Positions 1-64,000 of a DNA stretch of 64,000 bases are shown here, one piece after another (the first letter of the stretch is position 1; the number at the start of each line of letters is the position of its first letter). The notes under the pieces are model-generated. The model made no database searches, had not been told where the DNA came from, and worked only from the letters and a program-made list of their open reading frames with translations. The stretch covers positions 384,001-448,000 of the forward strand of contig CAVPNL010000001.1 of assembly GCA_963706575.1 (NCBI GenBank). Direction: 5' to 3'. This stretch comes from an uncultured delta proteobacterium. Lineage in GTDB: Bacteria; Desulfobacterota; Desulfobacteria; Desulfobacterales; JAHEIW01. Made by a program: the position numbers and the translations under genes.

Positions 1-816
1 TTTTTAGATCATCCGGCAGAGAGTTCCAGGTTTCCATGTTCATCAGGATGTGTCCGGGAACCACGTCGTTTTGCCCGCCCAGTATTCGGTAGGGTGCGAC
101 CTCATGCCATTTGAGACCGGTTACGGCACTCACATCCCACTGGGAGGCATCGATGGTGCCCAGCTTGAGGCCCATATAAGCTTCCATGCCGCTAATATTC
201 GTTCCGCGAGCGCCTAATGCATTGTAATAATCGGCCCAGGATCCCTCAACCCTGAATTTTAGTCCCTTCATGTCCGCACAAGAGGTGATTTTTTTGGTGG
301 ACAAGGTGAAAAGCGGTCCGTAGGAATGGACATCCAGCCAATAGAGCCCCTGTTTGGCGTATTCCTTGCGCAGCAGATCCGCAAACCCGGTTTCCAAAAA
401 GAAGCTGCGAATTGCTTCCCCGGCCTGGTATACATCCGGTTCTCCGGGAAGGTTATAGGCATAGGGCAGGCCGAATTCCACTTCACCCACCGGAACGATA
501 CCGCCCCACATGGCAGCCACTGCATGCAGCATGGTCAGCGTGCCTTTCTTGGTCGCTTCGAAGAGCTGTTCACCGGGAACCAGCTCCGGATCGGCAAACA
601 CCTGGATTTTGATGCGCCCTTTGCTGAGTTTATCCGCAGTCGCTGCAAATTCTTTTAATAACTCCATGGAAAGATCGCCGCGCGGATAGGCAGATTGAAT
701 CTTCATGCGATAAACTTTTTCGGCTGCGTCGGCAGTTAAACTTCCAAAGGTGATACTGATGACAAAAAATGCCCTATCAGTAAAGCGCCGAGCAGAAATA
801 CTTTTTTCGCTTTCAT
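1..816 (-). CDS. dctP: TRAP transporter substrate-binding protein DctP (3' end beyond the window; 1-nt frameshift in the signal-peptide region at ~772-774)
   Basis: Not in the ORF track; translated by hand. RBS TAAGGAGG then ATG at 816 gives MKAKKVFLLGALLIG / AFFVISITFGSLTADAAEKVYRMKIQSAYP...GRIKIQVFADPELVPGEQLFEATKKG...DMKGLKFRV...EAYMGLKLGTIDA...HEVAPY...NMETWNSLPDDLK, a typical DctP pattern. Confidence 0.85.
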
Positions 817-1144
817 ATCTTACCTCCTTATTTGATAATTAATGCGTAATTTCAGAAATTGATTTTCTAATTTATCACCCCCCTTGCAATTAAATGAAAC
901 CCCACAGATATCTACCTGTTTATTAGGCTGTCGTTGGAAATGAACTTAAAAATGCGTGAATATGAATATGCATCATTGATGACAGGGCGGCCACCAGTGC
1001 TGCTCTGCCAATTTGGATCTGCTATATGAATTGTGGTTGCGCTGAATCTATCTGCTTTCAGAAGATTAAGCCTTACGACGAATGAAATTTATTATCTGAT
1101 TTGAGAAAATATATTTAAATTCGTTTATTTCATATCCGCGGCAT

Positions 1145-1564
1145 CTATGTCAACCGGGAAGTTCGGTAGGAGCCGACCACTGCGTCGGCTTCAATTTCCA
1201 CCAGATGATCCGGACGGGCCAGGGCCTTTACTTCTGCCATGGTAATCACGGGCCGGATCTCTTTAAACCATTCAGAGTAAGCTTTAATGTATTCCTGCCC
1301 CCTGGTGATATCGGTGACGTAAAAACGGACTCTGACCACATCCGAGATTCTGGCACCGGCCCGCTTCAACACCGCTTCAATTTTCTGTAGAATTATTTTG
1401 GTTTGCAGATAGGCATCGCCGACGCCCTCTACCTCACCCTCAGCGTTGGTGGTCGTTGTTCCGCCCACAAAGACCATATTTCCGACCCTCACCGCGCGGC
1501 TGTAACCGGCTTTTTCCTCAAAAGGTGCACCGGATGAAAAATTTTGTCTTTTTAATAAATCCAT
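1145..1564 (-). CDS. Rid (YjgF/YER057c/UK114) family protein, Rid7-like
   Basis: SSGAPFEEKAGYSRAVRVGNMVFVGGTT...DVVRVRFYVTDI...RPVITMAEVKAL...LVEIEADA; lacks the PAR arginine of RidA proper. Confidence 0.85.
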   Translation of the reverse strand: MDLLKRQNFSSGAPFEEKAGYSRAVRVGNMVFVGGTTTTNAEGEVEGVGDAYLQTKIILQKIEAVLKRAGARISDVVRVRFYVTDITRGQEYIKAYSEWFKEIRPVITMAEVKALARPDHLVEIEADAVVGSYRTSRLT

Positions 1565-1625
1565 TGCTCGGCTGCCGCCCTTTCAGTCATACAATCCGGA
1601 TTCCTTATCCTCTGACTTTGAAATC

Positions 1626-3086
1626 TTATGCCCTTTTTTCAGTCCCATAGCGGTATCGCAGATCATCGGTCATCACGCAGCGTCGAATCTGGGTAAATAT
1701 TCTGGGCCGGGTGTGTCCTTCGCCATTGGTGGCGATATGAAATGAAACAAATCCTTCACCGGTAACGCCAACGCCGCCGAGGCCGCAGGCCCCATTTTTA
1801 ACAAATGAGGCACAGCGCGCTTTGCTGGCCATTTTCTGGATGTTGGTAATGCTGTTGGAATGGATGGCCATGGTGTGGCCCATATTTTGCTCGGCGGCCA
1901 ATGCCCATTCGATGGCCTGATCGACATTCGCACAACGGACCAGTGGCAGGACCGGCATAATCTGTTCGGTCCAAACCAGGGGATGATTTTGGTCGGTTTC
2001 CAGAATGACGATTTGGGCATCGTTTCCCACTTCCAGGCCGATGGAGTTGAGTATGAATCCCGGCGTTTTGCCGATAAAGTCCATATTAATAACGCCCGGT
2101 TCAGCCGGTCCTTTGACTTCCTTGAAGATATGTTTGAGCAGCTTTTTGCCCTGATCCGCAGAAATTTCGTAGGCGCCGTATTTTTTTAGATGTTCTTTAA
2201 GTTGTTCCGCCGCGGATTCAACGACAAAAATTTCCTTTTCACTGGCGCAGGCGGTACAATTTGAAAAGGAAGCGCCCTGGATAATGCATTTTGCTGCACG
2301 GTCCAGATCCGCTGTTTCGTCAACCACAACCGGAGGATTACCGGGCCCACCGGCGATAACGCGTTTGCCGGTTGAGGTCGCAAAGTCGACCACCCCATGG
2401 CCGCCGGTTACCGCAATCATGCCGACGTCTGGATGGGTCATCAGCTCTTGGGCGGAGGGCACCGTCGGTTCTTCCAGGCAGCAGATGCAATTTGGCGGTC
2501 CCCCGGCGTTTACGATGGCATGGTTCAGATCCCGAATGACGCGGGCGGATACCTTCTTAGTTTTGGGGTGAGGATTATCGATTACCGTGTTGCCGCCGGA
2601 CATCATCATAATGGCATTGAAAATTATGGTGGGAGCGCCGTTGGTGACCGGATTAACCGAGGCAATCACGCCGATCGGCAGTCGTTCTATAATGGTGACA
2701 CCCTTATCACCGGCATAGACCTCGGGAGTTAGATCCTCCATTCCCGGCACATTGCAGGCAGAGCGGACCTTGGCCACATTGTCGTCCGGTTTGCCCAGCC
2801 CGGTTTCTTCAAATTCCATGCGGCCGTATTCATCAGCATTGGCCAGACCGGTTTCGCGAATGGCCTGGATGAACCTCCGGCGGTCTTCAACCGGTGCATC
2901 CAACAGTTTTTTCTGAGCGCTGACAGCCGCATTTATGCAGGTTCCCATGTCCCGGAAAACGCCGTCGCCTGCAGCCGGCTTTTTTTTAGAGGGATTTTCC
3001 ATCTGATGGTCATCGATATTCTGCTCGGCAAGCTTTGCAATAACCTTTTCCACGATTTGGGTGACAACTTTTTCATCAAAATCCAT
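1626..3086 (-). CDS. eutE: BMC-associated CoA-acylating aldehyde dehydrogenase (EutE/PduP family) with N-terminal encapsulation peptide
   Basis: PIGVIASVNPVTN, GNTVIDNPHP, VTGGHGVV, AGGPGNPPVVVDETAD, catalytic C-A-S-E-K-E, EQIMPVLP, FVKNG, GEGFVSFHIA; N-terminus MDFDEKVVTQIVEKVIAKL is amphipathic. Confidence 0.9.
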   Translation of the reverse strand: MDFDEKVVTQIVEKVIAKLAEQNIDDHQMENPSKKKPAAGDGVFRDMGTCINAAVSAQKKLLDAPVEDRRRFIQAIRETGLANADEYGRMEFEETGLGKPDDNVAKVRSACNVPGMEDLTPEVYAGDKGVTIIERLPIGVIASVNPVTNGAPTIIFNAIMMMSGGNTVIDNPHPKTKKVSARVIRDLNHAIVNAGGPPNCICCLEEPTVPSAQELMTHPDVGMIAVTGGHGVVDFATSTGKRVIAGGPGNPPVVVDETADLDRAAKCIIQGASFSNCTACASEKEIFVVESAAEQLKEHLKKYGAYEISADQGKKLLKHIFKEVKGPAEPGVINMDFIGKTPGFILNSIGLEVGNDAQIVILETDQNHPLVWTEQIMPVLPLVRCANVDQAIEWALAAEQNMGHTMAIHSNSITNIQKMASKARCASFVKNGACGLGGVGVTGEGFVSFHIATNGEGHTRPRIFTQIRRCVMTDDLRYRYGTEKRA

Positions 3087-3140
3087 GTGGCTTCTCTTTC
3101 CTTTTAAATAAAAATCGCTTCGCGTCTCGTTACACAGAGA

Positions 3141-4064
3141 TCAGCTGTCGTTATAATAATCCTTATTTAGCGGATCATAATCTGCCAGCTCTTCTTTTTC
3201 CTCTGAAAAGAAATCCTGCCGTCTTCTGACACCGTCTTCAATTCTCGACAGGCGCTCGGCGGTGGCATCTTTGTCCGTGTATGCGATTTCATGAACCAGG
3301 GCACCTAAAAAGGTAATGATATGTGAAAAGGGATCAATAAATGAAAAGCCTTCCATATCGACAACGACATAGTGATCCGCCAGATTAATTATGGGTGACT
3401 TCAAGGCGTCGCTCAAGCAAACCACCTGGGCCTGATACTGTTTGGCGTACTCAATGATTTCAATGGCCCGCATGGGATAGCGCGGAAAGGCAATCACAAA
3501 CAACAGCAAGGACTTACCATGCACCGCGATGTGATCCAGATTGTCGGAGGTATAAGCCGTGTCGATCAGCACCCCTTCTTTGATTTTTTTTAAGAGATAT
3601 CCCAAATAAAAGGCCAGGGAGGCTGAGGCTTTATAGCCGACCACCAGGACCGATTCTGCCTGAAAAATCATTTGCGCAAGATTTTTTATCTCTGCTTCGG
3701 AAACCGATTTCACCATATTTTCCAGGTTCGTTACCGTGTTTTGGCTGTACGCGTTTAACGTGTTAGTTGTTTTGGTTTCCGGGTCAACTTTCAGCAGCCT
3801 TTCTACACTGGTCAATTCATCGCGCAGCATTCCCTTAAGATATTGCTCAAATTCACCGTAACCGTTGAAACCCAAATCCATCACGAAACGGGTGATGGTG
3901 GGCTCACTCACCTGGCATTTTTGAGCGATTTCCTTGGCGGTTGTCAAAAAAAGCCGTTTGTAATCCTCCATCATAAAGTCCGCCACCCGGCGTTTTTTGG
4001 GTGACAGGCTGGGACGAATGCGGACAATTTGTTCAAAAAGCTCTTTTCTGACGGTTTCAATCAT
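3141..4064 (-). CDS. MurR/RpiR family transcriptional regulator (HTH + SIS)
   Basis: LSPKKRRVADF...TAKEIAQKCQVSEPTITRFVMDLGFNGYGEF HTH; SIS domain IAFPRYP...LSDALKSPIINLAD. Confidence 0.9.
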   Translation of the reverse strand: MIETVRKELFEQIVRIRPSLSPKKRRVADFMMEDYKRLFLTTAKEIAQKCQVSEPTITRFVMDLGFNGYGEFEQYLKGMLRDELTSVERLLKVDPETKTTNTLNAYSQNTVTNLENMVKSVSEAEIKNLAQMIFQAESVLVVGYKASASLAFYLGYLLKKIKEGVLIDTAYTSDNLDHIAVHGKSLLLFVIAFPRYPMRAIEIIEYAKQYQAQVVCLSDALKSPIINLADHYVVVDMEGFSFIDPFSHIITFLGALVHEIAYTDKDATAERLSRIEDGVRRRQDFFSEEKEELADYDPLNKDYYNDS

Positions 4065-4087
4065 ATTTTAGCTCATTTTATATTTTT

Positions 4088-4708
4088 CTAGTGCTCACGC
4101 CCGGACAAGGCAGCCAGGGCTGACTCTGCCGCCAGTTTACCACTGAGGACATCCGATGGCTCACCGGCGAAGTAAACCCGGCCGCTGGCACCATATACCG
4201 TGACATGATTGAGGGTGATATTGGCTGCCTTTTCGGCTTCATTGGCAGCATATCCGGCATATCCGGCCGGGACGACTTCCAGAATATAAAGGGTTTCATC
4301 GCTTAGCGATAGACTGGCAGCCCGAAACCGGTTTACGATTTGGCTCATATGCGGATCGATTCGTTCGACGGTCTCGGTGGCTAGGATCTTGGGTTTAAGA
4401 CGGTCGGTTTCTTTGCAACCCAGATAATCCAGGATAACCTCGCCGGCCTGTTTCACATCGGCGGGCGAATCGGCGTGAACCTCCAGCATGCCATAGGTTC
4501 TTTCCACTACCAGCGCCCCGGGCCGCACATTGGACCTTTTCATGACCGCATCGGTGATTGAGTTAATCTCAATGCCCGGCGCGATTTCCACAAAAAGGGC
4601 AGCCTGACCGGTTATCGGATAATAGCCGCGTGAGGTCGAGCCGATATAACCGACCATCTGTTTTTGTAATTGATCGATGTAGGCAAATGCTCTAAGATCT
4701 ATCTTCAT
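4088..4708 (-). CDS. BMC shell protein, circularly permuted tandem domain (BMC-T dp, CcmP/CsoS1D-like)
   Basis: LRAFAYIDQLQKQ, ALFVEIAPGIEIN, VVERTYGMLEVH, LYILEVVPAGYAGYAANEAEKAA, GASGRVYFAG. Confidence 0.9.
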   Translation of the reverse strand: MKIDLRAFAYIDQLQKQMVGYIGSTSRGYYPITGQAALFVEIAPGIEINSITDAVMKRSNVRPGALVVERTYGMLEVHADSPADVKQAGEVILDYLGCKETDRLKPKILATETVERIDPHMSQIVNRFRAASLSLSDETLYILEVVPAGYAGYAANEAEKAANITLNHVTVYGASGRVYFAGEPSDVLSGKLAAESALAALSGREH

Positions 4709-4711
4709 AAT

Positions 4712-5917
4712 TTATATGCTCTTCAGCCATTCGCGTTTGTTCGGACAGACAGCCGTTATGGTGGTACAGGCTGCATTTCCCTGACAGGCGCACTCTTTGT
4801 CGCCGCCCTTGCTGAATCGGCCGTAACAGAAATCGGTAATGGGTATCGACGGTTGACAATCCATGATCAGTTGGCTGATCAGCCGGCCGATTACCGGGGC
4901 CAATCCGAAGCCGTGGCCGCTAAAGCCGGTGGCAAAAACAAAACCGGGGACTTCTTCTGCAAAGCCTAACACCGGCAGGGCGTCTGACATCTGGGCGATA
5001 AGGCCTGACCACATCCGAATCACGTTTAAATTCTTCAGTATCGGGAAATAATCAATAACCATCTCGGAAATCGCCGGCCCGATGAAATGAAACAGCGGCT
5101 TGCCTTCGCGATGGATGAATTGTTCGGTGCCGACAAATCCTCCCCAAAAGAAGGAACCGTGTCCGGTTTGCCGGCCGTAAAACAACCCTTTGGCATGTCC
5201 GACCATCTGCTGAAATAACGGAGGGTAGGGCTCAGTAATCAGGGCCTCGGAAAATACAGGTCGCATCGGCAAATCCAGGCCGGCCATGTTGGCCACTTTT
5301 CGTCCGGCTACACCGGCGGCATCCACCACCAGGTCAGTTTCAAAAATGTGCTTATCGGTTACCACACCGCTAATTTTACTTTTTTTTAGTCGAACCTCCA
5401 TGACTTCTTCATGCGTAAAAAACCGGGCCCCGAGATTCTTGGCCTTTTTAAAAAAGCCGTAAGTGACCAAAAACGGATTGACATGACCGTCCGTGGGGCA
5501 GAAACTGGCACCGAGAACCTTCTCTCCGATATGAGGATTAATTTCCAACACCTGTTTGCGATCCAGCATCGTCAGCTCGAGTCCAACAGTCTTTTGGTTT
5601 TCTACCGACTGACGCATGGTTTCCAGCTCTTCTTCTGAAGTGCAGAGCCGCAGATTGCCCGCCCTTACATATTCCACATCCATATCCAGTTCTTCATGGA
5701 GGTGGCCGTATATCTGTATGCTTTCCATGGCCAACGGCATTTCTTTAAGATTGCGTGCAGACTGGCGTACACCACCGCCATTGCTGCCAGATGCTTCTCC
5801 ACCGATGTCTGATTTTTCAATCACCACCGGTTTCAGGCCTTCTTTGGCCAGATTGTAAGCGATGGCGCAGCCCATCACGCCTCCGCCGATTATAACTGCA
5901 TCTGCTTTTTCAGGCAT
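4712..5917 (-). CDS. FAD-dependent amine oxidoreductase, sarcosine oxidase beta / MgdA / DadA-like catalytic subunit
   Basis: IIGGGVMG dinucleotide fold, ASGSNGGGVRQ, DGHVNP, RMWSG, ATGFSGHGFGLAPVIG; Cys-rich C-terminal tail. Confidence 0.85.
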   Translation of the reverse strand: MPEKADAVIIGGGVMGCAIAYNLAKEGLKPVVIEKSDIGGEASGSNGGGVRQSARNLKEMPLAMESIQIYGHLHEELDMDVEYVRAGNLRLCTSEEELETMRQSVENQKTVGLELTMLDRKQVLEINPHIGEKVLGASFCPTDGHVNPFLVTYGFFKKAKNLGARFFTHEEVMEVRLKKSKISGVVTDKHIFETDLVVDAAGVAGRKVANMAGLDLPMRPVFSEALITEPYPPLFQQMVGHAKGLFYGRQTGHGSFFWGGFVGTEQFIHREGKPLFHFIGPAISEMVIDYFPILKNLNVIRMWSGLIAQMSDALPVLGFAEEVPGFVFATGFSGHGFGLAPVIGRLISQLIMDCQPSIPITDFCYGRFSKGGDKECACQGNAACTTITAVCPNKREWLKSI

Positions 5918-6007
5918 CTGTTCTCCTGTTTGAAACGTCAGGAATTCAATATTCGCTATTCGTTATTCAAAATCTTTTAAAACAATTAAAGATGTGACAA
6001 TTAAAAA

Positions 6008-6688
6008 CTAGCTATTGGCAAATGCGGACAACCTCAGCGGCCGTACCGGCCCTCTGGCGGTTGTCGGCTCTATTTCGGCAAGGCTCAATCCCAATTCTTC
6101 AGCCAGGATCTGGCTTACAAGGCGCTGACAGGTTTGCCCCTGGCACAGCCCCATTCCGGCCCGGGTGATCCGTTTAATGCCGTTTAGGGTTTGCATGCCA
6201 TTGCGAATGGCGTCTTTAATTACGCCTTTGGTAATTTCTTCACAGCGGCATATGATCATATCATCGTCATCCGATGGGATTTGTCGGGATTCAGTCGATG
6301 TCTCCTTTTTACGATTCGGTTTATCCGGTTCACGCCCTTTCAGCTGTTTAATTCGTTCGACAACCCGATTGGCAAGGGCCTCGATGGCTTCTTCTGAGAA
6401 TTGGCCACCCGATATGCCCGGCGCATGGCTTTTCGATGGTCTGTTAGCAGAGGTAGGCCGGGTAGATCGGTGCATCTTTGCTTTTTTACCAGCCGGCTGT
6501 TTAGCCGGCTGAATTGCCGCAGTCAGCGATACGGCTCCTGGAGGCGTGGTTTTGATGTGGAGCTGATGTTCTTTAATCAAATCAGCGGCGGCGGCAGATA
6601 GAATTGCACCCTCGGGAACCTCAATTTCTTTGTTAGCGCCATCGATGATTTGTTTTACCTGCTGTGAGAATATGAATACACGGGCCAT
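6008..6688 (-). CDS. BFD-like [2Fe-2S] subunit of the dehydrogenase complex, fused to a BMC-type N-terminal domain and an internal encapsulation peptide
   Basis: C-terminal IICRCEEIT...KRITRAGMGLCQGQTC...RGPVRP (SoxA/HcnB/opine oxidase C-terminal module); internal FSEEAIEALANRVVERIKQLK helix between low-complexity linkers. Confidence 0.85.
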   Translation of the reverse strand: MARVFIFSQQVKQIIDGANKEIEVPEGAILSAAAADLIKEHQLHIKTTPPGAVSLTAAIQPAKQPAGKKAKMHRSTRPTSANRPSKSHAPGISGGQFSEEAIEALANRVVERIKQLKGREPDKPNRKKETSTESRQIPSDDDDMIICRCEEITKGVIKDAIRNGMQTLNGIKRITRAGMGLCQGQTCQRLVSQILAEELGLSLAEIEPTTARGPVRPLRLSAFANS

Positions 6689-6700
6689 TTAGTTCTCCCT

Positions 6701-7318
6701 TTATGGTGTTCGACCTTTTATCTTTCCAAGTGTTTCGACGACTTTTTGGGCTGCCGCCTGAATTTCCGACTCGGTGCCGGCCATATAGATGCGTCCGGAA
6801 GCCCCAAAAAAACGGATATCAACCAGCCGGACACCGCAATGCTTCTCAGCTTCATTGGCAGCGATGGATGAATAGGCCGCCGGTGTGACCTCCAGCAGAT
6901 AGACATCGTCACCGCCTAAAATCAACATTCCCTTGCTGTTGCGGTTGATAATCACCGCCTGGTATGGATCAATTTTATTGATGATGCTGGTTGCCAGAAC
7001 ACTGGGCGCCAGACGTTCTTCCTCTTTGAGCCCCAGCTCATCCAATATCATGCTGCCGGCATGCAGAACTTCTGCCTGTTCAAACGAGTGGATTTCCAGC
7101 ATGCCATAGCGTCTTTCAACAATCATTTCCCCGGGTTTTGAATTGGTGGCCTTGAGCGCAATATCCGACAAGCGGTTGATCTCGACGCCGGGGACGACCT
7201 CCACGAAAAGGGAAGCCATGCCCTCTACAGAAAGAAAACCTCGACAGGCGCTTGCAAACAAAGATGCAAACTGGGGTTGCAACCGATCCAGATAGCAATA
7301 GGCTCTGAGTTCAGCCAT
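6701..7318 (-). CDS. BMC shell protein, circularly permuted tandem domain (second BMC-T dp paralog)
   Basis: LRAYCYLDRLQPQFAS, SLFVEVVPGVEINR, IVERRYGMLEIHS, AANEAEK, GASGRIYMAG; collinear with 4088-4708. Confidence 0.9.
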   Translation of the reverse strand: MAELRAYCYLDRLQPQFASLFASACRGFLSVEGMASLFVEVVPGVEINRLSDIALKATNSKPGEMIVERRYGMLEIHSFEQAEVLHAGSMILDELGLKEEERLAPSVLATSIINKIDPYQAVIINRNSKGMLILGGDDVYLLEVTPAAYSSIAANEAEKHCGVRLVDIRFFGASGRIYMAGTESEIQAAAQKVVETLGKIKGRTP

Positions 7319-7360
7319 TCATTTGTCTCCTTGGTAGCAGTTTAATATCTCCATCTAATG

Positions 7361-7516
7361 TTGATAATCTCGTAAAAAGTTAGAAAAGCAGCTGTTTACG
7401 AGTGTGTTTTGTATTTGGTGTTTAGTGTTTAGTATTCTAACATGCCGATATAGCATCATCTATTTCATGCCAAACACCAAACACTTGATGAATTCGGCTT
7501 TTTACGAATTCATCAA
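7361..7516. repeat. REP/MITE-like element with terminal inverted repeats
   Basis: TTGATAATCTCGTAAAAAGT (7361-7380) and GCTTTTTACGAATTCATCAA (7497-7516) are imperfect reverse complements; inner arms TTTGGTGTTT / AAACACCAAA. Confidence 0.7.
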
Positions 7517-8349
7517 TGTTCAGTCTTAATAATTTGAATCGAATACTCCTTCGCTAAATCCCGGGCCAATGGTGTCACGATTCCCCCGGGTGCCAGCGTG
7601 ATTGCATTCTGGTTTTCAGCAACGGCCATATAAATTACTTTGGCTGTAACCAGTTTTATCGCACCGGTGCTATTTTCTGTTTGCGTTTTAATTGTTGCGG
7701 GTGAAGGGATGGGGACGGTTTTGGCTGGTTTAATACCGGATAACATTTTCTGAAATGTTGAATGTAATTGATCTGTTGGACAAAAAACCATCCCGAAGCT
7801 CTCAAGTTTTCTTAAAATTTGGTCGATTTCACTGCGCAGGGCTTCATTGGCAAGGATGTCACACACCAGAAATCCGTCGCTGGCAGCCAGAACCCGTTTG
7901 CCCTGCAGCAATGCGGTGAACACGATACCGGACTCTTGATCATCACAGATCAGGCTGGCGATTTTGGCGGCTGTTTTCAGACAGAAGGTGGGTAAAACCA
8001 GTATATCGGCCTTTTGCAAAGCCTTCTCCAACCCCGCCGGTTTGACCGTATCCAAAATACATTTGATGCCGGCGCCCTCTTTGACATCGGCGCCGCAAAC
8101 CCAGGAACGGGCAGATTCAACCGTATAGACGCTGGACCGGCGGGCGGTCTCTTCTATTTTTTGGATCTGTGCAAGTGCCTGATCCAATTTGCGGACACCG
8201 GCATGAAAAATATTTAATACCGCCGGCCCTTTGCCGGGGGAATCTACAGGTCGGGACGGCGGGTTGCGCGATGATCCTTTGGGCAAGCCGGTTTCGTTGA
8301 GAACCTGTCGAACGATTTTGCTGATTTCTTTTTTGAGCTTATCCGTCAT
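7513..8349 (-). CDS. BMC-associated flavoprotein-fold / PduM-like protein with N-terminal encapsulation peptide
   Basis: N-terminal MTDKLKKEISKIVRQVLNE; core ADILVLPTFCLKTAAKIASLICDD...ALLQGKRVLAASD; C-terminal KLVTAKVI...GIVTPLARDLAKEYSIQI domain typical of BMC accessory proteins. Confidence 0.7.
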   Translation of the reverse strand: MTDKLKKEISKIVRQVLNETGLPKGSSRNPPSRPVDSPGKGPAVLNIFHAGVRKLDQALAQIQKIEETARRSSVYTVESARSWVCGADVKEGAGIKCILDTVKPAGLEKALQKADILVLPTFCLKTAAKIASLICDDQESGIVFTALLQGKRVLAASDGFLVCDILANEALRSEIDQILRKLESFGMVFCPTDQLHSTFQKMLSGIKPAKTVPIPSPATIKTQTENSTGAIKLVTAKVIYMAVAENQNAITLAPGGIVTPLARDLAKEYSIQIIKTEH

Positions 8350-8388
8350 AATTTCCTTAAAATCTCCGGCAAACGGCTGCCGAATTCA

Positions 8389-9228
8389 TCACGCCTGCAT
8401 ATTGGCGGTCGCCGTATCCCGGCAGGATAACGCGATGCCGAAGGGGGTGATGAATTGAGGAATATGCGGCCGAAACGTTTCCATACCGATGTTTTCGGCG
8501 ACGATATCTGCAAAGCCCCGCAATTCACATGTTCCGCCCACCAGACAGACTTTTTCCAGATTATCGAATTCTGCTAAATAGGAAGCCGCGATACTGGCAA
8601 TTTTTTCGATAACCGGCTGAACGATTGCCAGAACTTCCCCGTTTTTCTGGGGATTCGTTTTTATTTTCTCAGCCTGTTCGTAGTTGATTTTTTGATTGCC
8701 CGCCAAAACGAGAGACAGATGAACACCTCCTGTGGCTTCGTCATTGGAATAAATGACTTCTCCATTTTTGATAACGGCAACTCCTGTTGTGCCGCCGCCC
8801 ACATCGACAATGGCCCCGTTTTCGATTTTAAGGACCTGATTGGCGGCTGTGGGCTCATCCAAGACATTGAGCACTTCCAAACCGACCCCCTCCAGGATAT
8901 GGGTGGTGGTTCTAAGGTTGGCGGATTCGGTCTGCGGCGGGTAGGATGTCGCGCCTCTTTCGATCGGCACAGGGCTGTGCTTTCTGATTTCTTCCATCAG
9001 CTCGCGGACGGTGTTCAAGGCCCCGACATAATCGACAATCATACCGCTGCGGGCGACTTCGGTCCGGCGCATGTTGGCCGCCCGCGGCGTGCCGGTTTCA
9101 TCGATAATGATGGCGATGGTTTTATAGGTTCCCACATCAACACCGGCATATAACTGCTCGGCACCGGCAAAATTCCAGTTGTCCGGCCGGTTTACAAGTT
9201 GGCTGAGCATGTTGATCGCATCCGTCAT
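8389..9228 (-). CDS. eutJ: EutJ (actin/Hsp70-like ATPase of BMC loci)
   Basis: GVDVGT, ATSYPP, VLDEPTAA, IVDVGGGTTG, DEATGGVHLSLVLAG, LVGGTC, ITPFGIA. Confidence 0.92.
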   Translation of the reverse strand: MTDAINMLSQLVNRPDNWNFAGAEQLYAGVDVGTYKTIAIIIDETGTPRAANMRRTEVARSGMIVDYVGALNTVRELMEEIRKHSPVPIERGATSYPPQTESANLRTTTHILEGVGLEVLNVLDEPTAANQVLKIENGAIVDVGGGTTGVAVIKNGEVIYSNDEATGGVHLSLVLAGNQKINYEQAEKIKTNPQKNGEVLAIVQPVIEKIASIAASYLAEFDNLEKVCLVGGTCELRGFADIVAENIGMETFRPHIPQFITPFGIALSCRDTATANMQA

Positions 9229-9779
9229 AAAATACTCCTGGAAATTTCATCAGTGGGCGAGGGGATTACCACATGGCTCAAAACCAACCCGGTGCCTTCC
9301 AGAATATCAATGCCGGCTTCTACCGCCGCCTCTACCGAATCCACACTGCCGGTTAAATATAAAAATGACTTTCCGCCCAGGCCGGTGGCGCAACGTATTT
9401 CAATGATTTCGACATTCGCCGCTTTAACTCCGGCATCGGCGGCCATAATCGAAGAGGCCACCGAGAATGTTTCAATAATTCCCAGTGAATCGACGCGTTT
9501 AATCCTGGTGGTCGCGGTGATGGCTGCAAATATGGAAGCATGCACATTGGGAATCACGAAATCATCTACCAGAAATTCCCCGGCCACCGCCTTGCCCACT
9601 TCATTTGCGCGTTCGATAGAGTCCACATCGCCGGAAACCATCACCATGTATTTTCCGGCGCAAATGGGTTGGGCGAAAACCAGCTCGACATCGGCCGCTT
9701 TCAGCATTTCATCGCCGGCCGCCACGCCCTTGGCGATACTGTTCAGTTCGATCATGGCAATTGCTTTGAGCTCTTCCAT
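9225..9779 (-). CDS. pduT: BMC-T shell protein PduT-like (Fe-S binding)
   Basis: IELNSIAKGVAAGDEMLKAA, PICAGKY (PduT pore cysteine motif), LGIIETFS, AADAGVKAA, GLGGK; adjacent to pduS. Confidence 0.9.
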   Translation of the reverse strand: MEELKAIAMIELNSIAKGVAAGDEMLKAADVELVFAQPICAGKYMVMVSGDVDSIERANEVGKAVAGEFLVDDFVIPNVHASIFAAITATTRIKRVDSLGIIETFSVASSIMAADAGVKAANVEIIEIRCATGLGGKSFLYLTGSVDSVEAAVEAGIDILEGTGLVLSHVVIPSPTDEISRSIL

Positions 9780-9791
9780 TTTTTATATCCG

Positions 9792-11129
9792 TCAGCGGGA
9801 TTGGATTACAATTTGTTTATCATCGACAGCTGATACGGTTCCATCGATACTGGCATGCACCCTGGCACCCAGGGCGCCTTCGGGAATTTCGCCGAGCAGG
9901 TCACCTTTTTGTACACGATCACCTTCGGCGACGACAGGAAGCGCGGGTTCTCCAAGATGCTGGTTTAAAAGAATTTTAACCTGTCTGATCTTGATTTCAT
10001 CTGGAAAAAACGCCGGATGGGTATCATATTTCATGACTTCCAGACGCTCCATCAGTCTTCGAAGAGGCACCTTACGGTTGTCGAAAAACGGCGACACCCG
10101 GTATGTTTCACGTTTGGCCTCGCGTTTAACGCCTTCTGCCAGGCATTTTTGCTTCAACACCGCGTTGATTTCCCGGGGCGAGAGCATCATGGGGCAGGCG
10201 AATTTTTCGCAAACGCCGCATTCCGAACAAATCAAAGCATCTTCCAGAATTTCTCCGTTCATTCCGGGCTTATACGCCAGGTGTCGCATGATCTTATGGG
10301 GCTCAAGCGAGTGCCCGATTAAATTGCGCGGGCAAAGATCCGTGCAGCGGGAGCACTGGGTACAGGCGGACTTGGCGATAAAGCGCATGCGTTCAATGTC
10401 TTTTTGTTTATCTCTGATGATATTGTGCTCCGGCGGCAATACAATAATGCCGCTCGTTGTTTTGGTTACCGGTTCCTGCTCACCAGTGAGCACCTTGCCC
10501 ATCATGGGGCCGCCCCTCACGATTCCATAATCGGGGATAAGGGAACCGCCGGCCAGCTGGATGACCTCGTCGACAGGTGTACCGATGGGCACCTTGCAGA
10601 CCATCGGGGTGCGAACCTCTCCGCAAACCGTTAGAAAGCGTTCGGTTACCGGCTGCTGCGTCATGGCGTGCGAGACATTTAACAGAGATTCAACATTGCA
10701 AACCACTGCCAGAACATTCAGCGGGATACCGCCCTCTGGGACAACGTGGCCGATGACTTCATTGACTAAAATAAACTCATCACCTGCCGGGTAATAGTCA
10801 TCCAGTTCATAAACATCGATATGAGGGGCGTAACCGTTGCCGGCAATTTTACTTTTAAGGATTTCAAGGGCCCGCTGGTGTTTTGACTTAACGCAAACCG
10901 TGCCTTTACCGGCATTGGTGCAATCCATTACGGTGCTCAGACCGTTTAAAATGAGATCGGTGTGATGTTCGAGCAGATGCGGATCACTTACGAGCAGCGG
11001 CTCACAGGAGGCTCCGTTTGCCAGTACCTGTTCGACTTCAAACTGCAGCTTCACGTGCGTCGGAAATCCGGCGCCCCCAGCACCAACAACACCGGCAGCC
11101 CGGATCTTATCGACAATATCTGCTCTCAT
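9792..11129 (-). CDS. pduS: PduS / RnfC-like flavo-iron-sulfur protein
   Basis: AGVVGAGGAGFPTHVK, CEPLL, YPAGDE, GGPMMG, CTQCSRCTDLCP and CSECGVCEKFACP 4Fe-4S motifs, QHLGEP...GARVHASIDG. Confidence 0.92.
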   Translation of the reverse strand: MRADIVDKIRAAGVVGAGGAGFPTHVKLQFEVEQVLANGASCEPLLVSDPHLLEHHTDLILNGLSTVMDCTNAGKGTVCVKSKHQRALEILKSKIAGNGYAPHIDVYELDDYYPAGDEFILVNEVIGHVVPEGGIPLNVLAVVCNVESLLNVSHAMTQQPVTERFLTVCGEVRTPMVCKVPIGTPVDEVIQLAGGSLIPDYGIVRGGPMMGKVLTGEQEPVTKTTSGIIVLPPEHNIIRDKQKDIERMRFIAKSACTQCSRCTDLCPRNLIGHSLEPHKIMRHLAYKPGMNGEILEDALICSECGVCEKFACPMMLSPREINAVLKQKCLAEGVKREAKRETYRVSPFFDNRKVPLRRLMERLEVMKYDTHPAFFPDEIKIRQVKILLNQHLGEPALPVVAEGDRVQKGDLLGEIPEGALGARVHASIDGTVSAVDDKQIVIQSR

Positions 11130-11419
11130 TTTTTCTTCACAGGCGCGTCGTCGACCAGTTCTAGATTATCAGCAATACCGATAACGACTGCGTCTATCGG
11201 GATCGGTGTCCCCTTGTTTAGTGCTTGCATGGCCGGTGCACCCCGGGTGACAATTACCATTTCACCGAATCCGGCGCCGACTTCATCGGCAGCAACCAGG
11301 ACGTTGCCGGCCGGTTTGAGGTCCTTTCCCAGAGGCTGGATGAACAATAGCCGTAACGCGGATATCGTATCCAGCTTCTTGGTGGACCAAACGTTTCCGA
11401 TAACTTTAGCAAGTAACAT
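11126..11419 (-). CDS. eutN: BMC vertex pentamer protein (EutN/CcmL family)
   Basis: MLLAKVIGNVWSTKK...VAADEVGAGFGEMVIVTRG...PIDAVVIGIAD. Confidence 0.95.
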   Translation of the reverse strand: MLLAKVIGNVWSTKKLDTISALRLLFIQPLGKDLKPAGNVLVAADEVGAGFGEMVIVTRGAPAMQALNKGTPIPIDAVVIGIADNLELVDDAPVKKK

Positions 11420-11469
11420 TCTGATGACCCTCCAGCCTCCGAGTAAACATTAACTTTCGATCGGGATTT

Positions 11470-11781
11470 CTATTTAAGATGTTCGGCTTCCTCGATGGCT
11501 TTAAGGCTGGCTTTGACATCAGCGATATCGCCAAAAATTCCGATCATGGTTACATGCTGCGGGCAAATCCCCTTCAGGTCGAAAACACGCACCGAAGCCG
11601 CTTTTTCGGCAACATCAGCGGCTGCGATCATGTCGACCACTTTTCCCTGAATGAGTCCAACAGCTGAATAAGGGACCTCAGCCTCGGATAAGATTTTTTT
11701 CCCGACGGCACCAACACGCTGTCTGAGAAATTCAAAGACTCCCGGGGAAGGATGGGAAATTAAATGGGTACTAAATGCCAT
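11470..11781 (-). CDS. grpU: Divergent BMC hexamer, GrpU-like (GxCPQ Fe-S motif)
   Basis: Likely start ATG 11781 after GAGAGG RBS; ISHPSPG...AVGLIQGKVVDMIAAADVAEKAA...KGICPQHVTMIGIFGD. Confidence 0.8.
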   Translation of the reverse strand: MAFSTHLISHPSPGVFEFLRQRVGAVGKKILSEAEVPYSAVGLIQGKVVDMIAAADVAEKAASVRVFDLKGICPQHVTMIGIFGDIADVKASLKAIEEAEHLK

Positions 11782-12024
11782 GATAGACCTCTCAGCATTC
11801 TGTTTTTTGCGAATCGTAAGCTGCGCTGCGGCGCTAAAATTATTGAATTCACCTTTTGATTCGGCATTTTCAGTGCTATTGATGACATGCGCTGATTTCA
11901 GCCGATTGCATGCAGACAAACTCCGGCCGATCTGGTCACTGGCCACGACACATTATTTTTCACGGCGTCACCGACCAAGCCGCACGCGCTTGCAGACCAA
12001 TCCGCTTCAGAACTTCCCGGAAAA

Positions 12025-12306
12025 TTATTCTTCGGCTTTCGGAATGGTATACTCGATGTCGCTGTGCGGTCTGGGGATAACGTGCACCGAAACCAGTTCG
12101 CCGACACGTTCGGCCGCTGCGCCACCGGCATCCGTGGCCGCCTTGACGGCACCGACGTCGCCGCGCACAAACACGGCAACCAGACCGCCGCCGACAAACT
12201 CTCTACCGACAAATCGTACTTTCGCTGCTTTTACCATTGCATCGGCGGCCTCAATCGCGCCGGCCAGACCTTTGGTTTCCACCATACCTAATGCTTGTTC
12301 AGCCAT
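12025..12306 (-). CDS. Major BMC hexamer shell protein (PduA/EutM-like)
   Basis: [24 protein letters not shown]...[23 protein letters not shown]...HVIPRPH; RBS CAGGAGG. Confidence 0.97.
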
Positions 12307-12330
12307 TCTTGTTTACCTCCTGATTATAGA

Positions 12331-12834
12331 TTAGCGTTTCAATCGAATTGCGCGGGCCGTCATAGACCAGTCTCTGGGGATTTCTATGATAACCGTTGCG
12401 GTTTGATCCATTTTTTTCGTTTGTTTGACTGCGGTAACGACCGCTTCTCCTAATTCCTGCCCTGCTCTATCCAGGGCGATCACGGTTTCTCCTTTTTCCG
12501 GCAAGGGCCGATATTCATAAGGCATCTCGAGCGCCGCCATATTATCCGGCAGGCTTTCATCGACAATAAAGATGGCCTGGCCGGGGCAGATGGGCAAACA
12601 GCTGCGGCAGCCCACACAGTTATCTTCCGTTAGCACGGGAGGGGTGGTGATATCCTCACCGACGGTAATGGCATCATATTTACAGCTGGCTTCACAGGGA
12701 TTGCACGGAATGTCTTCCAGACATTCGAGCACGGCCACCGCACCCATGCGGCGCCGCGTCTCCGACGGTATGCCTTTGCCGTTTTTTAGTTCTTTTTGCG
12801 AAAGGAATCCGGTTTTGGTTGAATCAGCGGCCAT
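12331..12834 (-). CDS. 2x[4Fe-4S] ferredoxin-like subunit of the dehydrogenase complex
   Basis: ECLEDIPCNPCEASC and CVGCRSCLPICPGQAI; MPYEYRPLP...LDRAG resembles the ferredoxin partner of sarcosine/proline dehydrogenase-like clusters. Confidence 0.85.
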   Translation of the reverse strand: MAADSTKTGFLSQKELKNGKGIPSETRRRMGAVAVLECLEDIPCNPCEASCKYDAITVGEDITTPPVLTEDNCVGCRSCLPICPGQAIFIVDESLPDNMAALEMPYEYRPLPEKGETVIALDRAGQELGEAVVTAVKQTKKMDQTATVIIEIPRDWSMTARAIRLKR

Positions 12835-13928
12835 TATGCTTGCGCTTTCATTGTGTCATTCAGGTATTGCTTGGCTTTGCCCCTGGCTTCTCCATGGCTG
12901 CCGCTGCGCAAACCGACCATGCTTTTAAGTTGCACTTCGCGCTGCTTTAAAAACTCAGGCTCATCCAGATAACCGAGTCTGCAGGCAATTGCCAGTCCGG
13001 CGATACGGCCTTCGATAATTGCCGTGCTGGCCTCTTCAATGCCGGATGCATCACCGGCCACGTAAACGCCATTAACAGATGTTTCCTGGTTCAGGTTATG
13101 TGACGGTACCTTGCCGCCTAGCACCGGAGAGTCGACGATCTGGCAGCCGGTCATTCTGAGCAACTGGTTCATGGGGTTGAGGCCGACGGCGATACATACC
13201 GTATCGACATCGAATTGTTTCTCCGTACCGTGTATCGGTTTCCAATTTTCATCCACTTCAATTATCGTGGCGCCCTCAACCCGTTCTGTGCCATGCGCTG
13301 CCTTAATCGTGTGTGACATAAAAAAAGGGACTCCGGTCCGGGCGATCTTGGCAGCGTGCACAGCGTAACCGCCGATTTCGGGTGCGGCATCGATAACGGC
13401 TGCAACCTGGCAGCCGGCTTGCAGCATCTGGTAGCTGACAATGACACCGACATTGCCCGATCCCACCATAAGAATGGCTTTGCCCGGTCGGATGCCATGG
13501 ATATTGGCCATGGTCTGAGCGGCGCCGGCGCCGATGACCCCCGGCAGGGTCCAGCCGGGGAAGGGGATCATGTTCTCTGATGCGCCGGTGGCCACCAGGG
13601 TACACTGGGCCTTTACGTGCTCAATGCGATCCCGGATCAGGACGTTGAGGGCGCCGTTTTCGTAGATACCTAAAACCACTGAATTCAAAGAAACTTCAAC
13701 GTTCAGTTCCCGGGCGTCGCTCAGGAAACTGTTGCCAATATCAAATCCGCGTTCCTTGGCGTGGTGCTCCTGGGAGCCGAAAAACTTGTGGATCTGTTTG
13801 AAAAGCTGACCGCCGGGGCGGTCGTTTTCATCATAGACGACAACCTCAACGCCGTATTTAGCAGCTTCGACGGCGGCTGCCAGTCCGGCGGGACCGGCGC
13901 CGACGCATACCATTTCACATCTTCTCAC
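12834..13928 (-). CDS. FAD/NAD(P)-binding oxidoreductase, sarcosine oxidase alpha N-terminal / HcnB-like subunit
   Basis: VGAGPAGLAAA, DENDRPGGQLFKQIHKFFG, ATGASE...FPGWTLPGV.GAGAAQ, GSGNVG, VYVAGDASGIEEA; no GcvT-like C-terminal domain. Confidence 0.88.
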   Translation of the reverse strand: MRRCEMVCVGAGPAGLAAAVEAAKYGVEVVVYDENDRPGGQLFKQIHKFFGSQEHHAKERGFDIGNSFLSDARELNVEVSLNSVVLGIYENGALNVLIRDRIEHVKAQCTLVATGASENMIPFPGWTLPGVIGAGAAQTMANIHGIRPGKAILMVGSGNVGVIVSYQMLQAGCQVAAVIDAAPEIGGYAVHAAKIARTGVPFFMSHTIKAAHGTERVEGATIIEVDENWKPIHGTEKQFDVDTVCIAVGLNPMNQLLRMTGCQIVDSPVLGGKVPSHNLNQETSVNGVYVAGDASGIEEASTAIIEGRIAGLAIACRLGYLDEPEFLKQREVQLKSMVGLRSGSHGEARGKAKQYLNDTMKAQA

Positions 13929-14248
13929 GGCTTGCCTCGTGATAAATCCGGCCCGTTGCCATGTTGCGTTTCAACCACCATGCCTTCTCTTAGCGGTTCG
14001 ATACACGTTCGAATATTGGGTATGCCGTCCACCACCATGATACAATCGGTGCAACGGCCAATGGCACAAAACACGCCCCGGGGCTCATTTCGTTTGGTGG
14101 TGTAACGGTGGATCAGCACCCCGTTGCTTCGCAGCGCAATCGCAATCGGTTCGCCGGCAAAACCTTCCATGGTTTTGCCGTCAAAGGTGAAGCGGACCTT
14201 GGGACCTTTTTCGAACACTCCCAGAATCGGATGTTCTTCAATGCGCAT
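13925..14248 (-). CDS. [2Fe-2S] subunit (Fer2_4, HcnA / sarcosine oxidase alpha N-terminus-like)
   Basis: MRIEEHPILG...FTFDGK...GEPIAIAL...PRGVFCAIGRCTDCIMVVDGIPNIRTC. Confidence 0.88.
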   Translation of the reverse strand: MRIEEHPILGVFEKGPKVRFTFDGKTMEGFAGEPIAIALRSNGVLIHRYTTKRNEPRGVFCAIGRCTDCIMVVDGIPNIRTCIEPLREGMVVETQHGNGPDLSRGKP

Positions 14249-14283
14249 TATCAAGAATCCAATAAAAATTTATATTCATCCGA

Positions 14284-15594
14284 CTAACAGAAACCAAACA
14301 TTTCACCAAAAGTATAATTGCTGCCCACCAGAGGGATACCGGTCATGGCGCAGGCTTCAAGGGTCAAGGACCGCAGGTCTTCTCTTTCCATGCTGTGCAA
14401 TTTGGTTTTGCCGGCGGCTTTGGCAATAATGACGGCTTCATTCGTCAGGGCCTGAATATAGTTCGCAACTCGTTGGGCGGCTTTTTCGATATCGAGCCGT
14501 TGTCTTAATTGAGGATCCTGGGTTCCGATCCCGTAGGCGCAGCGGCCTTCGTGACACCGTAAACAAACCACACATCCCATGGCAACCATGGCGCCGGTGC
14601 CGATGGCAACCGCATCCGCCCCGATGGCAATGGCTTTGGCAACATCGGCGCCGTCTTTGATGCCGCCTGAGACAATCAGGCTGACTTCGTCCTTCACACC
14701 CATGTCTTCCAAGGCGCGCACGGCCTGGACCAGTGCCGGCAGGGTCGGTATTCCCAGGTTGTTCGAAGCCACCACCGGCGCAGCGCCCGTGCCGGCTTCG
14801 CCACCGTCGATGACAATACCGTCTATGCCCGCTTTGACGGCAATTTTTACGTCTTCCCAGACTCTACCCGCGGCTATTTTTAAAAATATGGGAATCTGAC
14901 TGTCGGTAATGTCCCGCAGTTCTTCCATTTTCAGGCATAGATCATCGGCTCCGAAAATATCGCCGTGGCGGGGGTGGCTGTGTAAATCAATGCCTTCCGG
15001 CAGCTGCCGGAAAGCGGCGATTTCCTTGGTGATTTTGCTGGCCATCAAATGGCCGGCCAGACCCGGTTTGGCGCCGATGCCCACAATGATTTCGAGTGCA
15101 TCGGCAGCCTCGATGTTGCGCAGGGTAAATGCCATACGACTGGGCAGAATTTGGACCACCTGCTTATAGGAATTGTCTCTTTCTTCAGGCAGCAAGCCGC
15201 CCTCACCGTTGTTGATGGATGTGCCGACGATATCGGTGGCTTTTGCCAGCGCCGTTTTGGCTTCTTTGCTCAGCGCGCCGTAAGACATTCCGGAAATCAA
15301 AATAGGCGTTTCAACGACCAGCGGTTTTTTGGCAAAACGGGCTCCCAAGACGGTCTGGGTTTTGCAATCCTCGCGATAGGTGTCGATGGACATTCGCGTC
15401 AGCTGGGAGGGCAGAACCAGTAAATCGTCAAAATTGGGGTATTTTCTGGGGGTGCCGCAGCCACGGATGCGGTGTTTGCCCATCTGGGCCTTATATTTGA
15501 CTTCTGAAATCGATTCCGGGTTCCAGACCCCTCTTTGAACATCTTTGACCCGAGGCGTTTTATCGGTTGCTTTTTTTTCGTCTTTTTTTGCCAT
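14284..15594 (-). CDS. mgsC: FMN-binding glutamate synthase family protein, N-methylglutamate synthase subunit C (MgsC/GlxD-like)
   Basis: NFDDLL...YREDCKTQTVLGARFAKKPL...GMSYGALS, GAKPG.GHL, GIDLHSHPRH, IDGGEAGTG, SGGIKDGADVAKAIAIGAD, [3Fe-4S] motif CVVCLRCHEGRC; stand-alone size 436 aa. Confidence 0.8.
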   Translation of the reverse strand: MAKKDEKKATDKTPRVKDVQRGVWNPESISEVKYKAQMGKHRIRGCGTPRKYPNFDDLLVLPSQLTRMSIDTYREDCKTQTVLGARFAKKPLVVETPILISGMSYGALSKEAKTALAKATDIVGTSINNGEGGLLPEERDNSYKQVVQILPSRMAFTLRNIEAADALEIIVGIGAKPGLAGHLMASKITKEIAAFRQLPEGIDLHSHPRHGDIFGADDLCLKMEELRDITDSQIPIFLKIAAGRVWEDVKIAVKAGIDGIVIDGGEAGTGAAPVVASNNLGIPTLPALVQAVRALEDMGVKDEVSLIVSGGIKDGADVAKAIAIGADAVAIGTGAMVAMGCVVCLRCHEGRCAYGIGTQDPQLRQRLDIEKAAQRVANYIQALTNEAVIIAKAAGKTKLHSMEREDLRSLTLEACAMTGIPLVGSNYTFGEMFGFC

Positions 15595-16295
15595 TATTCC
15601 TGAGCCCTTTGTTTATGGGTTGGTTTAAAAAGGACGTATTCGTGGCGGCCATAAATTTTTGGAACAATGCTTTGAAACTCGTTGACATCCTGATCGATCC
15701 CGTATTTTTGAAACAGGGGCTTTAGCACCTTTTTTTCTTTTGGATCGATGGGAACGATGCGGACGTTGCCGCCCAGCTTTTTTTCGACCGCAGGATCCAT
15801 CACATGAATAACGCCGTCATACATGGATTCCCCGATACCTTCGCCGACTTCTCCTAAAACAACGATTCGGCCGCCGAGCGTCATCTTTCCGGTCCAGCGT
15901 CCGACACTGCCGCAGACAATCAGGGTGCCGCCTTTCATGCCCCAGCCGGCTCGGCTGCCGCTGTTGCCCTTGATCACCACAGTGCCGCCGACCATCGAAG
16001 GCGCCGCATTGCTGCCGGTGTTCATTTCGACGATGATTTCGCCGGCCGTCATGTTGTCGCCCGTATACCAGCCGGTATTTCCCTCCACCACAATGGTCGG
16101 CCCTTCAAGAAATCCGCCCGTGTAAAATCCGGTGCTGCCGTGAACGGTAATCGTTCCCTTTCCGATCAAGGCCGTGGCGAAGTTGTGCATGGAATGGGGG
16201 TTGTCAATTTCAATTTGGTCTTCGGTTTTAATCAATTCCTTAAGCTTGCGATTGACTTCTCGGGAGCTCATTTTTTTTAAATCTAAACGGACCAT
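15594..16295 (-). CDS. mgsB: GXGXG beta-helix protein, N-methylglutamate synthase subunit B (MgsB/GlxC-like)
   Basis: Likely start MVRLDLKKMSSREVN, overlapping the mgsA stop; repeated G-x-x-G-x-x-x-G rungs (GSTGFYTGG, GNTGWYTG, GNSGSRAG, GEVGEGIGESMY). Confidence 0.8.
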   Translation of the reverse strand: MVRLDLKKMSSREVNRKLKELIKTEDQIEIDNPHSMHNFATALIGKGTITVHGSTGFYTGGFLEGPTIVVEGNTGWYTGDNMTAGEIIVEMNTGSNAAPSMVGGTVVIKGNSGSRAGWGMKGGTLIVCGSVGRWTGKMTLGGRIVVLGEVGEGIGESMYDGVIHVMDPAVEKKLGGNVRIVPIDPKEKKVLKPLFQKYGIDQDVNEFQSIVPKIYGRHEYVLFKPTHKQRAQE

Positions 16296-17183
16296 ACCTG
16301 CACGCCTCCTGGATCCATCTCCGTTGCATAAACATCGGAGACAATTGGGGTTAAACAAATTTGCTCAGACCCAAAGAGCACGGTGGCATCACCTTTTTCA
16401 AAATACAACATCGGCTTTATGCCCAGCCGATCTCTCAAGGCACCCAGCTGATTCTCCGTGCTGACAAGCAAGGTGAAGACACCGTCGAATGTATCCAATC
16501 CCAGGTTAAGGGCCTGTTCCAGATCCAATCCTTTTTCCTTCATGTGATAGGCAATGAAATGGGCGGCCATTTCCGAGTCATTGTTGGTTTTGAAGCGGAT
16601 CCCCCAGTTTTGCATTTTGCGGCGCATGTTGAAGTAATTGGTGAATTGTCCGTTGTGCACAATTGCCAGCTCCGGATAAAGGTAGGACACAAAGGGATGG
16701 GCAAAATTGATGTTTTCCACGCTTTCGGTGGCCAGGCGTACATGGCCGATTCCGTGGCTGCCTTTGACTTCCGGAATTTTGTGGCATTGCCGCAATTCTT
16801 CAGCGGAGCCCTCATCCTTGTATATCTTGATGCGTTTACCGATGGAGTGGACACACAGATTTGGATGCGAATCAATTGCCCAATTCAAATCGCTGATTTT
16901 ATGCCGGATCCATATCGATGGACGCCTCGTAAAAGGTGAAAATGCCCTGTCCCTGATAGATCCGGTAATCAGACGGCGTGCCGAATTTTTGAATAATTTC
17001 TTCAAGCGCCTGCTGATAACTTGCCTCCGTCAGGGAAACGCGCAGGTCGATGGTGTCGCGGTTTTCGTAAATGGCCACGCCGGTGGCATCTTTGCCCCGG
17101 TGGATGAGCTCATTTAGCATGTTAATCAGATCATTGCCCAGGGTAGGGGAGTCTTTGGTAATAATGCCTGCAATTCCACACAC
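16283..17183 (-). CDS. mgsA: Class II (Ntn) glutamine amidotransferase, N-methylglutamate synthase subunit A (MgsA/GlxB-like); 1-nt frameshift at ~16901
   Basis: GTG start MCGIAG (N-terminal Cys), HRGKDATG; continues in another frame with GIGHVRLATES, AHPF, VHNGQFTNY, NDSE, RDRLGIKP. Removing one base gives ~299 aa. Confidence 0.8.
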
Positions 17184-17220
17184 AACACACCTCCCATTTT
17201 TGACGGCTTATCCGTGAATG

Positions 17221-18561
17221 TTACAAGTGATATGAATATTCATTAAATTCCCAATCGGTGACGTGAGTCCGGAAGCGTTCAAGTTCGTGTTCTTTAAGGG
17301 CCAGAAAGGCCTGAATCAATTCCGGCCCTAATGCTTCACAGAGGACGGTGTCTTCCTTCAGGTCCTGCAGCGCATCACGCAGGTGGAAGGTGACGGTTTC
17401 ATAAGTTCCGGGTTCAGATCCGTAAATATCGTCCGGTGCAGGTTCGCCGGGATCAATCTTATTTTGGATGCCATCCAGGCCAGCGGCCAATACGGCAGCC
17501 ATCGCCAGGTACGGGTTGGCCGATGCACAGGGCGCCCTGTTCTCCACGCGGGTGCCCGAACCTCTTTCAGCGGGTACGCGGCAATACACCGTGCGATTGT
17601 CCCAGCCCCAGGCCAGGTAAAATGGACAAAATGCACCCAGCACAAAACGGGCGTAAGAATTAATCGTAGGCGCCAAAATGGCCGACATCCCCCTGGCATG
17701 GACCATCTGGCCGCCCAGAAAGTGGCGCAACTGGTCGGATACGCCATCTTTTCCTTTGGGATCGTCAAATAGATTTTTCCTGGACTTCGGATCACTGACA
17801 GATACGTGAATGTGGTACCCGCTGCCGCCGCTTTCGGTCTTAGGACGTCCCATGAACGTCAGCAGAAGGTTATTCATGGCAGCGACTTCTTTGCATACAT
17901 ATTTGAAGGTGAAGGTCTGGTCGGCCATTTTGAGGGCTTCTTCGTACTTCCAGTTCACTTCATACTGGCCCGGGAAGAATTCATGGTTTAAGTAGATGAT
18001 TTCAAGGCCCAGTTCGATAAAGGTATTCTGAAGCAGTCGCAGCATACCTTGTGGGTCAACAAGCGGGTTTACCTGGTAGACGCAGGAAGGGCTGGTATTG
18101 TAAGACTGGCCGTCAGCATCGCCACCCTGGTTGAAAAGAAAAAATTCGAGCTCCGAGGCTGCTACGGGGTCCAGTTTCAGGTCCTGATATTGTTTTATAA
18201 TGCGCTGCAAAACATAACGCGGATCCATGGGCAGGGGTTCTCCGTCAGGCCCATAGGTGTTGCCGATGAAACGAGCAGTGCCCTCCAAATGCGGCAAGAC
18301 AGCAAAGGTATTCAGATCCGGTTTGACCGTCATGTCGCGCCATTGGATTTCATCTCCCACCCCGGAGCCCATGGCCACATCATTGGCAAAATCAATCGCA
18401 TAGGTGGCCTGAACGTGCTGCACACCTTCTTCGATCATTTCTTCCAGTCGACCGGCCGGAATGAGCTTGCTGCGACATATACCGTGAAGATCAGGAAAAT
18501 CAACGCGCAGGGAATCCACATTTGCCGCTATAATTCTCTCCTTAATCTGCTTAAGGTCCAT
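17221..18561 (-). CDS. Glutamine synthetase-like gamma-glutamylamide synthetase (GmaS/GlnT/PuuA-like)
   Basis: DLHGICRSK, ASELEFFL, HEFFPGQYE, TFMGRP...GSGYHIHVS, APTINSYAR, WGWDNRT, RVENRAP...NPYL; directly upstream of mgsABC, as gmaS/glnT is in known clusters. Confidence 0.85.
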   Translation of the reverse strand: MDLKQIKERIIAANVDSLRVDFPDLHGICRSKLIPAGRLEEMIEEGVQHVQATYAIDFANDVAMGSGVGDEIQWRDMTVKPDLNTFAVLPHLEGTARFIGNTYGPDGEPLPMDPRYVLQRIIKQYQDLKLDPVAASELEFFLFNQGGDADGQSYNTSPSCVYQVNPLVDPQGMLRLLQNTFIELGLEIIYLNHEFFPGQYEVNWKYEEALKMADQTFTFKYVCKEVAAMNNLLLTFMGRPKTESGGSGYHIHVSVSDPKSRKNLFDDPKGKDGVSDQLRHFLGGQMVHARGMSAILAPTINSYARFVLGAFCPFYLAWGWDNRTVYCRVPAERGSGTRVENRAPCASANPYLAMAAVLAAGLDGIQNKIDPGEPAPDDIYGSEPGTYETVTFHLRDALQDLKEDTVLCEALGPELIQAFLALKEHELERFRTHVTDWEFNEYSYHL

Positions 18562-18632
18562 ATTCCCCCCTTTCTGAGGAAGCATGAATGATGTTCATAT
18601 AATAAATATTTCTAATCAATTGGGACGAACTG

Positions 18633-18694
18633 ATGTAATTGATCATTCATAATGGGGCTTGATATGTAATATCTCATTCATTTTCTTGAGTCAA
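18633..18694 (-). promoter_or_regulatory. Putative sigma70 promoter of the BMC operon with two tandem operator-like repeats
   Basis: Minus-strand TTGACT (18694-18689)-N17-TATTAC; ATGTAATTGATCATTCAT (18633-18650) and ATGTAATATCTCATTCAT (18664-18681), 31 bp apart. Confidence 0.6.
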
Positions 18695-18941
18695 GTAAAA
18701 TTTGAGGTTCCATGTTCAATTGACAATACTTAAATTAAAAGTTTTGAATAATTATATATTATACTGTAATAATTAATAAAATATTTTATAGGCCTAAAGA
18801 TAGAACATGCAGAATTGAGAAAAGTATTGACTATTTTTCCTGGGAATTATTACTAGAACCGGGTAGAATCCAGATAGGAACGAAAACGACTTGAGCAAAA
18901 CCAAGGCAAAAAGTGGAAAAGTTTCACATTGGAGGTAAGTC

Positions 18942-19880
18942 ATGCATGACAACCGAATGGCGGTTATCGGAATAGGGGCTACCGGGACGGTTTTGGCTGC
19001 GATGCTTTTGCGTAACTATCCCGACACCTTTCTTATCGGCAGCACCCCGGCTTTGGGTGAAAAGCTGAGTAGAAAGGGTATTTTTGTTTCAGGCGAAATT
19101 TCTTGTAAAGCCTCAGTCAAAAATTATTCCTGTCAAATCGGATCTCTTAAAGATTTCAGACCGTCTTCAATCTTTCTGACCACTAAAACCTTTCACCTGG
19201 AAGGAATTCTCAATCACCTGCGAACGGTGTTTGAGCCCGGAATGAAAATAATTTCCTGTCAGAACGGATTGGGACCTGAGGATCTTGTCGCGGATCGATT
19301 CGGCCGGGATTCGACCCTGCGAATGTCGCTAAATTATGGCGTATCATTGAAGCGTGCCGCAGAAGCTCAAGTCACTTTTTTCAATCGGCCCAATCATTTA
19401 GGCAGCCTGTCGGGGGTAAATCAAAACCTGGGGCTACAACTCGCTGATCGGATCAGCGGCTGCGGATTGGAAACCGAACTTGTTGATGACATAAAATTAT
19501 TTGTATGGAAAAAAATGATTATGAAATGTACCATGGCGTCAATATGTGCGGTGACAGATAAGACCATCAAGGAAGCTTTGGAATATCCGCCCACACGGGA
19601 AATCGCAGATGCCTGCTTTAAGGAAGCCCTCGCGGTTGCCAGGGCAATGGGCTATGACCTGGGAGAAGATTACCTCCAACAGGCGCTCGGCTATCTGCAA
19701 AAGGTCGGCATCCATAAAGATTCGATGTGCAATGATATCGAAAACAAAACGCCAACCGAAATTGATTTTTTGGGCGCCAAAGTCGTCGAGTATGCGCGCC
19801 TCAAAGGGATTTCAACCCCATTTTATGCCACCATGACCAACCTGGTTAAGGCGATTGAAAGTAATTATTTGGAGAAGTAA
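18942..19880 (+). CDS. Ketopantoate reductase (PanE/ApbA) family oxidoreductase
   Basis: VIGIGATG, LTTKT, CQNGLG, WKKMIMK, SMCND...TEIDFL. Confidence 0.85.
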   Translation: MHDNRMAVIGIGATGTVLAAMLLRNYPDTFLIGSTPALGEKLSRKGIFVSGEISCKASVKNYSCQIGSLKDFRPSSIFLTTKTFHLEGILNHLRTVFEPGMKIISCQNGLGPEDLVADRFGRDSTLRMSLNYGVSLKRAAEAQVTFFNRPNHLGSLSGVNQNLGLQLADRISGCGLETELVDDIKLFVWKKMIMKCTMASICAVTDKTIKEALEYPPTREIADACFKEALAVARAMGYDLGEDYLQQALGYLQKVGIHKDSMCNDIENKTPTEIDFLGAKVVEYARLKGISTPFYATMTNLVKAIESNYLEK

Positions 19881-20022
19881 ACGTTTCAAACAATAGCTAG
19901 TTTTTTCCTCATTCTGTAATTTTCCAGGACTTGCCCTAAGGTACCTCCGACGCTTTCATTCGTGCACATTGGTTGAGAATTTTTAGAGATGCTACCCATG
20001 GCCTTGTCTTTGAAAGAAAATC

Positions 20023-20053
20023 TTGACCCCAAATTTGGTATACAGTATACAAA
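20023..20053 (+). promoter_or_regulatory. Putative promoter with GTATAC-A-GTATAC palindromic operator
   Basis: TTGACC (20023-20028)-N17-TATACA, overlapped by TTGGTATACAGTATACAA. Confidence 0.55.
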
Positions 20054-20116
20054 ACTCTTCAGGTGATCCTAAAAAACGTTATCCTTTTATTTTTGGTTTA
20101 GCCAAAAGGCATTGCG

Positions 20117-20620
20117 ATGAATGAAAACTCAATTATGGACCAGCTGGTGTATGATTCTGCCTCCGGCGCATTGACTTACCGAGATATCAGGTATGTGGTC
20201 ATCCGTCCTGAGACGATTGTCGGTTTTCAGAAAACCATAGAAAAACACAGCCGGAAGGGGGCTCAGGATGCCCTGTTTCAAGGAGGCTATCAGGGGGGAT
20301 ATCTCTCGGCCAAAAAATTCAAAGAAATGCAAAACCTTTCAGACAGTGAGACCATCAACTTTATGATGACCATGGGGGCTGAAATCGGATGGGGACATTT
20401 TCAACTGATAGATTATGATTTTGAAAACGACAAATTGCAAATCAAGGTTGAAAATTCTGCTTTTGCAGAAGCATACGGTGAATCAACGGAAGGTGTGTGT
20501 CATTTAATCAACGGCGTGCTCAGCGGCCTTGCCACAGTTCTTTTTGGGCGCAATTGTATGGGTTCCGAAATCGAGTGTTTGGCCAAGGGGGATAAGCATT
20601 GTGTTTTTCACATCAGATAA
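20117..20620 (+). CDS. V4R (4-vinyl reductase) small-molecule-binding domain protein
   Basis: IGWGHF...VENSAFAEAYG...VCHLINGVLSG...EIECLAKGDKHCVF. Confidence 0.85.
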   Translation: MNENSIMDQLVYDSASGALTYRDIRYVVIRPETIVGFQKTIEKHSRKGAQDALFQGGYQGGYLSAKKFKEMQNLSDSETINFMMTMGAEIGWGHFQLIDYDFENDKLQIKVENSAFAEAYGESTEGVCHLINGVLSGLATVLFGRNCMGSEIECLAKGDKHCVFHIR

Positions 20621-20632
20621 AAGGGGTTTCCA

Positions 20633-22177
20633 ATGATCCGGTCTATGAATATTGCCTGGTGGGTGCAACGCTGGAGTGATCTGCATCCGGACAAACCGGC
20701 TGTCATTTTTGAAGAAGAACAAATTTCCTATTCCGAACTGAACCAACGTGCCAATCGGGCCAGTTGCTGGTTGCAGTCGTTGGGAATCGAAAAAGGCGAT
20801 CGCGTGACGGTTATGCTGAACAACTGCCCTGAGTTTCTTGAACTTTTCCTGGCCTGCGCACGGCTGGGGGCCATTTTTGTGCCGCTTAATTTTCGGTCGG
20901 CCCCCCCGGAGCTGGATTATTTTCTTAAAAACTGTCGTCCCCGGCTGTTTGTATTCGGACACGAATTTATGGATAACGTAAAAAAACTGGATTTTGAAAA
21001 TACCCGACCGCAGGTGTTGTTATCATCGGTCGGCAAAGCGCCGGCCGATACAACAGTTGTAGATTATATCCGCGAATCGGCTGTCTTTGACGGCCGCAAA
21101 CCTTTTCTCACGCCTTCTTTGGGCCCGACCGATCCGGAAGAGCCCCAGGTCATCATGTATACCTCCGGCACCACCGGTCGGCCAAAAGGTGCCGTGCTCA
21201 GTCACCGCAAGACGTTTTTCAACTGCCTGAATGCCGACATCTTTTTTAAGATGCATTTTGACGACATCATGCTCGTCATATTGCCCCTGTTTCATTCCGG
21301 CGGTCTTTTTATCCAGGCATCGCCTGTCATCTACAAAGGCGCTACCATGGTCATGCATCCCAAATTTGACCCGCTAAAAGTCTATCAGGATATAGAGCGA
21401 TACAAGGTTACCAAATTTTTAGGTGTTCCGACCGTTTATCGGGCGCTTGTTAAAGTTGACCCGCAAGAAAGAGGAGATATTTCGTCCTTAAAGGTATGCG
21501 CCGGAGGAGGGGAGAAGACCACTCCCGAGTTGTTTGAAAAATGCAGAGAAGCCGGACTGGCGTTTCGCCAGGTCATGGGGCAAACGGAAACCTCGATATT
21601 GCTGTGGGCTTCGGAGGAAGATTCTTTTCGCAAACCGGGCACGGTGGGTCGGCCGGTATTTCACGCTGAAGTCAATATCGTGGATAAAAACGGTCGTCCG
21701 GTAAAACCTGGAGACGTCGGTGAGATCGTTGTGCGCGGCTCCATTATGATGAAGGAATACTGGCAGGACCCGGTCAGAACCGAAGAAACTATTCGAAACG
21801 GAATGCTCTACACCGGGGATCTTGCCCGTAGGGATGAAGAAGGCTATTATTTTCTGATCGACCGCGCAAGGGATATGTATATTACCGGCGGAGAAAATGT
21901 CTATCCGGCCGAAGTTGAGCGTATCTTAAGAGAGCACCCCGAAATTGAAGATATTGCCGTGGTGGGTGTGCCGGACGAAAGATGGGGGGAAGTCGGTCAG
22001 GCTTTTGTCATTCCCAAAAAAGATTTAAATTTCAGTGCTGATGGCCTCATTGGGTATTGCAAAGAGCGGATGGCAAAATTTAAATGCCCCAAACAGGTTG
22101 TACTCTGTGAAGATTTTCCACGGACTTCTCTTGGTAAAGTCCGTAAGCGGGAACTCATTAAAAATTCAAACAGCTAA
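20633..22177 (+). CDS. Acyl-CoA synthetase (ANL superfamily, FACL/MenE-like)
   Basis: MYTSGTTGRPKG, GQTE, YTGDLA, GGENVYPAEVE, PRTSLGKV. Confidence 0.92.
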   Translation: MIRSMNIAWWVQRWSDLHPDKPAVIFEEEQISYSELNQRANRASCWLQSLGIEKGDRVTVMLNNCPEFLELFLACARLGAIFVPLNFRSAPPELDYFLKNCRPRLFVFGHEFMDNVKKLDFENTRPQVLLSSVGKAPADTTVVDYIRESAVFDGRKPFLTPSLGPTDPEEPQVIMYTSGTTGRPKGAVLSHRKTFFNCLNADIFFKMHFDDIMLVILPLFHSGGLFIQASPVIYKGATMVMHPKFDPLKVYQDIERYKVTKFLGVPTVYRALVKVDPQERGDISSLKVCAGGGEKTTPELFEKCREAGLAFRQVMGQTETSILLWASEEDSFRKPGTVGRPVFHAEVNIVDKNGRPVKPGDVGEIVVRGSIMMKEYWQDPVRTEETIRNGMLYTGDLARRDEEGYYFLIDRARDMYITGGENVYPAEVERILREHPEIEDIAVVGVPDERWGEVGQAFVIPKKDLNFSADGLIGYCKERMAKFKCPKQVVLCEDFPRTSLGKVRKRELIKNSNS

Positions 22178-22254
22178 ACCTTTAGAAATGGTTTCAAAAC
22201 CACTTCTAGGGTCATGATACGCAAGCAATTTACAAAACACGGTTTTATTTTAGG

Positions 22255-22365
22255 TTTCAGGTGTCAGGTGTAAGACGACAGAAGACAGATGAACAAACTG
22301 CAAGATGAAGCAACCTATCCGCCTCTGTTTTCTGTTCTCTGTCATCTGTTTACTGACACCTGAAA
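22255..22365. repeat. Heptamer-based inverted-repeat hairpin between convergent genes
   Basis: Perfect 13-bp IR TTTCAGGTGTCAG (22255-22267) / CTGACACCTGAAA (22353-22365), with inner GACAGAAGACAGA vs TCTGTTTTCTGTTCTCTGTCATCTG arms. Confidence 0.7.
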
Positions 22366-22381
22366 ACATAAACACTAATTG

Positions 22382-23530
22382 CTATTTCGCCTTGCCCAGC
22401 AAATTATTGGAAATGATTACTTTCTCTACCTCTTTTGTGCCTTCGTAGATTTCGAGAACTTTACAGTCCCGGTAAAAGCGGGCAATATCATACTCGTTGA
22501 AAAAACCGTACCCGCCGTGCATTTGTAACGCCTCCTGGGCGACTGTGACGGCATTTTGGGCACAATACCATTTGGCCATTGCAATCAGGCCATGGTCCTC
22601 CTGGCCACTGTCGATGGTCCAGGCCGCTCGGTAGTATAGTGAACGTCCGGCTTCAATCAGAGTTGCCATTTCAGCAATCTTAAACCGAATGCCTTGAAAT
22701 GAAGCTATTTTTTTGCCAAATTGTTCTCTTTCCTTGATATGTTTGACGGCCTGCTCCAAAGCTCCCTGTGCAAGACCGACACCCTGAGCGCACACGGTAA
22801 TTCTTTCACGATTAAAAAGCCCCAGAATATGAGCAAAGCCTTCCTGCTCTTTTCCAATTAGATTGGTTGTCGGCACGCGCACATCTTTGAACACGACTTC
22901 AGCACAATCGGCTGCGCGGATACCCAGTTTATTTTTTAATTTGTTGGCTTGATATCCTGCTCTGTCGGTTTCAACCATGATGAGACTATATTGTCTATGG
23001 CGGGGCGCTTCCGGATGCGTTTTGCAAAACACCAGAATATAATCTGCCAGGGTGGCATTGCTGATGAACATTTTGCTACCGTTGATGATATACTCGTCCC
23101 TATCTCTAACAGCGGTTGTCTGGGCACTGGTGACATCCGATCCGGCATCCGGCTCGGTGATGGCGGTCCCCATAATCGCTTTAGCTTCCACCAGCGGTGT
23201 CAGATATTTTTTCTTTTGCTCCTCGCTGGCATGATCAATGATAATCTCGGCGCCAAAGGTCGTGGAGATGATGGCCTGGGATAGTCCGGGATCAATTCGC
23301 CAGAACTCTTCAACAATTAGGGCCTTTTCAAAAAAACCCAAGCCAAAACCGCCATATTCTTCAGGGATATACGACCCCACAAAACCAAGTTCCCGGGCCT
23401 TTTCAAGCAGGGCCATATCCAGTTCTTCCTTTAGGTCACATTCCTGAGCTACTGCAGGGAATTCGCCTTCGGCAAATTCCCTGGCCGCAAGTTTGATACC
23501 CTGCTGCTCCTTGTTCAATTTAAAATCCAT
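22382..23530 (-). CDS. Acyl-CoA dehydrogenase
   Basis: MDFKLNKEQ start after GAGGAGG; ITEPDAGSD, NGSKMFISN, KLGIRA, REQFGKKI, QMHGGYG, IYEGTKEV. Confidence 0.93.
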   Translation of the reverse strand: MDFKLNKEQQGIKLAAREFAEGEFPAVAQECDLKEELDMALLEKARELGFVGSYIPEEYGGFGLGFFEKALIVEEFWRIDPGLSQAIISTTFGAEIIIDHASEEQKKKYLTPLVEAKAIMGTAITEPDAGSDVTSAQTTAVRDRDEYIINGSKMFISNATLADYILVFCKTHPEAPRHRQYSLIMVETDRAGYQANKLKNKLGIRAADCAEVVFKDVRVPTTNLIGKEQEGFAHILGLFNRERITVCAQGVGLAQGALEQAVKHIKEREQFGKKIASFQGIRFKIAEMATLIEAGRSLYYRAAWTIDSGQEDHGLIAMAKWYCAQNAVTVAQEALQMHGGYGFFNEYDIARFYRDCKVLEIYEGTKEVEKVIISNNLLGKAK

Positions 23531-23637
23531 AATTAAAATCCTCCTCAAAAAACGGAATCGATTGAAAAGCGCAATTTGAATTTATATGACATCTGTTTGT
23601 GCAAAGCGATTCGTCGGGAACACAGCGATTGATAAAA

Positions 23638-24396
23638 TCAGGGAATCGTTAATCCGCCGTCAATGATGACATGCTCGCCAACAATATAACCGGCAAGATC
23701 TGATGCCAGGAATACAACCAGATTGGCGATCTCGGCGGGATCAGCGAACCGTTTGATGGGCACTCCTTTTAAAATCAATTCCCGTGATCCTTTTTGTAGA
23801 AATTGATCCACCAATTCTGTGTCGACAGGACCCGGCCCCACAGCGTTGACATTGATATTGTATTTGATCCATTCAATCGCCACTGACCGGGTAAAATGAA
23901 TAATGGCGGCCTTGCTGGAATGATAGGACGCATTTTTCGGTCCGGCGATGACGCCTCCCGTAGAGGCCATGTTGATGATTTTTCCGTACTTTTGTTCAAT
24001 CATATAGCGGCCGGCTGCCTGTGCACACAAGAAATAGGCCTTTAAGTTGACCGCCATCACTTTATCCCAGTCATCCTCGGTCTGTTCCATTAAGGCTGCG
24101 GGGGCCATGATGGCCGCGTTGTTAACTAAAATATGCAAACCGCCCAGCTGATCGATGGCCGTCGACATGAGTCGATCGACGGCTTCCTTGCGAGTCACAT
24201 CGGTGGGCACCGGCACTCCCTGGCATCCTTTTGACCGGATTTCTTCGGCCGTCTTTTCCAGTTGAACAGCCGTTCTGGCGGCCAAAACGACATCAGCACC
24301 GGCTTCAGCCAGGGCAATGGCGATGGCCTTTCCGATACCCCGTCCGGCGCCGGTGACAACCGCCACTTTTCCTTTCAGGTCGATTTCTATTGCCAT
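23638..24396 (-). CDS. Short-chain dehydrogenase/reductase
   Basis: TGAGRGIG, NNAA, YHSSK catalytic motif, IDGG. Confidence 0.92.
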   Translation of the reverse strand: MAIEIDLKGKVAVVTGAGRGIGKAIAIALAEAGADVVLAARTAVQLEKTAEEIRSKGCQGVPVPTDVTRKEAVDRLMSTAIDQLGGLHILVNNAAIMAPAALMEQTEDDWDKVMAVNLKAYFLCAQAAGRYMIEQKYGKIINMASTGGVIAGPKNASYHSSKAAIIHFTRSVAIEWIKYNINVNAVGPGPVDTELVDQFLQKGSRELILKGVPIKRFADPAEIANLVVFLASDLAGYIVGEHVIIDGGLTIP

Positions 24397-24439
24397 GCGT
24401 ATTTTCCTCCTGACGCTGCAGTAGCAAAAATCTCAGCTT

Positions 24440-24563
24440 GAAGCCATCTCGAAAATAGGATTTTGGTTCAAGATTCCGTCTTCGCCAAAAGGCTTCGCCG
24501 GGACATGCGAGGCACCAATCCCGCCAAAGGCGGGAGGTCAAAAGACATTTTTGAGATGGCTTC
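24440..24563. repeat. REP/MITE-like element with 17-bp terminal inverted repeats
   Basis: GAAGCCATCTCGAAAAT (24440-24456) / ATTTTTGAGATGGCTTC (24547-24563), 16/17 match; internal CCCGCCAAAGGCGGG hairpin. Confidence 0.72.
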
Positions 24564-25304
24564 TTACATCATAAAAGAGCCACCATCACAATTTATCGTT
24601 TGCCCGGTAATATAAGAAGCTTCATCCGAAGCCAGAAATACGGCCAGATTGGCCACTTCCATCGGATCTCCGAATCTGCCGAGGGGAATCCCGGATTTAA
24701 GTTTTTCCTGGGCTTCCGGTGGGACTGCTTTAAGCATGTCTGTCCAGATGGTTCCCGGAGAGATGCAGTTGCAGGTCACATTCTTACGACAAAGCTCTTT
24801 GGCCGCGGTGCGGGTCATGCCGACCACACCACCTTTAGAGGTCGCATAGTTCAGCTGTCCCGGGTTGCCAAATCTCGAAGTTGATGAAACATTAATGATG
24901 GTTCCTTTGCCTTGTTGCCGCATGTAGATCGCTGCCGCTTGCAGACAATTAAAACTGCCCTTCAAATTTACGTCTATCACCTGGTCCCATTGTTCCTCGG
25001 TCATTTTGTGCAGAATCGCATCCCTTGTGATGGCCGCATTATTTACCAGTATATCAAGATCACCCAAAATTTTAACCGTATCCGCCACCATGGATTCAAC
25101 AAACGCCTTTTGCGAAATATCACCGACAGCCATAAAGCATTTTCCGTTCATATCATTGACTTTGGACGCCACTTCTTTGAGGGCGTGCTCATCTATATCG
25201 CACAGGGTCACTTTAGCGCCTTCAGCAATAAACCTCAAAACCATGGCTTCACCGATGCCACGCGCTGCTCCGGTAACAATTGCCACTTTTTCTTTAAGTC
25301 GCAT
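24564..25304 (-). CDS. FabG-like 3-oxoacyl-CoA/ACP reductase (SDR)
   Basis: TGAARGIG, NNAAITRD, GNPGQLNYATSKGG, IPLGRFG, YITGQTI. Confidence 0.9.
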   Translation of the reverse strand: MRLKEKVAIVTGAARGIGEAMVLRFIAEGAKVTLCDIDEHALKEVASKVNDMNGKCFMAVGDISQKAFVESMVADTVKILGDLDILVNNAAITRDAILHKMTEEQWDQVIDVNLKGSFNCLQAAAIYMRQQGKGTIINVSSTSRFGNPGQLNYATSKGGVVGMTRTAAKELCRKNVTCNCISPGTIWTDMLKAVPPEAQEKLKSGIPLGRFGDPMEVANLAVFLASDEASYITGQTINCDGGSFMM

Positions 25305-25323
25305 CGTTTTCTCCTTTTAAAAA

Positions 25324-25758
25324 TTATGATTTATCCATGGGGTAGAGGACTTCAAACTGCCCGGTCAACTTGATCTCTCCCTTTTGATCTTTGGCCTCGG
25401 TATGACACAAAATGCGAAGGTTTTCGTCTTCTGCGACTTTCTCAGTTACGGTGGCACTGACTGAAATCGTATCGCCCGCAAATGTCATCCCCTTAAAACG
25501 CACCTGAAACCGCTTCAAATATCGTTTCGGCGCCCAGCAGGTAATGGCCTGGCCGACAAAGCCCATAATCAATAGCCCCTGTGCAATTACGCCCTTTAAA
25601 CCCGCCTTTTGAGCGACAGCGTCATCGGTATGCAGGGGATTAAAATCGCCTGAGGCCCCGGCATAGCGAACCAGTTGAGTCTTCGTTACCGGATCTTTTA
25701 CAACGATAGGGAGCATATCGCCAACTTCTATTTCACTAAAATTTACGTAAGGCGCCAT
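25324..25758 (-). CDS. MaoC-like (R)-specific enoyl-CoA hydratase, catalytic subunit
   Basis: YAGASGDFNPLHTD...VIAQG hydratase-2 motif. Confidence 0.88.
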   Translation of the reverse strand: MAPYVNFSEIEVGDMLPIVVKDPVTKTQLVRYAGASGDFNPLHTDDAVAQKAGLKGVIAQGLLIMGFVGQAITCWAPKRYLKRFQVRFKGMTFAGDTISVSATVTEKVAEDENLRILCHTEAKDQKGEIKLTGQFEVLYPMDKS

Positions 25759-25779
25759 GTTGTTATTCTGTTTCTATTT

Positions 25780-26229
25780 CTATAATCGTTCTATTATTAA
25801 AGATCTGGCCTTTAGGACGGTCTGGTCTTTTTGGTTGGTGAAAATGGTTTGCAGTGTAATCAGATCAAGACTTCCCGATTTGGTTTCCTTTTCAACAATC
25901 GATTCACAGGACATCTGACAGTGCAACACATCTCCGGGAAAAATTTCACCGATATATTCATATTCTTCCTCTCCATGCAGAACGCGCTCAAGCGGCACAT
26001 CGAGCATTTTGAAGATTTCGAGGTAAGCGCCGGTGAACTCCTGAAATGCCATCGTAATGTAAGTGGGCGGGCAGGGGGTATCCGGGTAACCTTCAGCTTC
26101 CGCCTTAGATCTGTCCAGGTAGATCGGGTTGTCATCCCCGATGGCAGCCATCAATTCCCGGATCTTTACGCGCTCGACTTCCAAGAGATAGGTCGGCAAT
26201 TTTACACCGATCTTTGATTTGTCTGCCAT
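25780..26229 (-). CDS. MaoC dehydratase N-terminal-type partner subunit (HadA/HadC-like)
   Basis: VERVKIRELMAAIGDDNPIY...PPTY...LHGEEEYEY. Confidence 0.85.
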   Translation of the reverse strand: MADKSKIGVKLPTYLLEVERVKIRELMAAIGDDNPIYLDRSKAEAEGYPDTPCPPTYITMAFQEFTGAYLEIFKMLDVPLERVLHGEEEYEYIGEIFPGDVLHCQMSCESIVEKETKSGSLDLITLQTIFTNQKDQTVLKARSLIIERL

Positions 26230-26254
26230 AGGTTCAGTCTTTCATTCGCCTTCA

Positions 26255-27475
26255 TTAAACTTGTAAAATAATGGATTCTCCCTGGCCAAGTCCACCACAA
26301 ATGGCGGCTGCACCGCTGCCGCCTCCCCGGCGCATCAATTCATACATCAATGTCATGGTGATACGCGCTCCACTGGCCCCAACCGGGTGCCCAATGGCAA
26401 TGGCGCCGCCGTTGACATTGGTGATCTCCTGAAGGGCGTTGTATTTATAGGCATCCATTTCGGCCAAGGCCTTTAACGAAACCAGGGTAACGGCCGCAAA
26501 CGCCTCGTTGATTTCGATGAGATCCAGGTCGTCGATAGTTTTTTGGGTGTTGGAAAGCGCCTTATTAATGGCCTTGGCGGGCAGGGTGGCCATATAGTTG
26601 GGTTCCGCCGCATCCCAGGCCATGGTTTCAATGGCGGCCAGGGGTTGAAGACCCAGTTTGTCGGCCTTCTTGCGGCTCATGATCACAATCGCCGAACCAC
26701 CGGCGTTCATCCCCGGCGCATTTCCGGCAGTCACGGTTGGGCTGCCGTATATGGTCCTGAGTTTTGCCAGTTTTTCCAAAGAGGTCTTGCGCGGCGGTTC
26801 GTCTCGGTCGAAGACAATGGGATCACCCTTGCGCTGGGGGATCTCAAGTGCCATGATTTCTTGGCCGACTTTATATTTTCCTTCTTCATAGGCTGCTGCC
26901 CAGCGTTCTTGGCTTCTCAGGCCCCAATTGTCTTGCTCCGCCCTGTCAATTTCGAATTCCAAAGCGACTTCACCGGCATCCAGCGCCACCGGATTGAAGC
27001 CTTTTTTGCCGTACCCCAGCTCAAACAGGATATCGACCATCTGGATATGGCCCAACCGGTTACCCCAGCGGCCGCTTTTGGCTTCCACCAGGTGACAGGC
27101 GTTGCCCATATTTTCTGCCCCGCAGGCAATTGCCACATCTGCTTCCCCGGAACGGATGGCACGAAACCCTAATCGCAGTGCCGTCATGGACGAACAGCAC
27201 GCCCGATCGAGGGTCAGGGAGATGCTGTCGGACGGAAATCCCGCCAGCAGGGTGATTTGCCTGGCCGGGACATTCAAATAGGGGGCATATTCGGCGGGAA
27301 TACAGGTTCCGTAATAAAGCTCATCCACCTCCGCAGGATCGAGTTGAATCCGATTGAGCGCTTCCTTAACCACCATGACACCCAGATCGATGCTGGGAAC
27401 ATCCTTGAGAACCCCGTCAAAGCGACCGAAAGGGGTTCTGACCGCACTGACAATGACCGCATCGGTACTATCCAT
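26255..27475 (-). CDS. Thiolase (acetyl-CoA C-acyltransferase)
   Basis: Likely start MDSTDAVIVSAVRTPFG; DRACCSS, VTAGNA, EINEAFA, GHPVGASG, CGGLGQG. Confidence 0.93.
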   Translation of the reverse strand: MDSTDAVIVSAVRTPFGRFDGVLKDVPSIDLGVMVVKEALNRIQLDPAEVDELYYGTCIPAEYAPYLNVPARQITLLAGFPSDSISLTLDRACCSSMTALRLGFRAIRSGEADVAIACGAENMGNACHLVEAKSGRWGNRLGHIQMVDILFELGYGKKGFNPVALDAGEVALEFEIDRAEQDNWGLRSQERWAAAYEEGKYKVGQEIMALEIPQRKGDPIVFDRDEPPRKTSLEKLAKLRTIYGSPTVTAGNAPGMNAGGSAIVIMSRKKADKLGLQPLAAIETMAWDAAEPNYMATLPAKAINKALSNTQKTIDDLDLIEINEAFAAVTLVSLKALAEMDAYKYNALQEITNVNGGAIAIGHPVGASGARITMTLMYELMRRGGGSGAAAICGGLGQGESIILQV

Positions 27476-27506
27476 AATGTTTTCCTTGTTTTTACGCGTT
27501 AACGGT

Positions 27507-29058
27507 TTAAACCGGCATGATGCCGTGCTTGCGGGGCGATTGCGATGCACTGCTTTTTATCAAGCATCTTAAGGGCCTGGATCGTTTTTATTCGGGTCTC
27601 GGCCGGATCGATGATGTCGTCAATCACCCGTAAACCTGCTGCCAGGTAAGGCGTTGCGTAATTTTTTTCATATTCTGCAATAAATTTTTGACGGGCAGCT
27701 GCAGGATCCGACGCGCTGGCAATTTCTTTGGCCCAGATGACCTCAGCAGCGCCTTCCGGGCCCATGGAAGCGCATTCCGCCGTGGGCCAGGCGTAGACCA
27801 GGTCGATCCCCAGTTCCTTGGGGCCCATAGCCGACCAACCGCCACCGTACGCCTTGCGCAGGATGATCGTGATCATGGGCACCGTGGCTTCAGAATAGGC
27901 GTAGAGCATTTTTGCGCCGTGGCGGATGATTCCTCCGTACTCCTGGTCAATGCCCGGCAGAAAGGCAGTCGTGTCCATTAAGGTGACGATGGGGATGTTA
28001 AATGCATCCAGGATCTGAATAAATCGGGCACCCTTATCGGATGCATTGATATCGATGCTGCCACCTAAAAATTTGGACTGGTTGGCAATAATGCCGATAC
28101 TGCGACCATCCATTCTGGCAAGGCCGATCACCAGATTGGGCGCATATTCCGGTTTGATTTCTAAAAACTGTCCATCATCTACAATTTCCTGAATGACCCG
28201 ACGCACATCATAGACTTTTTTCTTTTCAGCCGGCACGATTTCCAGCAGCCCCGGGCATCGTCTCCCAGGGTCATCTGTGGTGGCGATCCTGGGCGGTTTC
28301 TCAAAGCAATTGGGCGGAAAATAGGACAATAGCGCTTTGATCGTTTCCAGACAATCATCGTCATTTTCGGTTTCAAGGTCGGCCACGCCGCTCTTTCTGC
28401 AGTGAATCTGTGAGCCGCCCAACTCATCGGGGCTGGTTTCCGCTCCGGTGACCGCCTTGATCGCTGCCGGTCCGGTAATGAACATGAAGCTGGTCTTTTT
28501 GGTCATCAGGATAAAGTCCATTAGCGCCGGTGAGTAAACAGACCCCCCCGCCGAAGGTCCCATAATGGCCGCAATTTGGGGGATGACGCCGGAACACCTC
28601 GCGTTTTGGTAAAATAGCCGGGCAAAGGTAATATTTTCAGATCCCTCCTGAAGTCGTGCACCGGCCGAATCATAAAGGCCGATCAAGGGAACCTTTTGTT
28701 CATACGCCATGGCAGCCAGATCCGCCATTTTCTTCTGGTGCACCGGGCCGGCAGAACCGCCCATCACCGTAAAATCCTGGGAATATATAAAAACGGTCTG
28801 GCCTTGAATCTCCCCGTAGCCGGTAACCACCCCATCTGCCGGAAGCATCTTTTTATCCATGCCCAGACGATTGCAGCGATGGTATGCAAAAAGTCCCAAT
28901 TCAACGAATGTGTCCGGATCCAGCAGTTTTTGAATCCGCTCTCGGGCAGTCAGCTTTCCTTTTTTATGCTGGGCTTCAATTTTGGCCGAACCGCCCCCTA
29001 GTTCCAATTCGGCGCGTCGCTCTTTCAGTTCTTGGATTTTATCTTTCATCAAGCTCAT
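27507..29058 (-). CDS. Acyl-CoA carboxylase/decarboxylase carboxyltransferase subunit (PccB/MmdA-like); 1-nt frameshift at ~27549
   Basis: GKLTARERI, QDFTVMGGS, DSAGARLQEG, GPSAGG, IIRHGAK, RKAYGG; the conserved C-terminus (ASQSPRKHGIMPV*) lies in the +1 frame, ending at 27507. Confidence 0.9.
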
Positions 29059-29101
29059 CACTTTGCCTTTCGAATTGATGCGTGAATCCATCCGGTTTGA
29101 C

Positions 29102-30319
29102 TCAGATTACCCCTTCATCTTTCAATCGCTGAATATCTTCCTTGCCATAATCCAAAAAATTCCGAAGGATATCCTCTGTATGCTCTCCCAGCAGCGGTGC
29201 TGCCTTGCGGATATCACCGGGGGTTTTAGACATTTTTACCGGTGGGCCAGCAATCTGAAGCAGGCCTGCAATAGGATGCTGGACTTCGACCAGCATTTCT
29301 CTGGCCTTAACCTGAGGACATTTGAAGATATCATCCACCGTTTGCACCGGTGCGACCGGCACATCATGTTTGATCAACAATTCAACCAGCGCATCCCGAT
29401 TGTTGGATTTGACCCAGGTCTCGATGATGGGTCTGAGATAATGGTAATTTTCAGCGCGTCCCGACATGGATTGGAGTTCGGGTTTTTCGAGCAGATGATC
29501 CTGTTTCATGGTATGGCAGAAGTTTTGCCAATGTTTTTCCCAGTGGCCGGCAATAACGATATATTTTCCATCCTTTGTTTCGAAACAATCATAAGGCGCA
29601 TAAAGGGGATGTGCATTTCCTTCCCGGCCTGAAATGATACCGGATATGGAGTACATCATGATCGCGCGTTCGATCATATAAAGCATGGTATCATACATGG
29701 CGCAATCCACATGTTGTCCCTTACCGGTTTTGTTGGCATCGTGTAAAGCCACCATTGTCGCAAATGCGGCAATGGTGGACGTCCAGATATCGCCAATCCC
29801 CGGGCCGACCTTATAGGGCATCCCGCCTTTGGGGCCGGTCATGGCCATTACTCCGCCCATGGCCTGGGCGATTAGATCAAAGGCGGGTCGTTCTCGATAG
29901 GGGCCGGTATGGCCAAATCCCGAAATGCTGGTATAGACAATTCTGGGGTTTATGGCGCTTAACGTTTCGTAGTCCAACCCCAGACGATCCATTACAGCGG
30001 GTCGGAAATTTTCGACAACAATATGGGCGGATTTCACCAATTCTTTTACAATGGCAACACCTTTTGGGTGTTTGAGATTGAGCGTCATGCTTTTTTTGTT
30101 ACGGCTGATGGATAGAAAGAATCCTCCCGCGCGGTGGTCATTGTCTTGCTGGGAAAAGGGTCCGATACTTCGCGTATTATCTCCGGTGCCCGGCTGTTCG
30201 ATTTTAATAACTTCGGCGCCATAATCACCCAGCATCATGGTGGCATATGGGCCGGCCAGCATCAGTGTGAAATCAAGCACCCGGATATCTTTGAGCGCCT
30301 GCTGAGAAGGTGGATTCAT
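29102..30319 (-). CDS. Family III CoA-transferase (CaiB/BaiF)
   Basis: RVLDFTLMLAGP, GAEVIKIE, RNKKS, ENFRP, SISGFG, catalytic Asp in GIGDI, APLLGEHT. Confidence 0.93.
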   Translation of the reverse strand: MNPPSQQALKDIRVLDFTLMLAGPYATMMLGDYGAEVIKIEQPGTGDNTRSIGPFSQQDNDHRAGGFFLSISRNKKSMTLNLKHPKGVAIVKELVKSAHIVVENFRPAVMDRLGLDYETLSAINPRIVYTSISGFGHTGPYRERPAFDLIAQAMGGVMAMTGPKGGMPYKVGPGIGDIWTSTIAAFATMVALHDANKTGKGQHVDCAMYDTMLYMIERAIMMYSISGIISGREGNAHPLYAPYDCFETKDGKYIVIAGHWEKHWQNFCHTMKQDHLLEKPELQSMSGRAENYHYLRPIIETWVKSNNRDALVELLIKHDVPVAPVQTVDDIFKCPQVKAREMLVEVQHPIAGLLQIAGPPVKMSKTPGDIRKAAPLLGEHTEDILRNFLDYGKEDIQRLKDEGVI

Positions 30320-30406
30320 TTCCAGCTCATCATCGTTGTTCGGATCACCCGTTTGAGATGGGCTTCTGGTTTAGGAAGAGCGCAATTTTATTGCCATTAA
30401 AAATTT

Positions 30407-30458
30407 AATTAAATTTTGAATTATTTTTGGATTATATTCGGCGGTCTGAGGATGTCAA
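30407..30458 (-). promoter_or_regulatory. sigma70 promoter plus 16-bp operator for the CoA-transferase/beta-oxidation operon
   Basis: Minus-strand TTGACA (30458-30453)-N16-TATAAT (30436-30431); operator AATTAAATTTTGAATT at 30407-30422. Confidence 0.7.
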
Positions 30459-30572
30459 GAAAAATTTTTTCTTAGACGCATGGCGACCAGCTTTTATATA
30501 AATCTTATCATTTATATTGTAAACAAGGAATGTTACCGGTGAAATGGCGTTAAGAACAGATTGAACTTTTGC

Positions 30573-30615
30573 TTGACAGGAATTAATTATTGAATTAAAG
30601 AAAAAATTAAATTTT
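30573..30615 (+). promoter_or_regulatory. Promoter/operator upstream of trpB2
   Basis: TTGACA 30573-30578 followed by AATTAATTATTGAATT (30581-30596) and AATTAAATTTT. Confidence 0.65.
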
Positions 30616-31026
30616 ATTCATTTTTTGAAGCTCAGGCAATTAGGGATACAACTTGAGGTAACCGAATTAAATTCAACGTCTACAAATCAAACAGCACCGC
30701 TTTACAAAAGAGACAGAGTAGGATAATAAACGCATTTGATTGTATTCCCGAAATTTCTACAAACTAATATTTCGCTAAGCGATTGATAAAATTTATAATT
30801 AATTTTTTAAGCGGATAGACTTCTTGCGCTTTCGCCGGGTCGGACGGATAGCAAATCTAAGCACCTAAAAGGCTTTACCGGTTTTATAAATTAATAATTT
30901 GGGGGGAAATCCATGAAAGGAGGTGTGAGAATCTAAAAGGATTTATTTTCAGTCATATTGCTAAAACGAAGGGCATGGGTTGTTGATGTCTAAATAGTGC
31001 ATAAAATAAATTTAAGGAGGGTTCTT

Positions 31027-32409
31027 ATGAAAACTAAAAAGATTTTTTTGCCTGAGTCTGAGTTGCCGCGGTACTGGTATAATATTTTGCCCGACATGCC
31101 GACACCGATGGAGCCACCTCTTCATCCGGGGACCGGCCAACCGGTGGGGCCAGATGATCTGGAACCGCTTATCCCCATGGCAATAATCGAACAAGAAGTG
31201 AGTCAAGAACGCGAGATCCCTATCCCGGAAGAGGTCCTTGAAAAATATGCCATCTGGCGACCCTCACCCCTTTATCGCGCCTTTGCCCTTGAGGAAGCGC
31301 TTGGCACGCCTGCCAAGATCTATTTCAAGAACGAGGGGGTTAGTCCTGCTGGAAGCCATAAGCCCAACACAGCGGTTGCCCAGGCGTATTACAATAAAGT
31401 AGCCGGAACCAAGCAAATATATACGGAGACCGGAGCCGGCCAATGGGGAAGTGCGCTCTCTTTTGCCTGCGCCCTCTTTGGGTTGCCCGTTCAAGTCTTC
31501 ATGGTCAAAGTCAGTTTTTTTCAGAAACCCATGCGGCGGGTGATGATGGAGACCTGGGGGGGCAAATGCGTACCCAGTCCCTCCACCGAAACCCAGGTGG
31601 GCCGAAATATCCTTGAAAAAGACCCGGATAACCTGGGCAGTCTGGGTATCGCCATCAGTGAAGGCGTGGAAAAAGTCGTACAAGACCCGGACGCCAAATA
31701 CTGTCTGGGAAGTGCCTTAAATCATGTGCTTCTGCATCAGACCATAAATGGTCTTGAATGCCAAAAACAGATGAAAATTGCCGGAGACTATCCGGATGTG
31801 ATTATCGGGTGCTCAGGCGGTGGAAGTAATTTTGGCGGCATCATGCTTCCGTTTGCCAGAGATAAGATCAATGGCAAAGATATTGATATTATCGGCGTCG
31901 AACCCACCTCCTGTCCGACCATGACCCGGGGACCGTTTGCCTACGACTTTGCCGACACTGCTGGAACCACACCGCTTTTCCCCATGCATACCGTGGGTCA
32001 TGAGTTCATGCCGCCGGCCATCCATGCCGGAGGCTTGAGATATCATGGTAATGCCCCGATTAACAGCCAACTCCTTTTGGACGGCATCATCAGGGCCGAG
32101 GCCATCTCCCAGCTCGAAACCTTTGAAGCCGGTGTTATGTTTGCCAGGTGCGAAGGATTCATCACAGCCCCGGAGACCAACCATGCCTTAGCCCAGGCCA
32201 TCCGCGAAGCCAAGAAGGCCAAGGAAGAAGGCAAAGAAAAGGTTATTCTCTTTAACTGGAGCGGACACGGGCTGATCGACATGAACGCTTATGAGGCTTA
32301 TCTTGCCGGCGATCTTGAAGATTACGCACTTTCAGAAGAAGAGCTAACCCGAGCACTGGCACAGCTTGACGATCTGCCGAAACCCAAGCAATACGTTCCT
32401 GTGAAATAA
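31027..32409 (+). CDS. trpB2: TrpB2 (type 2 tryptophan synthase beta chain-like PLP enzyme)
   Basis: [47 protein letters not shown] (PLP lysine), [30 protein letters not shown]; no trpA nearby. Confidence 0.93.
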
Positions 32410-32427
32410 AGTCAATGTGCTGATCTG

Positions 32428-32456
32428 ATACCGGGGGCTTTTTTAGCCCCCGGTAT
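32428..32456 (+). terminator. Hairpin after trpB2 (putative terminator or processing site)
   Basis: ATACCGGGGGCT-TTTTT-AGCCCCCGGTAT, perfect 12-bp stem; no clear U tract. Confidence 0.55.
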
Positions 32457-32478
32457 TCGGTAATGAATAAGGTACGAG

Positions 32479-32760
32479 ATGAGCAAGCCATCAAAACCGC
32501 CGGATGACGATTTTGAGATTCGGTGCCCCAAGCTCGGGCACCAAATTTATTTTTCCTATTGCGCCAAAGAGAACCAGGGGGTTCCCTGTTACCGGACCCT
32601 TGATTGCTGGTTTGGGCATTTTGAGGTTGAAGCATTCCTTAAAAAAACGCTGACACCTGCCGAATGGAAAGCGGCGTTCACCAATCCTCCCAAACCCAAG
32701 ATTGCCTCATTGCTTGAAATGATCGAACAGGCAAAAAATAGGCAGACGAAAGAATCTTAA
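32479..32760 (+). CDS. Hypothetical small Cys-containing protein
   Basis: RCPKLGHQIYFSYC...PCYRTLDCW, four Cys plus His; AAGG RBS upstream. Confidence 0.6.
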   Translation: MSKPSKPPDDDFEIRCPKLGHQIYFSYCAKENQGVPCYRTLDCWFGHFEVEAFLKKTLTPAEWKAAFTNPPKPKIASLLEMIEQAKNRQTKES

Positions 32761-32810
32761 AGGGAAAGGGAATCTGCGGTGCCCATCAAACCTACCGCAA
32801 CATTCAATCG

Positions 32811-33518
32811 ATGTATTTTTGCCATTCACCAGAAATAAAAAAACAATTTCCCCGGATTGTATCGGGCGCCATGTTTATTGATACGATTCACCCGGGTGTT
32901 GATGCCGAACCTTATCTTAAACCCTGGTACCAGAATGCCCGCAGCCGTCTAGAGACACAAACCGAATCGCAGATGCCTGAGATCAGTGCCTGGCGCAAGG
33001 CATACAGCCAGATGGGCTTAAAGCCCACCAAATATCGTTCTGCGGCCGAAGCACTGTTAAGACGGTTTCGGCGTGAAGACGATTTGCCCCGCCTGCACCC
33101 CCTGGTGGATTACTGCAATGCGCTTTCCCTGGCCTTTGCGATTCCGGTAGCGGCTTTTGATCTGGACCGGGTCGCAGAATACATCGAAGTCCGACACGCC
33201 AAAGGAACAGAGCAGCATCTGGCGTTTGGTGGTAAAATGGAACACCCATCACCGGACGAAGTCATTTTATGCGATGCTCTGGATCATGCGCACGGCAGGC
33301 GCTGGACATTTCGACAAAGCTGGCAGTCCATCGTCACACCCGAAACAAAAAAAGTGTTGGTTCTCAGCGAAGCCATGCATGAATCCGCCGATGTCGATGT
33401 GCCCGTGTTGATGGACCAACTGGCTGAAGGTATTAGCGCCCTGTGGTCGCCCCCCAAACAGCGTGGCATGATCACCGCTGCATCCGACCGGCTCGAAGTT
33501 TTAGCAACGCCATCCTAA
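32811..33518 (+). CDS. B3/B4 domain protein (PheRS-editing-domain-like)
   Basis: ISAWRKAYSQMGLKPTKYRSAAEALLRR...LPRLHPLVDYCNALSL...AFDLD...RRWTFRQS. Confidence 0.85.
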   Translation: MYFCHSPEIKKQFPRIVSGAMFIDTIHPGVDAEPYLKPWYQNARSRLETQTESQMPEISAWRKAYSQMGLKPTKYRSAAEALLRRFRREDDLPRLHPLVDYCNALSLAFAIPVAAFDLDRVAEYIEVRHAKGTEQHLAFGGKMEHPSPDEVILCDALDHAHGRRWTFRQSWQSIVTPETKKVLVLSEAMHESADVDVPVLMDQLAEGISALWSPPKQRGMITAASDRLEVLATPS

Positions 33519-33692
33519 GCCTTATTTTTGATTTTCATCCAAATCGAAAAAATGCTGCTGTAAATCGTCGCAGTGCAGAAAAAATCGATACCGATCGATT
33601 TTTTTGAATAGGCGGATTGTTTCAGAAGGGCCAATGAAAACATGAAAATGATGCGGGGGACAGCATGAAACCGTCCCCCGTCAAATGGATCG

Positions 33693-34280
33693 TTATTGTA
33701 CCGCGGCAAATCCGAGATCAAAGGCCTTTAGATTCGACTCCAGGAAGGCCTTTTTGGTTGAAGTCGAAATGGTCTCTTTCATATCTGCTGCACTGATGGG
33801 AATCGTTTCTGAGCCGATCAGCGCTCCCAGCATGACCATGTTCAAGGACAACGGATTGCCGGCTTTTTCAGCCAGGGCGGATCCGTCAAAAGCGATGACC
33901 TTATCGATTTTGGATTTGATCAATGACATAATTTCTTCCAAAGGTGGATAAACACCCTGTCCCAGAGCCGCGGTGAACGGTTGCATCGATCTTGTGTTGG
34001 TGATCACAACGGTTTTGCGGTTGCATTTACTCAGACCCCGCAGGGTTTCAAGGGGTTCGAAACTCAGGAATACATCGCTTTCGCCGGGAGAAATTATGGG
34101 GCTGCTGATGTCGCCCAATAAAACAGCTGATTCCACAATTCCTCCGCGTTGCGCCATGCCGTGTATCTCACTGGCAACCACGGGCATGCCCAGCGTAAGG
34201 GCGGCCTCGCCCAGAAGATTTGTGGCCAAAAGATTTCCCTGGCCGCCGACACCGATAACGACTATTTTTTTAGGTTCCAT
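33693..34280 (-). CDS. iorB: Indolepyruvate:ferredoxin oxidoreductase beta subunit
   Basis: GVGGQGNLL, SEIHGMAQRGG, FEPLETLR, NMVMLGAL. Confidence 0.92.
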   Translation of the reverse strand: MEPKKIVVIGVGGQGNLLATNLLGEAALTLGMPVVASEIHGMAQRGGIVESAVLLGDISSPIISPGESDVFLSFEPLETLRGLSKCNRKTVVITNTRSMQPFTAALGQGVYPPLEEIMSLIKSKIDKVIAFDGSALAEKAGNPLSLNMVMLGALIGSETIPISAADMKETISTSTKKAFLESNLKAFDLGFAAVQ

Positions 34281-34295
34281 AAAAGCCTCCCGCTA

Positions 34296-36152
34296 TTATT
34301 CTTTTATTGGCAAAATTGCATTTTCAGGACAGATTTGCGCGCATACCGTGCACCCGGTGCAAAGATGTTTATGGATTCCCACTTTTTCATCTTCCACATA
34401 CATGGCCGGGCAGGCCAGTTTGTTTAAGCAAATCTTGTGGTTCTGGCATTTCTCCTGATTGATATAAAAGGGCTTTGAGCGTTTCAGCTGGCTCGTGGCC
34501 CTGGCAAACAGGGGACACATCTCCTCAGAAATGATGACCGATATGCCGTCATATTCAGCCGACGCTTTAATTTTTTCTATGGCACTTTTAACCCTGAAAG
34601 GCCGGATCAGATGCACATCTTCAACGCCACACCCTCTGACGATCTGCTCGATGGAAACGCGTGTGCGCGGGACGCCCAGGCCCAGGGGCTCGGTGTCCAC
34701 GCCGGGGTGGATCTGGTATCCGGTCATCGCCGTCGTACCGTTGTCCAGGATGACCAGAGTGAATTTGTGATTGTTGTGGACGCCATTGATCAGGCCGGTG
34801 ATGCCGGAATGAAAAAAAGTGGAATCGCCGATGAAACCGACCACTTTTTGATCGGTGGCCTGGGAAAAGCCGCAGGAAGAAGTCGCTGAAGATCCCATGC
34901 AAATAATGAAATCGGCCATGTTAAAAGGCGGCATAATCCCTAAAGTATAACATCCGATATCGGTGGGATAGACTGTATCCGATCCATAGACCTCTTTGAC
35001 CGCGTAATAAGTGGCCCGGTGGGGGCAGCCCGCACACAGGTTCGGAGGGCGCCCGGGCAAAGCCGGCACATCAGAGAGTTCCGGAATTTCAGGCAGGCTG
35101 CAATCCACACCGAAATATTCGGCAATGGCCTGTCGAACCATACCCGGATTATATTCTAGGAGGCGCGATAAAGAACCCACCCCTTTGCCGTTTATTGCAA
35201 TGGTCATATCGTTTCGGTGGGCCAATGCCTGCAGTTCTCTTTCGTTCAGGGGCTCAAGCTCTTCGACGACGAGTACTTTTTCTACCTGGTTCATAAACTC
35301 CAGACACAGCTTCTCGGGTAACGGCCAGGAGAATCCCAGCTTTAAAATACTTACCTGATCGGAAATGCCCAGATCCGATACGGCATCCATCACATAATTG
35401 AAGCTCACGCCGTTGGCAACAATTCCCCATTTCCCCTTGCCGATGATTTCGTTGTACGTCCAGGTTTCGGCGATTTCCTGTGCCTGTTGATATTTTTGCA
35501 AAAGGTGCTGATGAAGCACCCGGGAGTGAGCCGGCATGGTGACCCACTGGGCAGGGTTCTTTTCGAATCGGCCCTTTGTTTTGAACGGCTTTAATTCACC
35601 TAGCTCGACTTTGCCCCGAATGTGGTTCAGGCGTGTGGTGGTTCGTAAAAGCACCGGTAGCTTGAGCGTTTCGGATAGGTCGAAGGCCAGGGTGGCGACA
35701 TCTTTCATTTCTTGCGCATTGGTGGGTTCCAATAAAGGAATACCGGCGAGACGGGCATACTGCCGGTTGTCCTGTTCATTTTGACTCGAGAAAAGATAAG
35801 GGTCGTCAGCGTTAACGATGACCATGCCCCCCTCTACGCCCACATATGCCAGGGACATCAAGGGGTCGGCGGCCACATTGAGCCCGACCTGTTTCATGGT
35901 GACCATCGTTCTGAGACCACTGGCAGCCGCAGCTGAACCCACTTCCATCGCGACTTTCTCATTGGTTGAGTACTCGAAGTAAAGGTCCGTCTCCTGACTG
36001 ATGTCAAAAAATTGGGCGGGGATTTCAGACGAGGGGGTTCCCGGGTAGCAGGTGGCAAACGACATTCCGGCCTCAAGGGCTCCCCGGGCAATGGCTTCAT
36101 TGCCCAGAAGGAACATGGCTTTACCCGGCGAATCGGTTAATAGCTTGTGCAT
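34296..36152 (-). CDS. iorA: Indolepyruvate:ferredoxin oxidoreductase alpha subunit
   Basis: LLGNEAIARG, YPGTPSSEI, NEKVAME, SSQNEQDNR, RPPNLCAGCPHR, DIGCYTLG, IGDSTFFHSG, LDNGTTAMTG, C-terminal 4Fe-4S motifs. Confidence 0.94.
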   Translation of the reverse strand: MHKLLTDSPGKAMFLLGNEAIARGALEAGMSFATCYPGTPSSEIPAQFFDISQETDLYFEYSTNEKVAMEVGSAAAASGLRTMVTMKQVGLNVAADPLMSLAYVGVEGGMVIVNADDPYLFSSQNEQDNRQYARLAGIPLLEPTNAQEMKDVATLAFDLSETLKLPVLLRTTTRLNHIRGKVELGELKPFKTKGRFEKNPAQWVTMPAHSRVLHQHLLQKYQQAQEIAETWTYNEIIGKGKWGIVANGVSFNYVMDAVSDLGISDQVSILKLGFSWPLPEKLCLEFMNQVEKVLVVEELEPLNERELQALAHRNDMTIAINGKGVGSLSRLLEYNPGMVRQAIAEYFGVDCSLPEIPELSDVPALPGRPPNLCAGCPHRATYYAVKEVYGSDTVYPTDIGCYTLGIMPPFNMADFIICMGSSATSSCGFSQATDQKVVGFIGDSTFFHSGITGLINGVHNNHKFTLVILDNGTTAMTGYQIHPGVDTEPLGLGVPRTRVSIEQIVRGCGVEDVHLIRPFRVKSAIEKIKASAEYDGISVIISEEMCPLFARATSQLKRSKPFYINQEKCQNHKICLNKLACPAMYVEDEKVGIHKHLCTGCTVCAQICPENAILPIKE

Positions 36153-36240
36153 GATTACCTCCAATGGTTTCAAATTCAGAATTTATTATTTTTCAAAATT
36201 TTTTGGATTTAATTGTCGTCAGAAACCGAATTCTAAAAAT

Positions 36241-36960
36241 TTATTTATGGGGCAGATAAGGATCTCGATTTTTCATAAAGTCTTTGTAAATTTTATAATG
36301 TTCTGTTTCTTCGTAGCGAATCCGTTTAACGGGCATTTGGTCAAAACTATAGATATCCGCACCGGGACACGCCAATAAAATCGGAGAATGGGTCGCAATA
36401 ATAAATTGGGCATGACCGGCTATGCTCATATCACATAATATGGTCAACAGCTCCAACTGACTTTTCGGAGACAGCGCGGTTTCGGGTTCGTCAAGAAAAT
36501 AGAGGCCCTTGATTTTATAGCGACCCCTGAAAAGCGACATCAGCGATTGACCGTGGGACTGGGTGATTAAAGATTCTCCGCCAAAATATTTAAATATTTC
36601 CGGATTTACGGTGGCGCCTTCATCCAGGTATTTGGCAAAATCCTTGAACGTCGCAGAGGAGAAAAATGATCCCGGCACGCTGCCATCCGTCCACTTTACC
36701 GCCATAAAAAGGTACAGGACTTTTTCATAGGGATTGGGCTTATAACGGGTGCCGCCAAGACCTTGCCAAATTGGAATGTTGCACTTTTTACATATGGCGG
36801 TGAGCAGCGTAGATTTTCCGGTTCCATTTTCGCCTACGAAAAAGGTCACCGGTTTACGAAAGGCGATGCTGGCGGTGGTTTGAAAAATAGCCTGATTGAA
36901 CGGGTAGTGGTCTTTGGTTGGATATTTTTCTGGAAAAAGGGTGATCTCCTCGAGATGCAT
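36241..36960 (-). CDS. Stand-alone ABC/AAA-type ATPase
   Basis: Walker A GENGTGKST, QSHGQS signature, LYFLDEPETALSP, IIATHSPILL. Confidence 0.85.
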   Translation of the reverse strand: MHLEEITLFPEKYPTKDHYPFNQAIFQTTASIAFRKPVTFFVGENGTGKSTLLTAICKKCNIPIWQGLGGTRYKPNPYEKVLYLFMAVKWTDGSVPGSFFSSATFKDFAKYLDEGATVNPEIFKYFGGESLITQSHGQSLMSLFRGRYKIKGLYFLDEPETALSPKSQLELLTILCDMSIAGHAQFIIATHSPILLACPGADIYSFDQMPVKRIRYEETEHYKIYKDFMKNRDPYLPHK

Positions 36961-36990
36961 TGAATCGTCTCTCCAATCGGATACTGAATT

Positions 36991-37046
36991 AATTAATTTT
37001 TGAATTATTTTTTATGGGTTATATGGATAAGATGGCTTCAGGTCAA
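36991..37046 (-). promoter_or_regulatory. Promoter/operator for the ATPase-iorAB unit
   Basis: Minus-strand TTGACC (37046-37041)-N17-TATAAC; operator AATTAATTTTTGAATT at 36991-37006. Confidence 0.65.
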
Positions 37047-37193
37047 GGAAAAATTTAATCTGGCCTGAAAATTATCATCGAGGTTTATTTAAAAACCAAC
37101 TTATAATCAAATATTTGAAATTATTATGGTAAATTTAGTTTTCGGTTTCCTGATTTTTTTTAACTTTACCCCTGTTGAATCTATGATAATATA

Positions 37194-37238
37194 TTGACTC
37201 TTTTATCAAATTAAATTAAATAAAAAATTAAATTAAAT
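37194..37238 (+). promoter_or_regulatory. Promoter with degenerate operator upstream of serC
   Basis: TTGACT 37194-37199, then TTTATCAAATTAAATT at the same offset as the other rightward sites, then AATTAAATT. Confidence 0.5.
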
Positions 37239-37379
37239 AGAATCAGATTCGCATAGTAGACAGAATCTGCCGTCTTGTATTCAAACGGCGTTTTTGTTTA
37301 AATCAAGAGCACATTCATCTATCGAGAAAGACCAAATTAGCCCAAAATCGATCGTTGAAAATTAAGGGAGGAATAGAAG

Positions 37380-38468
37380 ATGGCAAACAGAATATTCAAT
37401 TTTTCAGCCGGGCCCTGCACGTTGCCGCTACCCGCACTCGAAAAAGCGCAGACCGAGTTCGTTGATTACCAGGGTGCTGGAATGTCCCTGACCGAAATGA
37501 GTCACCGGGGCAAACATTACGATGATGTGCACTATGCCGCCATCGCCAATATCCGTGAAGTGCTCAACGTGCCGGAAAGCCACGATGTTTTGTTTATCCA
37601 GGGCGGCGCTACATTGCAGTTTGCCATGGTCCCCTTGAACTTCATAATAGATGGCAAAAGTGCAGAATTTCTCAATACAGGAACCTGGGTCAAAAAAGCG
37701 ATTGCCGATGCCGAAAAGATAGGACCGACCCGTATTGTCTGGACCGGAGAGTCCGAAAATTTTACGCGTATCCCCGGCAAAGATGAGTATAAAGTAGGAG
37801 AAGATGCCGCTTATCTCCACATTTGCGGCAACGAGACCATCGGCGGAATCGAGTACCATGTGTATCCGGATACGTCAGCGGTGCCGCTGGTTGCGGATAT
37901 GTCTTCTCATATCATGTCGCGACCGATCGACTGGAGCAAACTCGACCTGGCGTTTGCCGGTGCTCAGAAAAATCTGGGTCCTGCCGGCCTGGCACTGGTT
38001 ATCATCAATAAAGCTCTTTTGGACAAGTGTAAAGACGGCCTGCCGGCCTATCTGTCCTATAAAACCCATGCCGCTAAAGATTCGCTGTATAACACGCCTC
38101 CGGTGTTTGCCATTTATATGATGAAGCTAACCATTGACTGGGTAAAATCCGAGGGCGGACTGGCTGAAATGGAAAAAAGGGCGCTGGCGCGTTCCGGCGC
38201 GCTTTACGACACCATCGACAGCTCTGGGGGATGGTATCGCTGCCCGGTGGACAAAGCCTCTCGCTCCCGCATGAATGTTTGTTTCCGTCTGCCGACAGAA
38301 GAGCTGGAGACAAAGTTCATTGCTGAAGCGCTAACAGCCAATTTTTCCGGCCTTAAGGGTCACCGTTCAGTTGGCGGTTGCCGGGCATCTATGTACAATG
38401 CCATGCCGCTGGAAGGTGCCGAAAAACTGGCGGAATTTATGGCGGACTTTAAAAAGAAAAACGCTTGA
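37380..38468 (+). CDS. serC: Phosphoserine aminotransferase
   Basis: FNFSAGP, EMSHRG, FIQGGATLQF, NETIGG, ADMSS, AGAQKNLGPAG (PLP lysine), LYNTPP, RSRMNV, GHRSVGGCRASMYNA. Confidence 0.95.
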   Translation: MANRIFNFSAGPCTLPLPALEKAQTEFVDYQGAGMSLTEMSHRGKHYDDVHYAAIANIREVLNVPESHDVLFIQGGATLQFAMVPLNFIIDGKSAEFLNTGTWVKKAIADAEKIGPTRIVWTGESENFTRIPGKDEYKVGEDAAYLHICGNETIGGIEYHVYPDTSAVPLVADMSSHIMSRPIDWSKLDLAFAGAQKNLGPAGLALVIINKALLDKCKDGLPAYLSYKTHAAKDSLYNTPPVFAIYMMKLTIDWVKSEGGLAEMEKRALARSGALYDTIDSSGGWYRCPVDKASRSRMNVCFRLPTEELETKFIAEALTANFSGLKGHRSVGGCRASMYNAMPLEGAEKLAEFMADFKKKNA

Positions 38469-38550
38469 TCAGTAAATTAGGGGAGGGGCTTAGTTCCAAC
38501 CCATAGAACCGGAACTTTTTCACCTTTGGGTCGTGCAGGTTTTTAAATTT

Positions 38551-39765
38551 TTAATCTGACATTCTCAAATCTTTCGCAAAAAGCCAACCGGCAAGCCCAC
38601 ATAAGGCACCCCCGATTCCAATCAGCAAAAATAGGGTGGGTGCATCTATCCATTCCAGGATCAAACCAGACAGTCCCGCAGATATTGCCGACATTCCCAC
38701 CACCGAAAGATGCATCAAGGCAAAAATTCGACCGGTCATATTGGCCGGGACGATATCTTGAATCAACGATGTTCGGGGTACAACCAGCAGCGGGATCGCG
38801 ACAGCGTGAATGGTAACGAGAATAGCCGCGGCACTCAAGGATTGAACAAAATAAATCGGGATAAAGGTAATACCATCCCAGATTATTCCGGTGAGCAGAA
38901 GATAGCCCTTTTTGAAACGGCCCCCGAAAAGAAAAAGGCCGCCGCTGCCGATAAGGGTTCCAACGGCAAAACAAGACATGATTATCGCGTAGGCGGCTGC
39001 GTCCAATCCAAGGGTTTCTCTAACGAACACCGGCGTGCCAACAATTGCCGGTCCCATGATCAAAAGATTATCGGCAATGGTGATCAACAACAGTGGAAAG
39101 ATCACCGAGTGTCTTAAAGCGAAAAGCAGTCCATCCTTGACTTCTTTCAGACCGGTGGCGTCTTTGGTGCTTCCCGAGAATTTCCGGACCGGCCGAATAA
39201 AAAATACGAGGACAAACGAAAACAAATAGGCTGACGAACAGGCTGTAAAGAGATGAACGTTTCCGAAATAATGCAGCAAGAAACCCGCGATAGCAGGACC
39301 GAGCAGCAGCGAAATTTGCCAGGATGTCTGAATGAGCGAGTTCGCTTTCAATAGGCCTTCTTTGGCAACGATCTGCGGTACAAACGCGTCTTTGGCGGGG
39401 TTGAAAAAGGTCGCTGCTATCGCAATGGCAAAGGCATTGATTCCCAGGAATTGAGGATTTAAGAAATCGACGAAAAAAGCGATAGGGATCAAAAAGACCA
39501 GAATAAAGCGAAACGCATCAGATACAAGCATTATTTTTCTTCGATCGCTATGATCAGCAGTAACACCGGCAACCATTGAAAGCAGAACGGCAGGCAAATA
39601 CGAGGCCATGGCAACCATACCGGTGACTGAAGTGGAGCCGGAAAGTTCCAGGACCAGCCACAGCAATCCGATTTGATAGATCGAATCACCACTCTGAGAG
39701 GCCATCTGCCCCAGCCAGAGCAAGGCCAGATTCCGATTTTGAAATATCTTTTGGAAATAAGTCAT
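38551..39765 (-). CDS. MFS transporter (DHA3/MefA-like)
   Basis: LWLGQMASQSGD, AGVTADHSDRRKIM motif A, about 12 hydrophobic segments. Confidence 0.88.
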   Translation of the reverse strand: MTYFQKIFQNRNLALLWLGQMASQSGDSIYQIGLLWLVLELSGSTSVTGMVAMASYLPAVLLSMVAGVTADHSDRRKIMLVSDAFRFILVFLIPIAFFVDFLNPQFLGINAFAIAIAATFFNPAKDAFVPQIVAKEGLLKANSLIQTSWQISLLLGPAIAGFLLHYFGNVHLFTACSSAYLFSFVLVFFIRPVRKFSGSTKDATGLKEVKDGLLFALRHSVIFPLLLITIADNLLIMGPAIVGTPVFVRETLGLDAAAYAIIMSCFAVGTLIGSGGLFLFGGRFKKGYLLLTGIIWDGITFIPIYFVQSLSAAAILVTIHAVAIPLLVVPRTSLIQDIVPANMTGRIFALMHLSVVGMSAISAGLSGLILEWIDAPTLFLLIGIGGALCGLAGWLFAKDLRMSD

Positions 39766-39845
39766 AAGATAATGAATAATGAATGATCGGGCAGGGAGAT
39801 GATTTGATTTGCCCAGAGAAAGCGAATCAATGTCGCCATAAATTT

Positions 39846-39897
39846 AATTAAATATTGAATTCTTTTTACGATGATCATCGAATTTAAACTTTGTCAA
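39846..39897 (-). promoter_or_regulatory. Operator and -35 box upstream of the MFS gene
   Basis: AATTAAATATTGAATT at 39846-39861 (near-perfect palindrome); minus-strand TTGACA at 39897-39892. Confidence 0.6.
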
Positions 39898-40017
39898 ATA
39901 ATGATCACCTCCTATCGAAAAATTCGCGTAAATTGATTGAATTATAAAGTAATATCTATCTAACGCCATGCGGTTAATTTCACTGTCGGATCCTGCATTG
40001 AATAAAGGACTTTTCTC

Positions 40018-40060
40018 TTGACAGGGATTAATTATTGAATTAAAAGTGAAATTAAATTTA
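40018..40060 (+). promoter_or_regulatory. Promoter/operator upstream of the gntR-mutase-Mo enzyme operon
   Basis: TTGACA 40018-40023, GATTAATTATTGAATT 40026-40041, AATTAAATTT; nearly identical to 30573-30615. Confidence 0.68.
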
Positions 40061-40077
40061 ACCGTTTACGAAAGAAA

Positions 40078-40758
40078 ATGACGATGAAAAATGAGAAAGA
40101 AAACAAGACTCTTATAGAGGACGCATACCGTAAAATCAAGCAGATGATCTTTCAGCAAAAGGTCATCCCTGGACAGCGACTGGTTTACAGTGATTTGTGC
40201 AAGCTTTTTGACATGTCCAGAACCCCGATTATTAATGCACTTACTCGACTCGAACAGGAAGGCTTTCTTGTTTCCGAGGCCTTCCGCGGTTTTCAGGTAA
40301 AACCCATCGACCTTCAGGAACTCTGGGACCTTTTCGAAGTGCGCGAAGCACTTGAGTCGTATGCCGTCGAAAAAGCCATCGAAAGAGCCGAGCCTTTAGA
40401 TTTTGAAATACTTGAGGAAAAACTTCGCAATCATCAGCAATACATGCCGGACAGCTACACCCCCAAAAAATTCATGGTGGATGCTGAATTTCATGTTCAG
40501 ATCGCGGCGATGACCAAAAATAAAGTTCTGGAGAAAATGCTGAAGACAAATTTGGAGCACGTCAATCTTCGCTTCCGTTTGGACAGTTGCGATTCTTCAA
40601 GAATGCCGCTGGCGGTTGAGGAGCATCATGAGCTGGTGGAAAGGATGAAGAAGAAGGATGTGTTAAAGAGCGTTGAAATTATCCGAATGCATGTGCGCAG
40701 TGCGCGGGATACGTGTCTAAATTGTCTGTCCATGGAAGAGGAGACAATTGGTCTTTAA
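40078..40758 (+). CDS. GntR family transcriptional regulator (FCD domain)
   Basis: AYRKIKQMI...PGQRL...MSRTPIINALTRLEQEG wHTH; REALE, DAEFH...N, EHHELV FCD residues. Confidence 0.92.
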   Translation: MTMKNEKENKTLIEDAYRKIKQMIFQQKVIPGQRLVYSDLCKLFDMSRTPIINALTRLEQEGFLVSEAFRGFQVKPIDLQELWDLFEVREALESYAVEKAIERAEPLDFEILEEKLRNHQQYMPDSYTPKKFMVDAEFHVQIAAMTKNKVLEKMLKTNLEHVNLRFRLDSCDSSRMPLAVEEHHELVERMKKKDVLKSVEIIRMHVRSARDTCLNCLSMEEETIGL

Positions 40759-40801
40759 TGGATGGGATCGTACTGGCCATTTATTACGCAGGTAAATGAC
40801 G

Positions 40802-42480
40802 ATGGATCAAGGACAGATAAAAAAGGAAATGAAGGCGTGGGAACAAACCGCGCTTAAACGTGTATTGGACAAAAGCTGCTGAACGTGAGGCCGTCTTTAC
40901 CACCGAAAGCGGAATTCCGGTAAAGCGCCTTTACACACCATTGGATTTGCCGGATGCGGACTATAATGGCGATCTGGGTTACCCCGGAGAATATCCCTAT
41001 ACCCGCGGGGTTTATCCCACGATGTATCGCGGACGCCTCTGGACCATGCGAAACTATGCCGGATTTGGCACGGCGGAAGATACCAATAAACGCTTTCGCT
41101 ATCTTCTGGAACAGGGAATGCCGGGATTGTCCGTTGCTTTCGATCTGCCCACCCAGGTTGGATATGATTCCGACCACCCGATGTCAGAAGGCGCAGTGGG
41201 TCGCGTTGGCGTGGCGGTGGACACTCTGGCGGATATGGAGATCATTTTCAATGATATTCCGTTAGACCGGGTTTCGACTTCCATGACCATCAATTCGCCG
41301 GCCACCGTTTTGCTGGCCATGTACATCGCCGTCGGGGAGAAGCAGGGTGTCCCCAAAGAAAAGTTGATGGGCACCACCCAGAACGATATTTTAAAAGAAT
41401 TTATTGCCAGAGGAACCTATATCTTCCCGCCGGAGCCGAGCCTGAAGCTGACCATGGATGTCATTGAGTATTGTTACAAACATGTTCCCAAGTGGAATAC
41501 CCTCAGTATCACCGGATATCATTTCAGAGAGGCCGGTGCAAATGCCATCCAGGAACTGGCCTTTACCCTGGCAGATGCGATCCTCTATATCGAGAATGCG
41601 CTGGAACGCGGTCTGGATGTGGATGATTTTGCGCCCCGATTGTCTTACAGCCTGTCATGCCACCGGGATTTATTCGAGGAAGTGGCCAAATACCGGGCTG
41701 CCAGACGAATGTTCGCAAAAATTGTCAAAGAACGTTTTAATGCTCAAAACCCCAAGAGCTGCCTGTTCAGGACATACAGCGGATCGTGCGGATCAACCTT
41801 GACGCCCCAGCAACCGCAGAATAATATTGTTCGTATCGCCATGCATGCCCTGATGGGGGTTTTGGGCGGCCATCAAGCGATCCATACGGCCTGCTGGGAT
41901 GAGGGTTATGCCATTCCGACCGAAGACTCCGCTCGCCTGGCATTAAGGACCCAACAGATCCTGGCCCACGAGAGCGGTCTTTGTAACACCATTGATCCGC
42001 TGGCCGGTTCCTATTACGTGGAAGCCTTAACCGATGAAATCGAAAAACGGACCTCGGAATATTTAAACAAAATCGATGAAATGGGAGGGATGCTTAAAGC
42101 CATTGAAAACGGTTTTGTCTTCAGAGAGATTCAGGAATCCAGTGTTGAATTTCAGCGCAAGGTGGACAGCGGAGAGAAAGTCATCGTGGGACTGAACAAG
42201 TTCGTCATGCCGGAAGAAGAAGATGTTGAGCAACAGGATATATTTGAATACGATCAACGGATTGAGAAAATTCAGCAAGAAAAACTGGCACAGGTAAAAG
42301 CCAAAAGGGATGCGAAACAGGTGACTGCAGGCTTTGCAGAAGTTAGATCGCGCCATCGATCAAAACGGAAATCTGATGCCGTATATCGTCGATGCTGTCC
42401 AGTGTTACGCCAGTCTTGGCGAAATATGCGGCGTCATGCGGCAGAAATGGGGGGAGTACAGCCCGCCCATCTATCTATAA
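40802..42480 (+). CDS. B12-dependent acyl-CoA mutase, large subunit (split methylmalonyl-CoA mutase family); two 1-nt frameshifts (~40874, ~42325)
   Basis: MDQGQIKKEMKAWEQTALKRVLDK / AAERE.FTTESGIPV, PGEYPYTRGVY, WTMRNYAGFG, GLSVAFDLPTQ, QNDILKEFIARG, GYHFREAG, DPLAGSYYVE; native C-terminus NLMPYIVDAVQCYASLGEICGVMRQKWGEY in the +1 frame, stop at 42480. Confidence 0.9.
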
Positions 42481-42519
42481 CCCATCTCAAAACACAATCG
42501 GAAAACCGGGAAACATACC

Positions 42520-42924
42520 ATGCAAAAACATAAGACGCGTGTTCTGATTGCGAAAGTTGGGCTCGACAGTCATGACCGCGGCGCTAAAATAGTTGCCCGA
42601 TCCCTGCGAGATGCCGGCTTGGAGGTGATCTACACCGGAATCCGCCAAAGCGTGGACCAGGTTATCAGCGCTGTCGTACAGGAAGACGTGGATTTGCTGG
42701 GTCTTAGCTTTTTGGCCGGTGATCATTTGGTCCTGGCGCCAAAGGTAATCCAGGGGCTAAAAGAAAAAGGCCGAGCGGATATCCCGTTACTGGTGGGCGG
42801 CATTATCTTAAAGCGTCACGTTGAAGAACTGGTAAAGATGGGTGTAAAAAAAGTATTTTTACCCGGAACCCCACTGAAGGAAATCGTCAACTATATTCAG
42901 GAAAATGTGTCCCCGCCTTCCTGA
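42520..42924 (+). CDS. Cobalamin-binding small subunit of the acyl-CoA mutase
   Basis: KVGLDSHDRGAK (DxHxxG), LRDAGLEVIYTG, GLSFLAG, VGGII. Confidence 0.93.
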   Translation: MQKHKTRVLIAKVGLDSHDRGAKIVARSLRDAGLEVIYTGIRQSVDQVISAVVQEDVDLLGLSFLAGDHLVLAPKVIQGLKEKGRADIPLLVGGIILKRHVEELVKMGVKKVFLPGTPLKEIVNYIQENVSPPS

Positions 42925-43011
42925 ACGAATCATGAATTCATTGGCATACAGGATTTTCTGAACTTGAAATATGAAAGATAACGGCAAGTGTGCGGAAAGG
43001 GAACGAGTTCG

Positions 43012-45309
43012 ATGACATCATTGAATTATATTGGGAAAAGGCTTCGCAAAAAGGACGGCCGTGAAAAGGTTACCGGACGTGCCATTTACGGACAGGACCT
43101 TGTCTTGCCCAGAATGCTTTATGGTAAAATTCTATACAGCCTTTACCCCCATGCAAAAATCCGCTCAATTGATACCCGCAAAGCCAGGCGGGTACCCGGT
43201 GTCAGAGTTATCCTGACCGGAGACGACATCCCCGATATTCGAATCGGGTTTATCAAGGATAATATGCCCATAAATAAAGGGATCGTGCGCTGGGCCGGTG
43301 ACGAGATAGCGGCAGTAGCAGCAGAATCTGAAGAAGCAGCCGAGGAAGCCTTAGGGTTAATTGAAGTCGACTATGAAGAGCTTCCCGCTGTTTTTACCCC
43401 CGAAGAGGCGCTGGCCGAGGGGGCCCCGATTCTCCACGAAGGGCGCAAATCAAACCGCATTGATGAGATTTGCCGCACCTACCGCAAAGGGAACATTGAA
43501 GAAGGCTTTGCCAAATCCGATATCGTGTTGGAGGAAACCTATCATCTTCAGCATATGCAGCATTGCACCATGGGCACCTATTTTTGTGCGGCGTCTTTTG
43601 ATGCTTCCGGCAGACTGACTGTCTGGTCGCCAACTCAGGTGCCGTTCATTCTCCAGCGGGATATTGCCGATGCCTTGGGCATCAGCGGTCGCGATATTCG
43701 TATTTTGCAACCGACCATCGGAGGCGCTTTTGGTAAAGCACTCGACATGTACGCTTTTGAGGTCATTACGGTGCTGCTGGCCCAAAAAGCAGGCCGGCCT
43801 GTTAAAATCGTGTTTACACGGGAAGAGGAATTTAGCATCGCCTGCAAAAGACAGGCGGCTCAGATTACATTGAAGCACGGCGTTACCAAAGACGGGAAAC
43901 TGATGGCACGCAAAGTTGATATTTTAATGAATGCCGGCGCTTATGTTTCCTGGGGGCCGCTTTCCTCCTGGACCATGGTTCAAACCTTTGGTTCATTTTA
44001 TGAAGTGCCGCATATCGACTTCCTGTGCACACCCGTTTATACCAATATGCCGATCTGCGGCTCAATGCGCGGATACGGTAATCCCCAGGCTCACTTTGCG
44101 CTTGAGTCCCAAATGGACATGCTGGCCGAAGAACTGGGAATGGATGCCGTGGAATTTCGTAAAATCAATGCCAACGAGCCTTACAAAACCACCGAACAGG
44201 GAATCGGGATTACCAGTTGCGGATACATTGAATGTTTGGATGCGGCTTCAGAAGGAATCGGATGGAAGGAAAAACGGGGAAAGCAAACATCACCGGCGCC
44301 CAATAAAGTGCGGGGCATTGGTCTGGCCGGGATGTGGCATGTCGGTGGCGGATCTCGCATCTATCGATCCGATGGCTGCGGGGCCATTGTTAAAATTGAT
44401 GATTTTGGCAATGTCTTTCTCCTGACAGGGGCTTCCGAGATTGGGCAGGGATCCGATACCTCTCTTTGCCAGATCGTGGCGGATGTCCTGGGCGTTCCCT
44501 ATGACAGCATAACTCTGGTAAACAATGATACCGACATCACACCCTGGGATGTTGGCTGTCATGCCAGCCGTACGACCTTTATCGGCGGTAAAGCCGCCTT
44601 ATTTGCCGCCCGCGATGCCCGCAATCAACTGCTGGAAGCTGCCGGGGAAGTTTTTGAAATATCTCCCGAGGATCTTGATATTTATGACGGCATCATTTTC
44701 CCAAAAGATGCACCGAGCAAGGGCATGGCTTTTGAAAAGGTGGTTCGACGCAAACACTTCCAGAGCGGCGGTGATCTCATTATTGGGAAAGGATTTTATG
44801 ATCCGCCGACAACGTTGCTGAGTCCCAAGGATTCGCACGGCAATGTATCGGCGGCCTATACCTTTGCCGGTCAGGCAGTGGAAATTGAAGTGGATACCGA
44901 AACCGGACAGGTCGCGGTCATCAATGCCTCGGTGGCCCACGATATTGGCAAAACCATTAATCCCGTCGGACTTGAGGGTCAGATTGAAGGTGGCGCTGTC
45001 ATGGGATTGGGTTACGCTCTGTTTGAAGAAAGCGAGATCGAGGAGGGCCGGGTAATCAATCCGACGTTTGCCGATTACCATCTGCCGACAAGCCTTGACG
45101 CACCGCCGCTTCAAATTAAGATGGTGGAAACCGATGATCCGGAAGGACCTTTTGGCGCCAAAGGAATTGGCGAATGTGCTTCCATCGCACTGGCACCCGC
45201 TATCGCCAATGCCATTTATGATGCGGTGGGTGTGCGCGTCTATTCATTACCCATGACGCCGCAGAAGGTTTATCAAGCGATCATGAAGAAGAAAATGAAT
45301 AAGACCTGA
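43012..45309 (+). CDS. Xanthine dehydrogenase family molybdopterin-binding subunit
   Basis: EKVTGRAIY, IGGAFGK, MRGYGNPQ, GASEIGQGS, ASRTT, GQIEGG, GPFGAKGIGE. Confidence 0.92.
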   Translation: MTSLNYIGKRLRKKDGREKVTGRAIYGQDLVLPRMLYGKILYSLYPHAKIRSIDTRKARRVPGVRVILTGDDIPDIRIGFIKDNMPINKGIVRWAGDEIAAVAAESEEAAEEALGLIEVDYEELPAVFTPEEALAEGAPILHEGRKSNRIDEICRTYRKGNIEEGFAKSDIVLEETYHLQHMQHCTMGTYFCAASFDASGRLTVWSPTQVPFILQRDIADALGISGRDIRILQPTIGGAFGKALDMYAFEVITVLLAQKAGRPVKIVFTREEEFSIACKRQAAQITLKHGVTKDGKLMARKVDILMNAGAYVSWGPLSSWTMVQTFGSFYEVPHIDFLCTPVYTNMPICGSMRGYGNPQAHFALESQMDMLAEELGMDAVEFRKINANEPYKTTEQGIGITSCGYIECLDAASEGIGWKEKRGKQTSPAPNKVRGIGLAGMWHVGGGSRIYRSDGCGAIVKIDDFGNVFLLTGASEIGQGSDTSLCQIVADVLGVPYDSITLVNNDTDITPWDVGCHASRTTFIGGKAALFAARDARNQLLEAAGEVFEISPEDLDIYDGIIFPKDAPSKGMAFEKVVRRKHFQSGGDLIIGKGFYDPPTTLLSPKDSHGNVSAAYTFAGQAVEIEVDTETGQVAVINASVAHDIGKTINPVGLEGQIEGGAVMGLGYALFEESEIEEGRVINPTFADYHLPTSLDAPPLQIKMVETDDPEGPFGAKGIGECASIALAPAIANAIYDAVGVRVYSLPMTPQKVYQAIMKKKMNKT

Positions 45310-45371
45310 TGGGATGAGGGCTGATTGGTCTGTTGATATAATGCCATTTGAACACAAAGAGGATGATCTAA

Positions 45372-45851
45372 ATGATTTTTGAGGACCATTTTTTAATCGA
45401 GGCTTCGCGGCCCGCTGTATGGGCATATATATGGGATCCGGAGAAGATGAGCCGCTGCGTTCCCGGGGTGGAAGAGGTTGTTGCAGAATCCGATGACAGC
45501 TATTCGGTGCGGGTCAAAACCCGGGTGGGATTCCTGTCGGCCACTTTTAATCTGGGTGTCAAGATTATGGAAGCTGAAGAGCCGGTTCGTCTAATGTCTG
45601 TTTTCGAAGGCAAAGACAGCAAGATTGCCAGCCGGCTAAAGCAGGTCAATACCATGGAGTTGGTTGACGTATCCGCCACCCGGACAGAGATGCGCTATAA
45701 GAGCGAAGTGACGTTGATGGGCAAAATGGCAACCCTGGGTCGCACTGTGATTAAGGGCAAGGCCAAACAAATGATGAAAGAGTTCAGTCAGAAATTGAAG
45801 ACGGAAATCGAGAAAGCCGAAGCGGAAAAGGCAGCGGCCAAGGAGGAATAA
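45372..45851 (+). CDS. CoxG/SRPBCC domain protein
   Basis: VWAYIWDPEKMSRCVPG...GKMATLGRTVI; lies inside the Mo-hydroxylase cluster. Confidence 0.85.
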   Translation: MIFEDHFLIEASRPAVWAYIWDPEKMSRCVPGVEEVVAESDDSYSVRVKTRVGFLSATFNLGVKIMEAEEPVRLMSVFEGKDSKIASRLKQVNTMELVDVSATRTEMRYKSEVTLMGKMATLGRTVIKGKAKQMMKEFSQKLKTEIEKAEAEKAAAKEE

Positions 45852-46724
45852 ATGCAGTCCTTTGAATATTTCGAGGCCAAAAGCCTTGAAGAAGTGGTTC
45901 AGACACTGGCATCCGGTGAAGAGGTTCGCGTGCTGGCCGGCGGATGCGGTATATTGCTTTTGATGAAACAGAACCTTTATTTCCCCCAGGCGCTGGTTAA
46001 TATCAAAAAAATTCCGGGTTTAAAAACCATTGAGCAAGACAACGGGACCATGCATATCGGCACCCTGGCCACCCATAATGAGGTTAGGGGCACGCCCTTG
46101 GTGGAGGAAAAGCTGCCGCTGCTTTCAGAAGCCCTGAGCTATGTGGCCACAAATCGCATTCGCAACATGGCTACTCTGGGCGGCACCCTGGCACATGCGG
46201 ACCCAACTTCCGATGCGGCGCCGGCCCTGCTGGCCCTTGAAGCGAAGGTGGTGGTGATGGGCAGCCAGGGTGAGCGGGTAATTGAACTGGCCGCCTTCTT
46301 TAAAGATTATTTTGAAACCGTACTGGAGCCCAGCGAGGTGCTTAAGGAAATCATTGTGCCGCTGCCGCCCGTGAAGGCCAGAGGTTTTTATACCCGCTTT
46401 CAGGTACGCAAGGCCATGGACAAAGCCATGCCGGGAGTAGCGGTTCTTATTGATTTGGAAGAAGATAAAAAGACGATTCGTTCAGCCCGGATTGGTCTAA
46501 GTGGAGTGGGCAACTGCTGTTTGCGACTTGAAGAGGCTGAACAATTTCTAGCGGGCAAGGAAGATCATGCGGATATTCGTCAAAAGATCGGGGACATCAT
46601 CAAGGCAACAATTGATCCGGTGGAAGAGTATCATTTTACGGTGGATTACAAAAAGCAGATAGCGGCCGTGTTTTTACAACGGGTGTTTGCAGAGGCCTAT
46701 TCAAGAGCTTCAAGTTCAAGCTAG
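45852..46724 (+). CDS. Xanthine dehydrogenase family FAD-binding subunit (CoxM-like)
   Basis: FEYFEAKSLEE, LAGG, IRNMATLGGTLAHADP.SD. Confidence 0.9.
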   Translation: MQSFEYFEAKSLEEVVQTLASGEEVRVLAGGCGILLLMKQNLYFPQALVNIKKIPGLKTIEQDNGTMHIGTLATHNEVRGTPLVEEKLPLLSEALSYVATNRIRNMATLGGTLAHADPTSDAAPALLALEAKVVVMGSQGERVIELAAFFKDYFETVLEPSEVLKEIIVPLPPVKARGFYTRFQVRKAMDKAMPGVAVLIDLEEDKKTIRSARIGLSGVGNCCLRLEEAEQFLAGKEDHADIRQKIGDIIKATIDPVEEYHFTVDYKKQIAAVFLQRVFAEAYSRASSSS

Positions 46725-46739
46725 CAAAGGGGAGCAGAT

Positions 46740-47216
46740 ATGGATCAGCGATATGTGGAGTTATCTATCAATGGTGACCAATACCGGATATCGGTACAGC
46801 CCAATGAATTTTTAGCCGATGTATTGCGCAACAAACTGGATTTAACCGGAACAAAAACAGCTTGCGATATGGGCGTGTGCGGTTCCTGCACGGTGTTGTT
46901 GGACGGGTTGCCGGTCAGTTCGTGTTTGACGCTGGTGGTGGATGCTGAAGGAAAAGAAATTACGACAATAGAGGGACTGGAAAGCGCCGACGGTGAACTG
47001 CATCCGGTCCAGGAGTCATTTTTAGACAAAGGGGCGGTGCAGTGCGGATTTTGCACTGCCGGCATGGTGATGACCACCAAGGGATTCTTAGACAAAAATC
47101 CCAATCCCACAGAACAGGAGATCCGCCAGGCGCTATCGGGAAATATCTGCCGCTGCACCGGTTATGCCAAAATTGTGGAGGCGGTTGAGGATGCCGCCAA
47201 AAAAATGCAGCGTTGA
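46740..47216 (+). CDS. Xanthine dehydrogenase family 2x[2Fe-2S] subunit (CoxS-like)
   Basis: GTKTACDMGVCGSCTV...SC, QCGFCTAG, GNICRCTGY. Confidence 0.94.
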   Translation: MDQRYVELSINGDQYRISVQPNEFLADVLRNKLDLTGTKTACDMGVCGSCTVLLDGLPVSSCLTLVVDAEGKEITTIEGLESADGELHPVQESFLDKGAVQCGFCTAGMVMTTKGFLDKNPNPTEQEIRQALSGNICRCTGYAKIVEAVEDAAKKMQR

Positions 47217-47243
47217 TGAAAAGATCAGGAGCGCGATCTTGTG

Positions 47244-48431
47244 CTAAATGATTTTGCGCTCCTTAAACTGCTTCAATTCTTCATCTGAATATCCCAGAAT
47301 CCCACCAATGATTTCTTTGTTGTGCTCACCGAATCGTGGCGGAAATGAAAGCTGGCGGCCCAATCCTTCAAGGTAGGGTGTCAGATTGGGGGCCGGGGGC
47401 ATCGTGATTTTTGTACCGGTTAGCGGGTCTTCAGCGGATAAAAGGCGTTGTTGCACCAGTGGATCTGCCAGCACCTCGGGAATTGAATTTATTTTGCTTA
47501 CTGGGACTGTAATGGCATTAAACAGCTCGATCAGTTCCGCTGATGAATGATTTTTTGTAATCTCATTAATGGCGTTGTTCATCTTTGGGACGTTTTCGAT
47601 TCGACCCGCGTTGGTTTGATACTCGGATTTATCAAGTGATTGAAAAATCTCCTGCGACACCATTGCTTTCCACTGGCGGTCATTACCTACAGCCAGATAG
47701 ATATAGCCGTCGTTTGTTTTATAAACCGATAGGGGAGCAAAAAATTCATGCGTATTGCCCCGGCGGGTGATCGTTCGCCCCAGACTGGTAAAGGTAATGG
47801 GAATGGTAATCCAGGATAGGGAAGATTCGTACATGGACATATTCATACAGGATCCCTCACCGGTAACCTCGCGCTTATAAAGCGCTTTCATTACCAGTCC
47901 GTAACAGTGTTCACTTGTGCCCATGTCGGGAAGCGGAATGCCGGTTACATAGGGTTCACCTTCCTTCTCACCGGTCAGGTCCATCAGACCCGATCTGGCC
48001 TGCAAGATCGGATCATAGGCCGGCTCATTGCTTTGCGGTCCGAAGCCCGTAATGCCCAGCCAAATGATATCTGGCTTTAGCGCCTTTATGGTTTCATAAT
48101 CGATCCCCAGTTTTTCGTAGTTGCGCGGAAGCTGGTTGGTGGCAAAAATGTCGACTTTTAATTCCTGAATTAGATTACGGAAAATTTTTTGGCCCTCGGG
48201 GTCCGCAAGATTGAGCGTCATGGCTTTTTTGCCGGAATTGATACAGAGGTAATAGGTATTCATCCGCTCTTCATTTAACAGGTTCCATCCAACCAGTCTG
48301 TTCGGGTCTCCATACACGGGGTGTTCCAGCCGGATCACGTTAATTCCGTCATGAGCCAATCGATATGTCAAATACGGCAGGACCGTTGCCTGTTCCAGGG
48401 ACAGAACAGTAAGGTTTTTAAAAAATTCCAT
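47244..48431 (-). CDS. Family III CoA-transferase (divergent CaiB/BaiF)
   Basis: VLSLEQATVLPY, NSGKKAMTLNL, ITGFG, AYDPILQARSG, LPDM, PPRFGEHN. Confidence 0.88.
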   Translation of the reverse strand: MEFFKNLTVLSLEQATVLPYLTYRLAHDGINVIRLEHPVYGDPNRLVGWNLLNEERMNTYYLCINSGKKAMTLNLADPEGQKIFRNLIQELKVDIFATNQLPRNYEKLGIDYETIKALKPDIIWLGITGFGPQSNEPAYDPILQARSGLMDLTGEKEGEPYVTGIPLPDMGTSEHCYGLVMKALYKREVTGEGSCMNMSMYESSLSWITIPITFTSLGRTITRRGNTHEFFAPLSVYKTNDGYIYLAVGNDRQWKAMVSQEIFQSLDKSEYQTNAGRIENVPKMNNAINEITKNHSSAELIELFNAITVPVSKINSIPEVLADPLVQQRLLSAEDPLTGTKITMPPAPNLTPYLEGLGRQLSFPPRFGEHNKEIIGGILGYSDEELKQFKERKII

Positions 48432-48606
48432 TACTCACCTCCGAGTTTGTCTTGACATCTTTAAGGGATATATATAATTCAGTATTTTATTTTTAACGCG
48501 ATGCCATCAATTCTTCTGAGATCCAGCCATGGATGCGGCCCCTGCCCTTATCCGTGTAGCAGGATCTTTAAAATGCGTGCACCCGCGAAACACGAGGAGT
48601 TCGGTA

Positions 48607-49008
48607 ATGATTAAGAAAATAAGTCACATTGGTCTGGCCGTTGACAATCTAGCGGAAGCCAGAGCCTTTTTCGATGAAACGTTCGATTTTTCCGTGTCCG
48701 CTCAAGAGCAATTCGGAGAGCTGCTATTTTCTTTTATTTCTCTTGGCGAAACCGATTTGGAACTCCTCCAGTCCACCACTCCTGAAGGACAGATCGCCAA
48801 ATTTATCAACAAAAGAGGGCAGGGTATCCATCATATCTCATTGGAAGTCGATGATATCCAGGCTGAATTGGACCGTCTCAAAACCAAAGGACTGCAACTT
48901 ATTAATGAGAAACCTTACCGCAACGCCCATCAGGAGTTGGTTGCCTTTATTCACCCGAAAAGCACTTATGGGATTTTATTCGAGCTCATCCAGTCTAAAG
49001 AGAAATAG
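48607..49008 (+). CDS. mce: Methylmalonyl-CoA epimerase family (VOC fold)
   Basis: GAGGAG RBS; ISHIGLAV, LELLQ, KFINKRGQGIHHISLEVDDI, AFIHPKSTYGILFELIQ. Confidence 0.88.
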   Translation: MIKKISHIGLAVDNLAEARAFFDETFDFSVSAQEQFGELLFSFISLGETDLELLQSTTPEGQIAKFINKRGQGIHHISLEVDDIQAELDRLKTKGLQLINEKPYRNAHQELVAFIHPKSTYGILFELIQSKEK

Positions 49009-49031
49009 GCCCACTTAAATCACGGTTTGCA

Positions 49032-49352
49032 TCAATCTCCGGTAAGCTCGCCATATCCCAAGGGGGTCAATATTTTAGATTCCTCGGGTCCGGTGATATC
49101 CCAAATAATCGGTGTCCATTTTTGGATTTCGGGATCGTTAAACAGCTTTTCCCGTATTTGTTGAAACTCGGTAAAATCTTTAAACGCATAAAGATCCGTC
49201 ACCTCATCATAGGCGCCAACACTTGTTTTCCAGGCCGCCACCAGCCGCTGACCATGTTTTTTCATTGCCGGAAGCAAATGTTCTTCAAAAATTTTGCACC
49301 ACTCCTGCATCTTGCCACGTTGCACTTTCACGGTTACGTGCAAATATATCAT
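49032..49352 (-). CDS. NIPSNAP family protein
   Basis: MIYLHVTVKVQRGKM...LVAAWKTSVG...LYAFKD...ESKILTP pattern; 106 aa; GGAGGA RBS. Confidence 0.72.
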   Translation of the reverse strand: MIYLHVTVKVQRGKMQEWCKIFEEHLLPAMKKHGQRLVAAWKTSVGAYDEVTDLYAFKDFTEFQQIREKLFNDPEIQKWTPIIWDITGPEESKILTPLGYGELTGD

Positions 49353-49473
49353 TGTTATCCTCCTTTGACTTGAATCCTATGGTTTCAAATGAATACCGAG
49401 ATCGGCTATCCAGAAACTCAAATTATATTTCAGGTGTTTGTTATTGAAGATACCGCTGCAAATGCCTTGCAGA

Positions 49474-50178
49474 TCATTTTGACAGTTTTTCCTGCAAAGT
49501 CGATATCAACTCATCCGTATCAAGCACTTTACCGAAGAAAGCCGCCCAGTTTCTCATAGTGTAGATCTGATCTTCCTCGGTAAATGTGGCGCTGGCGTCA
49601 TCGACCATGATGACCTTATACCCCAGATCCCAGGCGCTGCGGGCGGTGCTTCCCACGCAGACATCGGTAGCCGTTCCGACGACCACCACCGTGTCGATGC
49701 CGGCCATTCGCATGCGGTGATTGAGGGAAGTACCCATAAATGCACTGCGGGTTGCTTTGGGTATGACCAGTTCGCCCCGCTGAGGCTCGAGTTCTTCAAG
49801 GACCTTGAACTCAAAGTCCTCGGTGGTAAAGGCCGGGACTTCTTTGAGGCGTGCCTGTCTGAGGGGATGCAGGTCGCTTCCATCCAGCAGAGATGCGCCA
49901 AATGCGCCATAAAAGACCCGCATCTTGTTTTTCCTGAAAAAATCCAGCAGCTTGGCGCAGTTGGGAATAACAATTTTTAATCGATCCGAATAATATTGAG
50001 CGGCTTCCGGATCCGAGTCGATATAATTTTTTAGGACGCCGTAATCCGGATGGGCCACATAGTACTGCATATCAATCACCAACAGGGCCATGTTTGCGGG
50101 CTCCACCGGGAATTCGCCCACTGCCTGAGGGATTCTGTCCAGTCCCTTTTGCCAAGCTTTATTACCACTTGTTCCCAT
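49474..50178 (-). CDS. Isochorismatase-family cysteine hydrolase
   Basis: Asp-Lys-Cys triad: LVIDMQ, PKATRSAF, ATDVCVGSTAR. Confidence 0.9.
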   Translation of the reverse strand: MGTSGNKAWQKGLDRIPQAVGEFPVEPANMALLVIDMQYYVAHPDYGVLKNYIDSDPEAAQYYSDRLKIVIPNCAKLLDFFRKNKMRVFYGAFGASLLDGSDLHPLRQARLKEVPAFTTEDFEFKVLEELEPQRGELVIPKATRSAFMGTSLNHRMRMAGIDTVVVVGTATDVCVGSTARSAWDLGYKVIMVDDASATFTEEDQIYTMRNWAAFFGKVLDTDELISTLQEKLSK

Positions 50179-50227
50179 ATTTTATCCTCCTTTGATAAGA
50201 ATGGTTGTCTGCGTTCGAGTTTGTCGT

Positions 50228-51355
50228 TTAGGGCTTACACCGCATCTCGAGGTAGGGCGGCGTTAATTCTTCACATCCGGTGTCGGTTACCAGTAATGTG
50301 CTGCAGCAGGTCACCAGGGCCGGTTCAACTTCGACAATTTGCAGGATAAAGGGGGTCCAGGGCTCAATCACCTGCTGGCCGCTCATGCCCATGTCCACCG
50401 GGCCGAAGGAAAGGCCCAGGTTGGCCCCGACTCGACGCCAGTAATCCTGCCCCTTTGCAGCGCGGTAAACGTTGTTGGCGGCCTTATACGTGTCTCCCGA
50501 AATCGCGCCCGGTTTGAGCGCCTCTTTGGCGGCCAGGTACATGTCGCGCACCAGTTTATGCGCATCGATGATTTCAGGATTTGGGTTTTCTCCAAGAAAA
50601 ACGGTTGCCTGAGCGCCTGCCAGGTATTGACATTCGGTGCCCCAGACTTCGACCGTGGCGATATCATTCACATTCAAACGGCGATTGACGGCGGTATCGT
50701 GCATGTAACCGCCTTTTGGGCCTGACCATATCCACATCTTGGGTACTTCAACATCGGACTGGCCGGCCCGATACATGGCATGTTGAATCTCAGCGATGAT
50801 TTCGTAGGGATAAAGACCGGCCCGTATCAATTCCAGCCCTTTTTGAAATCCGATATTGGTCATTTCAGCCGCCTTGCGGTAGTAGGCGACTTCCTGTTCA
50901 GACAGGGCGATGCGGATATTCTCGACCAGCCAGCTGGCATTTTTTAAATCTGCTTGGGGCAGGGCGTTTTTCATCTGATTGAACTGAAAAACCGTCATAA
51001 ATGCCTCTTCAACGCCGATGGTGCCCGTGGTAGCACCGCATTCTTCAACGAGTTCCGCCAGCATCGCATAGTGGTCTTCATGGTCCTTATAAAATCGGGG
51101 ATTTGGGGCCAGCTGGGTTTCAGCGGCCGAACATTCGATCACCCGGGTCATAAAACGCATTTCACCTTTCTGGGTGATGATCAGGGGCAAAAGGGGCAGG
51201 GTCCAGTTCATTGCTGCGGCCCGATATCCGGCCACCCAGTAAATATTTTGAGCCCGGGTGAGTATAATGGCATCCAGACCTTCCTGCAACATGCGCTTTT
51301 TAACCTTTTCAAGTCTTTGGCCGTATTCCTCATTCGAGAAAGGCAAAATACCCAT
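50228..51355 (-). CDS. M24 (pita-bread) fold hydrolase, creatinase/ectoine hydrolase-like
   Basis: FSNEEYGQRLEKV...GLDAII...NIYWVAGY creatinase N-domain; metal ligands largely replaced (RVGANLG, CCST), His retained in GYMHDT. Confidence 0.8.
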   Translation of the reverse strand: MGILPFSNEEYGQRLEKVKKRMLQEGLDAIILTRAQNIYWVAGYRAAAMNWTLPLLPLIITQKGEMRFMTRVIECSAAETQLAPNPRFYKDHEDHYAMLAELVEECGATTGTIGVEEAFMTVFQFNQMKNALPQADLKNASWLVENIRIALSEQEVAYYRKAAEMTNIGFQKGLELIRAGLYPYEIIAEIQHAMYRAGQSDVEVPKMWIWSGPKGGYMHDTAVNRRLNVNDIATVEVWGTECQYLAGAQATVFLGENPNPEIIDAHKLVRDMYLAAKEALKPGAISGDTYKAANNVYRAAKGQDYWRRVGANLGLSFGPVDMGMSGQQVIEPWTPFILQIVEVEPALVTCCSTLLVTDTGCEELTPPYLEMRCKP

Positions 51356-51429
51356 CGATTAATCCCCCTGTAACGATCAGTTTGTGTACAAAAATTCTTG
51401 ATGTCAGTGGTAATTTTAATGCATAAATT

Positions 51430-51477
51430 AATTAATTATTGAATTATTTTTATGATAGATATCCGAAATTAAGTCAA
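51430..51477 (-). promoter_or_regulatory. Operator and -35 box upstream of the hydrolase operon
   Basis: AATTAATTATTGAATT 51430-51445; minus-strand TTGACT 51477-51472. Confidence 0.6.
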
Positions 51478-51629
51478 GGAAAAAAAGAATCTCGGCATTA
51501 CGTTCCTGGAACCGGTTGAACATAAAGTTTTCAATTGTTTAACCTGAAACTAATTTTATACAATTTATTCAAATAATTAAATCTTTGTCCGAAATGTTTT
51601 ATATTTTTTCTGCATTTACATGTTTTTGC

Positions 51630-51672
51630 TTGACGGAGTTTTCATATTGAATTAAATATGGAATTAATTTTA
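51630..51672 (+). promoter_or_regulatory. Promoter/operator upstream of the CoA ligase-ABC transporter operon
   Basis: TTGACG 51630-51635, GTTTTCATATTGAATT 51638-51653, AATTAATTTT. Confidence 0.6.
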
Positions 51673-51814
51673 TCAAATTTGTGTTTACTAAAGACAGGTT
51701 TAGATTGTCTCAAAAGAATTTGATTTTGTTTTCAGATCCCATAATGAATTTGATAAAAATGGCTCGTATGGGCACCATCTTTTAATTTAATTCATTCATA
51801 AGGGAGCATCGGCC

Positions 51815-53365
51815 ATGCATCTAAGGGAAGTTTTGCTAAGAGAAGCACGGCGCAACGCCAATGTGGATGCGTTTATCTATGGGAACCAGCGCATGAGTTT
51901 CTATCAACTCAAAGAAAGAGGGTGTCGTCTGGCAAATGCACTTTCTGCATTGGGAGTGAAGCCAGGAGATCGGGTCGGGATTCTTCTTTATAACTGCTTT
52001 GAATATCCTGAGGTGCTCTGGGCCAATTTTATGCTGGGATCGGTTGCCGTAACGCTTAACTTTCGTCTGGTATCGGACGAGATCTTATATGCGCAAGAAG
52101 TGGCAGATGTCAATGTTTTGATACTGGGGGAAGAGTTTATCGAGCAAATCGAGCCGATTAAAGATCGTCTGGGGATTGATCATTACATCTGTCTTGGCAA
52201 AGAAGCCCAGCCGGACATGTCGTTTTATTCGGATTTAATGGAAAACGCAAGGGCGGATATTCCTCCTTTTACCGGAAATGATCGAGACGCCGCTGTGGTT
52301 TTGTTTACTTCGGGAACCGCTGCCTTTCCAAAGGCGGTGGTGCTCACCCACCAAAACCTCATCACGGCTGGCCTGGTCTGGGCGGCGGATATGGATATTC
52401 GGTATGGTGACAATTGCCTGGTGGTCACACCGTTCTATCACATCGGGGCGGTAGGGTATCATCTGGCTCACGCCATTTCTGGATCCAGTACCACCTGTTT
52501 TCCACAGCCTTCCTGGGATCCGGAGCTTTTTCTAAAAATCGTTGAAAAGGAAAGATGCACCTATCTGTATATTACGCCGGGGATGTATCGACAGGTTTTT
52601 TCCGTACCGAAATTTAAAGAATATGATCTCAGCTCATGGCGTACCTGTATCACCGGTTCGGAACCGGTACCCAGAGCCACCATCGAAGAGATGGCCGAAT
52701 ACCTTCCCCAGGGCCGCATCTACAATGCGTACGGGCTGACAGAAGCGACCGGACCCGCTGTTTCGGTGGCCAAGCATGAAATGGCCATTGAAAAAGCGCC
52801 ATCTGTGGGGCGGCCGTTCGTGAATACGGACATTCGGGTGATGGGTGAAGACGGAGAAGAATGCCGGACGGGCGAAGTGGGCGAAATAGCGGTAAAAGGT
52901 GATCAGGTCATGCGTGAATATTTGAATGATCCGGATACCACCAACGCCACGCTGAAAGCGGGTTGGCTCTATACCGGAGATCTGGGACAGATGGACGGCG
53001 ATGGATATCTATATGTCGTGGACCGTAAGAAGGACATCATTATCAGCGGTGGCGAGAACATCTCTTCGGTGGAGGTTGAATCCACTCTTTACAAACACCC
53101 CAAAATTATGGAAGCCGCTGTCATCGGGATTCCGGATGCCAAATTTGGCGAAGGCGTCTGTGCCGTCGTTGTCCCCCGGGAAGGCCAGGAGATCGCCGAA
53201 CAAGAAGTTCTGATGTACTGCAAAGAACATCTTGCCAGTTACAAAAAACCGCGGAAGGTGATTTTCACTGACGCGCTCCCACGGAATCCCTCTGGTAAAG
53301 TATTGAAACGGGATTTAAGGAAGCGTTACGCCGGCAGCGAAAAGAAGGTCTTTGCGCGCAAGTAG
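51815..53365 (+). CDS. Acyl/aryl-CoA ligase (ANL superfamily)
   Basis: LFTSGTAAFPK, YGLTE, WLYTGDLG, SGGENISSVEVE, LPRNPSGKVLK. Confidence 0.92.
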   Translation: MHLREVLLREARRNANVDAFIYGNQRMSFYQLKERGCRLANALSALGVKPGDRVGILLYNCFEYPEVLWANFMLGSVAVTLNFRLVSDEILYAQEVADVNVLILGEEFIEQIEPIKDRLGIDHYICLGKEAQPDMSFYSDLMENARADIPPFTGNDRDAAVVLFTSGTAAFPKAVVLTHQNLITAGLVWAADMDIRYGDNCLVVTPFYHIGAVGYHLAHAISGSSTTCFPQPSWDPELFLKIVEKERCTYLYITPGMYRQVFSVPKFKEYDLSSWRTCITGSEPVPRATIEEMAEYLPQGRIYNAYGLTEATGPAVSVAKHEMAIEKAPSVGRPFVNTDIRVMGEDGEECRTGEVGEIAVKGDQVMREYLNDPDTTNATLKAGWLYTGDLGQMDGDGYLYVVDRKKDIIISGGENISSVEVESTLYKHPKIMEAAVIGIPDAKFGEGVCAVVVPREGQEIAEQEVLMYCKEHLASYKKPRKVIFTDALPRNPSGKVLKRDLRKRYAGSEKKVFARK

Positions 53366-53484
53366 CTGAGATAAAGAATTATCAAAATAGGCCAAGCGAA
53401 AAATAGTTCCGTTATAAATGGTCTCAAACATTTTGACTGTTTTAAGCGCCATTGTAAACCGATATTTAGTGAAAGAAAAATCTG

Positions 53485-54408
53485 TTGAAATCGCACTTTC
53501 TCATATTACCCATATTTGTGGCAGCGATTTTTCTCTTTCCGCTGGTATTTCCTGAATCCTATTGGATAACGGTTTTCATATATGTGGGCATCTATGGCCT
53601 GATTGTTGTTGGCTACGACCTTCTTTTGGGTTATTGCGGTCAGATTTCCCTGGGACATAACGCCCTGTTTGCGATCGGGGCATACGCCACCGCCATTACA
53701 ACCACCTGGTTTGGCTGGTCTCCAATATTCGGCATCATTGGTGGCATATTCATTACCTGCCTGATCGCCTATGTTGTTGGAATTCCCACTTTGAGGCTTC
53801 GTGGTTACTATTTGGCCATTGCCACGATGGGATTCGCCTTTATCGTTGAATCGCTGATCAGGACCCAGTACTTTGGCGGGTCTTCGGGCATTTCAGGAAT
53901 CCCTCATCTTTCCGTCTTAGGCTATACCTTCGATTCTGACCGCAGTTATTACTATCTTGTCTGGAGCATTGTTTTCCTGGCGGCTGTTGTTTGCTTGCGA
54001 ATTGGTGAAACGGCACTTGGCAGAAGCATGAAGGCCGTGCATACCGACGAAGAGGCTGCCGGATGCATGGGAATCAATGTTGCCAAAACCAAAATTCAGG
54101 TATTTGTATTTAGCGCCGCGCTGGCAGCTATCGCCGGCAGTTTATATGCCCATTATGGGACGGTTATTTCTCCCAATAGTTTCAATATTATGCTGTCGGT
54201 GAAACTGCTGCTGATGCTTTTCCTGGGAGGCGCCGGCAGCATATACGGGGGGCTTATCGGTGCCTTAATTTTGTTTGCACTGCCTGAATTTCTGGAACAT
54301 ATGGAGAGACTTGAACTGGCAATTGAAGGCCTTGTGTTCATGCTCATTCTTATTTTTCTGCCTAAAGGTTTAGTTGGGGGATTAAACCGATTATTGAATT
54401 TAAGATAG
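53485..54408 (+). CDS. livM: HAAT (Liv-type) ABC transporter permease LivM-like
   Basis: GYCGQISLGH, LRLRGYYLAIAT, GRSMKAV..DE.AA..MGIN, LGGAGS. Confidence 0.88.
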   Translation: MKSHFLILPIFVAAIFLFPLVFPESYWITVFIYVGIYGLIVVGYDLLLGYCGQISLGHNALFAIGAYATAITTTWFGWSPIFGIIGGIFITCLIAYVVGIPTLRLRGYYLAIATMGFAFIVESLIRTQYFGGSSGISGIPHLSVLGYTFDSDRSYYYLVWSIVFLAAVVCLRIGETALGRSMKAVHTDEEAAGCMGINVAKTKIQVFVFSAALAAIAGSLYAHYGTVISPNSFNIMLSVKLLLMLFLGGAGSIYGGLIGALILFALPEFLEHMERLELAIEGLVFMLILIFLPKGLVGGLNRLLNLR

Positions 54409-54470
54409 ATAATAATCCGATATAATAAAAAAAATATAGCTCGGACTAAAGACGGTCACCGTAACAGGAT

Positions 54471-55265
54471 ATGGCAAACACGCACCGGCAAATTTTAAAA
54501 GGTCGATCAATCTCGAAAAATTTTGGAGGCCTACAAGCCCTGCTGAACGTCGATTTTGAGGTCGAAAACGGAATGATCTTTGCCATTATCGGGCCCAACG
54601 GTGCGGGTAAAACAACTCTGTTCAATCTTATATCCGGCTTTGACAGAGATTATTCGGGCGAATTCATTTTTAAAGATGTGTCCCTGGGTCAATTTCCGCC
54701 ACACGATATCACCTTGCGAGGAATTGCCAGGACGTTTCAAAATGTCAGGCTTTTTAAAAATCTTTCAGTACTCGAAAATGTTGCAGTGGGATGTCATGGA
54801 TGGGCGGCTCCAATTTATTCTCGCGCCATATTCGGTTTTAAGTCTAACCGGCAGGAGGAACATACCATTAAAGCGTATGCCCTGGAGATGCTGGACTTTG
54901 TAGGATTGGCGGATAAAAGAAACACGGAAGTCGAATCCCTTTCTTTAGGTGAGCAAAAGCTATTGGAAATCGCACGTGCACTGGCGGCCAAGCCCAAACT
55001 GTTGCTGTTAGATGAACCCGGAGCCGGGCTGAACGATCGGGAGATGGACAACTTAGAGGAGATTATTTTTAAAAATAAAGAAAACGGAATTACCCAGATT
55101 ATTGTTGAACACAATATGAAATTCATCATGAGCATTTCAGATGAAATTATGGTGCTTAATTTCGGAAACAAAATCGCTTATGGTCCCCCTAAACTAATTG
55201 TCAGCGATGAAAGCGTAATTGAAGTATATCTGGGCAAGGAAGAGAATCTTGTTAGAACTGAATAA
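54471..55265 (+). CDS. livG: HAAT ABC transporter ATPase LivG-like
   Basis: FGGLQAL, GPNGAGKTT, GIARTFQ, LLLLDEP, VEHNM. Confidence 0.9.
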   Translation: MANTHRQILKGRSISKNFGGLQALLNVDFEVENGMIFAIIGPNGAGKTTLFNLISGFDRDYSGEFIFKDVSLGQFPPHDITLRGIARTFQNVRLFKNLSVLENVAVGCHGWAAPIYSRAIFGFKSNRQEEHTIKAYALEMLDFVGLADKRNTEVESLSLGEQKLLEIARALAAKPKLLLLDEPGAGLNDREMDNLEEIIFKNKENGITQIIVEHNMKFIMSISDEIMVLNFGNKIAYGPPKLIVSDESVIEVYLGKEENLVRTE

Positions 55266-55962
55266 TGTCACATCCGGTTACGGAAAATTTCAAGTCCTAA
55301 AAGAGGTCTCCATAAAAGTGAATGCAGGCGAAATCGTTTGCGTGGTTGGCGCCAATGGTGCCGGTAAAACGACCATGATGCGGGCGCTTTCAGGTATTAT
55401 TCCCATCTGGCAGGGTGGTAAATCCTTTAACCGTAAAGATGTGACCCGGCTCAGTGCAGCAAAATTAACCAAAGCGGGCATCATACAGATACCGGAAGGT
55501 CGATTGATCATCAAGGAACTCTCGGTTGAAGACAATCTTCGTTTAGGCGCATACTCCCACTATTTTAAGCTGGGCAAAGCCGAATACCGAAAAGATCTGG
55601 ATTCTGTCTATGAACTGTTTCCCATACTGTACAAAAGAACGCGTCAAAAAGCCGGTACACTGTCAGGCGGAGAACAACAGATGCTGGCCATTGGGCGGGG
55701 TCTGATGGGCAGACCCAAAATGCTCTTACTTGATGAACCCTCTCTGGGGCTCGCGCCGCTGGTGGTTTCCACCATTTTTAAGGTTATCAAAGAACTTAAT
55801 CAGAACGGATTGCCGATTCTTCTCGTTGAGCAAAACGTGAGGGCTGCCATGCAAATTTCAAATCGGGGGTATGTCCTGGAAACCGGGTCGGTTGTCTTAG
55901 AAGGAAGATGTGAAGATCTTCTAAACGATGAAAAGATCGTGCGGGCCTACATGGGTGCGTAA
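55249..55962 (+). CDS. livF: HAAT ABC transporter ATPase LivF-like
   Basis: Likely TTG start at 55249; GANGAGKTT, PEGR, AGTLSGGEQQMLAIGR, LDEPSLGLAP, LVEQN. Confidence 0.9.
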   Translation: MLELNNVTSGYGKFQVLKEVSIKVNAGEIVCVVGANGAGKTTMMRALSGIIPIWQGGKSFNRKDVTRLSAAKLTKAGIIQIPEGRLIIKELSVEDNLRLGAYSHYFKLGKAEYRKDLDSVYELFPILYKRTRQKAGTLSGGEQQMLAIGRGLMGRPKMLLLDEPSLGLAPLVVSTIFKVIKELNQNGLPILLVEQNVRAAMQISNRGYVLETGSVVLEGRCEDLLNDEKIVRAYMGA

Positions 55963-56074
55963 TCTCTAACAACAGGAGGTAATAGGGTCAAAAAGGTGCA
56001 AGGGATGGAATGTGAGTGACCAATCAAAATGTTACCACTTATTAAAAACGCATTAAAAATGAAAGGAGGATACC

Positions 56075-57256
56075 GTGAAAAGATCAACATTATTTGTGAT
56101 AGCCATCGCTATCGTCGCCATTTTTGTCTGTTCGCAAACCGTGTTTGCAGCTGATACAATTAAAATTGGTGCTGCTTATGGGATGACCGGCCGAATTGGC
56201 TGGATCGGAGAGGATTGTGTCAATGGCGCAAATTTAGTTGTCGATGAAATCAACGCCAAGGGTGGGATTAATGGAAAGAAAATTGAATTGGTTGTCTACG
56301 ATACCAAAAATAATGCCGACACAGCCAGAACGATTTTTGAAAAATTGGTCAAAAAGGATAAGGTCGTGGCAATCATAGGGCCCGTCGTCACCCAGGCAAC
56401 TCAAACCGTCATGCCCATTGCTGAGAAATACAAAATCCCTTACGCAGCGGTTTCAGGTGGCATCGAGATCAATGCCAAAATCCTGCCCGATTATAATAAT
56501 CAGGGAAAAAAAAGTTATACCTGGGCCATGAGTATCGGTACTCCCAGACAGAATGAAGTCAAAACCATCTGGCTTCAGAAAAAGGGCTTTAAAAAACTGG
56601 GCAATATCGAGCCGTTGTCCCAGATGGGAGAGCTTTCAACAGCCACTTATGACCAGTGGGCCCAACAGTACGGCATGGAGGTTGTCGCAAAAGAAAAATT
56701 TGACAACAAAGGCACCGATTTCACAACCCAGATGTCAAAGCTCAAAGCGGCCGGTGCGGATTCCATCGGAACGATGGCATCCGGCGGCCCGGCGGTGACT
56801 CTTGTTAAAAACAGGGATCAGGTTGGCATGCAAGGCGCACCGATGATGGTTTCCGATGCCAATCTCTCCAAAAAGTTTATCGGCCTGCTGGGAGAAAACA
56901 CTGCCAACGTATACACTGTTGGCGCTAAGATCAGCTTTCCCCAGCACCTGGATGCAAGTGATCCGCAGAAACAAATCATTGCGGATTTTCAGAAGAAATT
57001 TGAAGCCAAATTCGGAAAAGGTCCCAAGAGCTGGTTTTTTGCCTCGGTGGGCTATGATAGCGCTCTGATGTTTGTAAAAGCGATTGAACAGGCCGGAACC
57101 GATGGCGAGAAAATTCGGGATTGGGTAGAAGGTCAGTCGAAATTTCAGGGGGTTCAGGCAGTATATTCCTGGAGTGCCTTGGATCACCGCGGAATCGGAG
57201 TGGATCAATGTTCGGTTCTGGGAATTAAAGACGGCGATTGGGTGCCGGCTCAATAA
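56075..57256 (+). CDS. HAAT ABC transporter periplasmic substrate-binding protein
   Basis: Signal peptide MKRST...VFA; IKIGA, INAKGGINGKKIELVVYD, DFTTQMSKLK, GYDS, DHRG; strong RBS AAAGGAGG. Confidence 0.9.
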   Translation: MKRSTLFVIAIAIVAIFVCSQTVFAADTIKIGAAYGMTGRIGWIGEDCVNGANLVVDEINAKGGINGKKIELVVYDTKNNADTARTIFEKLVKKDKVVAIIGPVVTQATQTVMPIAEKYKIPYAAVSGGIEINAKILPDYNNQGKKSYTWAMSIGTPRQNEVKTIWLQKKGFKKLGNIEPLSQMGELSTATYDQWAQQYGMEVVAKEKFDNKGTDFTTQMSKLKAAGADSIGTMASGGPAVTLVKNRDQVGMQGAPMMVSDANLSKKFIGLLGENTANVYTVGAKISFPQHLDASDPQKQIIADFQKKFEAKFGKGPKSWFFASVGYDSALMFVKAIEQAGTDGEKIRDWVEGQSKFQGVQAVYSWSALDHRGIGVDQCSVLGIKDGDWVPAQ

Positions 57257-57266
57257 TATTTGTCTG

Positions 57267-57307
57267 ACGGGAAAGGCTCGCAAGAACCGATGAGCCTTTC
57301 CCGTTTT
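57267..57307 (+). terminator. Stem-loop after the binding-protein gene (terminator/attenuator)
   Basis: ACGGGAAAGGCTC-N12-GAGCCTTTCCCGT followed by TTT. Confidence 0.65.
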
Positions 57308-57343
57308 AATGATTTTCAAGGGATGTAATCTAGGAGTAAGGCA

Positions 57344-58216
57344 TTGGACACGTTTTCACTCTATGTTCAATTTATCATTTCGGGCCTAACCATGGGAGCC
57401 ATCTATGCCATGGTGGGTATCGGCTTTTCCTTCATCTACCGGGTCACCACGGTATTGAATTTTGCTCAAGGTGAATTTCTTATGTTGGGTGGTATGGTGG
57501 CCATCACGATGACGTCTGTTATGGGGTCATCTCTTATATTCGCCCTGATCCTTGCTATTCTGGCGGTAACGCTAACCGGCATGCTGTTTCATCTGGGAGC
57601 CATTCGGGTGCTCGGAAAGGCCGAACCGGTTAGAATGATTCTGATCACTATCGCGGGGTCCATGTTTTTACAGGGTGTCGCTTATCTAATCTGGGGAACG
57701 GATGATTACAAACTGCCGGCACTCGTTAAAACCGGAACCATCAATATTTTCGGGGCGGCTGTCAACTCTCAGGTAATTCCGGTATTCATAGCTGCATTTT
57801 TAATCTCCTTTATTTTAAAAATCTTTTTCGACAAGACTATCTGGGGTAAAGCCAGCACCTCCTGTGCTGAAAGTCACGAAGCGTCCATGTTACTGGGCAT
57901 AAATGTTGATCGCATGGGAATGCTGAGTTTTGCCATGTCCGCCGGAATCGGGGCAATCGGTGGTATTTTGATTGCGCCGATTTCCTTGATGCAATACCAA
58001 AAAGGTGTCCCCCTGGCGATTAAAGGCATTGCCGGTGCGGTCATTGGGGGTCTCGGTAACATCTGGGGTGCATTGATAGGCGGCTTGATACTGGGGCTGG
58101 CTGAGGCGCTGAGCGCCGGTTTCATTGCATCTTACATGACCGACGTGGTTGTATTTGTGATTCTGATCCTGGTCCTGTTTATCAGACCGGAGGGCCTGTT
58201 AAAATCCAAATTATAA
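57344..58216 (+). CDS. livH: HAAT ABC transporter permease LivH-like
   Basis: GLTMGAIYAMVGIGF, LNFAQGEF, GGLGNIWGA, RPEGL. Confidence 0.88.
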   Translation: MDTFSLYVQFIISGLTMGAIYAMVGIGFSFIYRVTTVLNFAQGEFLMLGGMVAITMTSVMGSSLIFALILAILAVTLTGMLFHLGAIRVLGKAEPVRMILITIAGSMFLQGVAYLIWGTDDYKLPALVKTGTINIFGAAVNSQVIPVFIAAFLISFILKIFFDKTIWGKASTSCAESHEASMLLGINVDRMGMLSFAMSAGIGAIGGILIAPISLMQYQKGVPLAIKGIAGAVIGGLGNIWGALIGGLILGLAEALSAGFIASYMTDVVVFVILILVLFIRPEGLLKSKL

Positions 58217-58250
58217 ATACGAGGCTGTCCAATATCGGAAACCTCTTTGT

Positions 58251-58946
58251 CTAGTAAAATAATGTAACCAGCTGCTTGAACATAGAGTAAATCAATGGAA
58301 TAAATATTGCCGGCAGACAATTCCCGACTTTTATCTTTACCACTTCAAGCATATTGAAGCCCATGGCCACAATCAGTAATCCACCGACGGCCGACATCTG
58401 GGTGATGACTTCCGGTGTTAAAAATTGCTTCATAAATGAAGCGCTGACCGTGATTAATCCCTGATACAGAAATACGGATGCGGCCGAAAATAGAACACCA
58501 ATTCCCATCGATGCCGCAAATATGATGGAACCGAGCCCATCCAGTACCGATTTGGCGAACAGGGTGTCATGATTGCCGGTCAGGCCGCTCTCCAAAGCCC
58601 CAACAATTGCCATTGACCCCACACAGTAAAGCAAACTGGTGGTGACAAAACCCTTTGATATGCTGCTACCGGTTTTTGCGAATTTTTCCTCCAGCCAGTT
58701 TCCCAAATTGTTGACTCGATCCTCGATTCTGATAAGTTCTCCAATGATCGTTCCGAAGGACAGGCTGCAAATAAGGATGATAAACGCATCCGTCTTCCAG
58801 GCCATCTTGAGGCCGATCAAGATGACGGCAAACGCCACGGCATGAATCAAAGAATCCGTCATCTTTGTTGGAATAAATCGACTGAAAATGAGGCCGATAA
58901 GACTGCCGCCAATTATGGCCATCGTATTGACAAACGTTCCTAACAT
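58251..58946 (-). CDS. DUF554 (YdfK/YqgA) membrane protein
   Basis: GTFVN, GFVTTSLLYCVGSMAIVG, KSVLDG, YQG, VGNCLPA. Confidence 0.85.
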   Translation of the reverse strand: MLGTFVNTMAIIGGSLIGLIFSRFIPTKMTDSLIHAVAFAVILIGLKMAWKTDAFIILICSLSFGTIIGELIRIEDRVNNLGNWLEEKFAKTGSSISKGFVTTSLLYCVGSMAIVGALESGLTGNHDTLFAKSVLDGLGSIIFAASMGIGVLFSAASVFLYQGLITVSASFMKQFLTPEVITQMSAVGGLLIVAMGFNMLEVVKIKVGNCLPAIFIPLIYSMFKQLVTLFY

Positions 58947-58980
58947 CTTAATCTCCGGTCCTGTTGAATACCCAGTGAAT

Positions 58981-60333
58981 TTATCTATTTTTCTCCGATA
59001 TTGTGATAATTTGATTGGCAGCCTTTATTCCAGAGTTAAAGCTGGCTTCTAAGCTTGAGATGGGAAAGCTCTCGCCGGCAAAATAAATATTTTGCCACCC
59101 GATTTCAAGAAAACCGCGAACAGTCTCTCTTTTGGCCAGTTGCCCCGGTGGAAGTTGCAGTGCGCCATGTTCCCATCGATAGATCTTTTGAAAAATCACT
59201 TTATTTGAAAACTTTGGGAAAATCGCATCCAGTTCATTTAAAACCAGTTTGGCTATCTTCTGATCTGTTTCGTGTAACAACCTGCGACTGGCTCTTTCTT
59301 GAAGTATGCAAGTTGCAAGCGTTTTTCCGGGGGGTACGCGCCCGGGTCCTTTATGCTGATCGAAAACCACATTACCCAGGATATCAAATTCAGATCGTAA
59401 CAGATTATTGATCATGGCGACATCCTCAACTTTATAGTCTGTCGCCGTTGCCACCACTATGGATGGTGTGTAAATAACGCTGCGAAAATATTCATTCAGC
59501 TTTTGCGGCAAGCTCTCTATGAGTCGGGGCACAATGGGTAGGGGAATGGCCAGGACAATTACGTCAAAGGTAAGTAAGCGCGAATCAATTCCTCCGACCT
59601 CGATTTCATAGGGTCCGTTTTCACCAAGTTTGGTGATTTTGCGTACTGGTGAATTCAGCCGAATATCCAAATCTAATTTCATGCGATCCGCTAAAGTCCC
59701 CATTCCGTTATCAAAGGCAAATATTTTGAATTTTGACAGGTTTCTTAACAAGGCCAGAAGGGAAACCTTTGAATTGCTTTCAGGGGAGCCTAATAAAATT
59801 TCACCTAAGATGGGGTAGGCGATGCGCTCCAGAATCTGTTCGTCATAATGTTTGCATAAAAAATCTGTAACCGATTCATTTTCCAGTTCAAACGTTTTTT
59901 GAGTCGGCCGGTCCAAATTTGACGCTCTACCGAGTGAACGGGCATAAAGGAACAGTTTGACCATGTCTTTTTTGTTTTTTATGGAAAGCAGTTTGTAGGT
60001 TAGAAAATCTGAGGGGGAACCGATCTTTATGGGATATCGCTTGCCATTATAATATGTTGCAGCGGTACCTGAAGTCGGAACCAGGGATTTACGCAATCCG
60101 ACCTGGCTCAAAAATCCTTTTAGATTTCTGTAAAATTCAGGAATTGTATAGGCCGCCTTGTCGATAATAAAGCCATCTACGGCTTCTGAGCTCATTCGTC
60201 CACCGACAAAAGATCTACTTTCAAAAAGAACCGGTTTAAAACCAGCTTGTGCCAAATGGTAGCCTGCAGCAAGGCCGGAAATACCGCTGCCCACAATGGC
60301 GACCTGTGGTAATATTTTATCCCTTTGAATCAT
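58981..60333 (-). CDS. FAD-dependent oxidoreductase (protoporphyrinogen oxidase / amine oxidase superfamily)
   Basis: IVGSGISGLAAG, VGGRMSS, GMGTL, YRWEHG, YFAGE...EASFNSG. Confidence 0.8.
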   Translation of the reverse strand: MIQRDKILPQVAIVGSGISGLAAGYHLAQAGFKPVLFESRSFVGGRMSSEAVDGFIIDKAAYTIPEFYRNLKGFLSQVGLRKSLVPTSGTAATYYNGKRYPIKIGSPSDFLTYKLLSIKNKKDMVKLFLYARSLGRASNLDRPTQKTFELENESVTDFLCKHYDEQILERIAYPILGEILLGSPESNSKVSLLALLRNLSKFKIFAFDNGMGTLADRMKLDLDIRLNSPVRKITKLGENGPYEIEVGGIDSRLLTFDVIVLAIPLPIVPRLIESLPQKLNEYFRSVIYTPSIVVATATDYKVEDVAMINNLLRSEFDILGNVVFDQHKGPGRVPPGKTLATCILQERASRRLLHETDQKIAKLVLNELDAIFPKFSNKVIFQKIYRWEHGALQLPPGQLAKRETVRGFLEIGWQNIYFAGESFPISSLEASFNSGIKAANQIITISEKNR

Positions 60334-60471
60334 TAACCAATGCCGCTAATTACCATCGTTTGTACCACGTTGAGAGTTTTACAAAGCATATAATGATGGG
60401 GAAATATTGAAAGCGAATATACATACGGGACAAGAAAAGGATCCGTGTTCTCATCTGGTCCAAGGCGCGGG

Positions 60472-61572
60472 TCAGATTTCAGGAATAATATCAACAGAAA
60501 AACCTAATCCGTCCACTAAAATTGAGCGGTAGGTGTCAAAAACCCTATCTTTAATTTCCGCTTGGGTGTCGGGAGGAGTCTGGGCGATCATAATTCCACT
60601 TTTGAGGATACAGGCCTGAATGTTTTTGGATGGGTTGAAAGTGGTGCCGAATTGTCCTGTGGATTGAATCGGAAAATGATTTTTCTTCAAAAGCTTTTCC
60701 AGTTGATTCAGGTCAACCTTGATTCGTTGGTTGGGCGACAGGACAAAATTCCGGCGCCCGTCTCTGGCACATGTTTCTTCAAAAAAACGGTCTTTAATTT
60801 CTTCCGGCGGGCCATCCGGATGAGTGCCGCATACCTTGCAATTATCCACGGATTGCATTTCCAGGATGTTGAATTCAAATTCTCTGAGATCGATGTAGAG
60901 CAACTTGTTATAAAGCTTGGGTTGCTGTCCGATAATGAATCTCACCGCCTCTGAAACCTGAACCGAAGAAACCATGCCGATAACCGATGGATGTACACCG
61001 ACCACCCCGCAGACCGGCAGGTCCCCATCCTTGAGCCCGGGCATAAAGCATTCCAGACAAAACGTTTGCCCGGGGATTAAGGTCGAAGCGTTTCCAAACG
61101 CTTCTATCGCGGCGCCAAAGACGTAGGGGATTTTAAACTTGTTGCAGATGCGGTTCACCAGATAACGGGGCTCCGGCCGATCCAGGCCGTCAATTACAAT
61201 ATCCATCCCGCCAATGAGTTCCTCGGCGTTGATCGAATTCAAAGACTCAGGAATCGGATCCAGTTTCACGTCCGGGTTGAGCTTGCTCAGTTTTTGGTGG
61301 GCAATCTCCACTTTCGGCATACCGACGCAATCGGCATCATAAAGATGCTGGCGGTGAAGATCGGAGCGGGAAACAATATCCCGATCCACAATACGCAAAT
61401 ACCCGATGCCCATGCCGACAAGCTGGGTGGCAATCGGTGAACCCAGGCCTCCCACGCCAATCAGGCATGCTCTGGCGTTACGCAGTTTGAGCTGTCCGTC
61501 ATAACCGATGTCGGCCAGAACAATCTGTCTTGAATAGGTTTCCAGCTCTTTTTCGGTGAGTTCCTTTTGCAT
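60472..61572 (-). CDS. HesA/MoeB/ThiF family adenylyltransferase
   Basis: YSRQI, IGVGGLGS, VDRDIV..SDLHRQ, DGLD, CLEC and CKVC zinc motifs. Confidence 0.9.
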   Translation of the reverse strand: MQKELTEKELETYSRQIVLADIGYDGQLKLRNARACLIGVGGLGSPIATQLVGMGIGYLRIVDRDIVSRSDLHRQHLYDADCVGMPKVEIAHQKLSKLNPDVKLDPIPESLNSINAEELIGGMDIVIDGLDRPEPRYLVNRICNKFKIPYVFGAAIEAFGNASTLIPGQTFCLECFMPGLKDGDLPVCGVVGVHPSVIGMVSSVQVSEAVRFIIGQQPKLYNKLLYIDLREFEFNILEMQSVDNCKVCGTHPDGPPEEIKDRFFEETCARDGRRNFVLSPNQRIKVDLNQLEKLLKKNHFPIQSTGQFGTTFNPSKNIQACILKSGIMIAQTPPDTQAEIKDRVFDTYRSILVDGLGFSVDIIPEI

Positions 61573-61698
61573 TTACCCCCTTACCTTATTAGATAAATTG
61601 CCGGCGGTTTTAGACTGAATTTAAAATACCATCAATTTACAGAGAAGTTCAAATAATTTATCATAAAATAAGGGTGGTAATGGTGTTGCGATTCAATC

Positions 61699-62265
61699 TC
61701 ATTCTCTGAATGGTTTTTTTGCTTCTATTTGAACATCCACGTTTGTCCCATTAGAGGTTACATCAAATACCGGCGAAAGCTTACTTAATGCTTTTAGTCT
61801 TTTTAGATTTTCGGTATCCGTTTTAACTTTAAAATTAACACGGATGTTCTTATATCCCCTGCGAACATCCTTCGAGAGCCCCAGAAAACCACGCAGATCG
61901 ATATCACCCTCTAGTTCTGACTCCAATTCATCGATTTTGATACCGCGAATGGCTGCATGATATATTAGCGTGGAGGTCAGGCAACCCGCCAGCGCATTCA
62001 AAAGGTGTTCCACTGGATTTGCACCGATATCCTCGCCGGCGAGAACGGGGGGTTCGTCACAATCCAGCTCAAATGATTTGAGATGGGAGATCTCCTGATT
62101 GGTGCCGTAAAAACTGCTGACCGTTGAACGGTTGTGGCCGCCGCTGATCCAGTTATTGTGAAGCCGAAACTTGAATTTGGCAAGTTCTGGCTTTTCTTCT
62201 ATGGCTTTGACAGCATTTTCCACCGTGCTGACGTTAACGCCGTTTAAAATTTTATCATCAGACAT
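61699..62265 (-). CDS. OsmC family protein
   Basis: DEPPVLAGEDIGANPVEHLLNALAGC...LEGDIDLRGFLG...SPVFD. Confidence 0.88.
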   Translation of the reverse strand: MSDDKILNGVNVSTVENAVKAIEEKPELAKFKFRLHNNWISGGHNRSTVSSFYGTNQEISHLKSFELDCDEPPVLAGEDIGANPVEHLLNALAGCLTSTLIYHAAIRGIKIDELESELEGDIDLRGFLGLSKDVRRGYKNIRVNFKVKTDTENLKRLKALSKLSPVFDVTSNGTNVDVQIEAKKPFRE

Positions 62266-62754
62266 CTTTATGTCTCCTTTTTAAGTTGTTGCCCTGAAAT
62301 GCGTGTGGCGATTTTAATTGTAAGCAGGGCATATTGGAAAGAAAAGAAAAAAGCCTTTAGGATAGGTCTCTGTGTTCAGAACATGATTCGAGATTCGGAA
62401 GTAGGTCCTACTGATGATCAATAACAAAGAAAGGTCAGGAGTAGGTGAGTTTCAATATCACATCGGTTGATAGAATACAGGGCCTAATGCAGAAAGGGTA
62501 TGTATAAATTATTCAAAGTCAAGAAACAGGTTTCATATCTTCCTTGATTAACTCTTTGACTTTTTCCATCTCTTTATCGCGTCCAAGGCGATAATCGTTA
62601 ATTGAACGGGATACCCTAATATCAGGTATAACCTCTCGATCAGGATTATCCCCAGGTAGTGTATAGATAGCCAATTAATACAATTGAAAAAAAGGCGAGT
62701 CTTCTGGTGGGGATAATAATTTGTTAATTTTTTAATAGAGGTTAATTGAGAATT

Positions 62755-64000
62755 CTATTCAATTTTATTGAAATGTAAACCCCTGAATCCAATATAAACA
62801 ATAGATTGCTTCACTTCTCCATTTTTATCCTTAATAAAGTCTATCTTGAAATCCCCGATATTTTTCGAATCCCCGAAAAATTGAGTTTCACTTACTGGAA
62901 TGAGCTCAACTTTGTCGAAAAAAGAGGTCCGTGTATAAAGCTTATCTCCCTCTCTGAAAACGGGTGCTACAATACCATGCTTTTTTGCCTCGTATTTTCC
63001 TGTTAGCTCATCAAGGATTTCAGGAGGTAATTTAACCGCTTTTTTAAGCGATGCTGAAGGCACGATTGAGGGAATGATGTATTTTAGCAAGAATCCTTCA
63101 GGGCCTGAATGGCCCTTCGGATTAAACACTTTGCTGGTAAAAACAGCAACCAAATCCAACTGCGGTATGATAAATATTTTTTGTCCCCCATGTCCCGAGG
63201 CAAAAAGTACTTCAATTGTTTGGTTGCTCATGGTTGCTTTCCCGAGCCACCATTGATATCCGTATCCTATTCCAGGCGCATCAATATGTCTTTTTGTAGA
63301 TTCCGCGACCCATTCCTGGGATACGATCTGCCGATCTTTCCATTTGCCATTTTTCAGTATCATATAGCCAATTTTGGCCATATCTCGTGGTCTTAAATGG
63401 AGACCGCCATCTGTTTGAATATTGCCATCCGGAAATTTATCCCAGTGATAATCTGAAATTTCCAGTGGAGCGAAAAGATATTGCCCGGCAAATTTATCGA
63501 TGTACAGACCGGATGTGTTTTTTACAATCCCACCCAGAAGAATGGTTAGCCCGCTGTTGTAATAGAATTGTTCTCCCGGTGCCGCGATTACATTTCGGTC
63601 GAGGACAAATCCGATGGGGTCCCCGCTGTCATACATTTGGTAGGTTGTATGTCCCGGATCTCTGCGCGAGTATTTCATGGCCTCCCAATCCAGTCCGGCA
63701 GCCATGGTGAGTAGGTGTTGAAGGGTAATCGGATATTTTTGATCAATCCATTTCGTGCCCGCATATTCGGGAAAAAACGCGTAAGCCTTCGCCTGGACAT
63801 CAGCCGCTATTTTTTGGTCTATTGCAATGCCGATTAAAATCGATGTGATACTTTTGCTAACCGAGGCCAGAAAATGCAATCTTTCCCGATTGTACCCATA
63901 AAAGTATTCTTCAAGGACAAGTTCTCCGTTTTTAATCAGCAGAATGCTGTGAATGTTCCTGTCATTTCCGCCGAGAATATCGAGCATCATTTCAGCAATT
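62755..64000 (-). CDS. Serine hydrolase, beta-lactamase class C-like family (5' end probably beyond the window)
   Basis: SxxK (ASVSKS), HLLTMAAG, FYYNSG, LRPRDMAKIG, YGYQWW, GHGGQ; frame is open to the window edge. Confidence 0.85.
   Translation of the reverse strand, partial: IAEMMLDILGGNDRNIHSILLIKNGELVLEEYFYGYNRERLHFLASVSKSITSILIGIAIDQKIAADVQAKAYAFFPEYAGTKWIDQKYPITLQHLLTMAAGLDWEAMKYSRRDPGHTTYQMYDSGDPIGFVLDRNVIAAPGEQFYYNSGLTILLGGIVKNTSGLYIDKFAGQYLFAPLEISDYHWDKFPDGNIQTDGGLHLRPRDMAKIGYMILKNGKWKDRQIVSQEWVAESTKRHIDAPGIGYGYQWWLGKATMSNQTIEVLFASGHGGQKIFIIPQLDLVAVFTSKVFNPKGHSGPEGFLLKYIIPSIVPSASLKKAVKLPPEILDELTGKYEAKKHGIVAPVFREGDKLYTRTSFFDKVELIPVSETQFFGDSKNIGDFKIDFIKDKNGEVKQSIVYIGFRGLHFNKIE

Follow-up and report, generated by a model that had tools for sequence, protein, structure and literature searches.

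We describe an operon, carried on a 64,000-nucleotide stretch of DNA (the window), that encodes a metabolosome of the type MIC6, and we judge the chances about even that its signature chemistry is glutamate-mediated amine oxidation. What the sequence shows is the gene content and its conservation, together with the residue patterns, the homologies of the domains and helices of targeting type; the reactions, the proteins inside the shell and the substrate are what we infer.

A conserved minus-strand operon

The genes form a single operon on the minus strand, from position 18585 to 1145 of the window and on into a TRAP transporter. Domains were assigned by Pfam and NCBIfam profile searches of the locus proteins, and the order read from these and from the open reading frames agrees with the original prediction: all 21 genes lie on the minus strand in the order listed there, with stops and starts that overlap or abut, in line with one co-directional operon. 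Its end was misplaced at 1145, as DctP, DctQ and DctM continue downstream on the same strand, the latter two beyond the window. The genes preceding the GS-like gene differ among relatives.

17221..18585, minus: putative GS-like gamma-glutamyl-amine ligase (Gln-synt_C, 1e-102)
16283..17183, minus: GlxB/MgsA-like class-II (Ntn) amidotransferase (GATase_6/7; frame-shifted in the assembly near 16905)
15594..16358, minus: GlxC/MgsB-like GXGXG subunit (PF01493, 1e-21; likely start near 16295)
14284..15594, minus: GlxD/MgsC-like FMN subunit (Glu_synthase, 3e-100)
13925..14254, minus: Fer2_4 [2Fe-2S] protein, equivalent to a gamma subunit or the SoxA N-terminus (PF13510, 3e-28; soxA model 13-100)
12834..13928, minus: Pyr_redox_2 flavoprotein, SoxA/HcnB/OdhA-like alpha core (soxA model 168-500, 2e-38)
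12331..12834, minus: 2x[4Fe-4S] ferredoxin-like protein, C-terminal domain conserved (Fer4_7 and Fer4_21)
12025..12306, minus: BMC-H shell hexamer (PF00936, 2e-27)
11470..11946, minus: GrpU-type permuted BMC-H (PF00936 on residues 95-154; likely start 11781)
11126..11419, minus: BMC-P vertex pentamer, EutN/CcmL (PF03319, 1e-25)
9792..11129, minus: PduS-like FMN/Fe-S electron-transfer protein (Complex1_51K, SLBB, Fer4_17, RnfC_N)
9225..9779, minus: PduT-type BMC-T with pore cysteine (two BMC domains; eut_PduT model, 6e-39)
8389..9228, minus: EutJ-family protein, actin-fold or chaperone-like (NF011660, 309 bits; cut-off 182)
7513..8349, minus: "eut_hyp" flavoprotein-like protein (TIGR02536)
6701..7318, minus: CcmP-like tandem BMC-T (Tdp), copy 1 (NF053796, 1e-70)
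6008..6688, minus: BFD [2Fe-2S] and SO_alpha_A3 targeting subunit (Fer2_BFD; soxA positions 494-597)
4712..5917, minus: DAO-family catalytic beta subunit, C-terminal tail rich in Cys (DAO, 9e-72; 1y56_B, 3e-56)
4088..4708, minus: CcmP-like tandem BMC-T (Tdp), copy 2 (NF053796, 3e-70)
3141..4064, minus: RpiR-family regulator (HTH_6 and SIS)
1626..3086, minus: acylating aldehyde dehydrogenase, AldDh (PRK15398, 525 bits; cut-off 403)
1145..1564, minus: Rid-family imine/enamine deaminase (PF01042, 6e-27)
1..870 (approximate), minus: TRAP solute-binding protein DctP (crosses the window start; frame-shifted near 773)

The domain search of the locus proteins gave no match to a diol dehydratase, to EutBC, to a glycyl-radical enzyme or an aldolase, nor to PTAC (phosphotransacylase) or GCV_T; the absence of the first four (EutBC being ethanolamine ammonia-lyase) had been noted before.

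Related loci number 39, all from Desulfobacterota genomes, relatives of sulfate reducers. The arrangement is far beyond chance: of the 28 loci whose sequence extends 9 kb or more upstream of DAO, 26 have the whole set from Fer2_4 to Tdp1, and in the two exceptions the remainder lies elsewhere in the genome. The genes for the GS-like ligase, GlxB, GlxC and GlxD stand directly upstream in all five extended relatives. In a sample of 400 genomes from the phylum, orthologs of GlxD (77-86% identity, the next homologs dropping to 51%) occur in six, five of which also have DAO orthologs; DAO was not seen in the sixth (G404), and with this exception GlxD-type orthologs turned up only in locus-bearing genomes. 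The linkage, whose absence from other genomes would have pointed the original prediction to chance adjacency or misassembly, recurs in them and is kept across orders. A frameshift near 16900-16905 breaks the GlxB frame in this assembly but is absent from three other samples: one letter at 16905 is missing from the contigs of all three other DNA samples, and the gene is in a single frame in 5/5 extended relatives.

The GS-like ligase

This protein, which probably starts at Met9 (18561), scores under both the GlnA and the GlnT cut-offs of NCBIfam. Its metal, ATP and glutamate residues are retained (six orthologs), D50 is replaced by V or A, S53 by G and E327 by F in 6/6 orthologs, the Asp50' loop motif is absent, and the flap Glu is a Phe, as in amine ligases. 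Judged by these residues, both ammonia-handling positions of a true glutamine synthetase are gone, whereas the genome's own GlnA and that of E. coli retain D and E at positions 50 and 327. A loss of the same kind is described for GmaS (PMC7948447).

In a 13-sequence tree the ligase nevertheless falls outside the GmaS clade, forming its own clade (support 99/99) sister to E. coli PuuA (97/96), with which it has in common a long Asp50' loop insertion. The branch to PuuA is very long, which leaves its placement there unsure. This kinship would suit a Puu-like route, quite unlikely in our judgement, in which gamma-glutamylation would serve only to protect the amine. Like PuuB, the DAO complex would turn the second, distal amino group of the tagged molecule into an aldehyde for AldDh to oxidise, and GlxB or a class-I amidotransferase-like protein would then take off the tag. 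PuuB is indeed a DAO-family protein (24-27% identity) and Rid would fit primary-imine hydrolysis, but the universally conserved GlxC and GlxD would be left without a role. The class-I amidotransferase-like gene occurs in a minority of the loci (15 of 39), this one not among them, and E. coli PuuD has no match in any locus.

The GlxBCD synthase-like complex

GlxB has a Cys directly after its initiator, encoded by a GTG start, and GlxC is kept in relatives. GlxD shares 45-49% identity with MgsC/GlxD of methylated-amine clusters, against 31-35% with GltB, and the clusters that hold its nearest relatives also contain genes for gmaS or for dimethylamine monooxygenase. Its Fe-S motif, Cys-x2-Cys-x2-Cys-x4-Cys, aligns with the 3Fe-4S cysteines of GltS and is kept in 22/22 BMC-type orthologs, but proteobacterial MgsC lacks such a GOGAT-type motif; the redox chemistry may therefore differ from that of N-methylglutamate synthase. 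The predicted mgsABC identity stands in that GlxD is closer to MgsC than to GltB, and falters on a motif foreign to proteobacterial MgsC.

The same cysteines, together with the reductase-like flavoprotein and ferredoxin that come after GlxD, might suggest an ordinary GS-GOGAT ammonia-assimilation set lying by chance beside a BMC operon, or one that recaptures ammonia. This reading, already disfavoured, is highly improbable given the residues lost from the ligase, the linkage across orders and the identities above. Moreover, the housekeeping GlnA and Glu_synthase genes are separate copies on contig C6 of the same genome, from which the GS-like and GlxD-like genes are distinct, as predicted.

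A putative split dehydrogenase

Fer2_4, Pyr_redox_2 and BFD/A3 map consecutively along the SoxA model and, on domain homology, are pieces of a SoxA-type alpha subunit minus its folate domain; the best solved relative of the Pyr_redox_2 flavoprotein is the SoxA alpha subunit 2gag_A. A non-BMC operon of G115 has all three fused as one 998-aa SoxA-like chain with GCV_T added. As the folate domain (GCV_T) is absent from the locus dehydrogenase, free aldehyde should be released. Known substrates of the family's alpha-beta-gamma enzymes are N-substituted amino acids, nopaline among them (PMC4575208), in keeping with the glutamate-mediated route proposed below. In the BFD subunit a conserved N-domain of 48 aa is followed by a linker, an EP-like helix and a second linker, and then by BFD and SO_alpha_A3; alignment A2 (n=22 sequences) shows three conserved blocks. 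The DAO tail holds at least four Cys within the last 45 residues in 35/36 full-length orthologs. The 2x[4Fe-4S] protein, kept in 26/28 loci, gives generic ferredoxin matches only against solved structures. Pyr_redox_2, Fer2_4 and Fer4 are candidate partners of either the dehydrogenase or the synthase. The SoxA-type pieces lend support to a glutamyl-amine route. The original prediction fares less well on DAO, which shares only 26-28% identity with beta subunits from true NMG-type operons (G115, G148) and has archaeal (P. horikoshii) L-proline dehydrogenase beta as its best solved relative (3e-56).

The latter similarity favours direct oxidation, in which the TRAP system would bring in an amino acid or secondary amine, for example an opine, a compound related to proline or hydroxyproline, or an N-alkyl amino acid. 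The alpha-beta-gamma dehydrogenase would oxidise it in the shell, with the GS-like enzyme and GlxBCD only recapturing the by-product amine. The subunit set fits the opine, D-hydroxyproline and HCN synthase enzyme type. The Rid gene and the transporters described below also agree with it. Nevertheless we consider direct oxidation unlikely: the GS-GlxBCD genes open the operon and their orthologs turned up only in locus genomes (6/400, with the G404 exception), which is more than a salvage role predicts, and the domain search revealed in the locus neither an epimerase nor a racemase nor any other gene for breaking down such compounds.

Targeting, transport and regulation

EP-type helices occur only on AldDh (present in 26/28 loci, helix conserved), the BFD subunit and eut_hyp, where a conserved N-terminal encapsulation-peptide-like amphipathic helix precedes a variable linker. 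The last of these had been labelled PduM-like, a label dropped in favour of the TIGR02536 flavoprotein-like family. Rid is present in 25/28 loci.

DctPQM genes are found in 20/39 loci, and in 16/22 where 9.5 kb or more of downstream sequence is available; in one locus a Liv-type amino-acid ABC system replaces them. An Arg of DctP is invariant in 20/20 orthologs, which suggests that the substrate is acidic and not simply methylamine or ethylamine. The RpiR regulator is present in 27 of the 28 loci that extend 5 kb or more downstream; regulators of the RpiR/SIS kind typically respond to sugar phosphates. Here the TRAP genes are followed by a gene for a molybdopterin oxidoreductase that resembles formate dehydrogenase, and three other loci have one nearby.

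These genes bear on the version first put forward, in which the shell would confine formaldehyde or acetaldehyde from methylamine or ethylamine, to be trapped as formyl-CoA or acetyl-CoA. The relatives of GlxD in methylated-amine clusters are consistent with it, loss of the folate domain would free formaldehyde and give good reason for a shell, and the molybdoenzyme could be added, were it not that it scores equally for thiosulfate reductase and under every cut-off. With the ligase outside the GmaS clade, and with RpiR and a TRAP system with its invariant Arg a misfit for a small neutral amine and not explained by a simple alkylamine, we hold this version to be very unlikely. Nothing singles out either amine, and the TRAP transporter is part of the locus.

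Proposed glutamyl-amine route

In the glutamate-mediated route that we prefer, the TRAP system would import an amine, possibly with an acidic group, which in some relatives an amidohydrolase may free from an amide. The GS-like enzyme would couple it, with ATP, to the gamma-carboxyl of glutamate; GlxBCD (Ntn amidotransferase, GXGXG and FMN/Fe-S subunits) would then cleave the gamma-glutamyl amide and reductively couple the amine to 2-oxoglutarate, yielding an opine-like N-substituted glutamate. The split alpha-beta-gamma-type flavin/Fe-S dehydrogenase, formed by the DAO beta subunit, BFD/A3 with its targeting helices and putatively Pyr_redox_2 and Fer2_4, would oxidise the N-substituent and, having no folate-binding domain, release glutamate and free aldehyde within the shell. 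The encapsulated AldDh would convert the aldehyde to acyl-CoA, while electrons and NADH equivalents would exit via PduS and via PduT and GrpU, both Fe-S proteins of the shell, and may supply the Fe-S GlxD.

Of the N-methylglutamate-type organelle originally predicted, this retains what linkage, ligase residues, GlxD and the folate-free dehydrogenase support. Against it stand the ligase, beside PuuA on a long branch and not with GmaS, the distance of DAO from NMG-type betas and its proximity to the archaeal proline dehydrogenase, the Cys motif of GlxD, the RpiR regulator and TRAP system, for which a simple alkylamine does not account, the absence from the locus of a phosphotransacylase to take the acyl-CoA further, and the class-I amidotransferase-like gene of some loci, which would instead suit Puu-like hydrolysis.

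Comparison with known microcompartments

The shell matches that of MIC6, an uncharacterised BMC type in Sutter et al. 2021 whose description names a GrpU-type BMC-Hp, and so do the FAD oxidoreductase, the BFD protein and the aldehyde dehydrogenase match theirs. Here the GrpU-type protein carries the motif GICPQH (CPQ), and the PduT-type BMC-T the sequence QPICAGKY. The earlier hint that the locus might belong to a catalogued but uncharacterised type was thus well placed. The organelle type is already catalogued, but the chemistry of MIC6 is not; the proposed glutamyl-amine route, if true, would supply it, with a shell that encloses a reactive aldehyde.

Gene content and integrity of the operon

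Searches with Pfam and NCBIfam models resolve 21 genes in one minus-strand operon (18585-1145) with abutting or overlapping stop and start codons, and bear out almost entirely the gene list and order proposed in the original prediction.

Genes of the operon, in reading order (18585 to 1145)
Genes 1-7, minus strand: GS-like ligase (GS), class-II amidotransferase (GlxB), GXGXG protein (GlxC), FMN Glu_synthase protein (GlxD), Fer2_4 protein, Pyr_redox_2 protein, 2x[4Fe-4S] protein (Fer4)
Genes 8-14, minus strand: BMC-H, GrpU-type permuted BMC protein, BMC-P, PduS-like protein, PduT, EutJ, TIGR02536 "eut_hyp" protein
Genes 15-21, minus strand: CcmP-like tandem BMC protein, BFD [2Fe-2S] + SO_alpha_A3 protein (BFD subunit), DAO catalytic beta subunit, second CcmP-like tandem protein, RpiR regulator, acylating aldehyde dehydrogenase (AldDh), Rid

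Two details changed: the gene read as "PduM-like" encodes the flavoprotein-like eut_hyp, and the operon does not end at 1145, since the TRAP transporter genes DctP, DctQ and DctM continue on the same strand, partly beyond the window. Because all four PF00936 matches in the genome fall inside the locus, it encodes the only bacterial microcompartment (BMC) of this organism.

The reading frame of the amidotransferase is broken near 16900-16905, and the signal peptide and mature protein of DctP lie in different frames, with a shift near 773. For comparison, contigs of four other samples, three of DNA and one of RNA, were aligned to the locus. One letter is absent at position 16905 in all three DNA samples, an extra letter occurs at position 773 in one of the two DNA samples covering the site, and these are the sole frame-changing indels within genes. 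The amidotransferase is, in addition, in a single frame in all five relatives whose loci were extended that far. These contigs and the intact frame of the relatives therefore identify the frameshifts as errors or private lesions of the assembly and not as features of the system. Near-identical DNA is present in several independent metagenomes of marine and estuarine sediments. Contigs of the metatranscriptome run X15 align at eight sites within the locus with a likeness of 92-99%; they do not show transcription and offer at most a weak hint of it. Between eut_hyp and the first CcmP-like gene, the spacer at 7349-7519 is a strain-variable intergenic stretch within the operon, with 108-169 bases skipped or replaced in the contigs of the other samples and many loose contig ends from each of the four runs clustering at 7395-7517. 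Outside the operon, the window (18942-30319 and 40860-48431) is devoted to ordinary acyl-CoA metabolism, including AMP-ligases, an acyl-CoA dehydrogenase, SDRs, thiolase, carboxyl transferase, family-III CoA-transferases, methylmalonyl-CoA mutase and a molybdoenzyme of the xanthine dehydrogenase family.

Assignment to the MIC6 type

The suspicion that this locus type had already been catalogued without a function was well founded. It matches MIC6, which, in the accessible parts of the catalogue, comprises three loci from anaerobic Deltaproteobacteria with no function given (Sutter et al. 2021, Nat Commun 12:3809, PMC8217296, Supplementary file 4). The enzymes listed there are an AldDh with an N-terminal encapsulation peptide, a pfam04324 [2Fe-2S] protein and a pfam01266 oxidoreductase with a C-terminal extension of ~30 aa carrying four or more Cys, and the shell consists of BMC-P, two CcmP-like tandem proteins (Tdp), a PduT-type Ts, a GrpU-type Hp and two BMC-H (PMC8217296, in part). 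Our locus shares with this description the AldDh and its encapsulation peptide, the pfam04324 protein, the pfam01266 oxidoreductase with four Cys, BMC-P, both Tdp, Ts and Hp, so that all members of the shell set are present but for BMC-H, of which this genome has one canonical copy whereas the catalogue entry names two. The AldDh matches PRK15398 with 525 bits, its N-terminal helix and variable linker are kept in the window and nine relatives, and the C-terminal tail of DAO has at least four Cys in 35 of 36 orthologs. No phosphotransacylase or alcohol dehydrogenase (PTA_PTB, PduL and ADH families) occurs among the 22 locus proteins, an incomplete core as in the accessible description of MIC6. 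The catalogue text, as far as accessible, does not mention GS-like, GlxBCD, Fer2_4, Pyr_redox_2, Fer4, Rid or TRAP genes (PMC8217296). The strings "glutamine synth", "glutamate synth" and "amine" are absent from its main text, and PF01645, GXGXG and sarcosine from its searchable supplements (file 3 is not among them), where PF00120 is linked to MIC2 alone. A literature search retrieved no paper joining microcompartments to the N-methylglutamate (NMG) pathway or to MIC6.

Conservation and co-occurrence

Scanning with the DAO protein as query yielded 39 loci, all in Desulfobacterota genomes (Desulfobacterales, Desulfatiglandales, Desulfarculia and Syntrophobacteraceae), with DAO identities of 72-88%; at least 39 species-level genomes are now known to carry the locus, against the three loci in the accessible catalogue entry. 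Linkage in other genomes, which had been set as a check on chance adjacency or misassembly, is amply documented by these loci.

Conservation of the gene set around DAO
Whole set from Fer2_4 to the tandem protein Tdp1: 26 of 28 loci with at least 9 kb upstream of DAO
AldDh: 26 of 28 loci with at least 5 kb downstream
Rid: 25 of 28 loci with at least 5 kb downstream
TRAP: 16 of 22 loci with at least 9.5 kb downstream

The two loci lacking the whole upstream set, L019 and L023, have the remainder elsewhere in their genomes. On the complete chromosome of G406, the genome of L019, BFD-DAO-Tdp2-RpiR (~1.40 Mb) lies ~2.9 Mb from GlxD and the shell genes (C1:4301542-4310725, 4.30 Mb), and this main part of the split locus has a second BMC-H; L023, from Desulfobacula, is likewise rearranged.

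GS-GlxB-GlxC-GlxD stands directly upstream of the locus in the five relatives extended there, and GlxD lies just past the flank end in three further genomes with a short flank. Because the genes preceding GS differ among the five extended relatives, GS is the first gene, and those upstream of it were ruled out as members of the system. Here they are ApbA-like, V4R and AMP-ligase genes, absent upstream of GS in these relatives with one exception (L044, an AMP-ligase homolog of 31% identity).

In a sample of 400 genomes spread evenly over the phylum, DAO orthologs occur in five and GlxD orthologs in six, namely the same five plus G404, a 220-contig assembly; beyond these six, GlxD similarity drops from 77% to 51%. 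The GlxD type of the locus was thus never seen apart from the organelle in this sample, G404 (no DAO ortholog) aside.

A ligase and a synthase probably distinct from ammonia assimilation

We aligned six BMC-linked ligases with the GlnA of the same genome, E. coli GlnA, E. coli PuuA and two GmaS/GlnT proteins. The BMC-linked ligases keep the metal, ATP and glutamate ligands and, in all six orthologs, replace Asp50 by V or A, Ser53 by G, Tyr179 by V and the flap Glu327 by Phe, whereas the genome's own GlnA and that of E. coli retain Asp50 and Glu327. In glutamine synthetase, catalysis and ammonium binding fall to the flap Glu and Asp50', which are Trp and Ala in GmaS (PMC7948447, in part). Judging by these residues, the BMC-linked ligase is not an ammonia-dependent glutamine synthetase. 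Nor does it appear to be of the GmaS type, as originally supposed: a tree of 13 sequences places the BMC ligases in a clade of their own (support 99/99) beside the long-branched PuuA (97/96), with GmaS/GlnT and GlnA standing apart, and the ligase scores 313 bits against TIGR03105, whose cut-off is 470. The long insertion of PuuA in the Asp50' loop is common to the BMC ligases. "PuuA-like" is only a lead, because the reference set is small.

The synthase has the three-subunit architecture of MgsABC: an amidotransferase, a GXGXG protein and an FMN protein. Its FMN subunit, GlxD, shares 45-49% identity with the MgsC/GlxD of plasmid clusters that also hold glnT/gmaS, one of which carries dimethylamine monooxygenase and purU genes as well, and 31-35% with GltB. 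The cysteines that bind 3Fe-4S in glutamate synthase are retained in GlxD and joined by a fourth Cys; 22 of 22 BMC-type orthologs keep this four-Cys motif, which the proteobacterial MgsC/GlxD proteins compared do not have. N-methylglutamate synthase is redox-neutral. The cysteines lead us to infer that electrons enter or leave the locus synthase via an Fe-S cluster, which would set it apart from that enzyme. Two non-BMC, NMG-type operons of the same phylum, L050 (G115:C1:304000-323999) and L051 (G148:C9:22000-41999), have fused GlxC-GlxD proteins, also with the Cys cluster plus an insertion; they may represent an anaerobic version of the NMG pathway.

Housekeeping GS-GOGAT was considered as an explanation for these genes. 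The synthase does share with GOGAT its three types of domain (amidotransferase, FMN and GXGXG) as well as the Cys motif, but the identity of GlxD to GltB is only 31-35% and the partner ligase is not a true glutamine synthetase. On account of the ligase residues, the separate paralogs and the co-occurrence with the locus, this explanation was rejected; grouping with housekeeping copies had been named as a test, and both genes are distinct from the GlnA and Glu_synthase genes that lie separately on contig C6.

A putative split, folate-less dehydrogenase

Three locus proteins align with parts of the SoxA model: Fer2_4 (positions 13-100), Pyr_redox_2 (168-500) and the BFD/A3 protein (494-597). The genome G115, which belongs to the same phylum and has no such BMC, contains an operon for GlxB, a fused GlxC-GlxD, an alpha chain, DAO and GS; its alpha chain of 998 residues contains all three SoxA pieces together with GCV_T and GCV_T_C folate-binding domains. 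The locus has no GCV_T domain, and SoxD and SoxG have no Pfam match among the 22 locus proteins. Comparison with the fused chain therefore portrays the BMC version as a split alpha subunit minus the folate domain. That the separate subunits form one enzyme is suggested by this same fused chain, the only support for it. The 2x[4Fe-4S] protein has generic ferredoxin matches only.

DAO is 26-28% identical to the beta subunits of the NMG-type operons of G115 and G148, and among solved structures it comes closest to the beta subunit of P. horikoshii L-proline dehydrogenase (1y56_B, 3e-56), with glycine oxidase and sarcosine oxidase beta ranking behind. Archaeal L-ProDH is one of the alpha-beta-gamma FAD/FMN/[2Fe-2S] enzymes, as are opine dehydrogenase, D-hydroxyproline dehydrogenase and HCN synthase; this family oxidises C-N bonds in N-substituted amino acids (PMC4575208, in part). 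The locus has the corresponding set: DAO as beta, Pyr_redox_2 plus BFD-type [2Fe-2S] as alpha and Fer2_4 as gamma. Such an enzyme, next to a transporter, would also fit a rival in which an imported secondary amine is oxidised directly; the conserved placement of the ligase and synthase genes beside the organelle genes is more readily accommodated by a glutamate-mediated route. Elsewhere, the organism's own genome (G000) holds six large GCV_T-domain proteins of DMGDH or SoxA type (open frames of 812-980 aa; C15:15715-37016, a cluster of three plus a short 218-aa frame, C4:405491 and C6:881183), which suggests a separate folate-dependent demethylation of methylated amines.

Predicted encapsulation

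An amphipathic helix followed by a variable linker is the usual encapsulation signal. Conserved helices with such linkers are found at the N-termini of AldDh and eut_hyp and inside the BFD subunit; inspection of GS, GlxB, GlxC, GlxD, Fer2_4, Pyr_redox_2, Fer4 and PduS revealed no element of this type. We infer that DAO is taken into the shell together with the BFD subunit and that the ligase and synthase remain outside. The BFD subunit has a conserved 48-residue N-domain with a weak likeness to the C-terminus of eut_hyp (41% over 27 residues, E 0.001 in a single comparison). Both contain the motif I..P.G.I.....A.DL.KE..I.I (window 6536-6688 and 7516-7680, respectively), which may be a common shell-docking or partner-binding element.

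Substrate clues

One Arg of the TRAP binding protein is invariant (20 of 20 orthologs) and lies in what is putatively the strand where TRAP proteins bind a carboxylate. Among solved structures the protein comes nearest to a lactate binder, at only 2.8e-24; various other TRAP proteins, an isethionate binder among them, rank next, and its NCBIfam matches are at family level only. None of these matches points to a substrate. A Liv-type ABC system replaces TRAP in one locus. Two accessory genes not present in this window recur among the 39 loci, a class-I amidotransferase-like (PuuD-like) gene in 15 and an Amidohydro_3 gene in eight, and the locus regulator is of the RpiR/SIS type. These features suggest as substrate an amine with an acidic group, perhaps freed from an amide. 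A version of the pathway for C1/C2 amines is a rival that recalls the plasmid clusters with related GlxD proteins; plain methylamine or ethylamine, the substrates put forward at first, seem to fit the invariant Arg, the accessory genes and the regulator less well.

Just after DctM, a 752-aa molybdopterin oxidoreductase gene follows the TRAP genes (L040:9106-11364; G000:C1:379106-381364, minus strand). Homologs (40-44% identity) also follow TRAP in two other loci, L022 and L028, and in L043 one stands upstream of GS in divergent orientation. The models for thiosulfate reductase PhsA and formate dehydrogenase alpha score equally on the protein, both far below their cut-offs, and so do not support naming it a formate dehydrogenase.

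A proposed glutamate-mediated model for MIC6

The operon does look like NMG-type logic rebuilt around a shell, and this part of the amine-oxidising organelle first envisaged is supported. The remainder has to be modified: a catalogue entry for the organelle type exists, only one of the three enzyme modules could, on sequence grounds, be orthologous to its methylotroph counterpart, and the evidence does not point to the substrates proposed. Our best model, in which we place even confidence, is glutamate-mediated amine oxidation with the aldehyde released within the shell.

Alternatively, and in our estimate improbably, the two sides of the shell might be halves of a closed redox loop, with an N-substituted glutamate made outside and re-oxidised inside. 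Outside, the Fe-S-bearing MgsABC-like synthase would reductively form the N-substituted glutamate; inside, the folate-less Fe-S flavoenzyme would re-oxidise it to glutamate and free aldehyde, in the boldest form formaldehyde trapped as formyl-CoA. Electrons would recross the shell via the PduT and GrpU iron-sulfur pores, and the net outcome would be an ATP-driven, PLP-independent and oxygen-independent amine deamination. Such a loop would make this the first microcompartment with an amine dehydrogenase as signature enzyme.

No published proposal for the aldehyde-generating enzyme of MIC6 was found in the literature search or in the main text and searchable supplements of PMC8217296. If true, glutamate-mediated amine oxidation would give a function to this orphan organelle and extend the few known BMC signature reactions by the C-N dehydrogenation of a glutamate conjugate. 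It would also represent an anaerobic, Fe-S-dependent relative of the NMG pathway, a natural test case for electron transfer through Fe-S shell proteins and an unrecognised amine sink in marine and estuarine sediments.

Comparison with known pathways

The NMG pathway (GmaS, MgsABC, MgdABCD) has the same three-part logic, with a ligase devoid of the ammonia residues and a three-subunit synthase. However, the locus ligase falls outside the GmaS clade, its GlxD has a four-Cys motif that MgsC does not, and, in contrast to MgdABCD/SoxBDAG with its folate-binding alpha subunit, the locus has no GCV_T, SoxD or SoxG and splits the SoxA-type alpha into three genes. Here, moreover, the whole set sits inside the BMC locus of an anaerobe.

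OdhABC, D-HypDH, HcnABC and L-ProDH (PDB 1Y56) have in common with the locus the DAO beta, Pyr_redox_2 + BFD alpha and Fer2_4 gamma. The alpha is here split in two genes, with the BFD/A3 piece fused to BMC-targeting elements, and the Cys-rich beta tail, the extra 2x[4Fe-4S] protein and the interleaved shell genes are features of the locus.

A tagging route like that of E. coli Puu is a further rival: Puu and the locus both have amine gamma-glutamylation, oxidation by a DAO-family enzyme and an aldehyde dehydrogenase, and the ligase shares the PuuA-type loop. Nevertheless, GlxBCD genes, present in the locus, are absent from the 10 kb around E. coli puu, the PuuD-type class-I amidotransferase is not in the window's locus, and the AldDh is of the acylating EutE/PduP type, whereas PuuC is not known to be CoA-acylating. 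E. coli Puu is not known to have shell or Fe-S partners.

In the EUT (ethanolamine) and RMM/AAUM (aminoacetone/1-amino-2-propanol) organelles, an amine-derived aldehyde is trapped by an encapsulated acylating AldDh, and their accessory proteins EutJ and eut_hyp also occur in the locus. Unlike them, the locus has, in Pfam searches, neither an EutBC lyase nor a set of amino-alcohol dehydrogenase or kinase genes; the source of its aldehyde would be a glutamate conjugate oxidised by a flavin/Fe-S C-N dehydrogenase.

Follow-up and report, generated by a model that had tools for sequence, protein, structure and literature searches.

A five-gene iron–sulfur flavoprotein dehydrogenase as the probable missing key enzyme of the MIC6 bacterial microcompartment

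What reaction does the MIC6 bacterial microcompartment carry out? This organelle type was catalogued in 2021 with no function assigned (PMC8217296), and our literature search likewise found none. We approached this question through a 64,000-nucleotide stretch of DNA (the window) from a sediment sulfate-reducer relative, whose positions 1 to 18585, on the minus strand, are a MIC6-type locus with genes for a protein-shelled organelle. The 22 minus-strand open reading frames (ORFs) of the locus were searched against Pfam and NCBIfam (Table 1). The published description (supplementary file 4 of PMC8217296) lists proteins of pfam04324 and of pfam01266, the latter with a tail of 30 aa holding four Cys, together with PduT-type and GrpU-type Fe-S shell proteins, the Fe-S cluster of the GrpU type being expected at the pore. 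Our locus fits this description through its BFD piece, its four-Cys-tailed DAO piece, and its PduT- and GrpU-type shell proteins. The key enzyme that has been missing for this organelle is probably an iron–sulfur flavoenzyme encoded by five genes, and we moderately favor a specific role for this previously unrecognized signature enzyme, namely that of a dehydrogenase freeing an aldehyde from a glutamate-tagged amine. If true, an orphan organelle type gains a function.

Table 1. Genes of the MIC6-type locus, in order along the minus strand, with the supporting model matches
Feature	Coordinates	Strand	Evidence
Glutamine-synthetase (GS)-like ligase, proposed gamma-glutamyl-amine synthetase	17221..18585	-	Gln-synt_C 1.2e-102
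MgsA-like class-II amidotransferase, split by frameshift	16283..17183	-	GATase_6/7 on C-terminal fragment
MgsB-like GXGXG subunit	15594..16358	-	GXGXG 1e-21 (Pfam)
MgsC-like FMN subunit, split glutamate-synthase-like enzyme	14284..15594	-	Glu_synthase 2.7e-100 (Pfam)
Piece 1: 2Fe-2S protein, HcnA/SoxA N-terminus-like	13925..14254	-	Fer2_4 2.7e-28
Piece 2: FAD/NAD(P)-binding subunit	12834..13928	-	Pyr_redox_2 8e-30
Piece 3: 2x[4Fe-4S] protein (4Fe-4S dicluster)	12331..12834	-	Fer4_7 and related models (Pfam)
BMC-H shell hexamer	12025..12306	-	BMC 2e-27 (Pfam)
GrpU-type BMC-H	11470..11946	-	Partial BMC domain (Pfam); contains GICPQ
BMC-P pentamer	11126..11419	-	EutN_CcmL 9.5e-26 (Pfam)
PduS-like FMN/Fe-S protein	9792..11129	-	Complex1_51K, Fer4_17, RnfC_N, SLBB (Pfam)
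PduT-type BMC-T	9225..9779	-	Two BMC domains 3e-45; eut_PduT 6.2e-39
EutJ-like	8389..9228	-	PRK15080 2.4e-92, exceeds curated cut-off
TIGR02536-family accessory protein	7513..8349	-	7.8e-14, under cut-off
CcmP-like BMC-T copy 1	6701..7318	-	NF053796 1.4e-70
Piece 4: BFD 2Fe-2S/SO_alpha_A3	6008..6688	-	Fer2_BFD and SO_alpha_A3 at residues 145-224
Piece 5: catalytic DAO-family flavoprotein, C-terminal four-Cys tail	4712..5917	-	DAO 8.7e-72
CcmP-like BMC-T copy 2	4088..4708	-	NF053796 3.4e-70
RpiR/SIS regulator	3141..4064	-	HTH_6 and SIS (Pfam)
CoA-acylating aldehyde dehydrogenase (AldDH), EutE/PduP type	1626..3086	-	PRK15398 1.2e-157
RidA-family imine/enamine deaminase	1145..1564	-	Ribonuc_L-PSP 6.3e-27 (Pfam)
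DctP, TRAP transporter binding protein	2..706	-	DctP 4.5e-40 (Pfam)

Shell and accessory genes sit between and after two blocks of dehydrogenase genes (BMC-H, GrpU-like BMC, BMC-P, PduS, PduT, EutJ, TIGR02536, and two CcmP-like BMC-T). The genes stand in this order in 12 of 21 genome loci and, among the 80 metagenome loci retrieved with the MgsC-like gene as query, in 37 of the 44 with at least 2.6 kb beyond that gene; thus, the arrangement is not due to chance. The PduT-type protein has a Cys within PICAGK, the GrpU-type protein probably starts at a later Met, and the TIGR02536-family ORF had no Pfam match. The AldDH passes the PRK15398 cut-off (525 bits, cut-off 403) and has an amphipathic N terminus, MDFDEKVVTQIVEKVIAKLAEQ, while the RidA-family gene is found in all eight related genome loci that extend beyond the AldDH gene.

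What kind of enzyme do the five pieces form? A first-pass annotation had recognized five such genes, with architecture nearer to HCN synthase and opine or proline dehydrogenases than to sarcosine oxidase, and both readings hold up against the protein families, the sole difference in coordinates being the start of piece 1 (TTG at 14254 in the longest ORF, ATG at 14248 in the annotation). Pieces 1, 2, and 4 match positions 13–100, 168–500, and 494–597 of the 996-position soxA model TIGR01372, in order, and none of the three has a counterpart to positions 598–996, the GcvT part. Piece 2 matches 2gag_A (residues 130–446) and 1y56_A in the PDB, and its second dinucleotide motif, GSGNVG, is invariant in 15 sequences; piece 3, whose eight Cys are invariant in an alignment of 17 sequences, is without equivalent in SoxA. 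Piece 5 finds its best PDB match in 1y56_B (3e-56), which we take to be the Pyrococcus horikoshii proline dehydrogenase, compared with 6e-26 for the beta subunit of heterotetrameric sarcosine oxidase. The set thus very likely makes up an enzyme of the HcnABC/opine-oxidase/proline-dehydrogenase type from which the folate domain of SoxA is absent.

Relatives fuse the five pieces in two other combinations, which makes it very likely that they form a single enzyme. In nine gut and rumen loci (tblastn), the order is Fer2 / PyrRedox-Fer4 / BFD / DAO, with piece 2 fused to piece 3 (frames of ~520–532 aa in the six loci listed, Pyr_redox_2 being confirmed in the one scanned); in loci L088 and L120 it is Fer2 / PyrRedox-BFD / DAO-Fer4, with piece 3 fused to the DAO. 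All five pieces occur together with shell genes in 14 metagenome loci. Additions specific to shell loci are confined to the BFD and DAO pieces, the GS-like and MgsC-like proteins being collinear with their shell-less homologs. Piece 4 carries an N-terminal extension of ~135 aa, found in shell loci only, with an amphipathic stretch, FSEEAIEALANRVVERIKQL; nine gut-type homologs align only to its C-terminal part, from residues 123–140 on. Piece 5 ends in a C-x-C-x5-C-x7-C-P tail in all six shell-type sequences, a tail missing in three of four gut-type sequences and replaced by a different, Cys-free one in the fourth.

Is folate capture supplied from elsewhere? As the first-pass annotation had observed, the locus has no GCV_T, SoxG, or SoxD match (Pfam, 0 of 22 ORFs). 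Six-frame searches of the genome placed all seven GCV_T matches on other contigs (C15, C6, and C4), leaving C1, the window's contig, without any; two weak SoxG matches and a single SoxD match were all on C15. A tblastn search with six of the genome's own GCV_T domains covered the window, locus L008, and 1.14 Mb of sequence from 101 related loci and detected no match. A complete SoxB-SoxD-SoxA-SoxG-like operon elsewhere in the genome, adjoined by MttB, DMGDH-like, and ETF genes, holds a GcvT-bearing SoxA; because that protein has its own operon, a GcvT partner borrowed by the five pieces seems unlikely, and the relative G001, which has the locus, offers only one frame of GcvT size (404 aa) and a single weak match to GCV_T. 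GcvT is also absent from unshelled relatives (nine gut or rumen loci and five AOR-linked loci), which makes its absence, on sequence grounds, a trait of the enzyme family and not of the organelle. The earlier proposal that lack of folate capture yields a toxic aldehyde, explaining both shell and AldDH, is supported as to aldehyde release but only partly right as to cause, the lack of GcvT not being enough, taken alone, to explain the shell. Folate capture is limited to one-carbon units, so its absence argues equally that the alkyl group is larger than methyl.

What, then, is oxidized? The GS-like ligase and the split glutamate-synthase-like trio resemble the early part of the N-methylglutamate pathway and make an N-substituted glutamate the best guess for the substrate, in line with the N-alkylglutamate proposed earlier. 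The ligase is not an ordinary GS, because it falls short of the curated thresholds for GlnA, type III GS, and GGputSyn (its N-terminal domain is also under the Pfam cut-off) and has VQATY in place of FDGSS and GAFCP in place of the GYEAP flap, motifs that we take to form the GS ammonium site. Aligned over its full length, it shares 65% identity with its counterpart in the shell-less locus L120, whose MgsC is 75% identical to the MgsC-like protein here. In every one of the 43 metagenome loci whose upstream DNA extends 3.4 kb or more, a GS-like gene is found there, and such a gene also adjoins the locus in the three relatives with long enough contigs; in the metagenome synteny rows it is separated from MgsC by MgsA- and MgsB-like genes, and Fer2 follows the MgsC-like gene in 60 of 63 metagenome loci. 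The DctP binding protein keeps the conserved carboxylate-binding Arg (KFRVEG, compared with KLRVPN in SiaP), which speaks against ethylamine or another plain alkylamine as substrate. The likely product is a free aldehyde, since a CoA-acylating AldDH accompanies the module here and AOR accompanies it in shell-less relatives: in four of five shell-less loci, the same ligase, trio, and dehydrogenase are paired with this tungsten aldehyde:ferredoxin oxidoreductase, whose gene directly follows DAO-Fer4.

These observations suggest a pathway in which the GS-like enzyme would ligate a primary amine to glutamate, driven by ATP, and the MgsABC-like trio would move the amine onto a 2-oxoglutarate skeleton, as homology to the N-methylglutamate pathway and gene order indicate, to give an N-substituted glutamate. 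Ligase and trio are probably cytosolic, being without shell-specific extensions; the long extension of the BFD piece may recruit the dehydrogenase—DAO and FAD/NAD(P) subunits, two 2Fe-2S pieces, and one 2x[4Fe-4S] piece—to the shell. The dehydrogenase would oxidize the N-alkyl C-N bond and, because it has no folate-binding domain, the imine would hydrolyze to free aldehyde and glutamate, after which the EutE/PduP-type enzyme would capture the aldehyde as acyl-CoA. Electrons could exit along the Fe-S chain of the enzyme, by PduS, and across the Fe-S pores that the PduT-/GrpU-type shell proteins form, a route that would replace the missing alcohol dehydrogenase. Pfam found neither a phosphotransacylase nor an alcohol dehydrogenase among the 22 ORFs, leaving CoA and NAD+ recycling without explanation, which counts against this pathway.

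Could the same genes serve another chemistry? The DAO piece is nearer to the gut and rumen type (41–46% identity in the three closest, 30% in L029) than to that of shell-less Mgs-linked loci (34–38%), so that specificity cannot be transferred from those loci, and the substrate may be proline-like. The enzyme might thus be a dehydrogenase for L-proline, or another cyclic or secondary amino acid, like archaeal PDH complexes, with glutamate semialdehyde in equilibrium with pyrroline-5-carboxylate as the shell aldehyde and the GS- and Mgs-like genes in nitrogen handling only. The 1y56_B match and the retained Arg of the binding protein agree with this, as do the nearest nonshell homologs, which adjoin ornithine-cyclodeaminase (OCD)/mu-crystallin-family genes in four of the five gut loci scanned for neighbors. 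We nevertheless consider it unlikely: no OCD or proline-related gene was found in the MIC6 locus, the ever-present upstream GS-like gene and the ligase's loss of ammonium-site motifs would go without explanation, and AOR after the shell-less module fits a free aldehyde, not a cyclic imine. Slightly less credible is a Puu-like route, whereby the ligase would couple glutamate, through its gamma-carboxyl group, to a diamine or an amino alcohol, the dehydrogenase would oxidize the distal amine or alcohol of that amide to a gamma-glutamyl aldehyde for the AldDH to oxidize, and a PuuD-like hydrolase would free glutamate. Ligase, DAO-family enzyme, AldDH, and the class-I GATase/Peptidase_C26 (PuuD-like) gene present in all three scanned relatives make up the Puu enzyme set; however, no PuuD-like gene was found in the window, the ligase's match to the gamma-glutamylputrescine synthetase model GGputSyn (4e-76) scores 256 bits, far under the cut-off of 650 and below its GS-model scores, and the Mgs-like trio, which accompanies the ligase wherever DNA extends, would have no role.

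An ordinary methylamine (N-methylglutamate) pathway, with a GcvT-type protein encoded elsewhere handing formaldehyde to folate and no free aldehyde, strikes us as very improbable. The seven GCV_T matches in the genome are compatible with it, but the operon context of the GcvT-bearing SoxA, the scarcity of such domains in G001, and the negative search of the 101 related loci speak against it, and a shell with a CoA-acylating AldDH would be pointless were the aldehyde never freed. The ligase does match the solved glutamate-methylamine ligase (1.1e-62, 215 bits), yet true GS gives it a higher score (252 bits). We give equally little credence to ammonia assimilation, in which the GS-like and Mgs-like genes would act as a split GS/GOGAT pair on ammonia from an unrelated shell pathway, with the Fe-S flavoprotein pieces as electron donor and not amine dehydrogenase. 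All three Mgs-like domains are indeed glutamate-synthase domains, and the Pyr_redox_2 piece has weak local matches to GltD-type models, but these span its first 40–50 residues only, whereas soxA matches residues 3–336; the ligase is without the GS ammonium-site motifs, and the locus would be left without an aldehyde-forming enzyme.

Two genes are frameshifted in assembly GCA_963706575.1, and the pathway that we favor may be broken in this strain. The MgsA-like gene is split into an N-terminal fragment (16899–17183), which begins VCGIAG, and a C-terminal one (16283–17005) by one extra base near 16905 relative to loci L044, L047, and L045; the base is also absent from the sole covering contig in each of three metagenome runs. 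The signal peptide of DctP is out of frame, and its gene runs on past the left edge of the window, where L008 has DctQ and then DctM. The RpiR/SIS regulator is 27% identical to the RpiR adjoining the genome's SoxBDAG operon.

How are the parts of the proposed amine dehydrogenase arranged, and what lies between them? A single string of genes occupies the minus strand from position 18585 down to the left edge of the window, and 22 open reading frames (ORFs) of this locus were scanned with Pfam and NCBIfam models. The first-pass annotation had described five split dehydrogenase genes interleaved with shell genes; both the genes and their domains proved correct. The EutE/PduP-type aldehyde dehydrogenase (AldDH) scored 525 bits against an NCBIfam cut-off of 403.

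Genes of the minus-strand string, listed from position 18585 toward the left edge of the window
Feature	Position	Strand	Assignment or placement
Glutamine-synthetase-like (GS-like) protein	17221-18585	-	Pfam/NCBIfam
Class-II amidotransferase (MgsA-like), two fragments	16283-17183	-	Pfam/NCBIfam
GXGXG protein (MgsB-like)	15594-16358	-	Pfam/NCBIfam
FMN glutamate-synthase domain protein (MgsC-like)	14284-15594	-	Pfam/NCBIfam
Fer2_4 2Fe-2S protein	13925-14254	-	Pfam/NCBIfam
Pyr_redox_2 flavoprotein	12834-13928	-	Pfam/NCBIfam
4Fe-4S dicluster protein	12331-12834	-	Pfam/NCBIfam
BMC-H, GrpU-like BMC, BMC-P, PduS, PduT, EutJ, TIGR02536-family, CcmP-like BMC-T		-	Between 4Fe-4S and BFD genes
BFD/SO_alpha_A3 protein	6008-6688	-	Pfam/NCBIfam
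DAO-family flavoprotein	4712-5917	-	Pfam/NCBIfam
Second CcmP-like BMC-T, RpiR/SIS regulator, EutE/PduP-type AldDH		-	After DAO gene, in this order
RidA, then TRAP binding protein (DctP)		-	End of string; DctQ and DctM just left of window (L008)

Is the folate-binding part of sarcosine oxidase truly missing? Three of the pieces match, in order, positions 13-100, 168-500, and 494-597 of the 996-position soxA model, and positions 598-996 have no counterpart among the locus pieces. A full-length SoxA of 972 aa, encoded on another contig of the same genome (C15), shows what this means: its Fer2_4 (16-96), Pyr_redox_2 (166-427), and SO_alpha_A3 (505-587) domains correspond, in the same order, to three separate genes in the locus, whereas its C-terminal part, with GCV_T (598-856) and GCV_T_C (884-964), is missing from the locus along with SoxG and SoxD. 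The DAO piece is 28% identical to this genome's own SoxB and reaches 136 bits against the soxB model TIGR01373, for which the cut-off is 529. GCV_T is absent from the 22 locus ORFs and from the whole of their contig, C1, and neither SoxG nor SoxD was found among these ORFs. All seven GCV_T matches of the genome fall on contigs C15, C6, and C4, its single SoxD match is at C15:19285-19497, and SoxG yields weak matches only, within GCV_T frames of C15. The claim that no GcvT domain, SoxG, or SoxD is visible here is thus upheld by both the locus scan and the genome-wide scan. Since every GCV_T match lies on C15, C6, or C4 and none on C1, we conclude that the GcvT-bearing proteins have partners of their own. 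A wider tblastn search with six of the genome's own GCV_T domains returned no match in 101 related loci (1.14 Mb), in the window, or in the DNA to its left (L008). Among five relatives bearing the locus, GCV_T was likewise absent from the three locus contigs identified (G001:C15, G002:C5, and G003:C48), and in one of these relatives (G001) the search gave no more than a frame of 404 aa and a single weak GCV_T match. The SoxA of C15, flanked by SoxB-like, SoxD, and SoxG-like genes, belongs to a complete SoxB-SoxD-SoxA-SoxG-like operon (G000:C15:10001-30000, L123). Adjoining it are MttB-family, DMGDH-like (DAO plus GCV_T), and ETF genes and an RpiR/SIS regulator, and the cluster looks like one for glycine betaine/sarcosine demethylation.

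Which enzymes does the locus dehydrogenase resemble instead? Among solved structures, 1y56_B matches the DAO piece best (3e-56), with glycine oxidases (about 1e-30 to 1e-34) and then the beta subunit of heterotetrameric sarcosine oxidase (6e-26) behind it; the Pyr_redox_2 piece aligns with residues 130-446 of SoxA and with 1y56_A (4.8e-11). The two 1Y56 chains are labeled "sarcosine oxidase" and "hypothetical protein PH1363" in the structure search, and we take the structure to be the archaeal dye-linked L-proline dehydrogenase complex. It shares with the locus enzyme the absence of a folate domain; the locus differs in its setting of glutamate tagging and a shell, and its enzyme has a four-Cys tail as well as extra subunits of BFD and 2x[4Fe-4S] type. 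Fer2_4 and Pyr_redox_2 (with or without BFD) are also combined with DAO in HcnABC cyanide synthase, OoxAB opine oxidase, and LhpBEF D-hydroxyproline dehydrogenase. Compared at the level of these general architectures, their subunit logic is that of the locus and is echoed by a PyrRedox-BFD fusion in two metagenome loci (L088 and L120), although in the locus the 2x[4Fe-4S] protein stands alone, the enzyme is divided over five genes, and shell and Mgs-like genes are linked to it. With DAO, Pyr_redox_2, and 2Fe-2S (Fer2_4, BFD) modules, no folate domain, and 1y56_B as best match, the architecture is, as first suggested, nearer to HCN synthase and to opine and proline dehydrogenases.

Homologues of the five pieces also occur contiguously and without a shell in nine gut and rumen loci (Lachnospiraceae, Treponema, Ruminococcus, and others; L021-L029). 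There the operon consists of Fer2_4, a Pyr_redox_2-4Fe-4S fusion, a short BFD protein, and DAO; fused frames of ~520-532 aa are present in six of the loci, with Pyr_redox_2 confirmed in the one scanned. Its neighbors include OCD/mu-crystallin genes, amino-acid permeases or PotABCD-like transporters, and, in L022, a Peptidase_C26 gene, and the operon is possibly ornithine/proline-linked. Five metagenome loci show yet another arrangement—Fer2_4, a Pyr_redox_2-BFD fusion (~490 aa), and a DAO-4Fe-4S fusion (572 aa)—for which the domains were confirmed in L088 and L120. That the same five modules are joined in three different ways is strong evidence, at the level of gene organization, that they would work together.

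Upstream of the dehydrogenase lies a putative glutamate-tagging module. The GS-like ligase falls below the curated cut-offs for GlnA (320 of 429), type III GS (313 of 470), and GGputSyn (257 of 650). Aligned with solved glutamine synthetases, it has VQATY with an 11-residue insertion in place of FDGSS and GAFCP in place of the GYEAP flap, residues that we take to serve ammonium binding and deprotonation in GS. Next to it, adjacent genes carry the class-II amidotransferase, GXGXG, and FMN glutamate-synthase domains of the Mgs trio, and the order GS-MgsA-MgsB-MgsC is repeated across related loci. According to the pathway description in PMC5023235, the N-methylglutamate pathway of aerobic methylotrophs uses a GmaS ligase, MgsABC, and an MgdABCD dehydrogenase predicted to yield methylene-tetrahydrofolate. 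As far as that description goes, our locus has the equivalent set in the same gene neighborhood: a ligase, a glutamate-synthase-like enzyme of three subunits, and a dehydrogenase related to sarcosine oxidase. However, its dehydrogenase lacks GcvT, SoxG, and SoxD, has 2Fe-2S and 2x[4Fe-4S] pieces in addition, is interrupted by shell genes, and would be coupled, inside the shell, to a CoA-acylating AldDH; moreover, the host is an anaerobe. Divergent from the operon and upstream of the GS-like gene is an ApbA/PanE-like reductase gene (18942-19880, plus strand), kept at 59-70% identity in at least 12 metagenome loci; beyond it, gene content differs among loci and offered no hint as to the pathway.

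Does the shell correspond to a known microcompartment type? MIC6 was catalogued from three loci of anaerobic Deltaproteobacteria, with no function given (Sutter et al. 2021, PMC8217296, supplementary file 4). The catalogue describes an AldDh bearing an N-terminal peptide and one protein each of pfam04324 and pfam01266, the latter ending in a 30-aa tail with four Cys, together with two CcmP-like BMC-T, a BMC-P, and PduT- and GrpU-type proteins expected to hold Fe-S clusters (PMC8217296). Our window fits this description: its 2Fe-2S protein belongs to pfam04324, its pfam01266 oxidoreductase has the C-terminal four-Cys tail, and its shell set comprises BMC-H, BMC-P, two CcmP-like BMC-T, and PduT- and GrpU-type proteins. 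It differs in having one canonical BMC-H, versus two in the catalogue (PMC8217296); most relatives have a second BMC-H between CcmP1 and BFD. The catalogue passages on MIC6 (PMC8217296) mention neither the GS-like ligase and Mgs-like trio nor the genes for the Fer2_4, Pyr_redox_2, and 2x[4Fe-4S] pieces. The tail, C-x-C-x5-C-x7-C-P, is present in all six shell-type DAO sequences and missing from three of four gut-type ones, the fourth having a different, Cys-free tail. A literature search with most subscription journals outside its reach found no paper assigning a function to MIC6; none on a microcompartment with N-methylglutamate, sarcosine oxidase, gamma-glutamyl, or glutamate synthase that had this function; none on anaerobic N-methylglutamate pathways; and none on an N-ethyl-, N-alkyl-, or N-isopropylglutamate pathway beyond methylamine.

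How consistently are tagging module, dehydrogenase, and shell found together? The gene order is common to twelve genome loci, mostly labeled Desulfobacterales, and a scan with the MgsC-like protein as query recovered 80 metagenome loci at 68-99% identity. In the 44 of these that extend at least 2.6 kb downstream, shell genes are present in 37; in another 5 the dehydrogenase is contiguous and there is no shell, and the remaining 2 stop after the 4Fe-4S gene. The GS-like gene lies upstream in all 43 metagenome loci with enough DNA, and adjoins the locus in all three relatives whose contig reaches that far. Fer2 is found downstream of the MgsC-like gene in 60 of 63 metagenome loci, and the five dehydrogenase pieces are complete and accompanied by shell genes in 14.

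The five shell-less loci bear directly on the fate of the dehydrogenase product. Their GS-like and MgsC proteins are, respectively, 65% and 75% identical to those of the window, end to end, while their DAO is only 34-38% identical. An aldehyde:ferredoxin oxidoreductase (AOR)-family gene (AFOR_N plus AFOR_C) lies directly 3' of the DAO-4Fe-4S gene in L088, L089, L091, and L120 and was not found in L117, so that four of the five carry one. The operon order is GS-like, MgsABC-like, Fer2_4, Pyr_redox_2-BFD fusion, DAO-2x4Fe-4S fusion, AOR; in L120 a ThiS-like gene follows the AOR, and LivK-type ABC transporters are present in L088 and L120. That two folate-less dehydrogenases and two aldehyde sinks are combined with the tagging module supports release of an aldehyde. 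The first-pass annotation had gone further, proposing that loss of folate capture frees a toxic aldehyde and thereby explains the shell. Release is supported by the AOR and AldDH linkage, but the shell is not explained: relatives without a shell also lack GcvT, so the lost folate capture is a family trait that cannot alone account for it. The tagging module may work with interchangeable dehydrogenases and sinks (a shell with CoA-acylating AldDH or a tungsten AOR without one), a possibility that we rate, as one part of the organelle reading set out next, at rather below an even chance. Overall, the first reading is partly supported. The locus would encode a metabolosome whose signature enzyme is new, and a glutamate-mediated amine pathway in a form that is anaerobic and independent of folate.

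What might such an organelle do? Tentatively, and with less than even confidence, we propose that MIC6 is an organelle of novel design that degrades amines independently of O2 and B12. ATP would be spent in the cytosol, where a primary amine is tagged onto glutamate; the N-substituted glutamate, not the amine, would cross the shell; and the iron-sulfur flavoenzyme would free the aldehyde in the lumen. Electrons of both lumenal oxidations would leave via Fe-S clusters in shell pores (PduT and GrpU), an export that would replace the usual alcohol-dehydrogenase cofactor recycling. Two proteins have shell-specific additions: the four-Cys tail of DAO and, on the BFD piece, an N-terminal extension of ~135 aa with an amphipathic stretch (gut homologues match only the C-terminal part). 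The AldDH N-terminus is amphipathic as well, and the GS-like and MgsC proteins lack shell-specific additions. On this pattern, tagging probably takes place in the cytosol, and both the dehydrogenase and the AldDH are probably lumenal. Neither phosphotransacylase nor alcohol dehydrogenase was found among the 22 locus ORFs, leaving AldDH alone of the metabolosome core. PduS and two shell proteins expected, from the catalogue description, to hold Fe-S clusters suggest that electrons are exported through the shell. A short motif is common to the BFD N-terminus (6008-6140; ..AILSAAAADLIKEHQLHI) and the TIGR02536 C-terminus (7513-7660; ..IVTPLARDLAKEYSIQI) and may be a common shell- or partner-binding element.

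Which amine would enter the pathway? Proline is probably not the substrate of the dehydrogenase; a proline-like compound is possible, because the DAO piece is nearer to the gut type (41-46% identity for the three closest, 30% for L029) than to that of the shell-less Mgs-linked loci, which adjoins OCD/mu-crystallin genes in four of the five gut loci whose neighbors were scanned. A PuuD-like GATase/Peptidase_C26 gene, found after RidA in all three relatives scanned, would fit a Puu-type route. The TRAP binding protein of the transporter retains the Arg that, in such proteins, binds carboxylates (PMC4646407), and the amine may therefore carry an acid group, as in an omega-amino acid or taurine; methylamine is weakly disfavored by this Arg and by the CoA-acylating AldDH. 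The best solved relatives of the binding protein are of lactate, pyruvate, and sialic-acid type, at only 70-81 bits, and it scores 66 bits against 4uab, presumably an ethanolamine binder. LivK-type transporters occur in one MIC6 locus and in shell-less loci. Several relatives (L010, L012-L015, and L018) have further genes beyond AldDH, among them another AldDH paralogue (56-60%) and another RidA, a GATase class-I/Peptidase_C26 gene, an OYE-family reductase, and a cyclophilin-like protein that weakly matches Cucumopine_C.

We rejected the RpiR/SIS regulator as a pointer to sugar phosphates, since a 27%-identical RpiR/SIS regulator adjoins the genome's own sarcosine-oxidase operon. An acyl-CoA cluster at 22382-30319 (minus strand; acyl-CoA dehydrogenase, two SDRs, two MaoC-type dehydratases, thiolase, carboxyltransferase, and family III CoA-transferase) was discarded as a pathway clue, as it is not kept beside the locus in relatives. 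Rfam searches of window positions 1-20000 (E up to 1) found no riboswitch, only three sub-threshold eukaryote-type matches. Sigma-70-like sites were not above chance (20 versus a shuffle mean of 20.9), and the DNA upstream of the GS-like gene contains no sigma-54 consensus, the window having fewer matches than expected (24 versus a shuffle mean of 36).

How widespread is the locus, and why would it matter? Of 301 species genomes sampled from the order, 18, with the present one among them, carry shell-type DAO at 73-100% identity, and so do 12 of 155 genera, a patchy distribution from a sample that includes incomplete genomes. One genome of the order, G090, is a single contig of 5.6 Mb, and its DAO gene is 89% identical. 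Contigs at least 99% alike occur in three sediment/estuary metagenome runs with three study codes (25, 60, and 13 contigs). The metatranscriptome run X15 yielded 12 short contigs over 9 of 30 bins, including one that agrees exactly with 245 bases of the GS-like gene; such contigs do not show transcription. Other runs of small share in the series X10-X20 were left out. As the locus is not rare, it may bear on organic-nitrogen turnover in anoxic sediments. MIC6 is one of several catalogued types with an AldDH but no known aldehyde-forming enzyme; the proposed reading supplies one, along with a complete, testable pathway. If true, it would extend the glutamate-mediated amine pathway of aerobic methylotrophs to anaerobic sediment bacteria and give the first microcompartment with an Fe-S flavoprotein amine dehydrogenase as signature enzyme. 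It would also be a natural system in which to study how electrons cross a protein shell.

Two genes of the string are interrupted in this assembly. A single additional base near 16905 (window 16899-17005) breaks the MgsA-like gene into an N-terminal fragment of 94 aa, which starts VCGIAG, and a C-terminal one of 240 aa; three orthologous loci do not have this base, and it is also missing from the sole covering contig in each of three metagenome runs with three study codes. In DctP, the signal peptide is in another frame than the mature part (window 700-900); it is in frame in five relatives, and contigs of those metagenome runs have single-base insertions at 773 and 877. Both frameshifts are either assembly errors or strain-specific lesions, and both genes are intact in related strains. 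Between the TIGR02536 gene and CcmP1, a stretch at 7319-7516 contains a 12-pair hairpin; most joints and loose ends in the metagenome runs fall at this site, and the stretch therefore appears to vary between strains.

Follow-up and report, generated by a model that had tools for sequence, protein, structure and literature searches.

An N-terminal extension confined to microcompartment loci on the [2Fe-2S] subunit of a predicted amine dehydrogenase

The question raised by this locus is why the [2Fe-2S] subunit of a predicted amine dehydrogenase, encoded among microcompartment (BMC) shell genes, carries a long N-terminal extension. We analyzed a window of 64,000 nucleotides from an uncultured delta proteobacterium (contig CAVPNL010000001.1, positions 384,001 to 448,000). 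A sequence-only reading of this DNA had proposed that the extension includes an encapsulation peptide (EP) and that the dehydrogenase complex is shell cargo, i.e., the signature enzyme of the compartment. The extension (139 residues) has a conserved anatomy and occurs strictly together with shell genes. We consider it likely to be a two-part BMC-association device that brings a flavin/Fe-S amine dehydrogenase of five subunits into a compartment of type MIC6, of which this would be the signature enzyme.

Anatomy of the subunit and its locus

The 226-aa product of the gene matches Fer2_BFD (PF04324) at residues 145-197 (1.4e-14; 54.6 bits, curated cut-off 26) and SO_alpha_A3 (PF17806) at residues 150-224 (1.6e-11; 44.8 bits, curated cut-off 23.1), whereas residues 1-144 had no Pfam match in the whole-protein scan. 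The motifs of the Fe-S domain are CRC (147-149), CQGQTC (182-187) and RGPVRP (212-217), and Cys147, Cys149, Cys182 and Cys187, the four Cys ligands, are invariant in the family alignment. Residues 141-225 match 1y56_A 409-492 (E 2.8e-11; structural match Z 6.3), and a fold search with the whole-protein model placed the Fe-S part with 1Y56_A and Bfd. The segment with the acidic DDD patch and the Fe-S/A3 domain covers residues 140-226, behind the 139-residue extension, and all of the motifs named in the sequence-only reading were located in the translation, including the small-domain string at residues 23-43. That reading was silent on the strand; the open reading frame is on the minus strand.

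We identified 773 homologs of the subunit, the best 120 of which span its full length. The small domain and the helix are both present in 121/121 family members. Majority-residue conservation (n = 121) is 0.79 for the small domain, 0.39 for linker 1, 0.80 for the helix, 0.44 for linker 2 and 0.88 for the Fe-S domain. Linker 1 is 36-47 aa long in the 121 sequences, and 26-31 aa separate the helix end from the CRC motif. AlphaFold2 predicts a folded region at residues 1-50 (pLDDT 79-89) and an isolated helix at 99-116, between disordered stretches at 54-96 and 118-151 (pLDDT <50). The Pro/Ala/Lys/Ser linker and second linker reported earlier correspond to two disordered, A/S/P/K/T-rich stretches of low conservation.

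Table 1. Genes and protein segments discussed here, with nucleotide positions in the window.
Feature	Position	Strand	Basis
AldDh with N-terminal EP-like helix and variable linker	1626..3086	minus	NCBIfam PRK15398, 525 bits
CcmP-like BMC-T, two copies	6701-7318 and 4088-4708	minus	Pfam, NCBIfam
DAO-family beta subunit, 401 aa; Cys-rich C-terminal tail at about nt 4715-4813	4712..5917	minus	Pfam DAO 8.7e-72
Complete gene of the 226-aa [2Fe-2S] subunit, including its N-terminal extension (P0001)	6008..6688	minus	ORF list, translation, Pfam
Residues 140-226, acidic DDD patch and BFD-like [2Fe-2S] / SoxA-A3 domain	6011..6271	minus	Pfam
Residues 118-139, linker 2, weakly conserved	6272..6337	minus	conservation, pLDDT
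Residues 97-117, conserved amphipathic helix, EP-like, internal	6338..6400	minus	AlphaFold2, conservation, hydrophobic moment
Residues 48-96, linker 1, A/S/P/K/T-rich, disordered, weakly conserved	6401..6547	minus	conservation, pLDDT
Residues 1-47, predicted folded beta-alpha-beta-alpha-beta module, EutQ-N / PduM-C / TIGR02536-C type	6548..6688	minus	AlphaFold2, hhalign, NCBIfam
unk278, TIGR02536/PduM-like; N-terminal EP-like helix nt 8287-8349, C-terminal module nt 7522-7659	7513..8349	minus	NCBIfam
EutJ	8389-9228	minus	Pfam, NCBIfam
PduT-like	9225-9779	minus	Pfam, NCBIfam
PduS-like	9792-11129	minus	Pfam, NCBIfam
BMC-P	11126-11419	minus	Pfam, NCBIfam
BMC-H-like divergent protein	11470-11946	minus	Pfam, NCBIfam
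BMC-H, EutM-like	12025-12306	minus	Pfam, NCBIfam
4Fe-4S ferredoxin (Fer4) subunit, 167 aa	12331-12834	minus	Pfam
Pyr_redox_2 subunit, 362 aa	12834-13928	minus	Pfam
Fer2_4 subunit	13925-14254	minus	Pfam

Shell and accessory genes are interleaved with the dehydrogenase genes on the minus strand (4088..12306). Judged from sequence, this locus belongs to MIC6, an orphan BMC type that has already been catalogued (Sutter 2021, PMC8217296, Supplementary file 4). MIC types are "metabolosomes with incomplete core", to which the catalog text assigns no signature enzyme. Its MIC6 entry shares with this locus an AldDh stated to have an N-terminal EP, a pfam04324 [2Fe-2S] protein, a DAO (pfam01266) protein listed with a 4xCys tail, two CcmP-clade BMC-T, a PduT-type BMC-T, BMC-P and an origin in anaerobic Deltaproteobacteria. 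The text of the entry lists the pfam04324 protein without an extension or EP, and is without Fer2_4 or Pyr_redox_2 subunits and GS/GOGAT-like genes. For MIC6, the catalog predicts a pair of Fe-S pore proteins in the shell and lists two BMC-H (PMC8217296); the locus encodes one canonical EutM-like BMC-H and one divergent BMC protein. An extra BMC gene (~113-145 aa) found in 12/17 related loci is missing here. From its pore motif, the divergent BMC protein is presumably of the GrpU type. The N-terminal helix and variable linker of the AldDh are conserved within the AldDh family. The unk278 protein matches NCBIfam TIGR02536 (7.8e-14) and PduM (2.9e-4), and its N-terminal helix has a hydrophobic moment of 0.68. 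In the open-access literature we found no paper on the MIC6 microcompartment, on BMC and EP in connection with glutamate synthase in Desulfobacter, or on the N-methylglutamate pathway together with microcompartments.

The DAO subunit matches 1y56_B over its full length (3e-56). It is encoded together with Fer2_4, Pyr_redox_2 and BFD/A3 subunits, and the predicted enzyme is of the PDH1, HcnABC or opine-oxidase type. The A3-type segment is also found in SoxA, in HcnB and in subunit A of opine oxidase. Compared with SoxA (NCBIfam soxA/soxB), the split subunits fall in colinear order, with Fer2_4, Pyr_redox_2 and the 4Fe-4S ferredoxin at positions 13-100 and 168-500 and the cluster overall at 13-597. 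The Cys-rich tail of the DAO subunit holds 3-6 Cys in 14/14 BMC-locus copies and none in 44/58 non-BMC copies; by this comparison it is a second BMC-specific add-on besides the extension. Pyr_redox_2 and Fer4 are separate genes in BMC loci, with the Fe-S subunit gene at a distance, whereas in 61/63 non-BMC loci they form a single gene (~525 aa) that immediately precedes the one for the Fe-S subunit. The same Pyr_redox_2/Fer4 split occurs in non-BMC loci L036 and L049, where the Fe-S subunits lack the extension (102 and 94 aa). These two are the nearest non-BMC relatives on the tree, though on a long branch.

Co-occurrence of the extension with shell genes

All 17 loci with a full-length match to the subunit carry BMC genes, and their synteny is conserved. 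Another 63 loci match only residues ~137-225, and in every one the Fe-S subunit is ~100-110 aa long and lacks the extension, as had been predicted for non-BMC homologs. No shell genes were found in the DNA examined around these 63 genes, which covered up to 10 kb per side (<15 kb in total for 24 loci). Gene order there is contiguous, with Fer2_4, Pyr_redox_2(+Fer4), Fe-S subunit and DAO, and the Fe-S/A3 domain (~137-225) is the sole part of the 226-aa protein present in non-BMC homologs. Long Fe-S reading frames in non-BMC loci L045, L070, L053, L056, L067 and L074 were rejected as extensions. They are artefacts of first-start ORF calling and overlap the upstream gene in another frame.

In a sample of 301 genomes from the phylum, four have the extended form, each with PF00936 matches on the same contig, 2.4-5.4 kb away. 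The sequence-only reading had named an extension in genomes without BMC genes as contrary evidence; we looked for this and found it in 0/284 genomes lacking a PF00936 match. The extended form was likewise absent from the 13 genomes of this sample that have other BMC types. In a tree of the Fe-S domain, one long branch sets all extended forms apart. Because they belong to one lineage, a single evolutionary event may account for the joint presence of extension and shell genes. Independent support for targeting comes from the module and not from the helix.

The internal helix and the N-terminal module

The amphipathic helix FSEEAIEALANRVVERIKQLK spans residues 97-117 (nt 6338-6400), exactly where it had been claimed. 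In the family alignment R108 and R112 are invariant and E103 is conserved in at least 90%. The apolar face consists of I102, L105, A106, V109, V110, I113 and L116 (i, i+3, i+4, i+7, i+8, i+11, i+14). The hydrophobic moment of 0.50 falls in the 97-98th percentile of 18-mers from the locus, although several ordinary helices of the locus exceed it. The hydrophobic pattern is retained in divergent representatives, and is that of the N-terminal helices of AldDh and unk278. A profile of the AldDh EP retrieves, as non-self matches, mostly helix 97-117 at the right position, and the best non-self match of the helix 97-117 profile is an AldDh EP. No cross-family match between the helix HMMs and the two other EP-like helices of the locus was significant (best E 0.5-1.5), and only their rank order is informative. 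The suggested scoring by helical wheel and EP HMMs thus gave a single apolar face but non-significant HMM scores.

The segment resembles an EP in most respects. It is an amphipathic helix (by AlphaFold2 model, hydrophobic moment and apolar face), it is separated from the Fe-S domain by the low-conservation linker 2, and it is present only in BMC loci (17/17 against 0/63), with all extended forms being of one lineage. It is not terminal: the folded module and linker 1 (96 residues) precede it, and EPs are defined as terminal in the cargo protein (PMC4594438, PMC12339742). We class helix 97-117 as EP-like and not as a textbook EP because it is internal and published EPs are terminal. The supplement of the BMC catalog hints at an internal EP in SPU3 fusions (PMC8217296). 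The proposal of an encapsulation peptide thus stands for a conserved amphipathic helix between disordered linkers, with three of four EP features, but not for its position. The helix is missing from one cluster representative (P0132, 183 aa), which retains module and linker.

The small domain had been noted to resemble the C-terminus of unk278, and this resemblance is real. BLASTP gave 11/27 identities (E 0.005), profile-profile comparison with hhalign gave 91.9% probability (E 6.9e-7, 41 columns), and the module alignment is nearly gap-free. An ordinary HMM built from residues 1-50 failed to retrieve that C-terminus at E<=10, so that profile-profile comparison was needed. The domain was, however, under-read, and appears to be a widespread BMC-associated module. 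Residues 1-47 match NCBIfam TIGR02536 positions 164-206 (E 0.0016), and the module profile retrieves 756 cluster representatives, including EutQ, PduM, EutT and RpiB fusions. Among the best 145 of these 756 matches are 39 EutQ, 89 TIGR02536, 6 PduM, 4 EutT and 5 RpiB proteins (Pfam LacAB_rpiB; 4 by NCBIfam). Further hosts include an enoyl-CoA hydratase, a Fer2_2 protein (P0140) and NifX-like proteins. The module is located at the N- or C-terminus of its hosts (N-terminus of EutQ, C-terminus of PduM and TIGR02536 proteins). The scores that link the module to EutQ are modest, both directly (E 0.009) and through P0243, whose module copy matches EutQ model positions 5-60 (E 8.5e-8).

No Pfam family was found for residues 1-50 at E<=10; related modules gave only weak E3_binding matches, on their second-helix motif, and neither Pfam nor NCBIfam was found to hold a curated family for the module. 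Modelled alone, it has a pLDDT of 74.7 and no Foldseek PDB match at E<=0.001, which does not imply a novel fold. A fold search with residues 1-60 of the whole-protein model returned noise (Z about 4). In the 301 genomes of the one phylum, 9/9 module-bearing genomes have shell genes (PF00936), all 14 module matches are on contigs with BMC-domain matches, and 0/284 shell-less genomes carry the module.

According to PMC12487888, EutQ residues 9-41 (H1/H2) bind the shell, with EutM/EutL as partners, and the first 100 residues of EutQ are required to pull down EutM (PMC4827028). AlphaFold2 predicts beta-alpha-beta-alpha-beta for the module, whereas the former paper describes H1 and H2 as helices. 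From profile comparisons, the N-terminal small domain is a recurrent module common to EutQ, PduM and TIGR02536 proteins, newly recognized here, so that one small module links PduM and TIGR02536 proteins with the end of EutQ that binds the shell. For targeting, this module probably matters no less than the helix. A 2025 mSphere paper reports that no PduM homologs are known outside Pdu compartments, and in Held 2016 (PMC4827028) PduM appears once, in the reference list.

Proposed role and comparison with known systems

The five subunits (Fer2_4, Pyr_redox_2, 4Fe-4S ferredoxin, [2Fe-2S]/A3 and DAO) would form an enzyme resembling P. horikoshii PDH1 and HcnABC. Its Fe-S/A3 domain is expected to dock on the DAO and Pyr_redox_2 subunits, the equivalent segment in 1Y56 lying at the C-terminus of the alpha chain. 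The 47-aa module would bind shell proteins, as its homology with H1/H2 of EutQ suggests. Helix 97-117 may act as an EP, either joining the core of EP-bearing AldDh and PduM/TIGR02536-like protein or contacting the shell, and the other subunits could be carried in by piggy-backing, a route proposed for EutBC and PduCDE. Within the shell, the enzyme would then supply an aldehyde to the co-encapsulated acylating aldehyde dehydrogenase. The claim that the dehydrogenase complex is shell cargo and signature enzyme thus gains support from two BMC-specific features, the extension and the DAO Cys tail. On two subunits, these are the most direct sequence evidence for the dehydrogenase as MIC6 cargo. The extension therefore points to a role for an uncharacterized type of organelle, and MIC6 function becomes a testable hypothesis: the oxidation, inside the shell, of what is probably a glutamate-conjugated amine to an aldehyde.

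The module could, alternatively, be the only targeting element, with helix 97-117 serving, e.g., in subunit oligomerization or in contact with a dehydrogenase subunit. Many BMC proteins bear the module, the matching EutQ region is reported to bind the shell (PMC12487888), P0132 does without the helix, and the helix is internal, unlike defined EPs (PMC4594438, PMC12339742), with non-significant scores against EP profiles. We nevertheless regard this as unlikely. Across 121/121 members the helix matches the module in conservation and is isolated by disordered linkers on either side; it is absent from 63/63 extension-less homologs, in which the enzyme presumably assembles without it. Its hydrophobic pattern recurs in the N-terminal helices of AldDh and unk278, an EP-like helix is likewise combined with the module in PduM-like proteins, and the SPU3 fusions of the catalog supplement offer a possible precedent for an internal EP (PMC8217296).

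It is rather improbable that the extension serves chiefly to dock the [2Fe-2S] centre, for electron transfer, at PduT-type or GrpU-type Fe-S pore proteins or at the PduS-like protein, with electrons leaving the compartment and encapsulation being secondary. This would fit its presence on the Fe-S subunit and not on the catalytic DAO subunit, the gain of a 4xCys tail by the DAO subunit in BMC loci, the occurrence of the module on other Fe-S or cofactor proteins (Fer2_2 protein P0140 and NifX-like proteins), and the encoded PduS-like and PduT-like proteins, together with the two Fe-S pore proteins that the catalog predicts for the shell (PMC8217296). However, the module is also found on enzymes that have no redox centre (EutQ, RpiB, enoyl-CoA hydratase, adenosyltransferase), the EutQ region is reported to bind EutM/EutL and not Fe-S shell proteins (PMC12487888), and contact with PduT-like or GrpU-like proteins is conjecture. 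A role unrelated to BMCs, in which the extension helps subunits to meet after splitting of the dehydrogenase gene, is very hard to credit. Pyr_redox_2 (362 aa) and Fer4 (167 aa) are indeed separate in BMC loci and fused in 61/63 non-BMC loci, but the module is limited to BMC loci in the 301-genome sample and is found on unrelated proteins. We rejected such compensation on the evidence of L036 and L049, which are equally split and yet lack the extension.

Returning to the two-part device, a broader and more doubtful possibility is that the module represents a second, unnamed class of portable BMC signal, a small folded domain that docks on the shell in the manner of EutQ H1/H2 and is reused across many BMC types on enzymes (RpiB, EutT, enoyl-CoA hydratase, Fe-S proteins) and linker proteins (EutQ, PduM, TIGR02536). 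Here, combined with the EP, it might form a built-in shell-to-core tether that places the [2Fe-2S] centre beside MIC6 Fe-S pore proteins, with electrons from amine oxidation exiting the organelle. If the module were a general shell-docking domain, it would explain cargo-shell coupling in BMC types without EutQ, and would offer engineers a second targeting tag besides EPs.

Among known systems, the enzyme resembles P. horikoshii L-proline dehydrogenase PDH1 (PDB 1Y56) in the alpha C-terminal domain and the DAO beta partner. Unlike in the 1Y56 alpha chain, the Fe-S/A3 domain forms a polypeptide of its own here, in which four Cys are conserved and to which a 139-residue extension is added in BMC loci. 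The folate-binding part of SoxA is absent from the cluster (Pfam). As in EutC of EutBC and PduD of PduCDE (PMC4594438), a short conserved amphipathic helix and low-conservation linker are confined to BMC forms, and the helix is on one small subunit on which the others would piggy-back. In contrast to those EPs, the helix is internal, flanked by two linkers and preceded by a folded module, and its carrier is the Fe-S electron-transfer subunit of a flavoenzyme, for which targeting is predicted from sequence.

The N-terminus of Salmonella EutQ is described as consisting of H1/H2, which bind the shell, a flexible region, and H3/H4, which bind cargo EPs (PMC12487888; PMC4827028). The arrangement here is similar, with an N-terminal module of ~45 aa, then a flexible part and another helical element. 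However, the second element of EutQ binds EPs whereas here it is itself EP-like, and the catalytic domain is [2Fe-2S]/A3 and not cupin. In sequence, the link to EutQ is of weak to moderate strength. PduM and TIGR02536 'eut_hyp' proteins are structural core-shell linkers, with residues 1-23 of PduM being a signal sequence (PMC12108088), and TIGR02536 proteins with an N-terminal EP are noted in the catalog entry for SPU4 (PMC8217296). They share both elements, EP-like helix and module, with the subunit studied here, and the neighbouring unk278 protein is of this kind. The order differs, with the module preceding the helix here, and the helix first and the module last in PduM/TIGR02536-like proteins. 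In the latter the pair makes up a free-standing structural protein, whereas here it is fused to an enzyme subunit.

The Fe-S subunit, its gene cluster and the enzyme

The Fe-S subunit has a BFD-like [2Fe-2S] domain (residues 145-197) and a sarcosine-oxidase A3 domain (150-224); residues 1-144 have no Pfam match. Every string quoted from this protein in the sequence-only reading was recovered in the translation, which also confirmed the position assigned to its helix. Based on Pfam and NCBIfam, the gene belongs to a long minus-strand cluster that encodes, in order, a GS-like ligase, three GOGAT-like pieces (GATase, GXGXG and Glu_synthase), Fer2_4, Pyr_redox_2, a 4Fe-4S ferredoxin, BMC-H, a divergent BMC protein, BMC-P, a PduS-like protein, a PduT-like BMC-T, EutJ, a TIGR02536/PduM-like protein of 278 aa (unk278), a CcmP-like BMC-T, the Fe-S subunit, a DAO-family flavoprotein, a second CcmP-like BMC-T, an RpiR regulator, an acylating aldehyde dehydrogenase (AldDh) and RidA.

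This locus belongs to type MIC6 in the catalog of Sutter et al. (2021; PMC8217296). Supplementary file 4 of that catalog describes three MIC6 loci from anaerobic Deltaproteobacteria. The enzymes of the entry are an AldDh with an N-terminal encapsulation peptide (EP), a pfam04324 [2Fe-2S] protein and a pfam01266 protein with a 4xCys tail; the shell proteins are two CcmP-clade BMC-T and PduT- and GrpU-type proteins. For the pfam04324 protein, the entry text mentions neither an extension nor an EP, and in the main text MIC2-7 are among the types for which no signature enzyme is obvious (PMC8217296). We found no open-access paper on the MIC6 microcompartment or related subjects.

Features discussed, with positions in the window unless a protein, locus or genome is named
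Feature	Position	Strand	Details
Fe-S subunit	6008..6688	-	226 aa
small domain (module)	residues 1-47		majority-residue conservation 0.79
linker 1	residues 48-96		majority-residue conservation 0.39
helix	residues 97-117; nt 6338-6400		majority-residue conservation 0.80
linker 2	residues 118-139		majority-residue conservation 0.44
Fe-S part	residues 140-226		majority-residue conservation 0.88
DAO gene	4712..5917	-
DAO Cys-rich tail	4715-4813	-	~30 aa, 4xCys
AldDh	1626..3086	-
unk278	7513..8349	-	278 aa
second-helix motif of module	7522-7659	-	C-terminal module of unk278
second-helix motif of module	P0130, 144-162
divergent BMC protein	11470-11946	-	158-aa ORF as listed
class-II amidotransferase (MgsA-like)	16283-17183	-	break near 16898-16910
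extra BMC-domain gene, present	L001-L006, L008-L011, L014, L017		113-145 aa
extra BMC-domain gene, absent	window (6689-6700), L012, L013, L015, L016
NifX-like protein with module	L009:15722-16243; L014:16441-16980; G260:C7:18706-18846
NifX-like counterpart, absent	707-1144		no minus-strand ORF >=60 aa

A frameshift splits the class-II amidotransferase gene: residues 1-91 of an intact 299-aa homolog (from locus L015) align in the frame at 17183-16911, and residues 96-299 in another at 16897-16286. Either the gene is a pseudogene or the assembly has an error here. The listed ORF of the divergent BMC protein is probably over-extended: relatives are shorter (100-126 aa), and residue 56, ahead of the conserved part, is an internal Met. 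Close to its predicted pore the protein has a Cys-Pro-Gln motif, which we take to be a trait of GrpU-type Fe-S shell proteins. Between the CcmP-like and Fe-S subunit genes, 12 of 17 related loci encode an extra BMC-domain protein. This gene is missing in the window, which thus has one canonical BMC-H versus two in the MIC6 catalog.

The DAO protein matches, over its full length, chain B of PDB 1Y56 (3e-56), the L-proline dehydrogenase of P. horikoshii, and the Fe-S domain matches the C-terminal part of chain A (409-492; 2.8e-11, Z 6.3). The Fer2_4, Pyr_redox_2 and Fe-S/A3 proteins are colinear with SoxA (positions 13-100, 168-500 and 494-597). No folate-binding part was identified in the cluster using Pfam. 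In five non-BMC loci (L025, L037, L052, L072 and L080), GS-like and/or GOGAT-like genes occur directly upstream of the dehydrogenase genes. Thus, the MIC6 locus looks like such an operon with a shell module inserted mid-way and an aldehyde dehydrogenase added. By analogy with the enzymes of the N-methylglutamate pathway, the substrate may be a glutamate-conjugated amine, and a free aldehyde would be released.

Distribution of the extension

Scanning a single genome for each species yielded 80 loci. The Fe-S subunit is matched over its full length in 17, all Desulfobacterota-type MAGs, and every one of these has shell genes and the synteny of the window. In the other 63 (Bacillota, Spirochaetota and a few other groups) the match is limited to residues ~137-225. 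There the Fe-S subunit is ~100-110 aa, starting ~20 residues ahead of the acidic patch and CRC motif, and the dehydrogenase genes are contiguous (Fer2_4, Pyr_redox_2, Fe-S subunit, DAO), with Pyr_redox_2 fused to the ferredoxin in 61/63. Six seemingly longer ORFs were ORF-calling artefacts, and the extension is lacking from 63/63 non-BMC loci, as the sequence-only reading had anticipated. No shell or BMC accessory proteins were found at these loci within the <=10 kb per side searched (39 loci are at least 15 kb long).

We also searched an evenly drawn phylum sample of 301 genomes (17 with a PF00936 match, 284 without). The Fe-S subunit family profile matches in 35 genomes; the extended form occurs in only four (G000, G199, G258 and G260), in each with PF00936 matches on the same contig, 2.4-5.4 kb away. 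It is absent from the 13 genomes with other BMC types. Occurrence of the extension in genomes without BMC genes had been named as a refuting observation, and no such case was found among the 284.

Only two dehydrogenase subunits differ from their non-BMC counterparts: the Fe-S subunit, by its extension, and DAO, by a Cys-rich C-terminal tail with a conserved C-P-N-K-R end motif. The tail is present in 14/14 BMC-locus copies and missing from non-BMC copies, whose alignments stop at query position ~365-370 and of which 44/58 lack Cys in their final 40 residues.

In the Fe-S domain tree, a single branch, long and fully supported, has all 17 extended forms to one side, and therefore the association of extension and shell genes may trace to one evolutionary event. 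Two long-branch Bacillota sequences without the extension (L036 and L049) group with them; among enzymes from loci without shell genes, theirs may be the closest to that of MIC6. These are the only non-BMC loci with separate Pyr_redox_2 and 4Fe-4S ferredoxin genes, as in MIC6; no shell genes were found in the <=10 kb per side searched.

The internal helix and the N-terminal module

A homolog search with the Fe-S subunit returned 773 proteins, the best 120 of which cover its full length at 53-94% identity. In alignments, conserved segments alternate with variable ones; the small domain and helix are present in 121/121 family members, and both linkers are rich in A, S, P, K and T. In an AlphaFold2 model (from a 19-sequence alignment), residues 1-50 form a folded beta-alpha-beta-alpha-beta unit (pLDDT 79-89), 54-96 and 118-151 are disordered, and 99-116 form an isolated helix.

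The helix has a single apolar face (I102, L105, A106, V109, V110, I113 and L116) and a hydrophobic moment of 0.50 (97-98th percentile among 18-mers of the locus), between those of the N-terminal helices of unk278 (higher) and AldDh (lower). Amphipathicity by itself proves little, because ordinary helices of the locus reach equal moments. EPs have been defined as predicted amphipathic helices of 15-20 aa, joined to the functional domain by a poorly conserved linker, restricted to BMC-associated homologs, and terminal (PMC4594438, PMC12339742). The claim that this helix is an EP stands as regards amphipathicity, variable linker and BMC-only distribution, but not position: the helix is internal. 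An internal EP has been suggested for SPU3 RpiB-DERA fusions in the catalog supplement, and the MIC6 entry gives the AldDh N-terminal helix as an EP (Sutter et al., 2021; PMC8217296). The latter and that of unk278 are the two N-terminal helices of classical kind in the locus. Like helix 97-117, both have the spacing h-x-x-h-h-x-x-h-h after acidic residues. Profile searches among the three gave nothing significant (best E 0.5-1.5), although non-self matches of the AldDh-EP profile are mostly the Fe-S subunit-family helix, at the correct position, and the top non-self match of the helix 97-117 profile is an AldDh EP. The pattern is kept in divergent Fe-S subunit representatives except P0132 (183 aa), which has module and linker but no helix, perhaps through a genuine deletion or through an assembly artefact.

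The proposed likeness of the small domain to the C-terminus of unk278 holds profile-to-profile (91.9%, E 6.9e-7). Three module families of MIC6-type loci (Fe-S subunit, unk278 and a NifX-like protein from L009 and L014) align nearly gap-free. Residues 1-50 alone match the C-terminal part of TIGR02536 (164-206; E 0.0016), and the unk278 copy matches the PduM C-terminus (1.3e-4), TIGR02536 (0.001) and EutQ positions 3-48 (0.009).

An exhaustive search of 1.84 billion cluster representatives with the module profile yielded 756 proteins (E<=0.001). We scanned 145 of the best 150 for known families, leaving out three very long multi-stretch proteins, P0235 (36 aa) and P0051. Matches were to TIGR02536 (89/145), EutQ (39 by the NCBIfam model; 17 to the Pfam EutQ cupin), Nitro_FeMo-Co (9), PduM (6), BFD/A3 (6), RpiB (5 by Pfam LacAB_rpiB, 4 by NCBIfam) and EutT (4), with single cases including an enoyl-CoA hydratase, a PduO-type adenosyltransferase and a BMC-P protein. 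The module lies at the extreme N-terminus of EutQ-like, EutT/PduO-like, hydratase and NifX-like proteins and at the C-terminus of PduM- and TIGR02536-sized ones. Two PduM-sized proteins, P0243 (162 aa) and P0130 (163 aa), begin with an EP-like helix, behind which lie two module copies; one of those in P0243 matches the Salmonella-type EutQ model (positions 5-60; E 8.5e-8). PduM-like linkers thus seem to share their two building elements with the extension.

In the phylum sample the module occurs in nine genomes, all among the 17 with shell genes, and 14/14 matches are on contigs with BMC-domain matches, non-MIC6 loci included. The window's own genome has only two copies, both in the MIC6 locus. 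Some MIC6 loci encode the NifX-like (Nitro_FeMo-Co) protein with N-terminal module downstream of RidA.

The second helix of the module has the motif T-P-[LA]-A-R-D-L-A-x-E-x-G-I, with weak matches (3/145 proteins, best 1.8e-5) to Pfam E3_binding, the domain by which E2 of 2-oxoacid dehydrogenases binds peripheral subunits. The module may thus in part resemble a known small protein-docking domain. The AlphaFold2 prediction has short strands besides the two helices, and fold searches with the predicted model found no solved structure resembling it.

A possible two-part tether

The Fe-S subunit carries a BMC-linked N-terminal extension, and the interpretation that this marks the dehydrogenase as shell cargo is supported. 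We refine the first reading of the helix, which is EP-like yet internal. The main addition is that the N-terminal module is itself a BMC-association domain, and a recurrent one. We found no description of it in the open-access literature, nor a family in Pfam or NCBIfam. From homology, we infer that the module of the Fe-S subunit may bind the shell. The likeliest mechanism, and in our judgment a reasonably probable one, is a two-part tether: module and helix would together draw the Fe-S subunit into the MIC6 compartment, and the whole dehydrogenase would be carried in along with it.

In EutQ, a linker protein of Eut compartments, shell binding at the EutL/EutM interface is by residues 9-41 (H1/H2); a flexible region comes next and then H3/H4, which bind the EPs of EutC and EutE (Sci Adv 2025; PMC12487888). 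Removal of the first 100 residues abolished the EutM pull-down (Held et al., 2016; PMC4827028). PduM helps link core with shell; residues 1-23 are its signal sequence, without which weak compartment association remains (PMC12108088). This mSphere 2025 study states that no PduM homologs are known outside Pdu compartments, and the EutQ study (PMC12487888) does not mention PduM. Thus, the extension shares both its elements with these linker proteins, the module coming first and the helix second.
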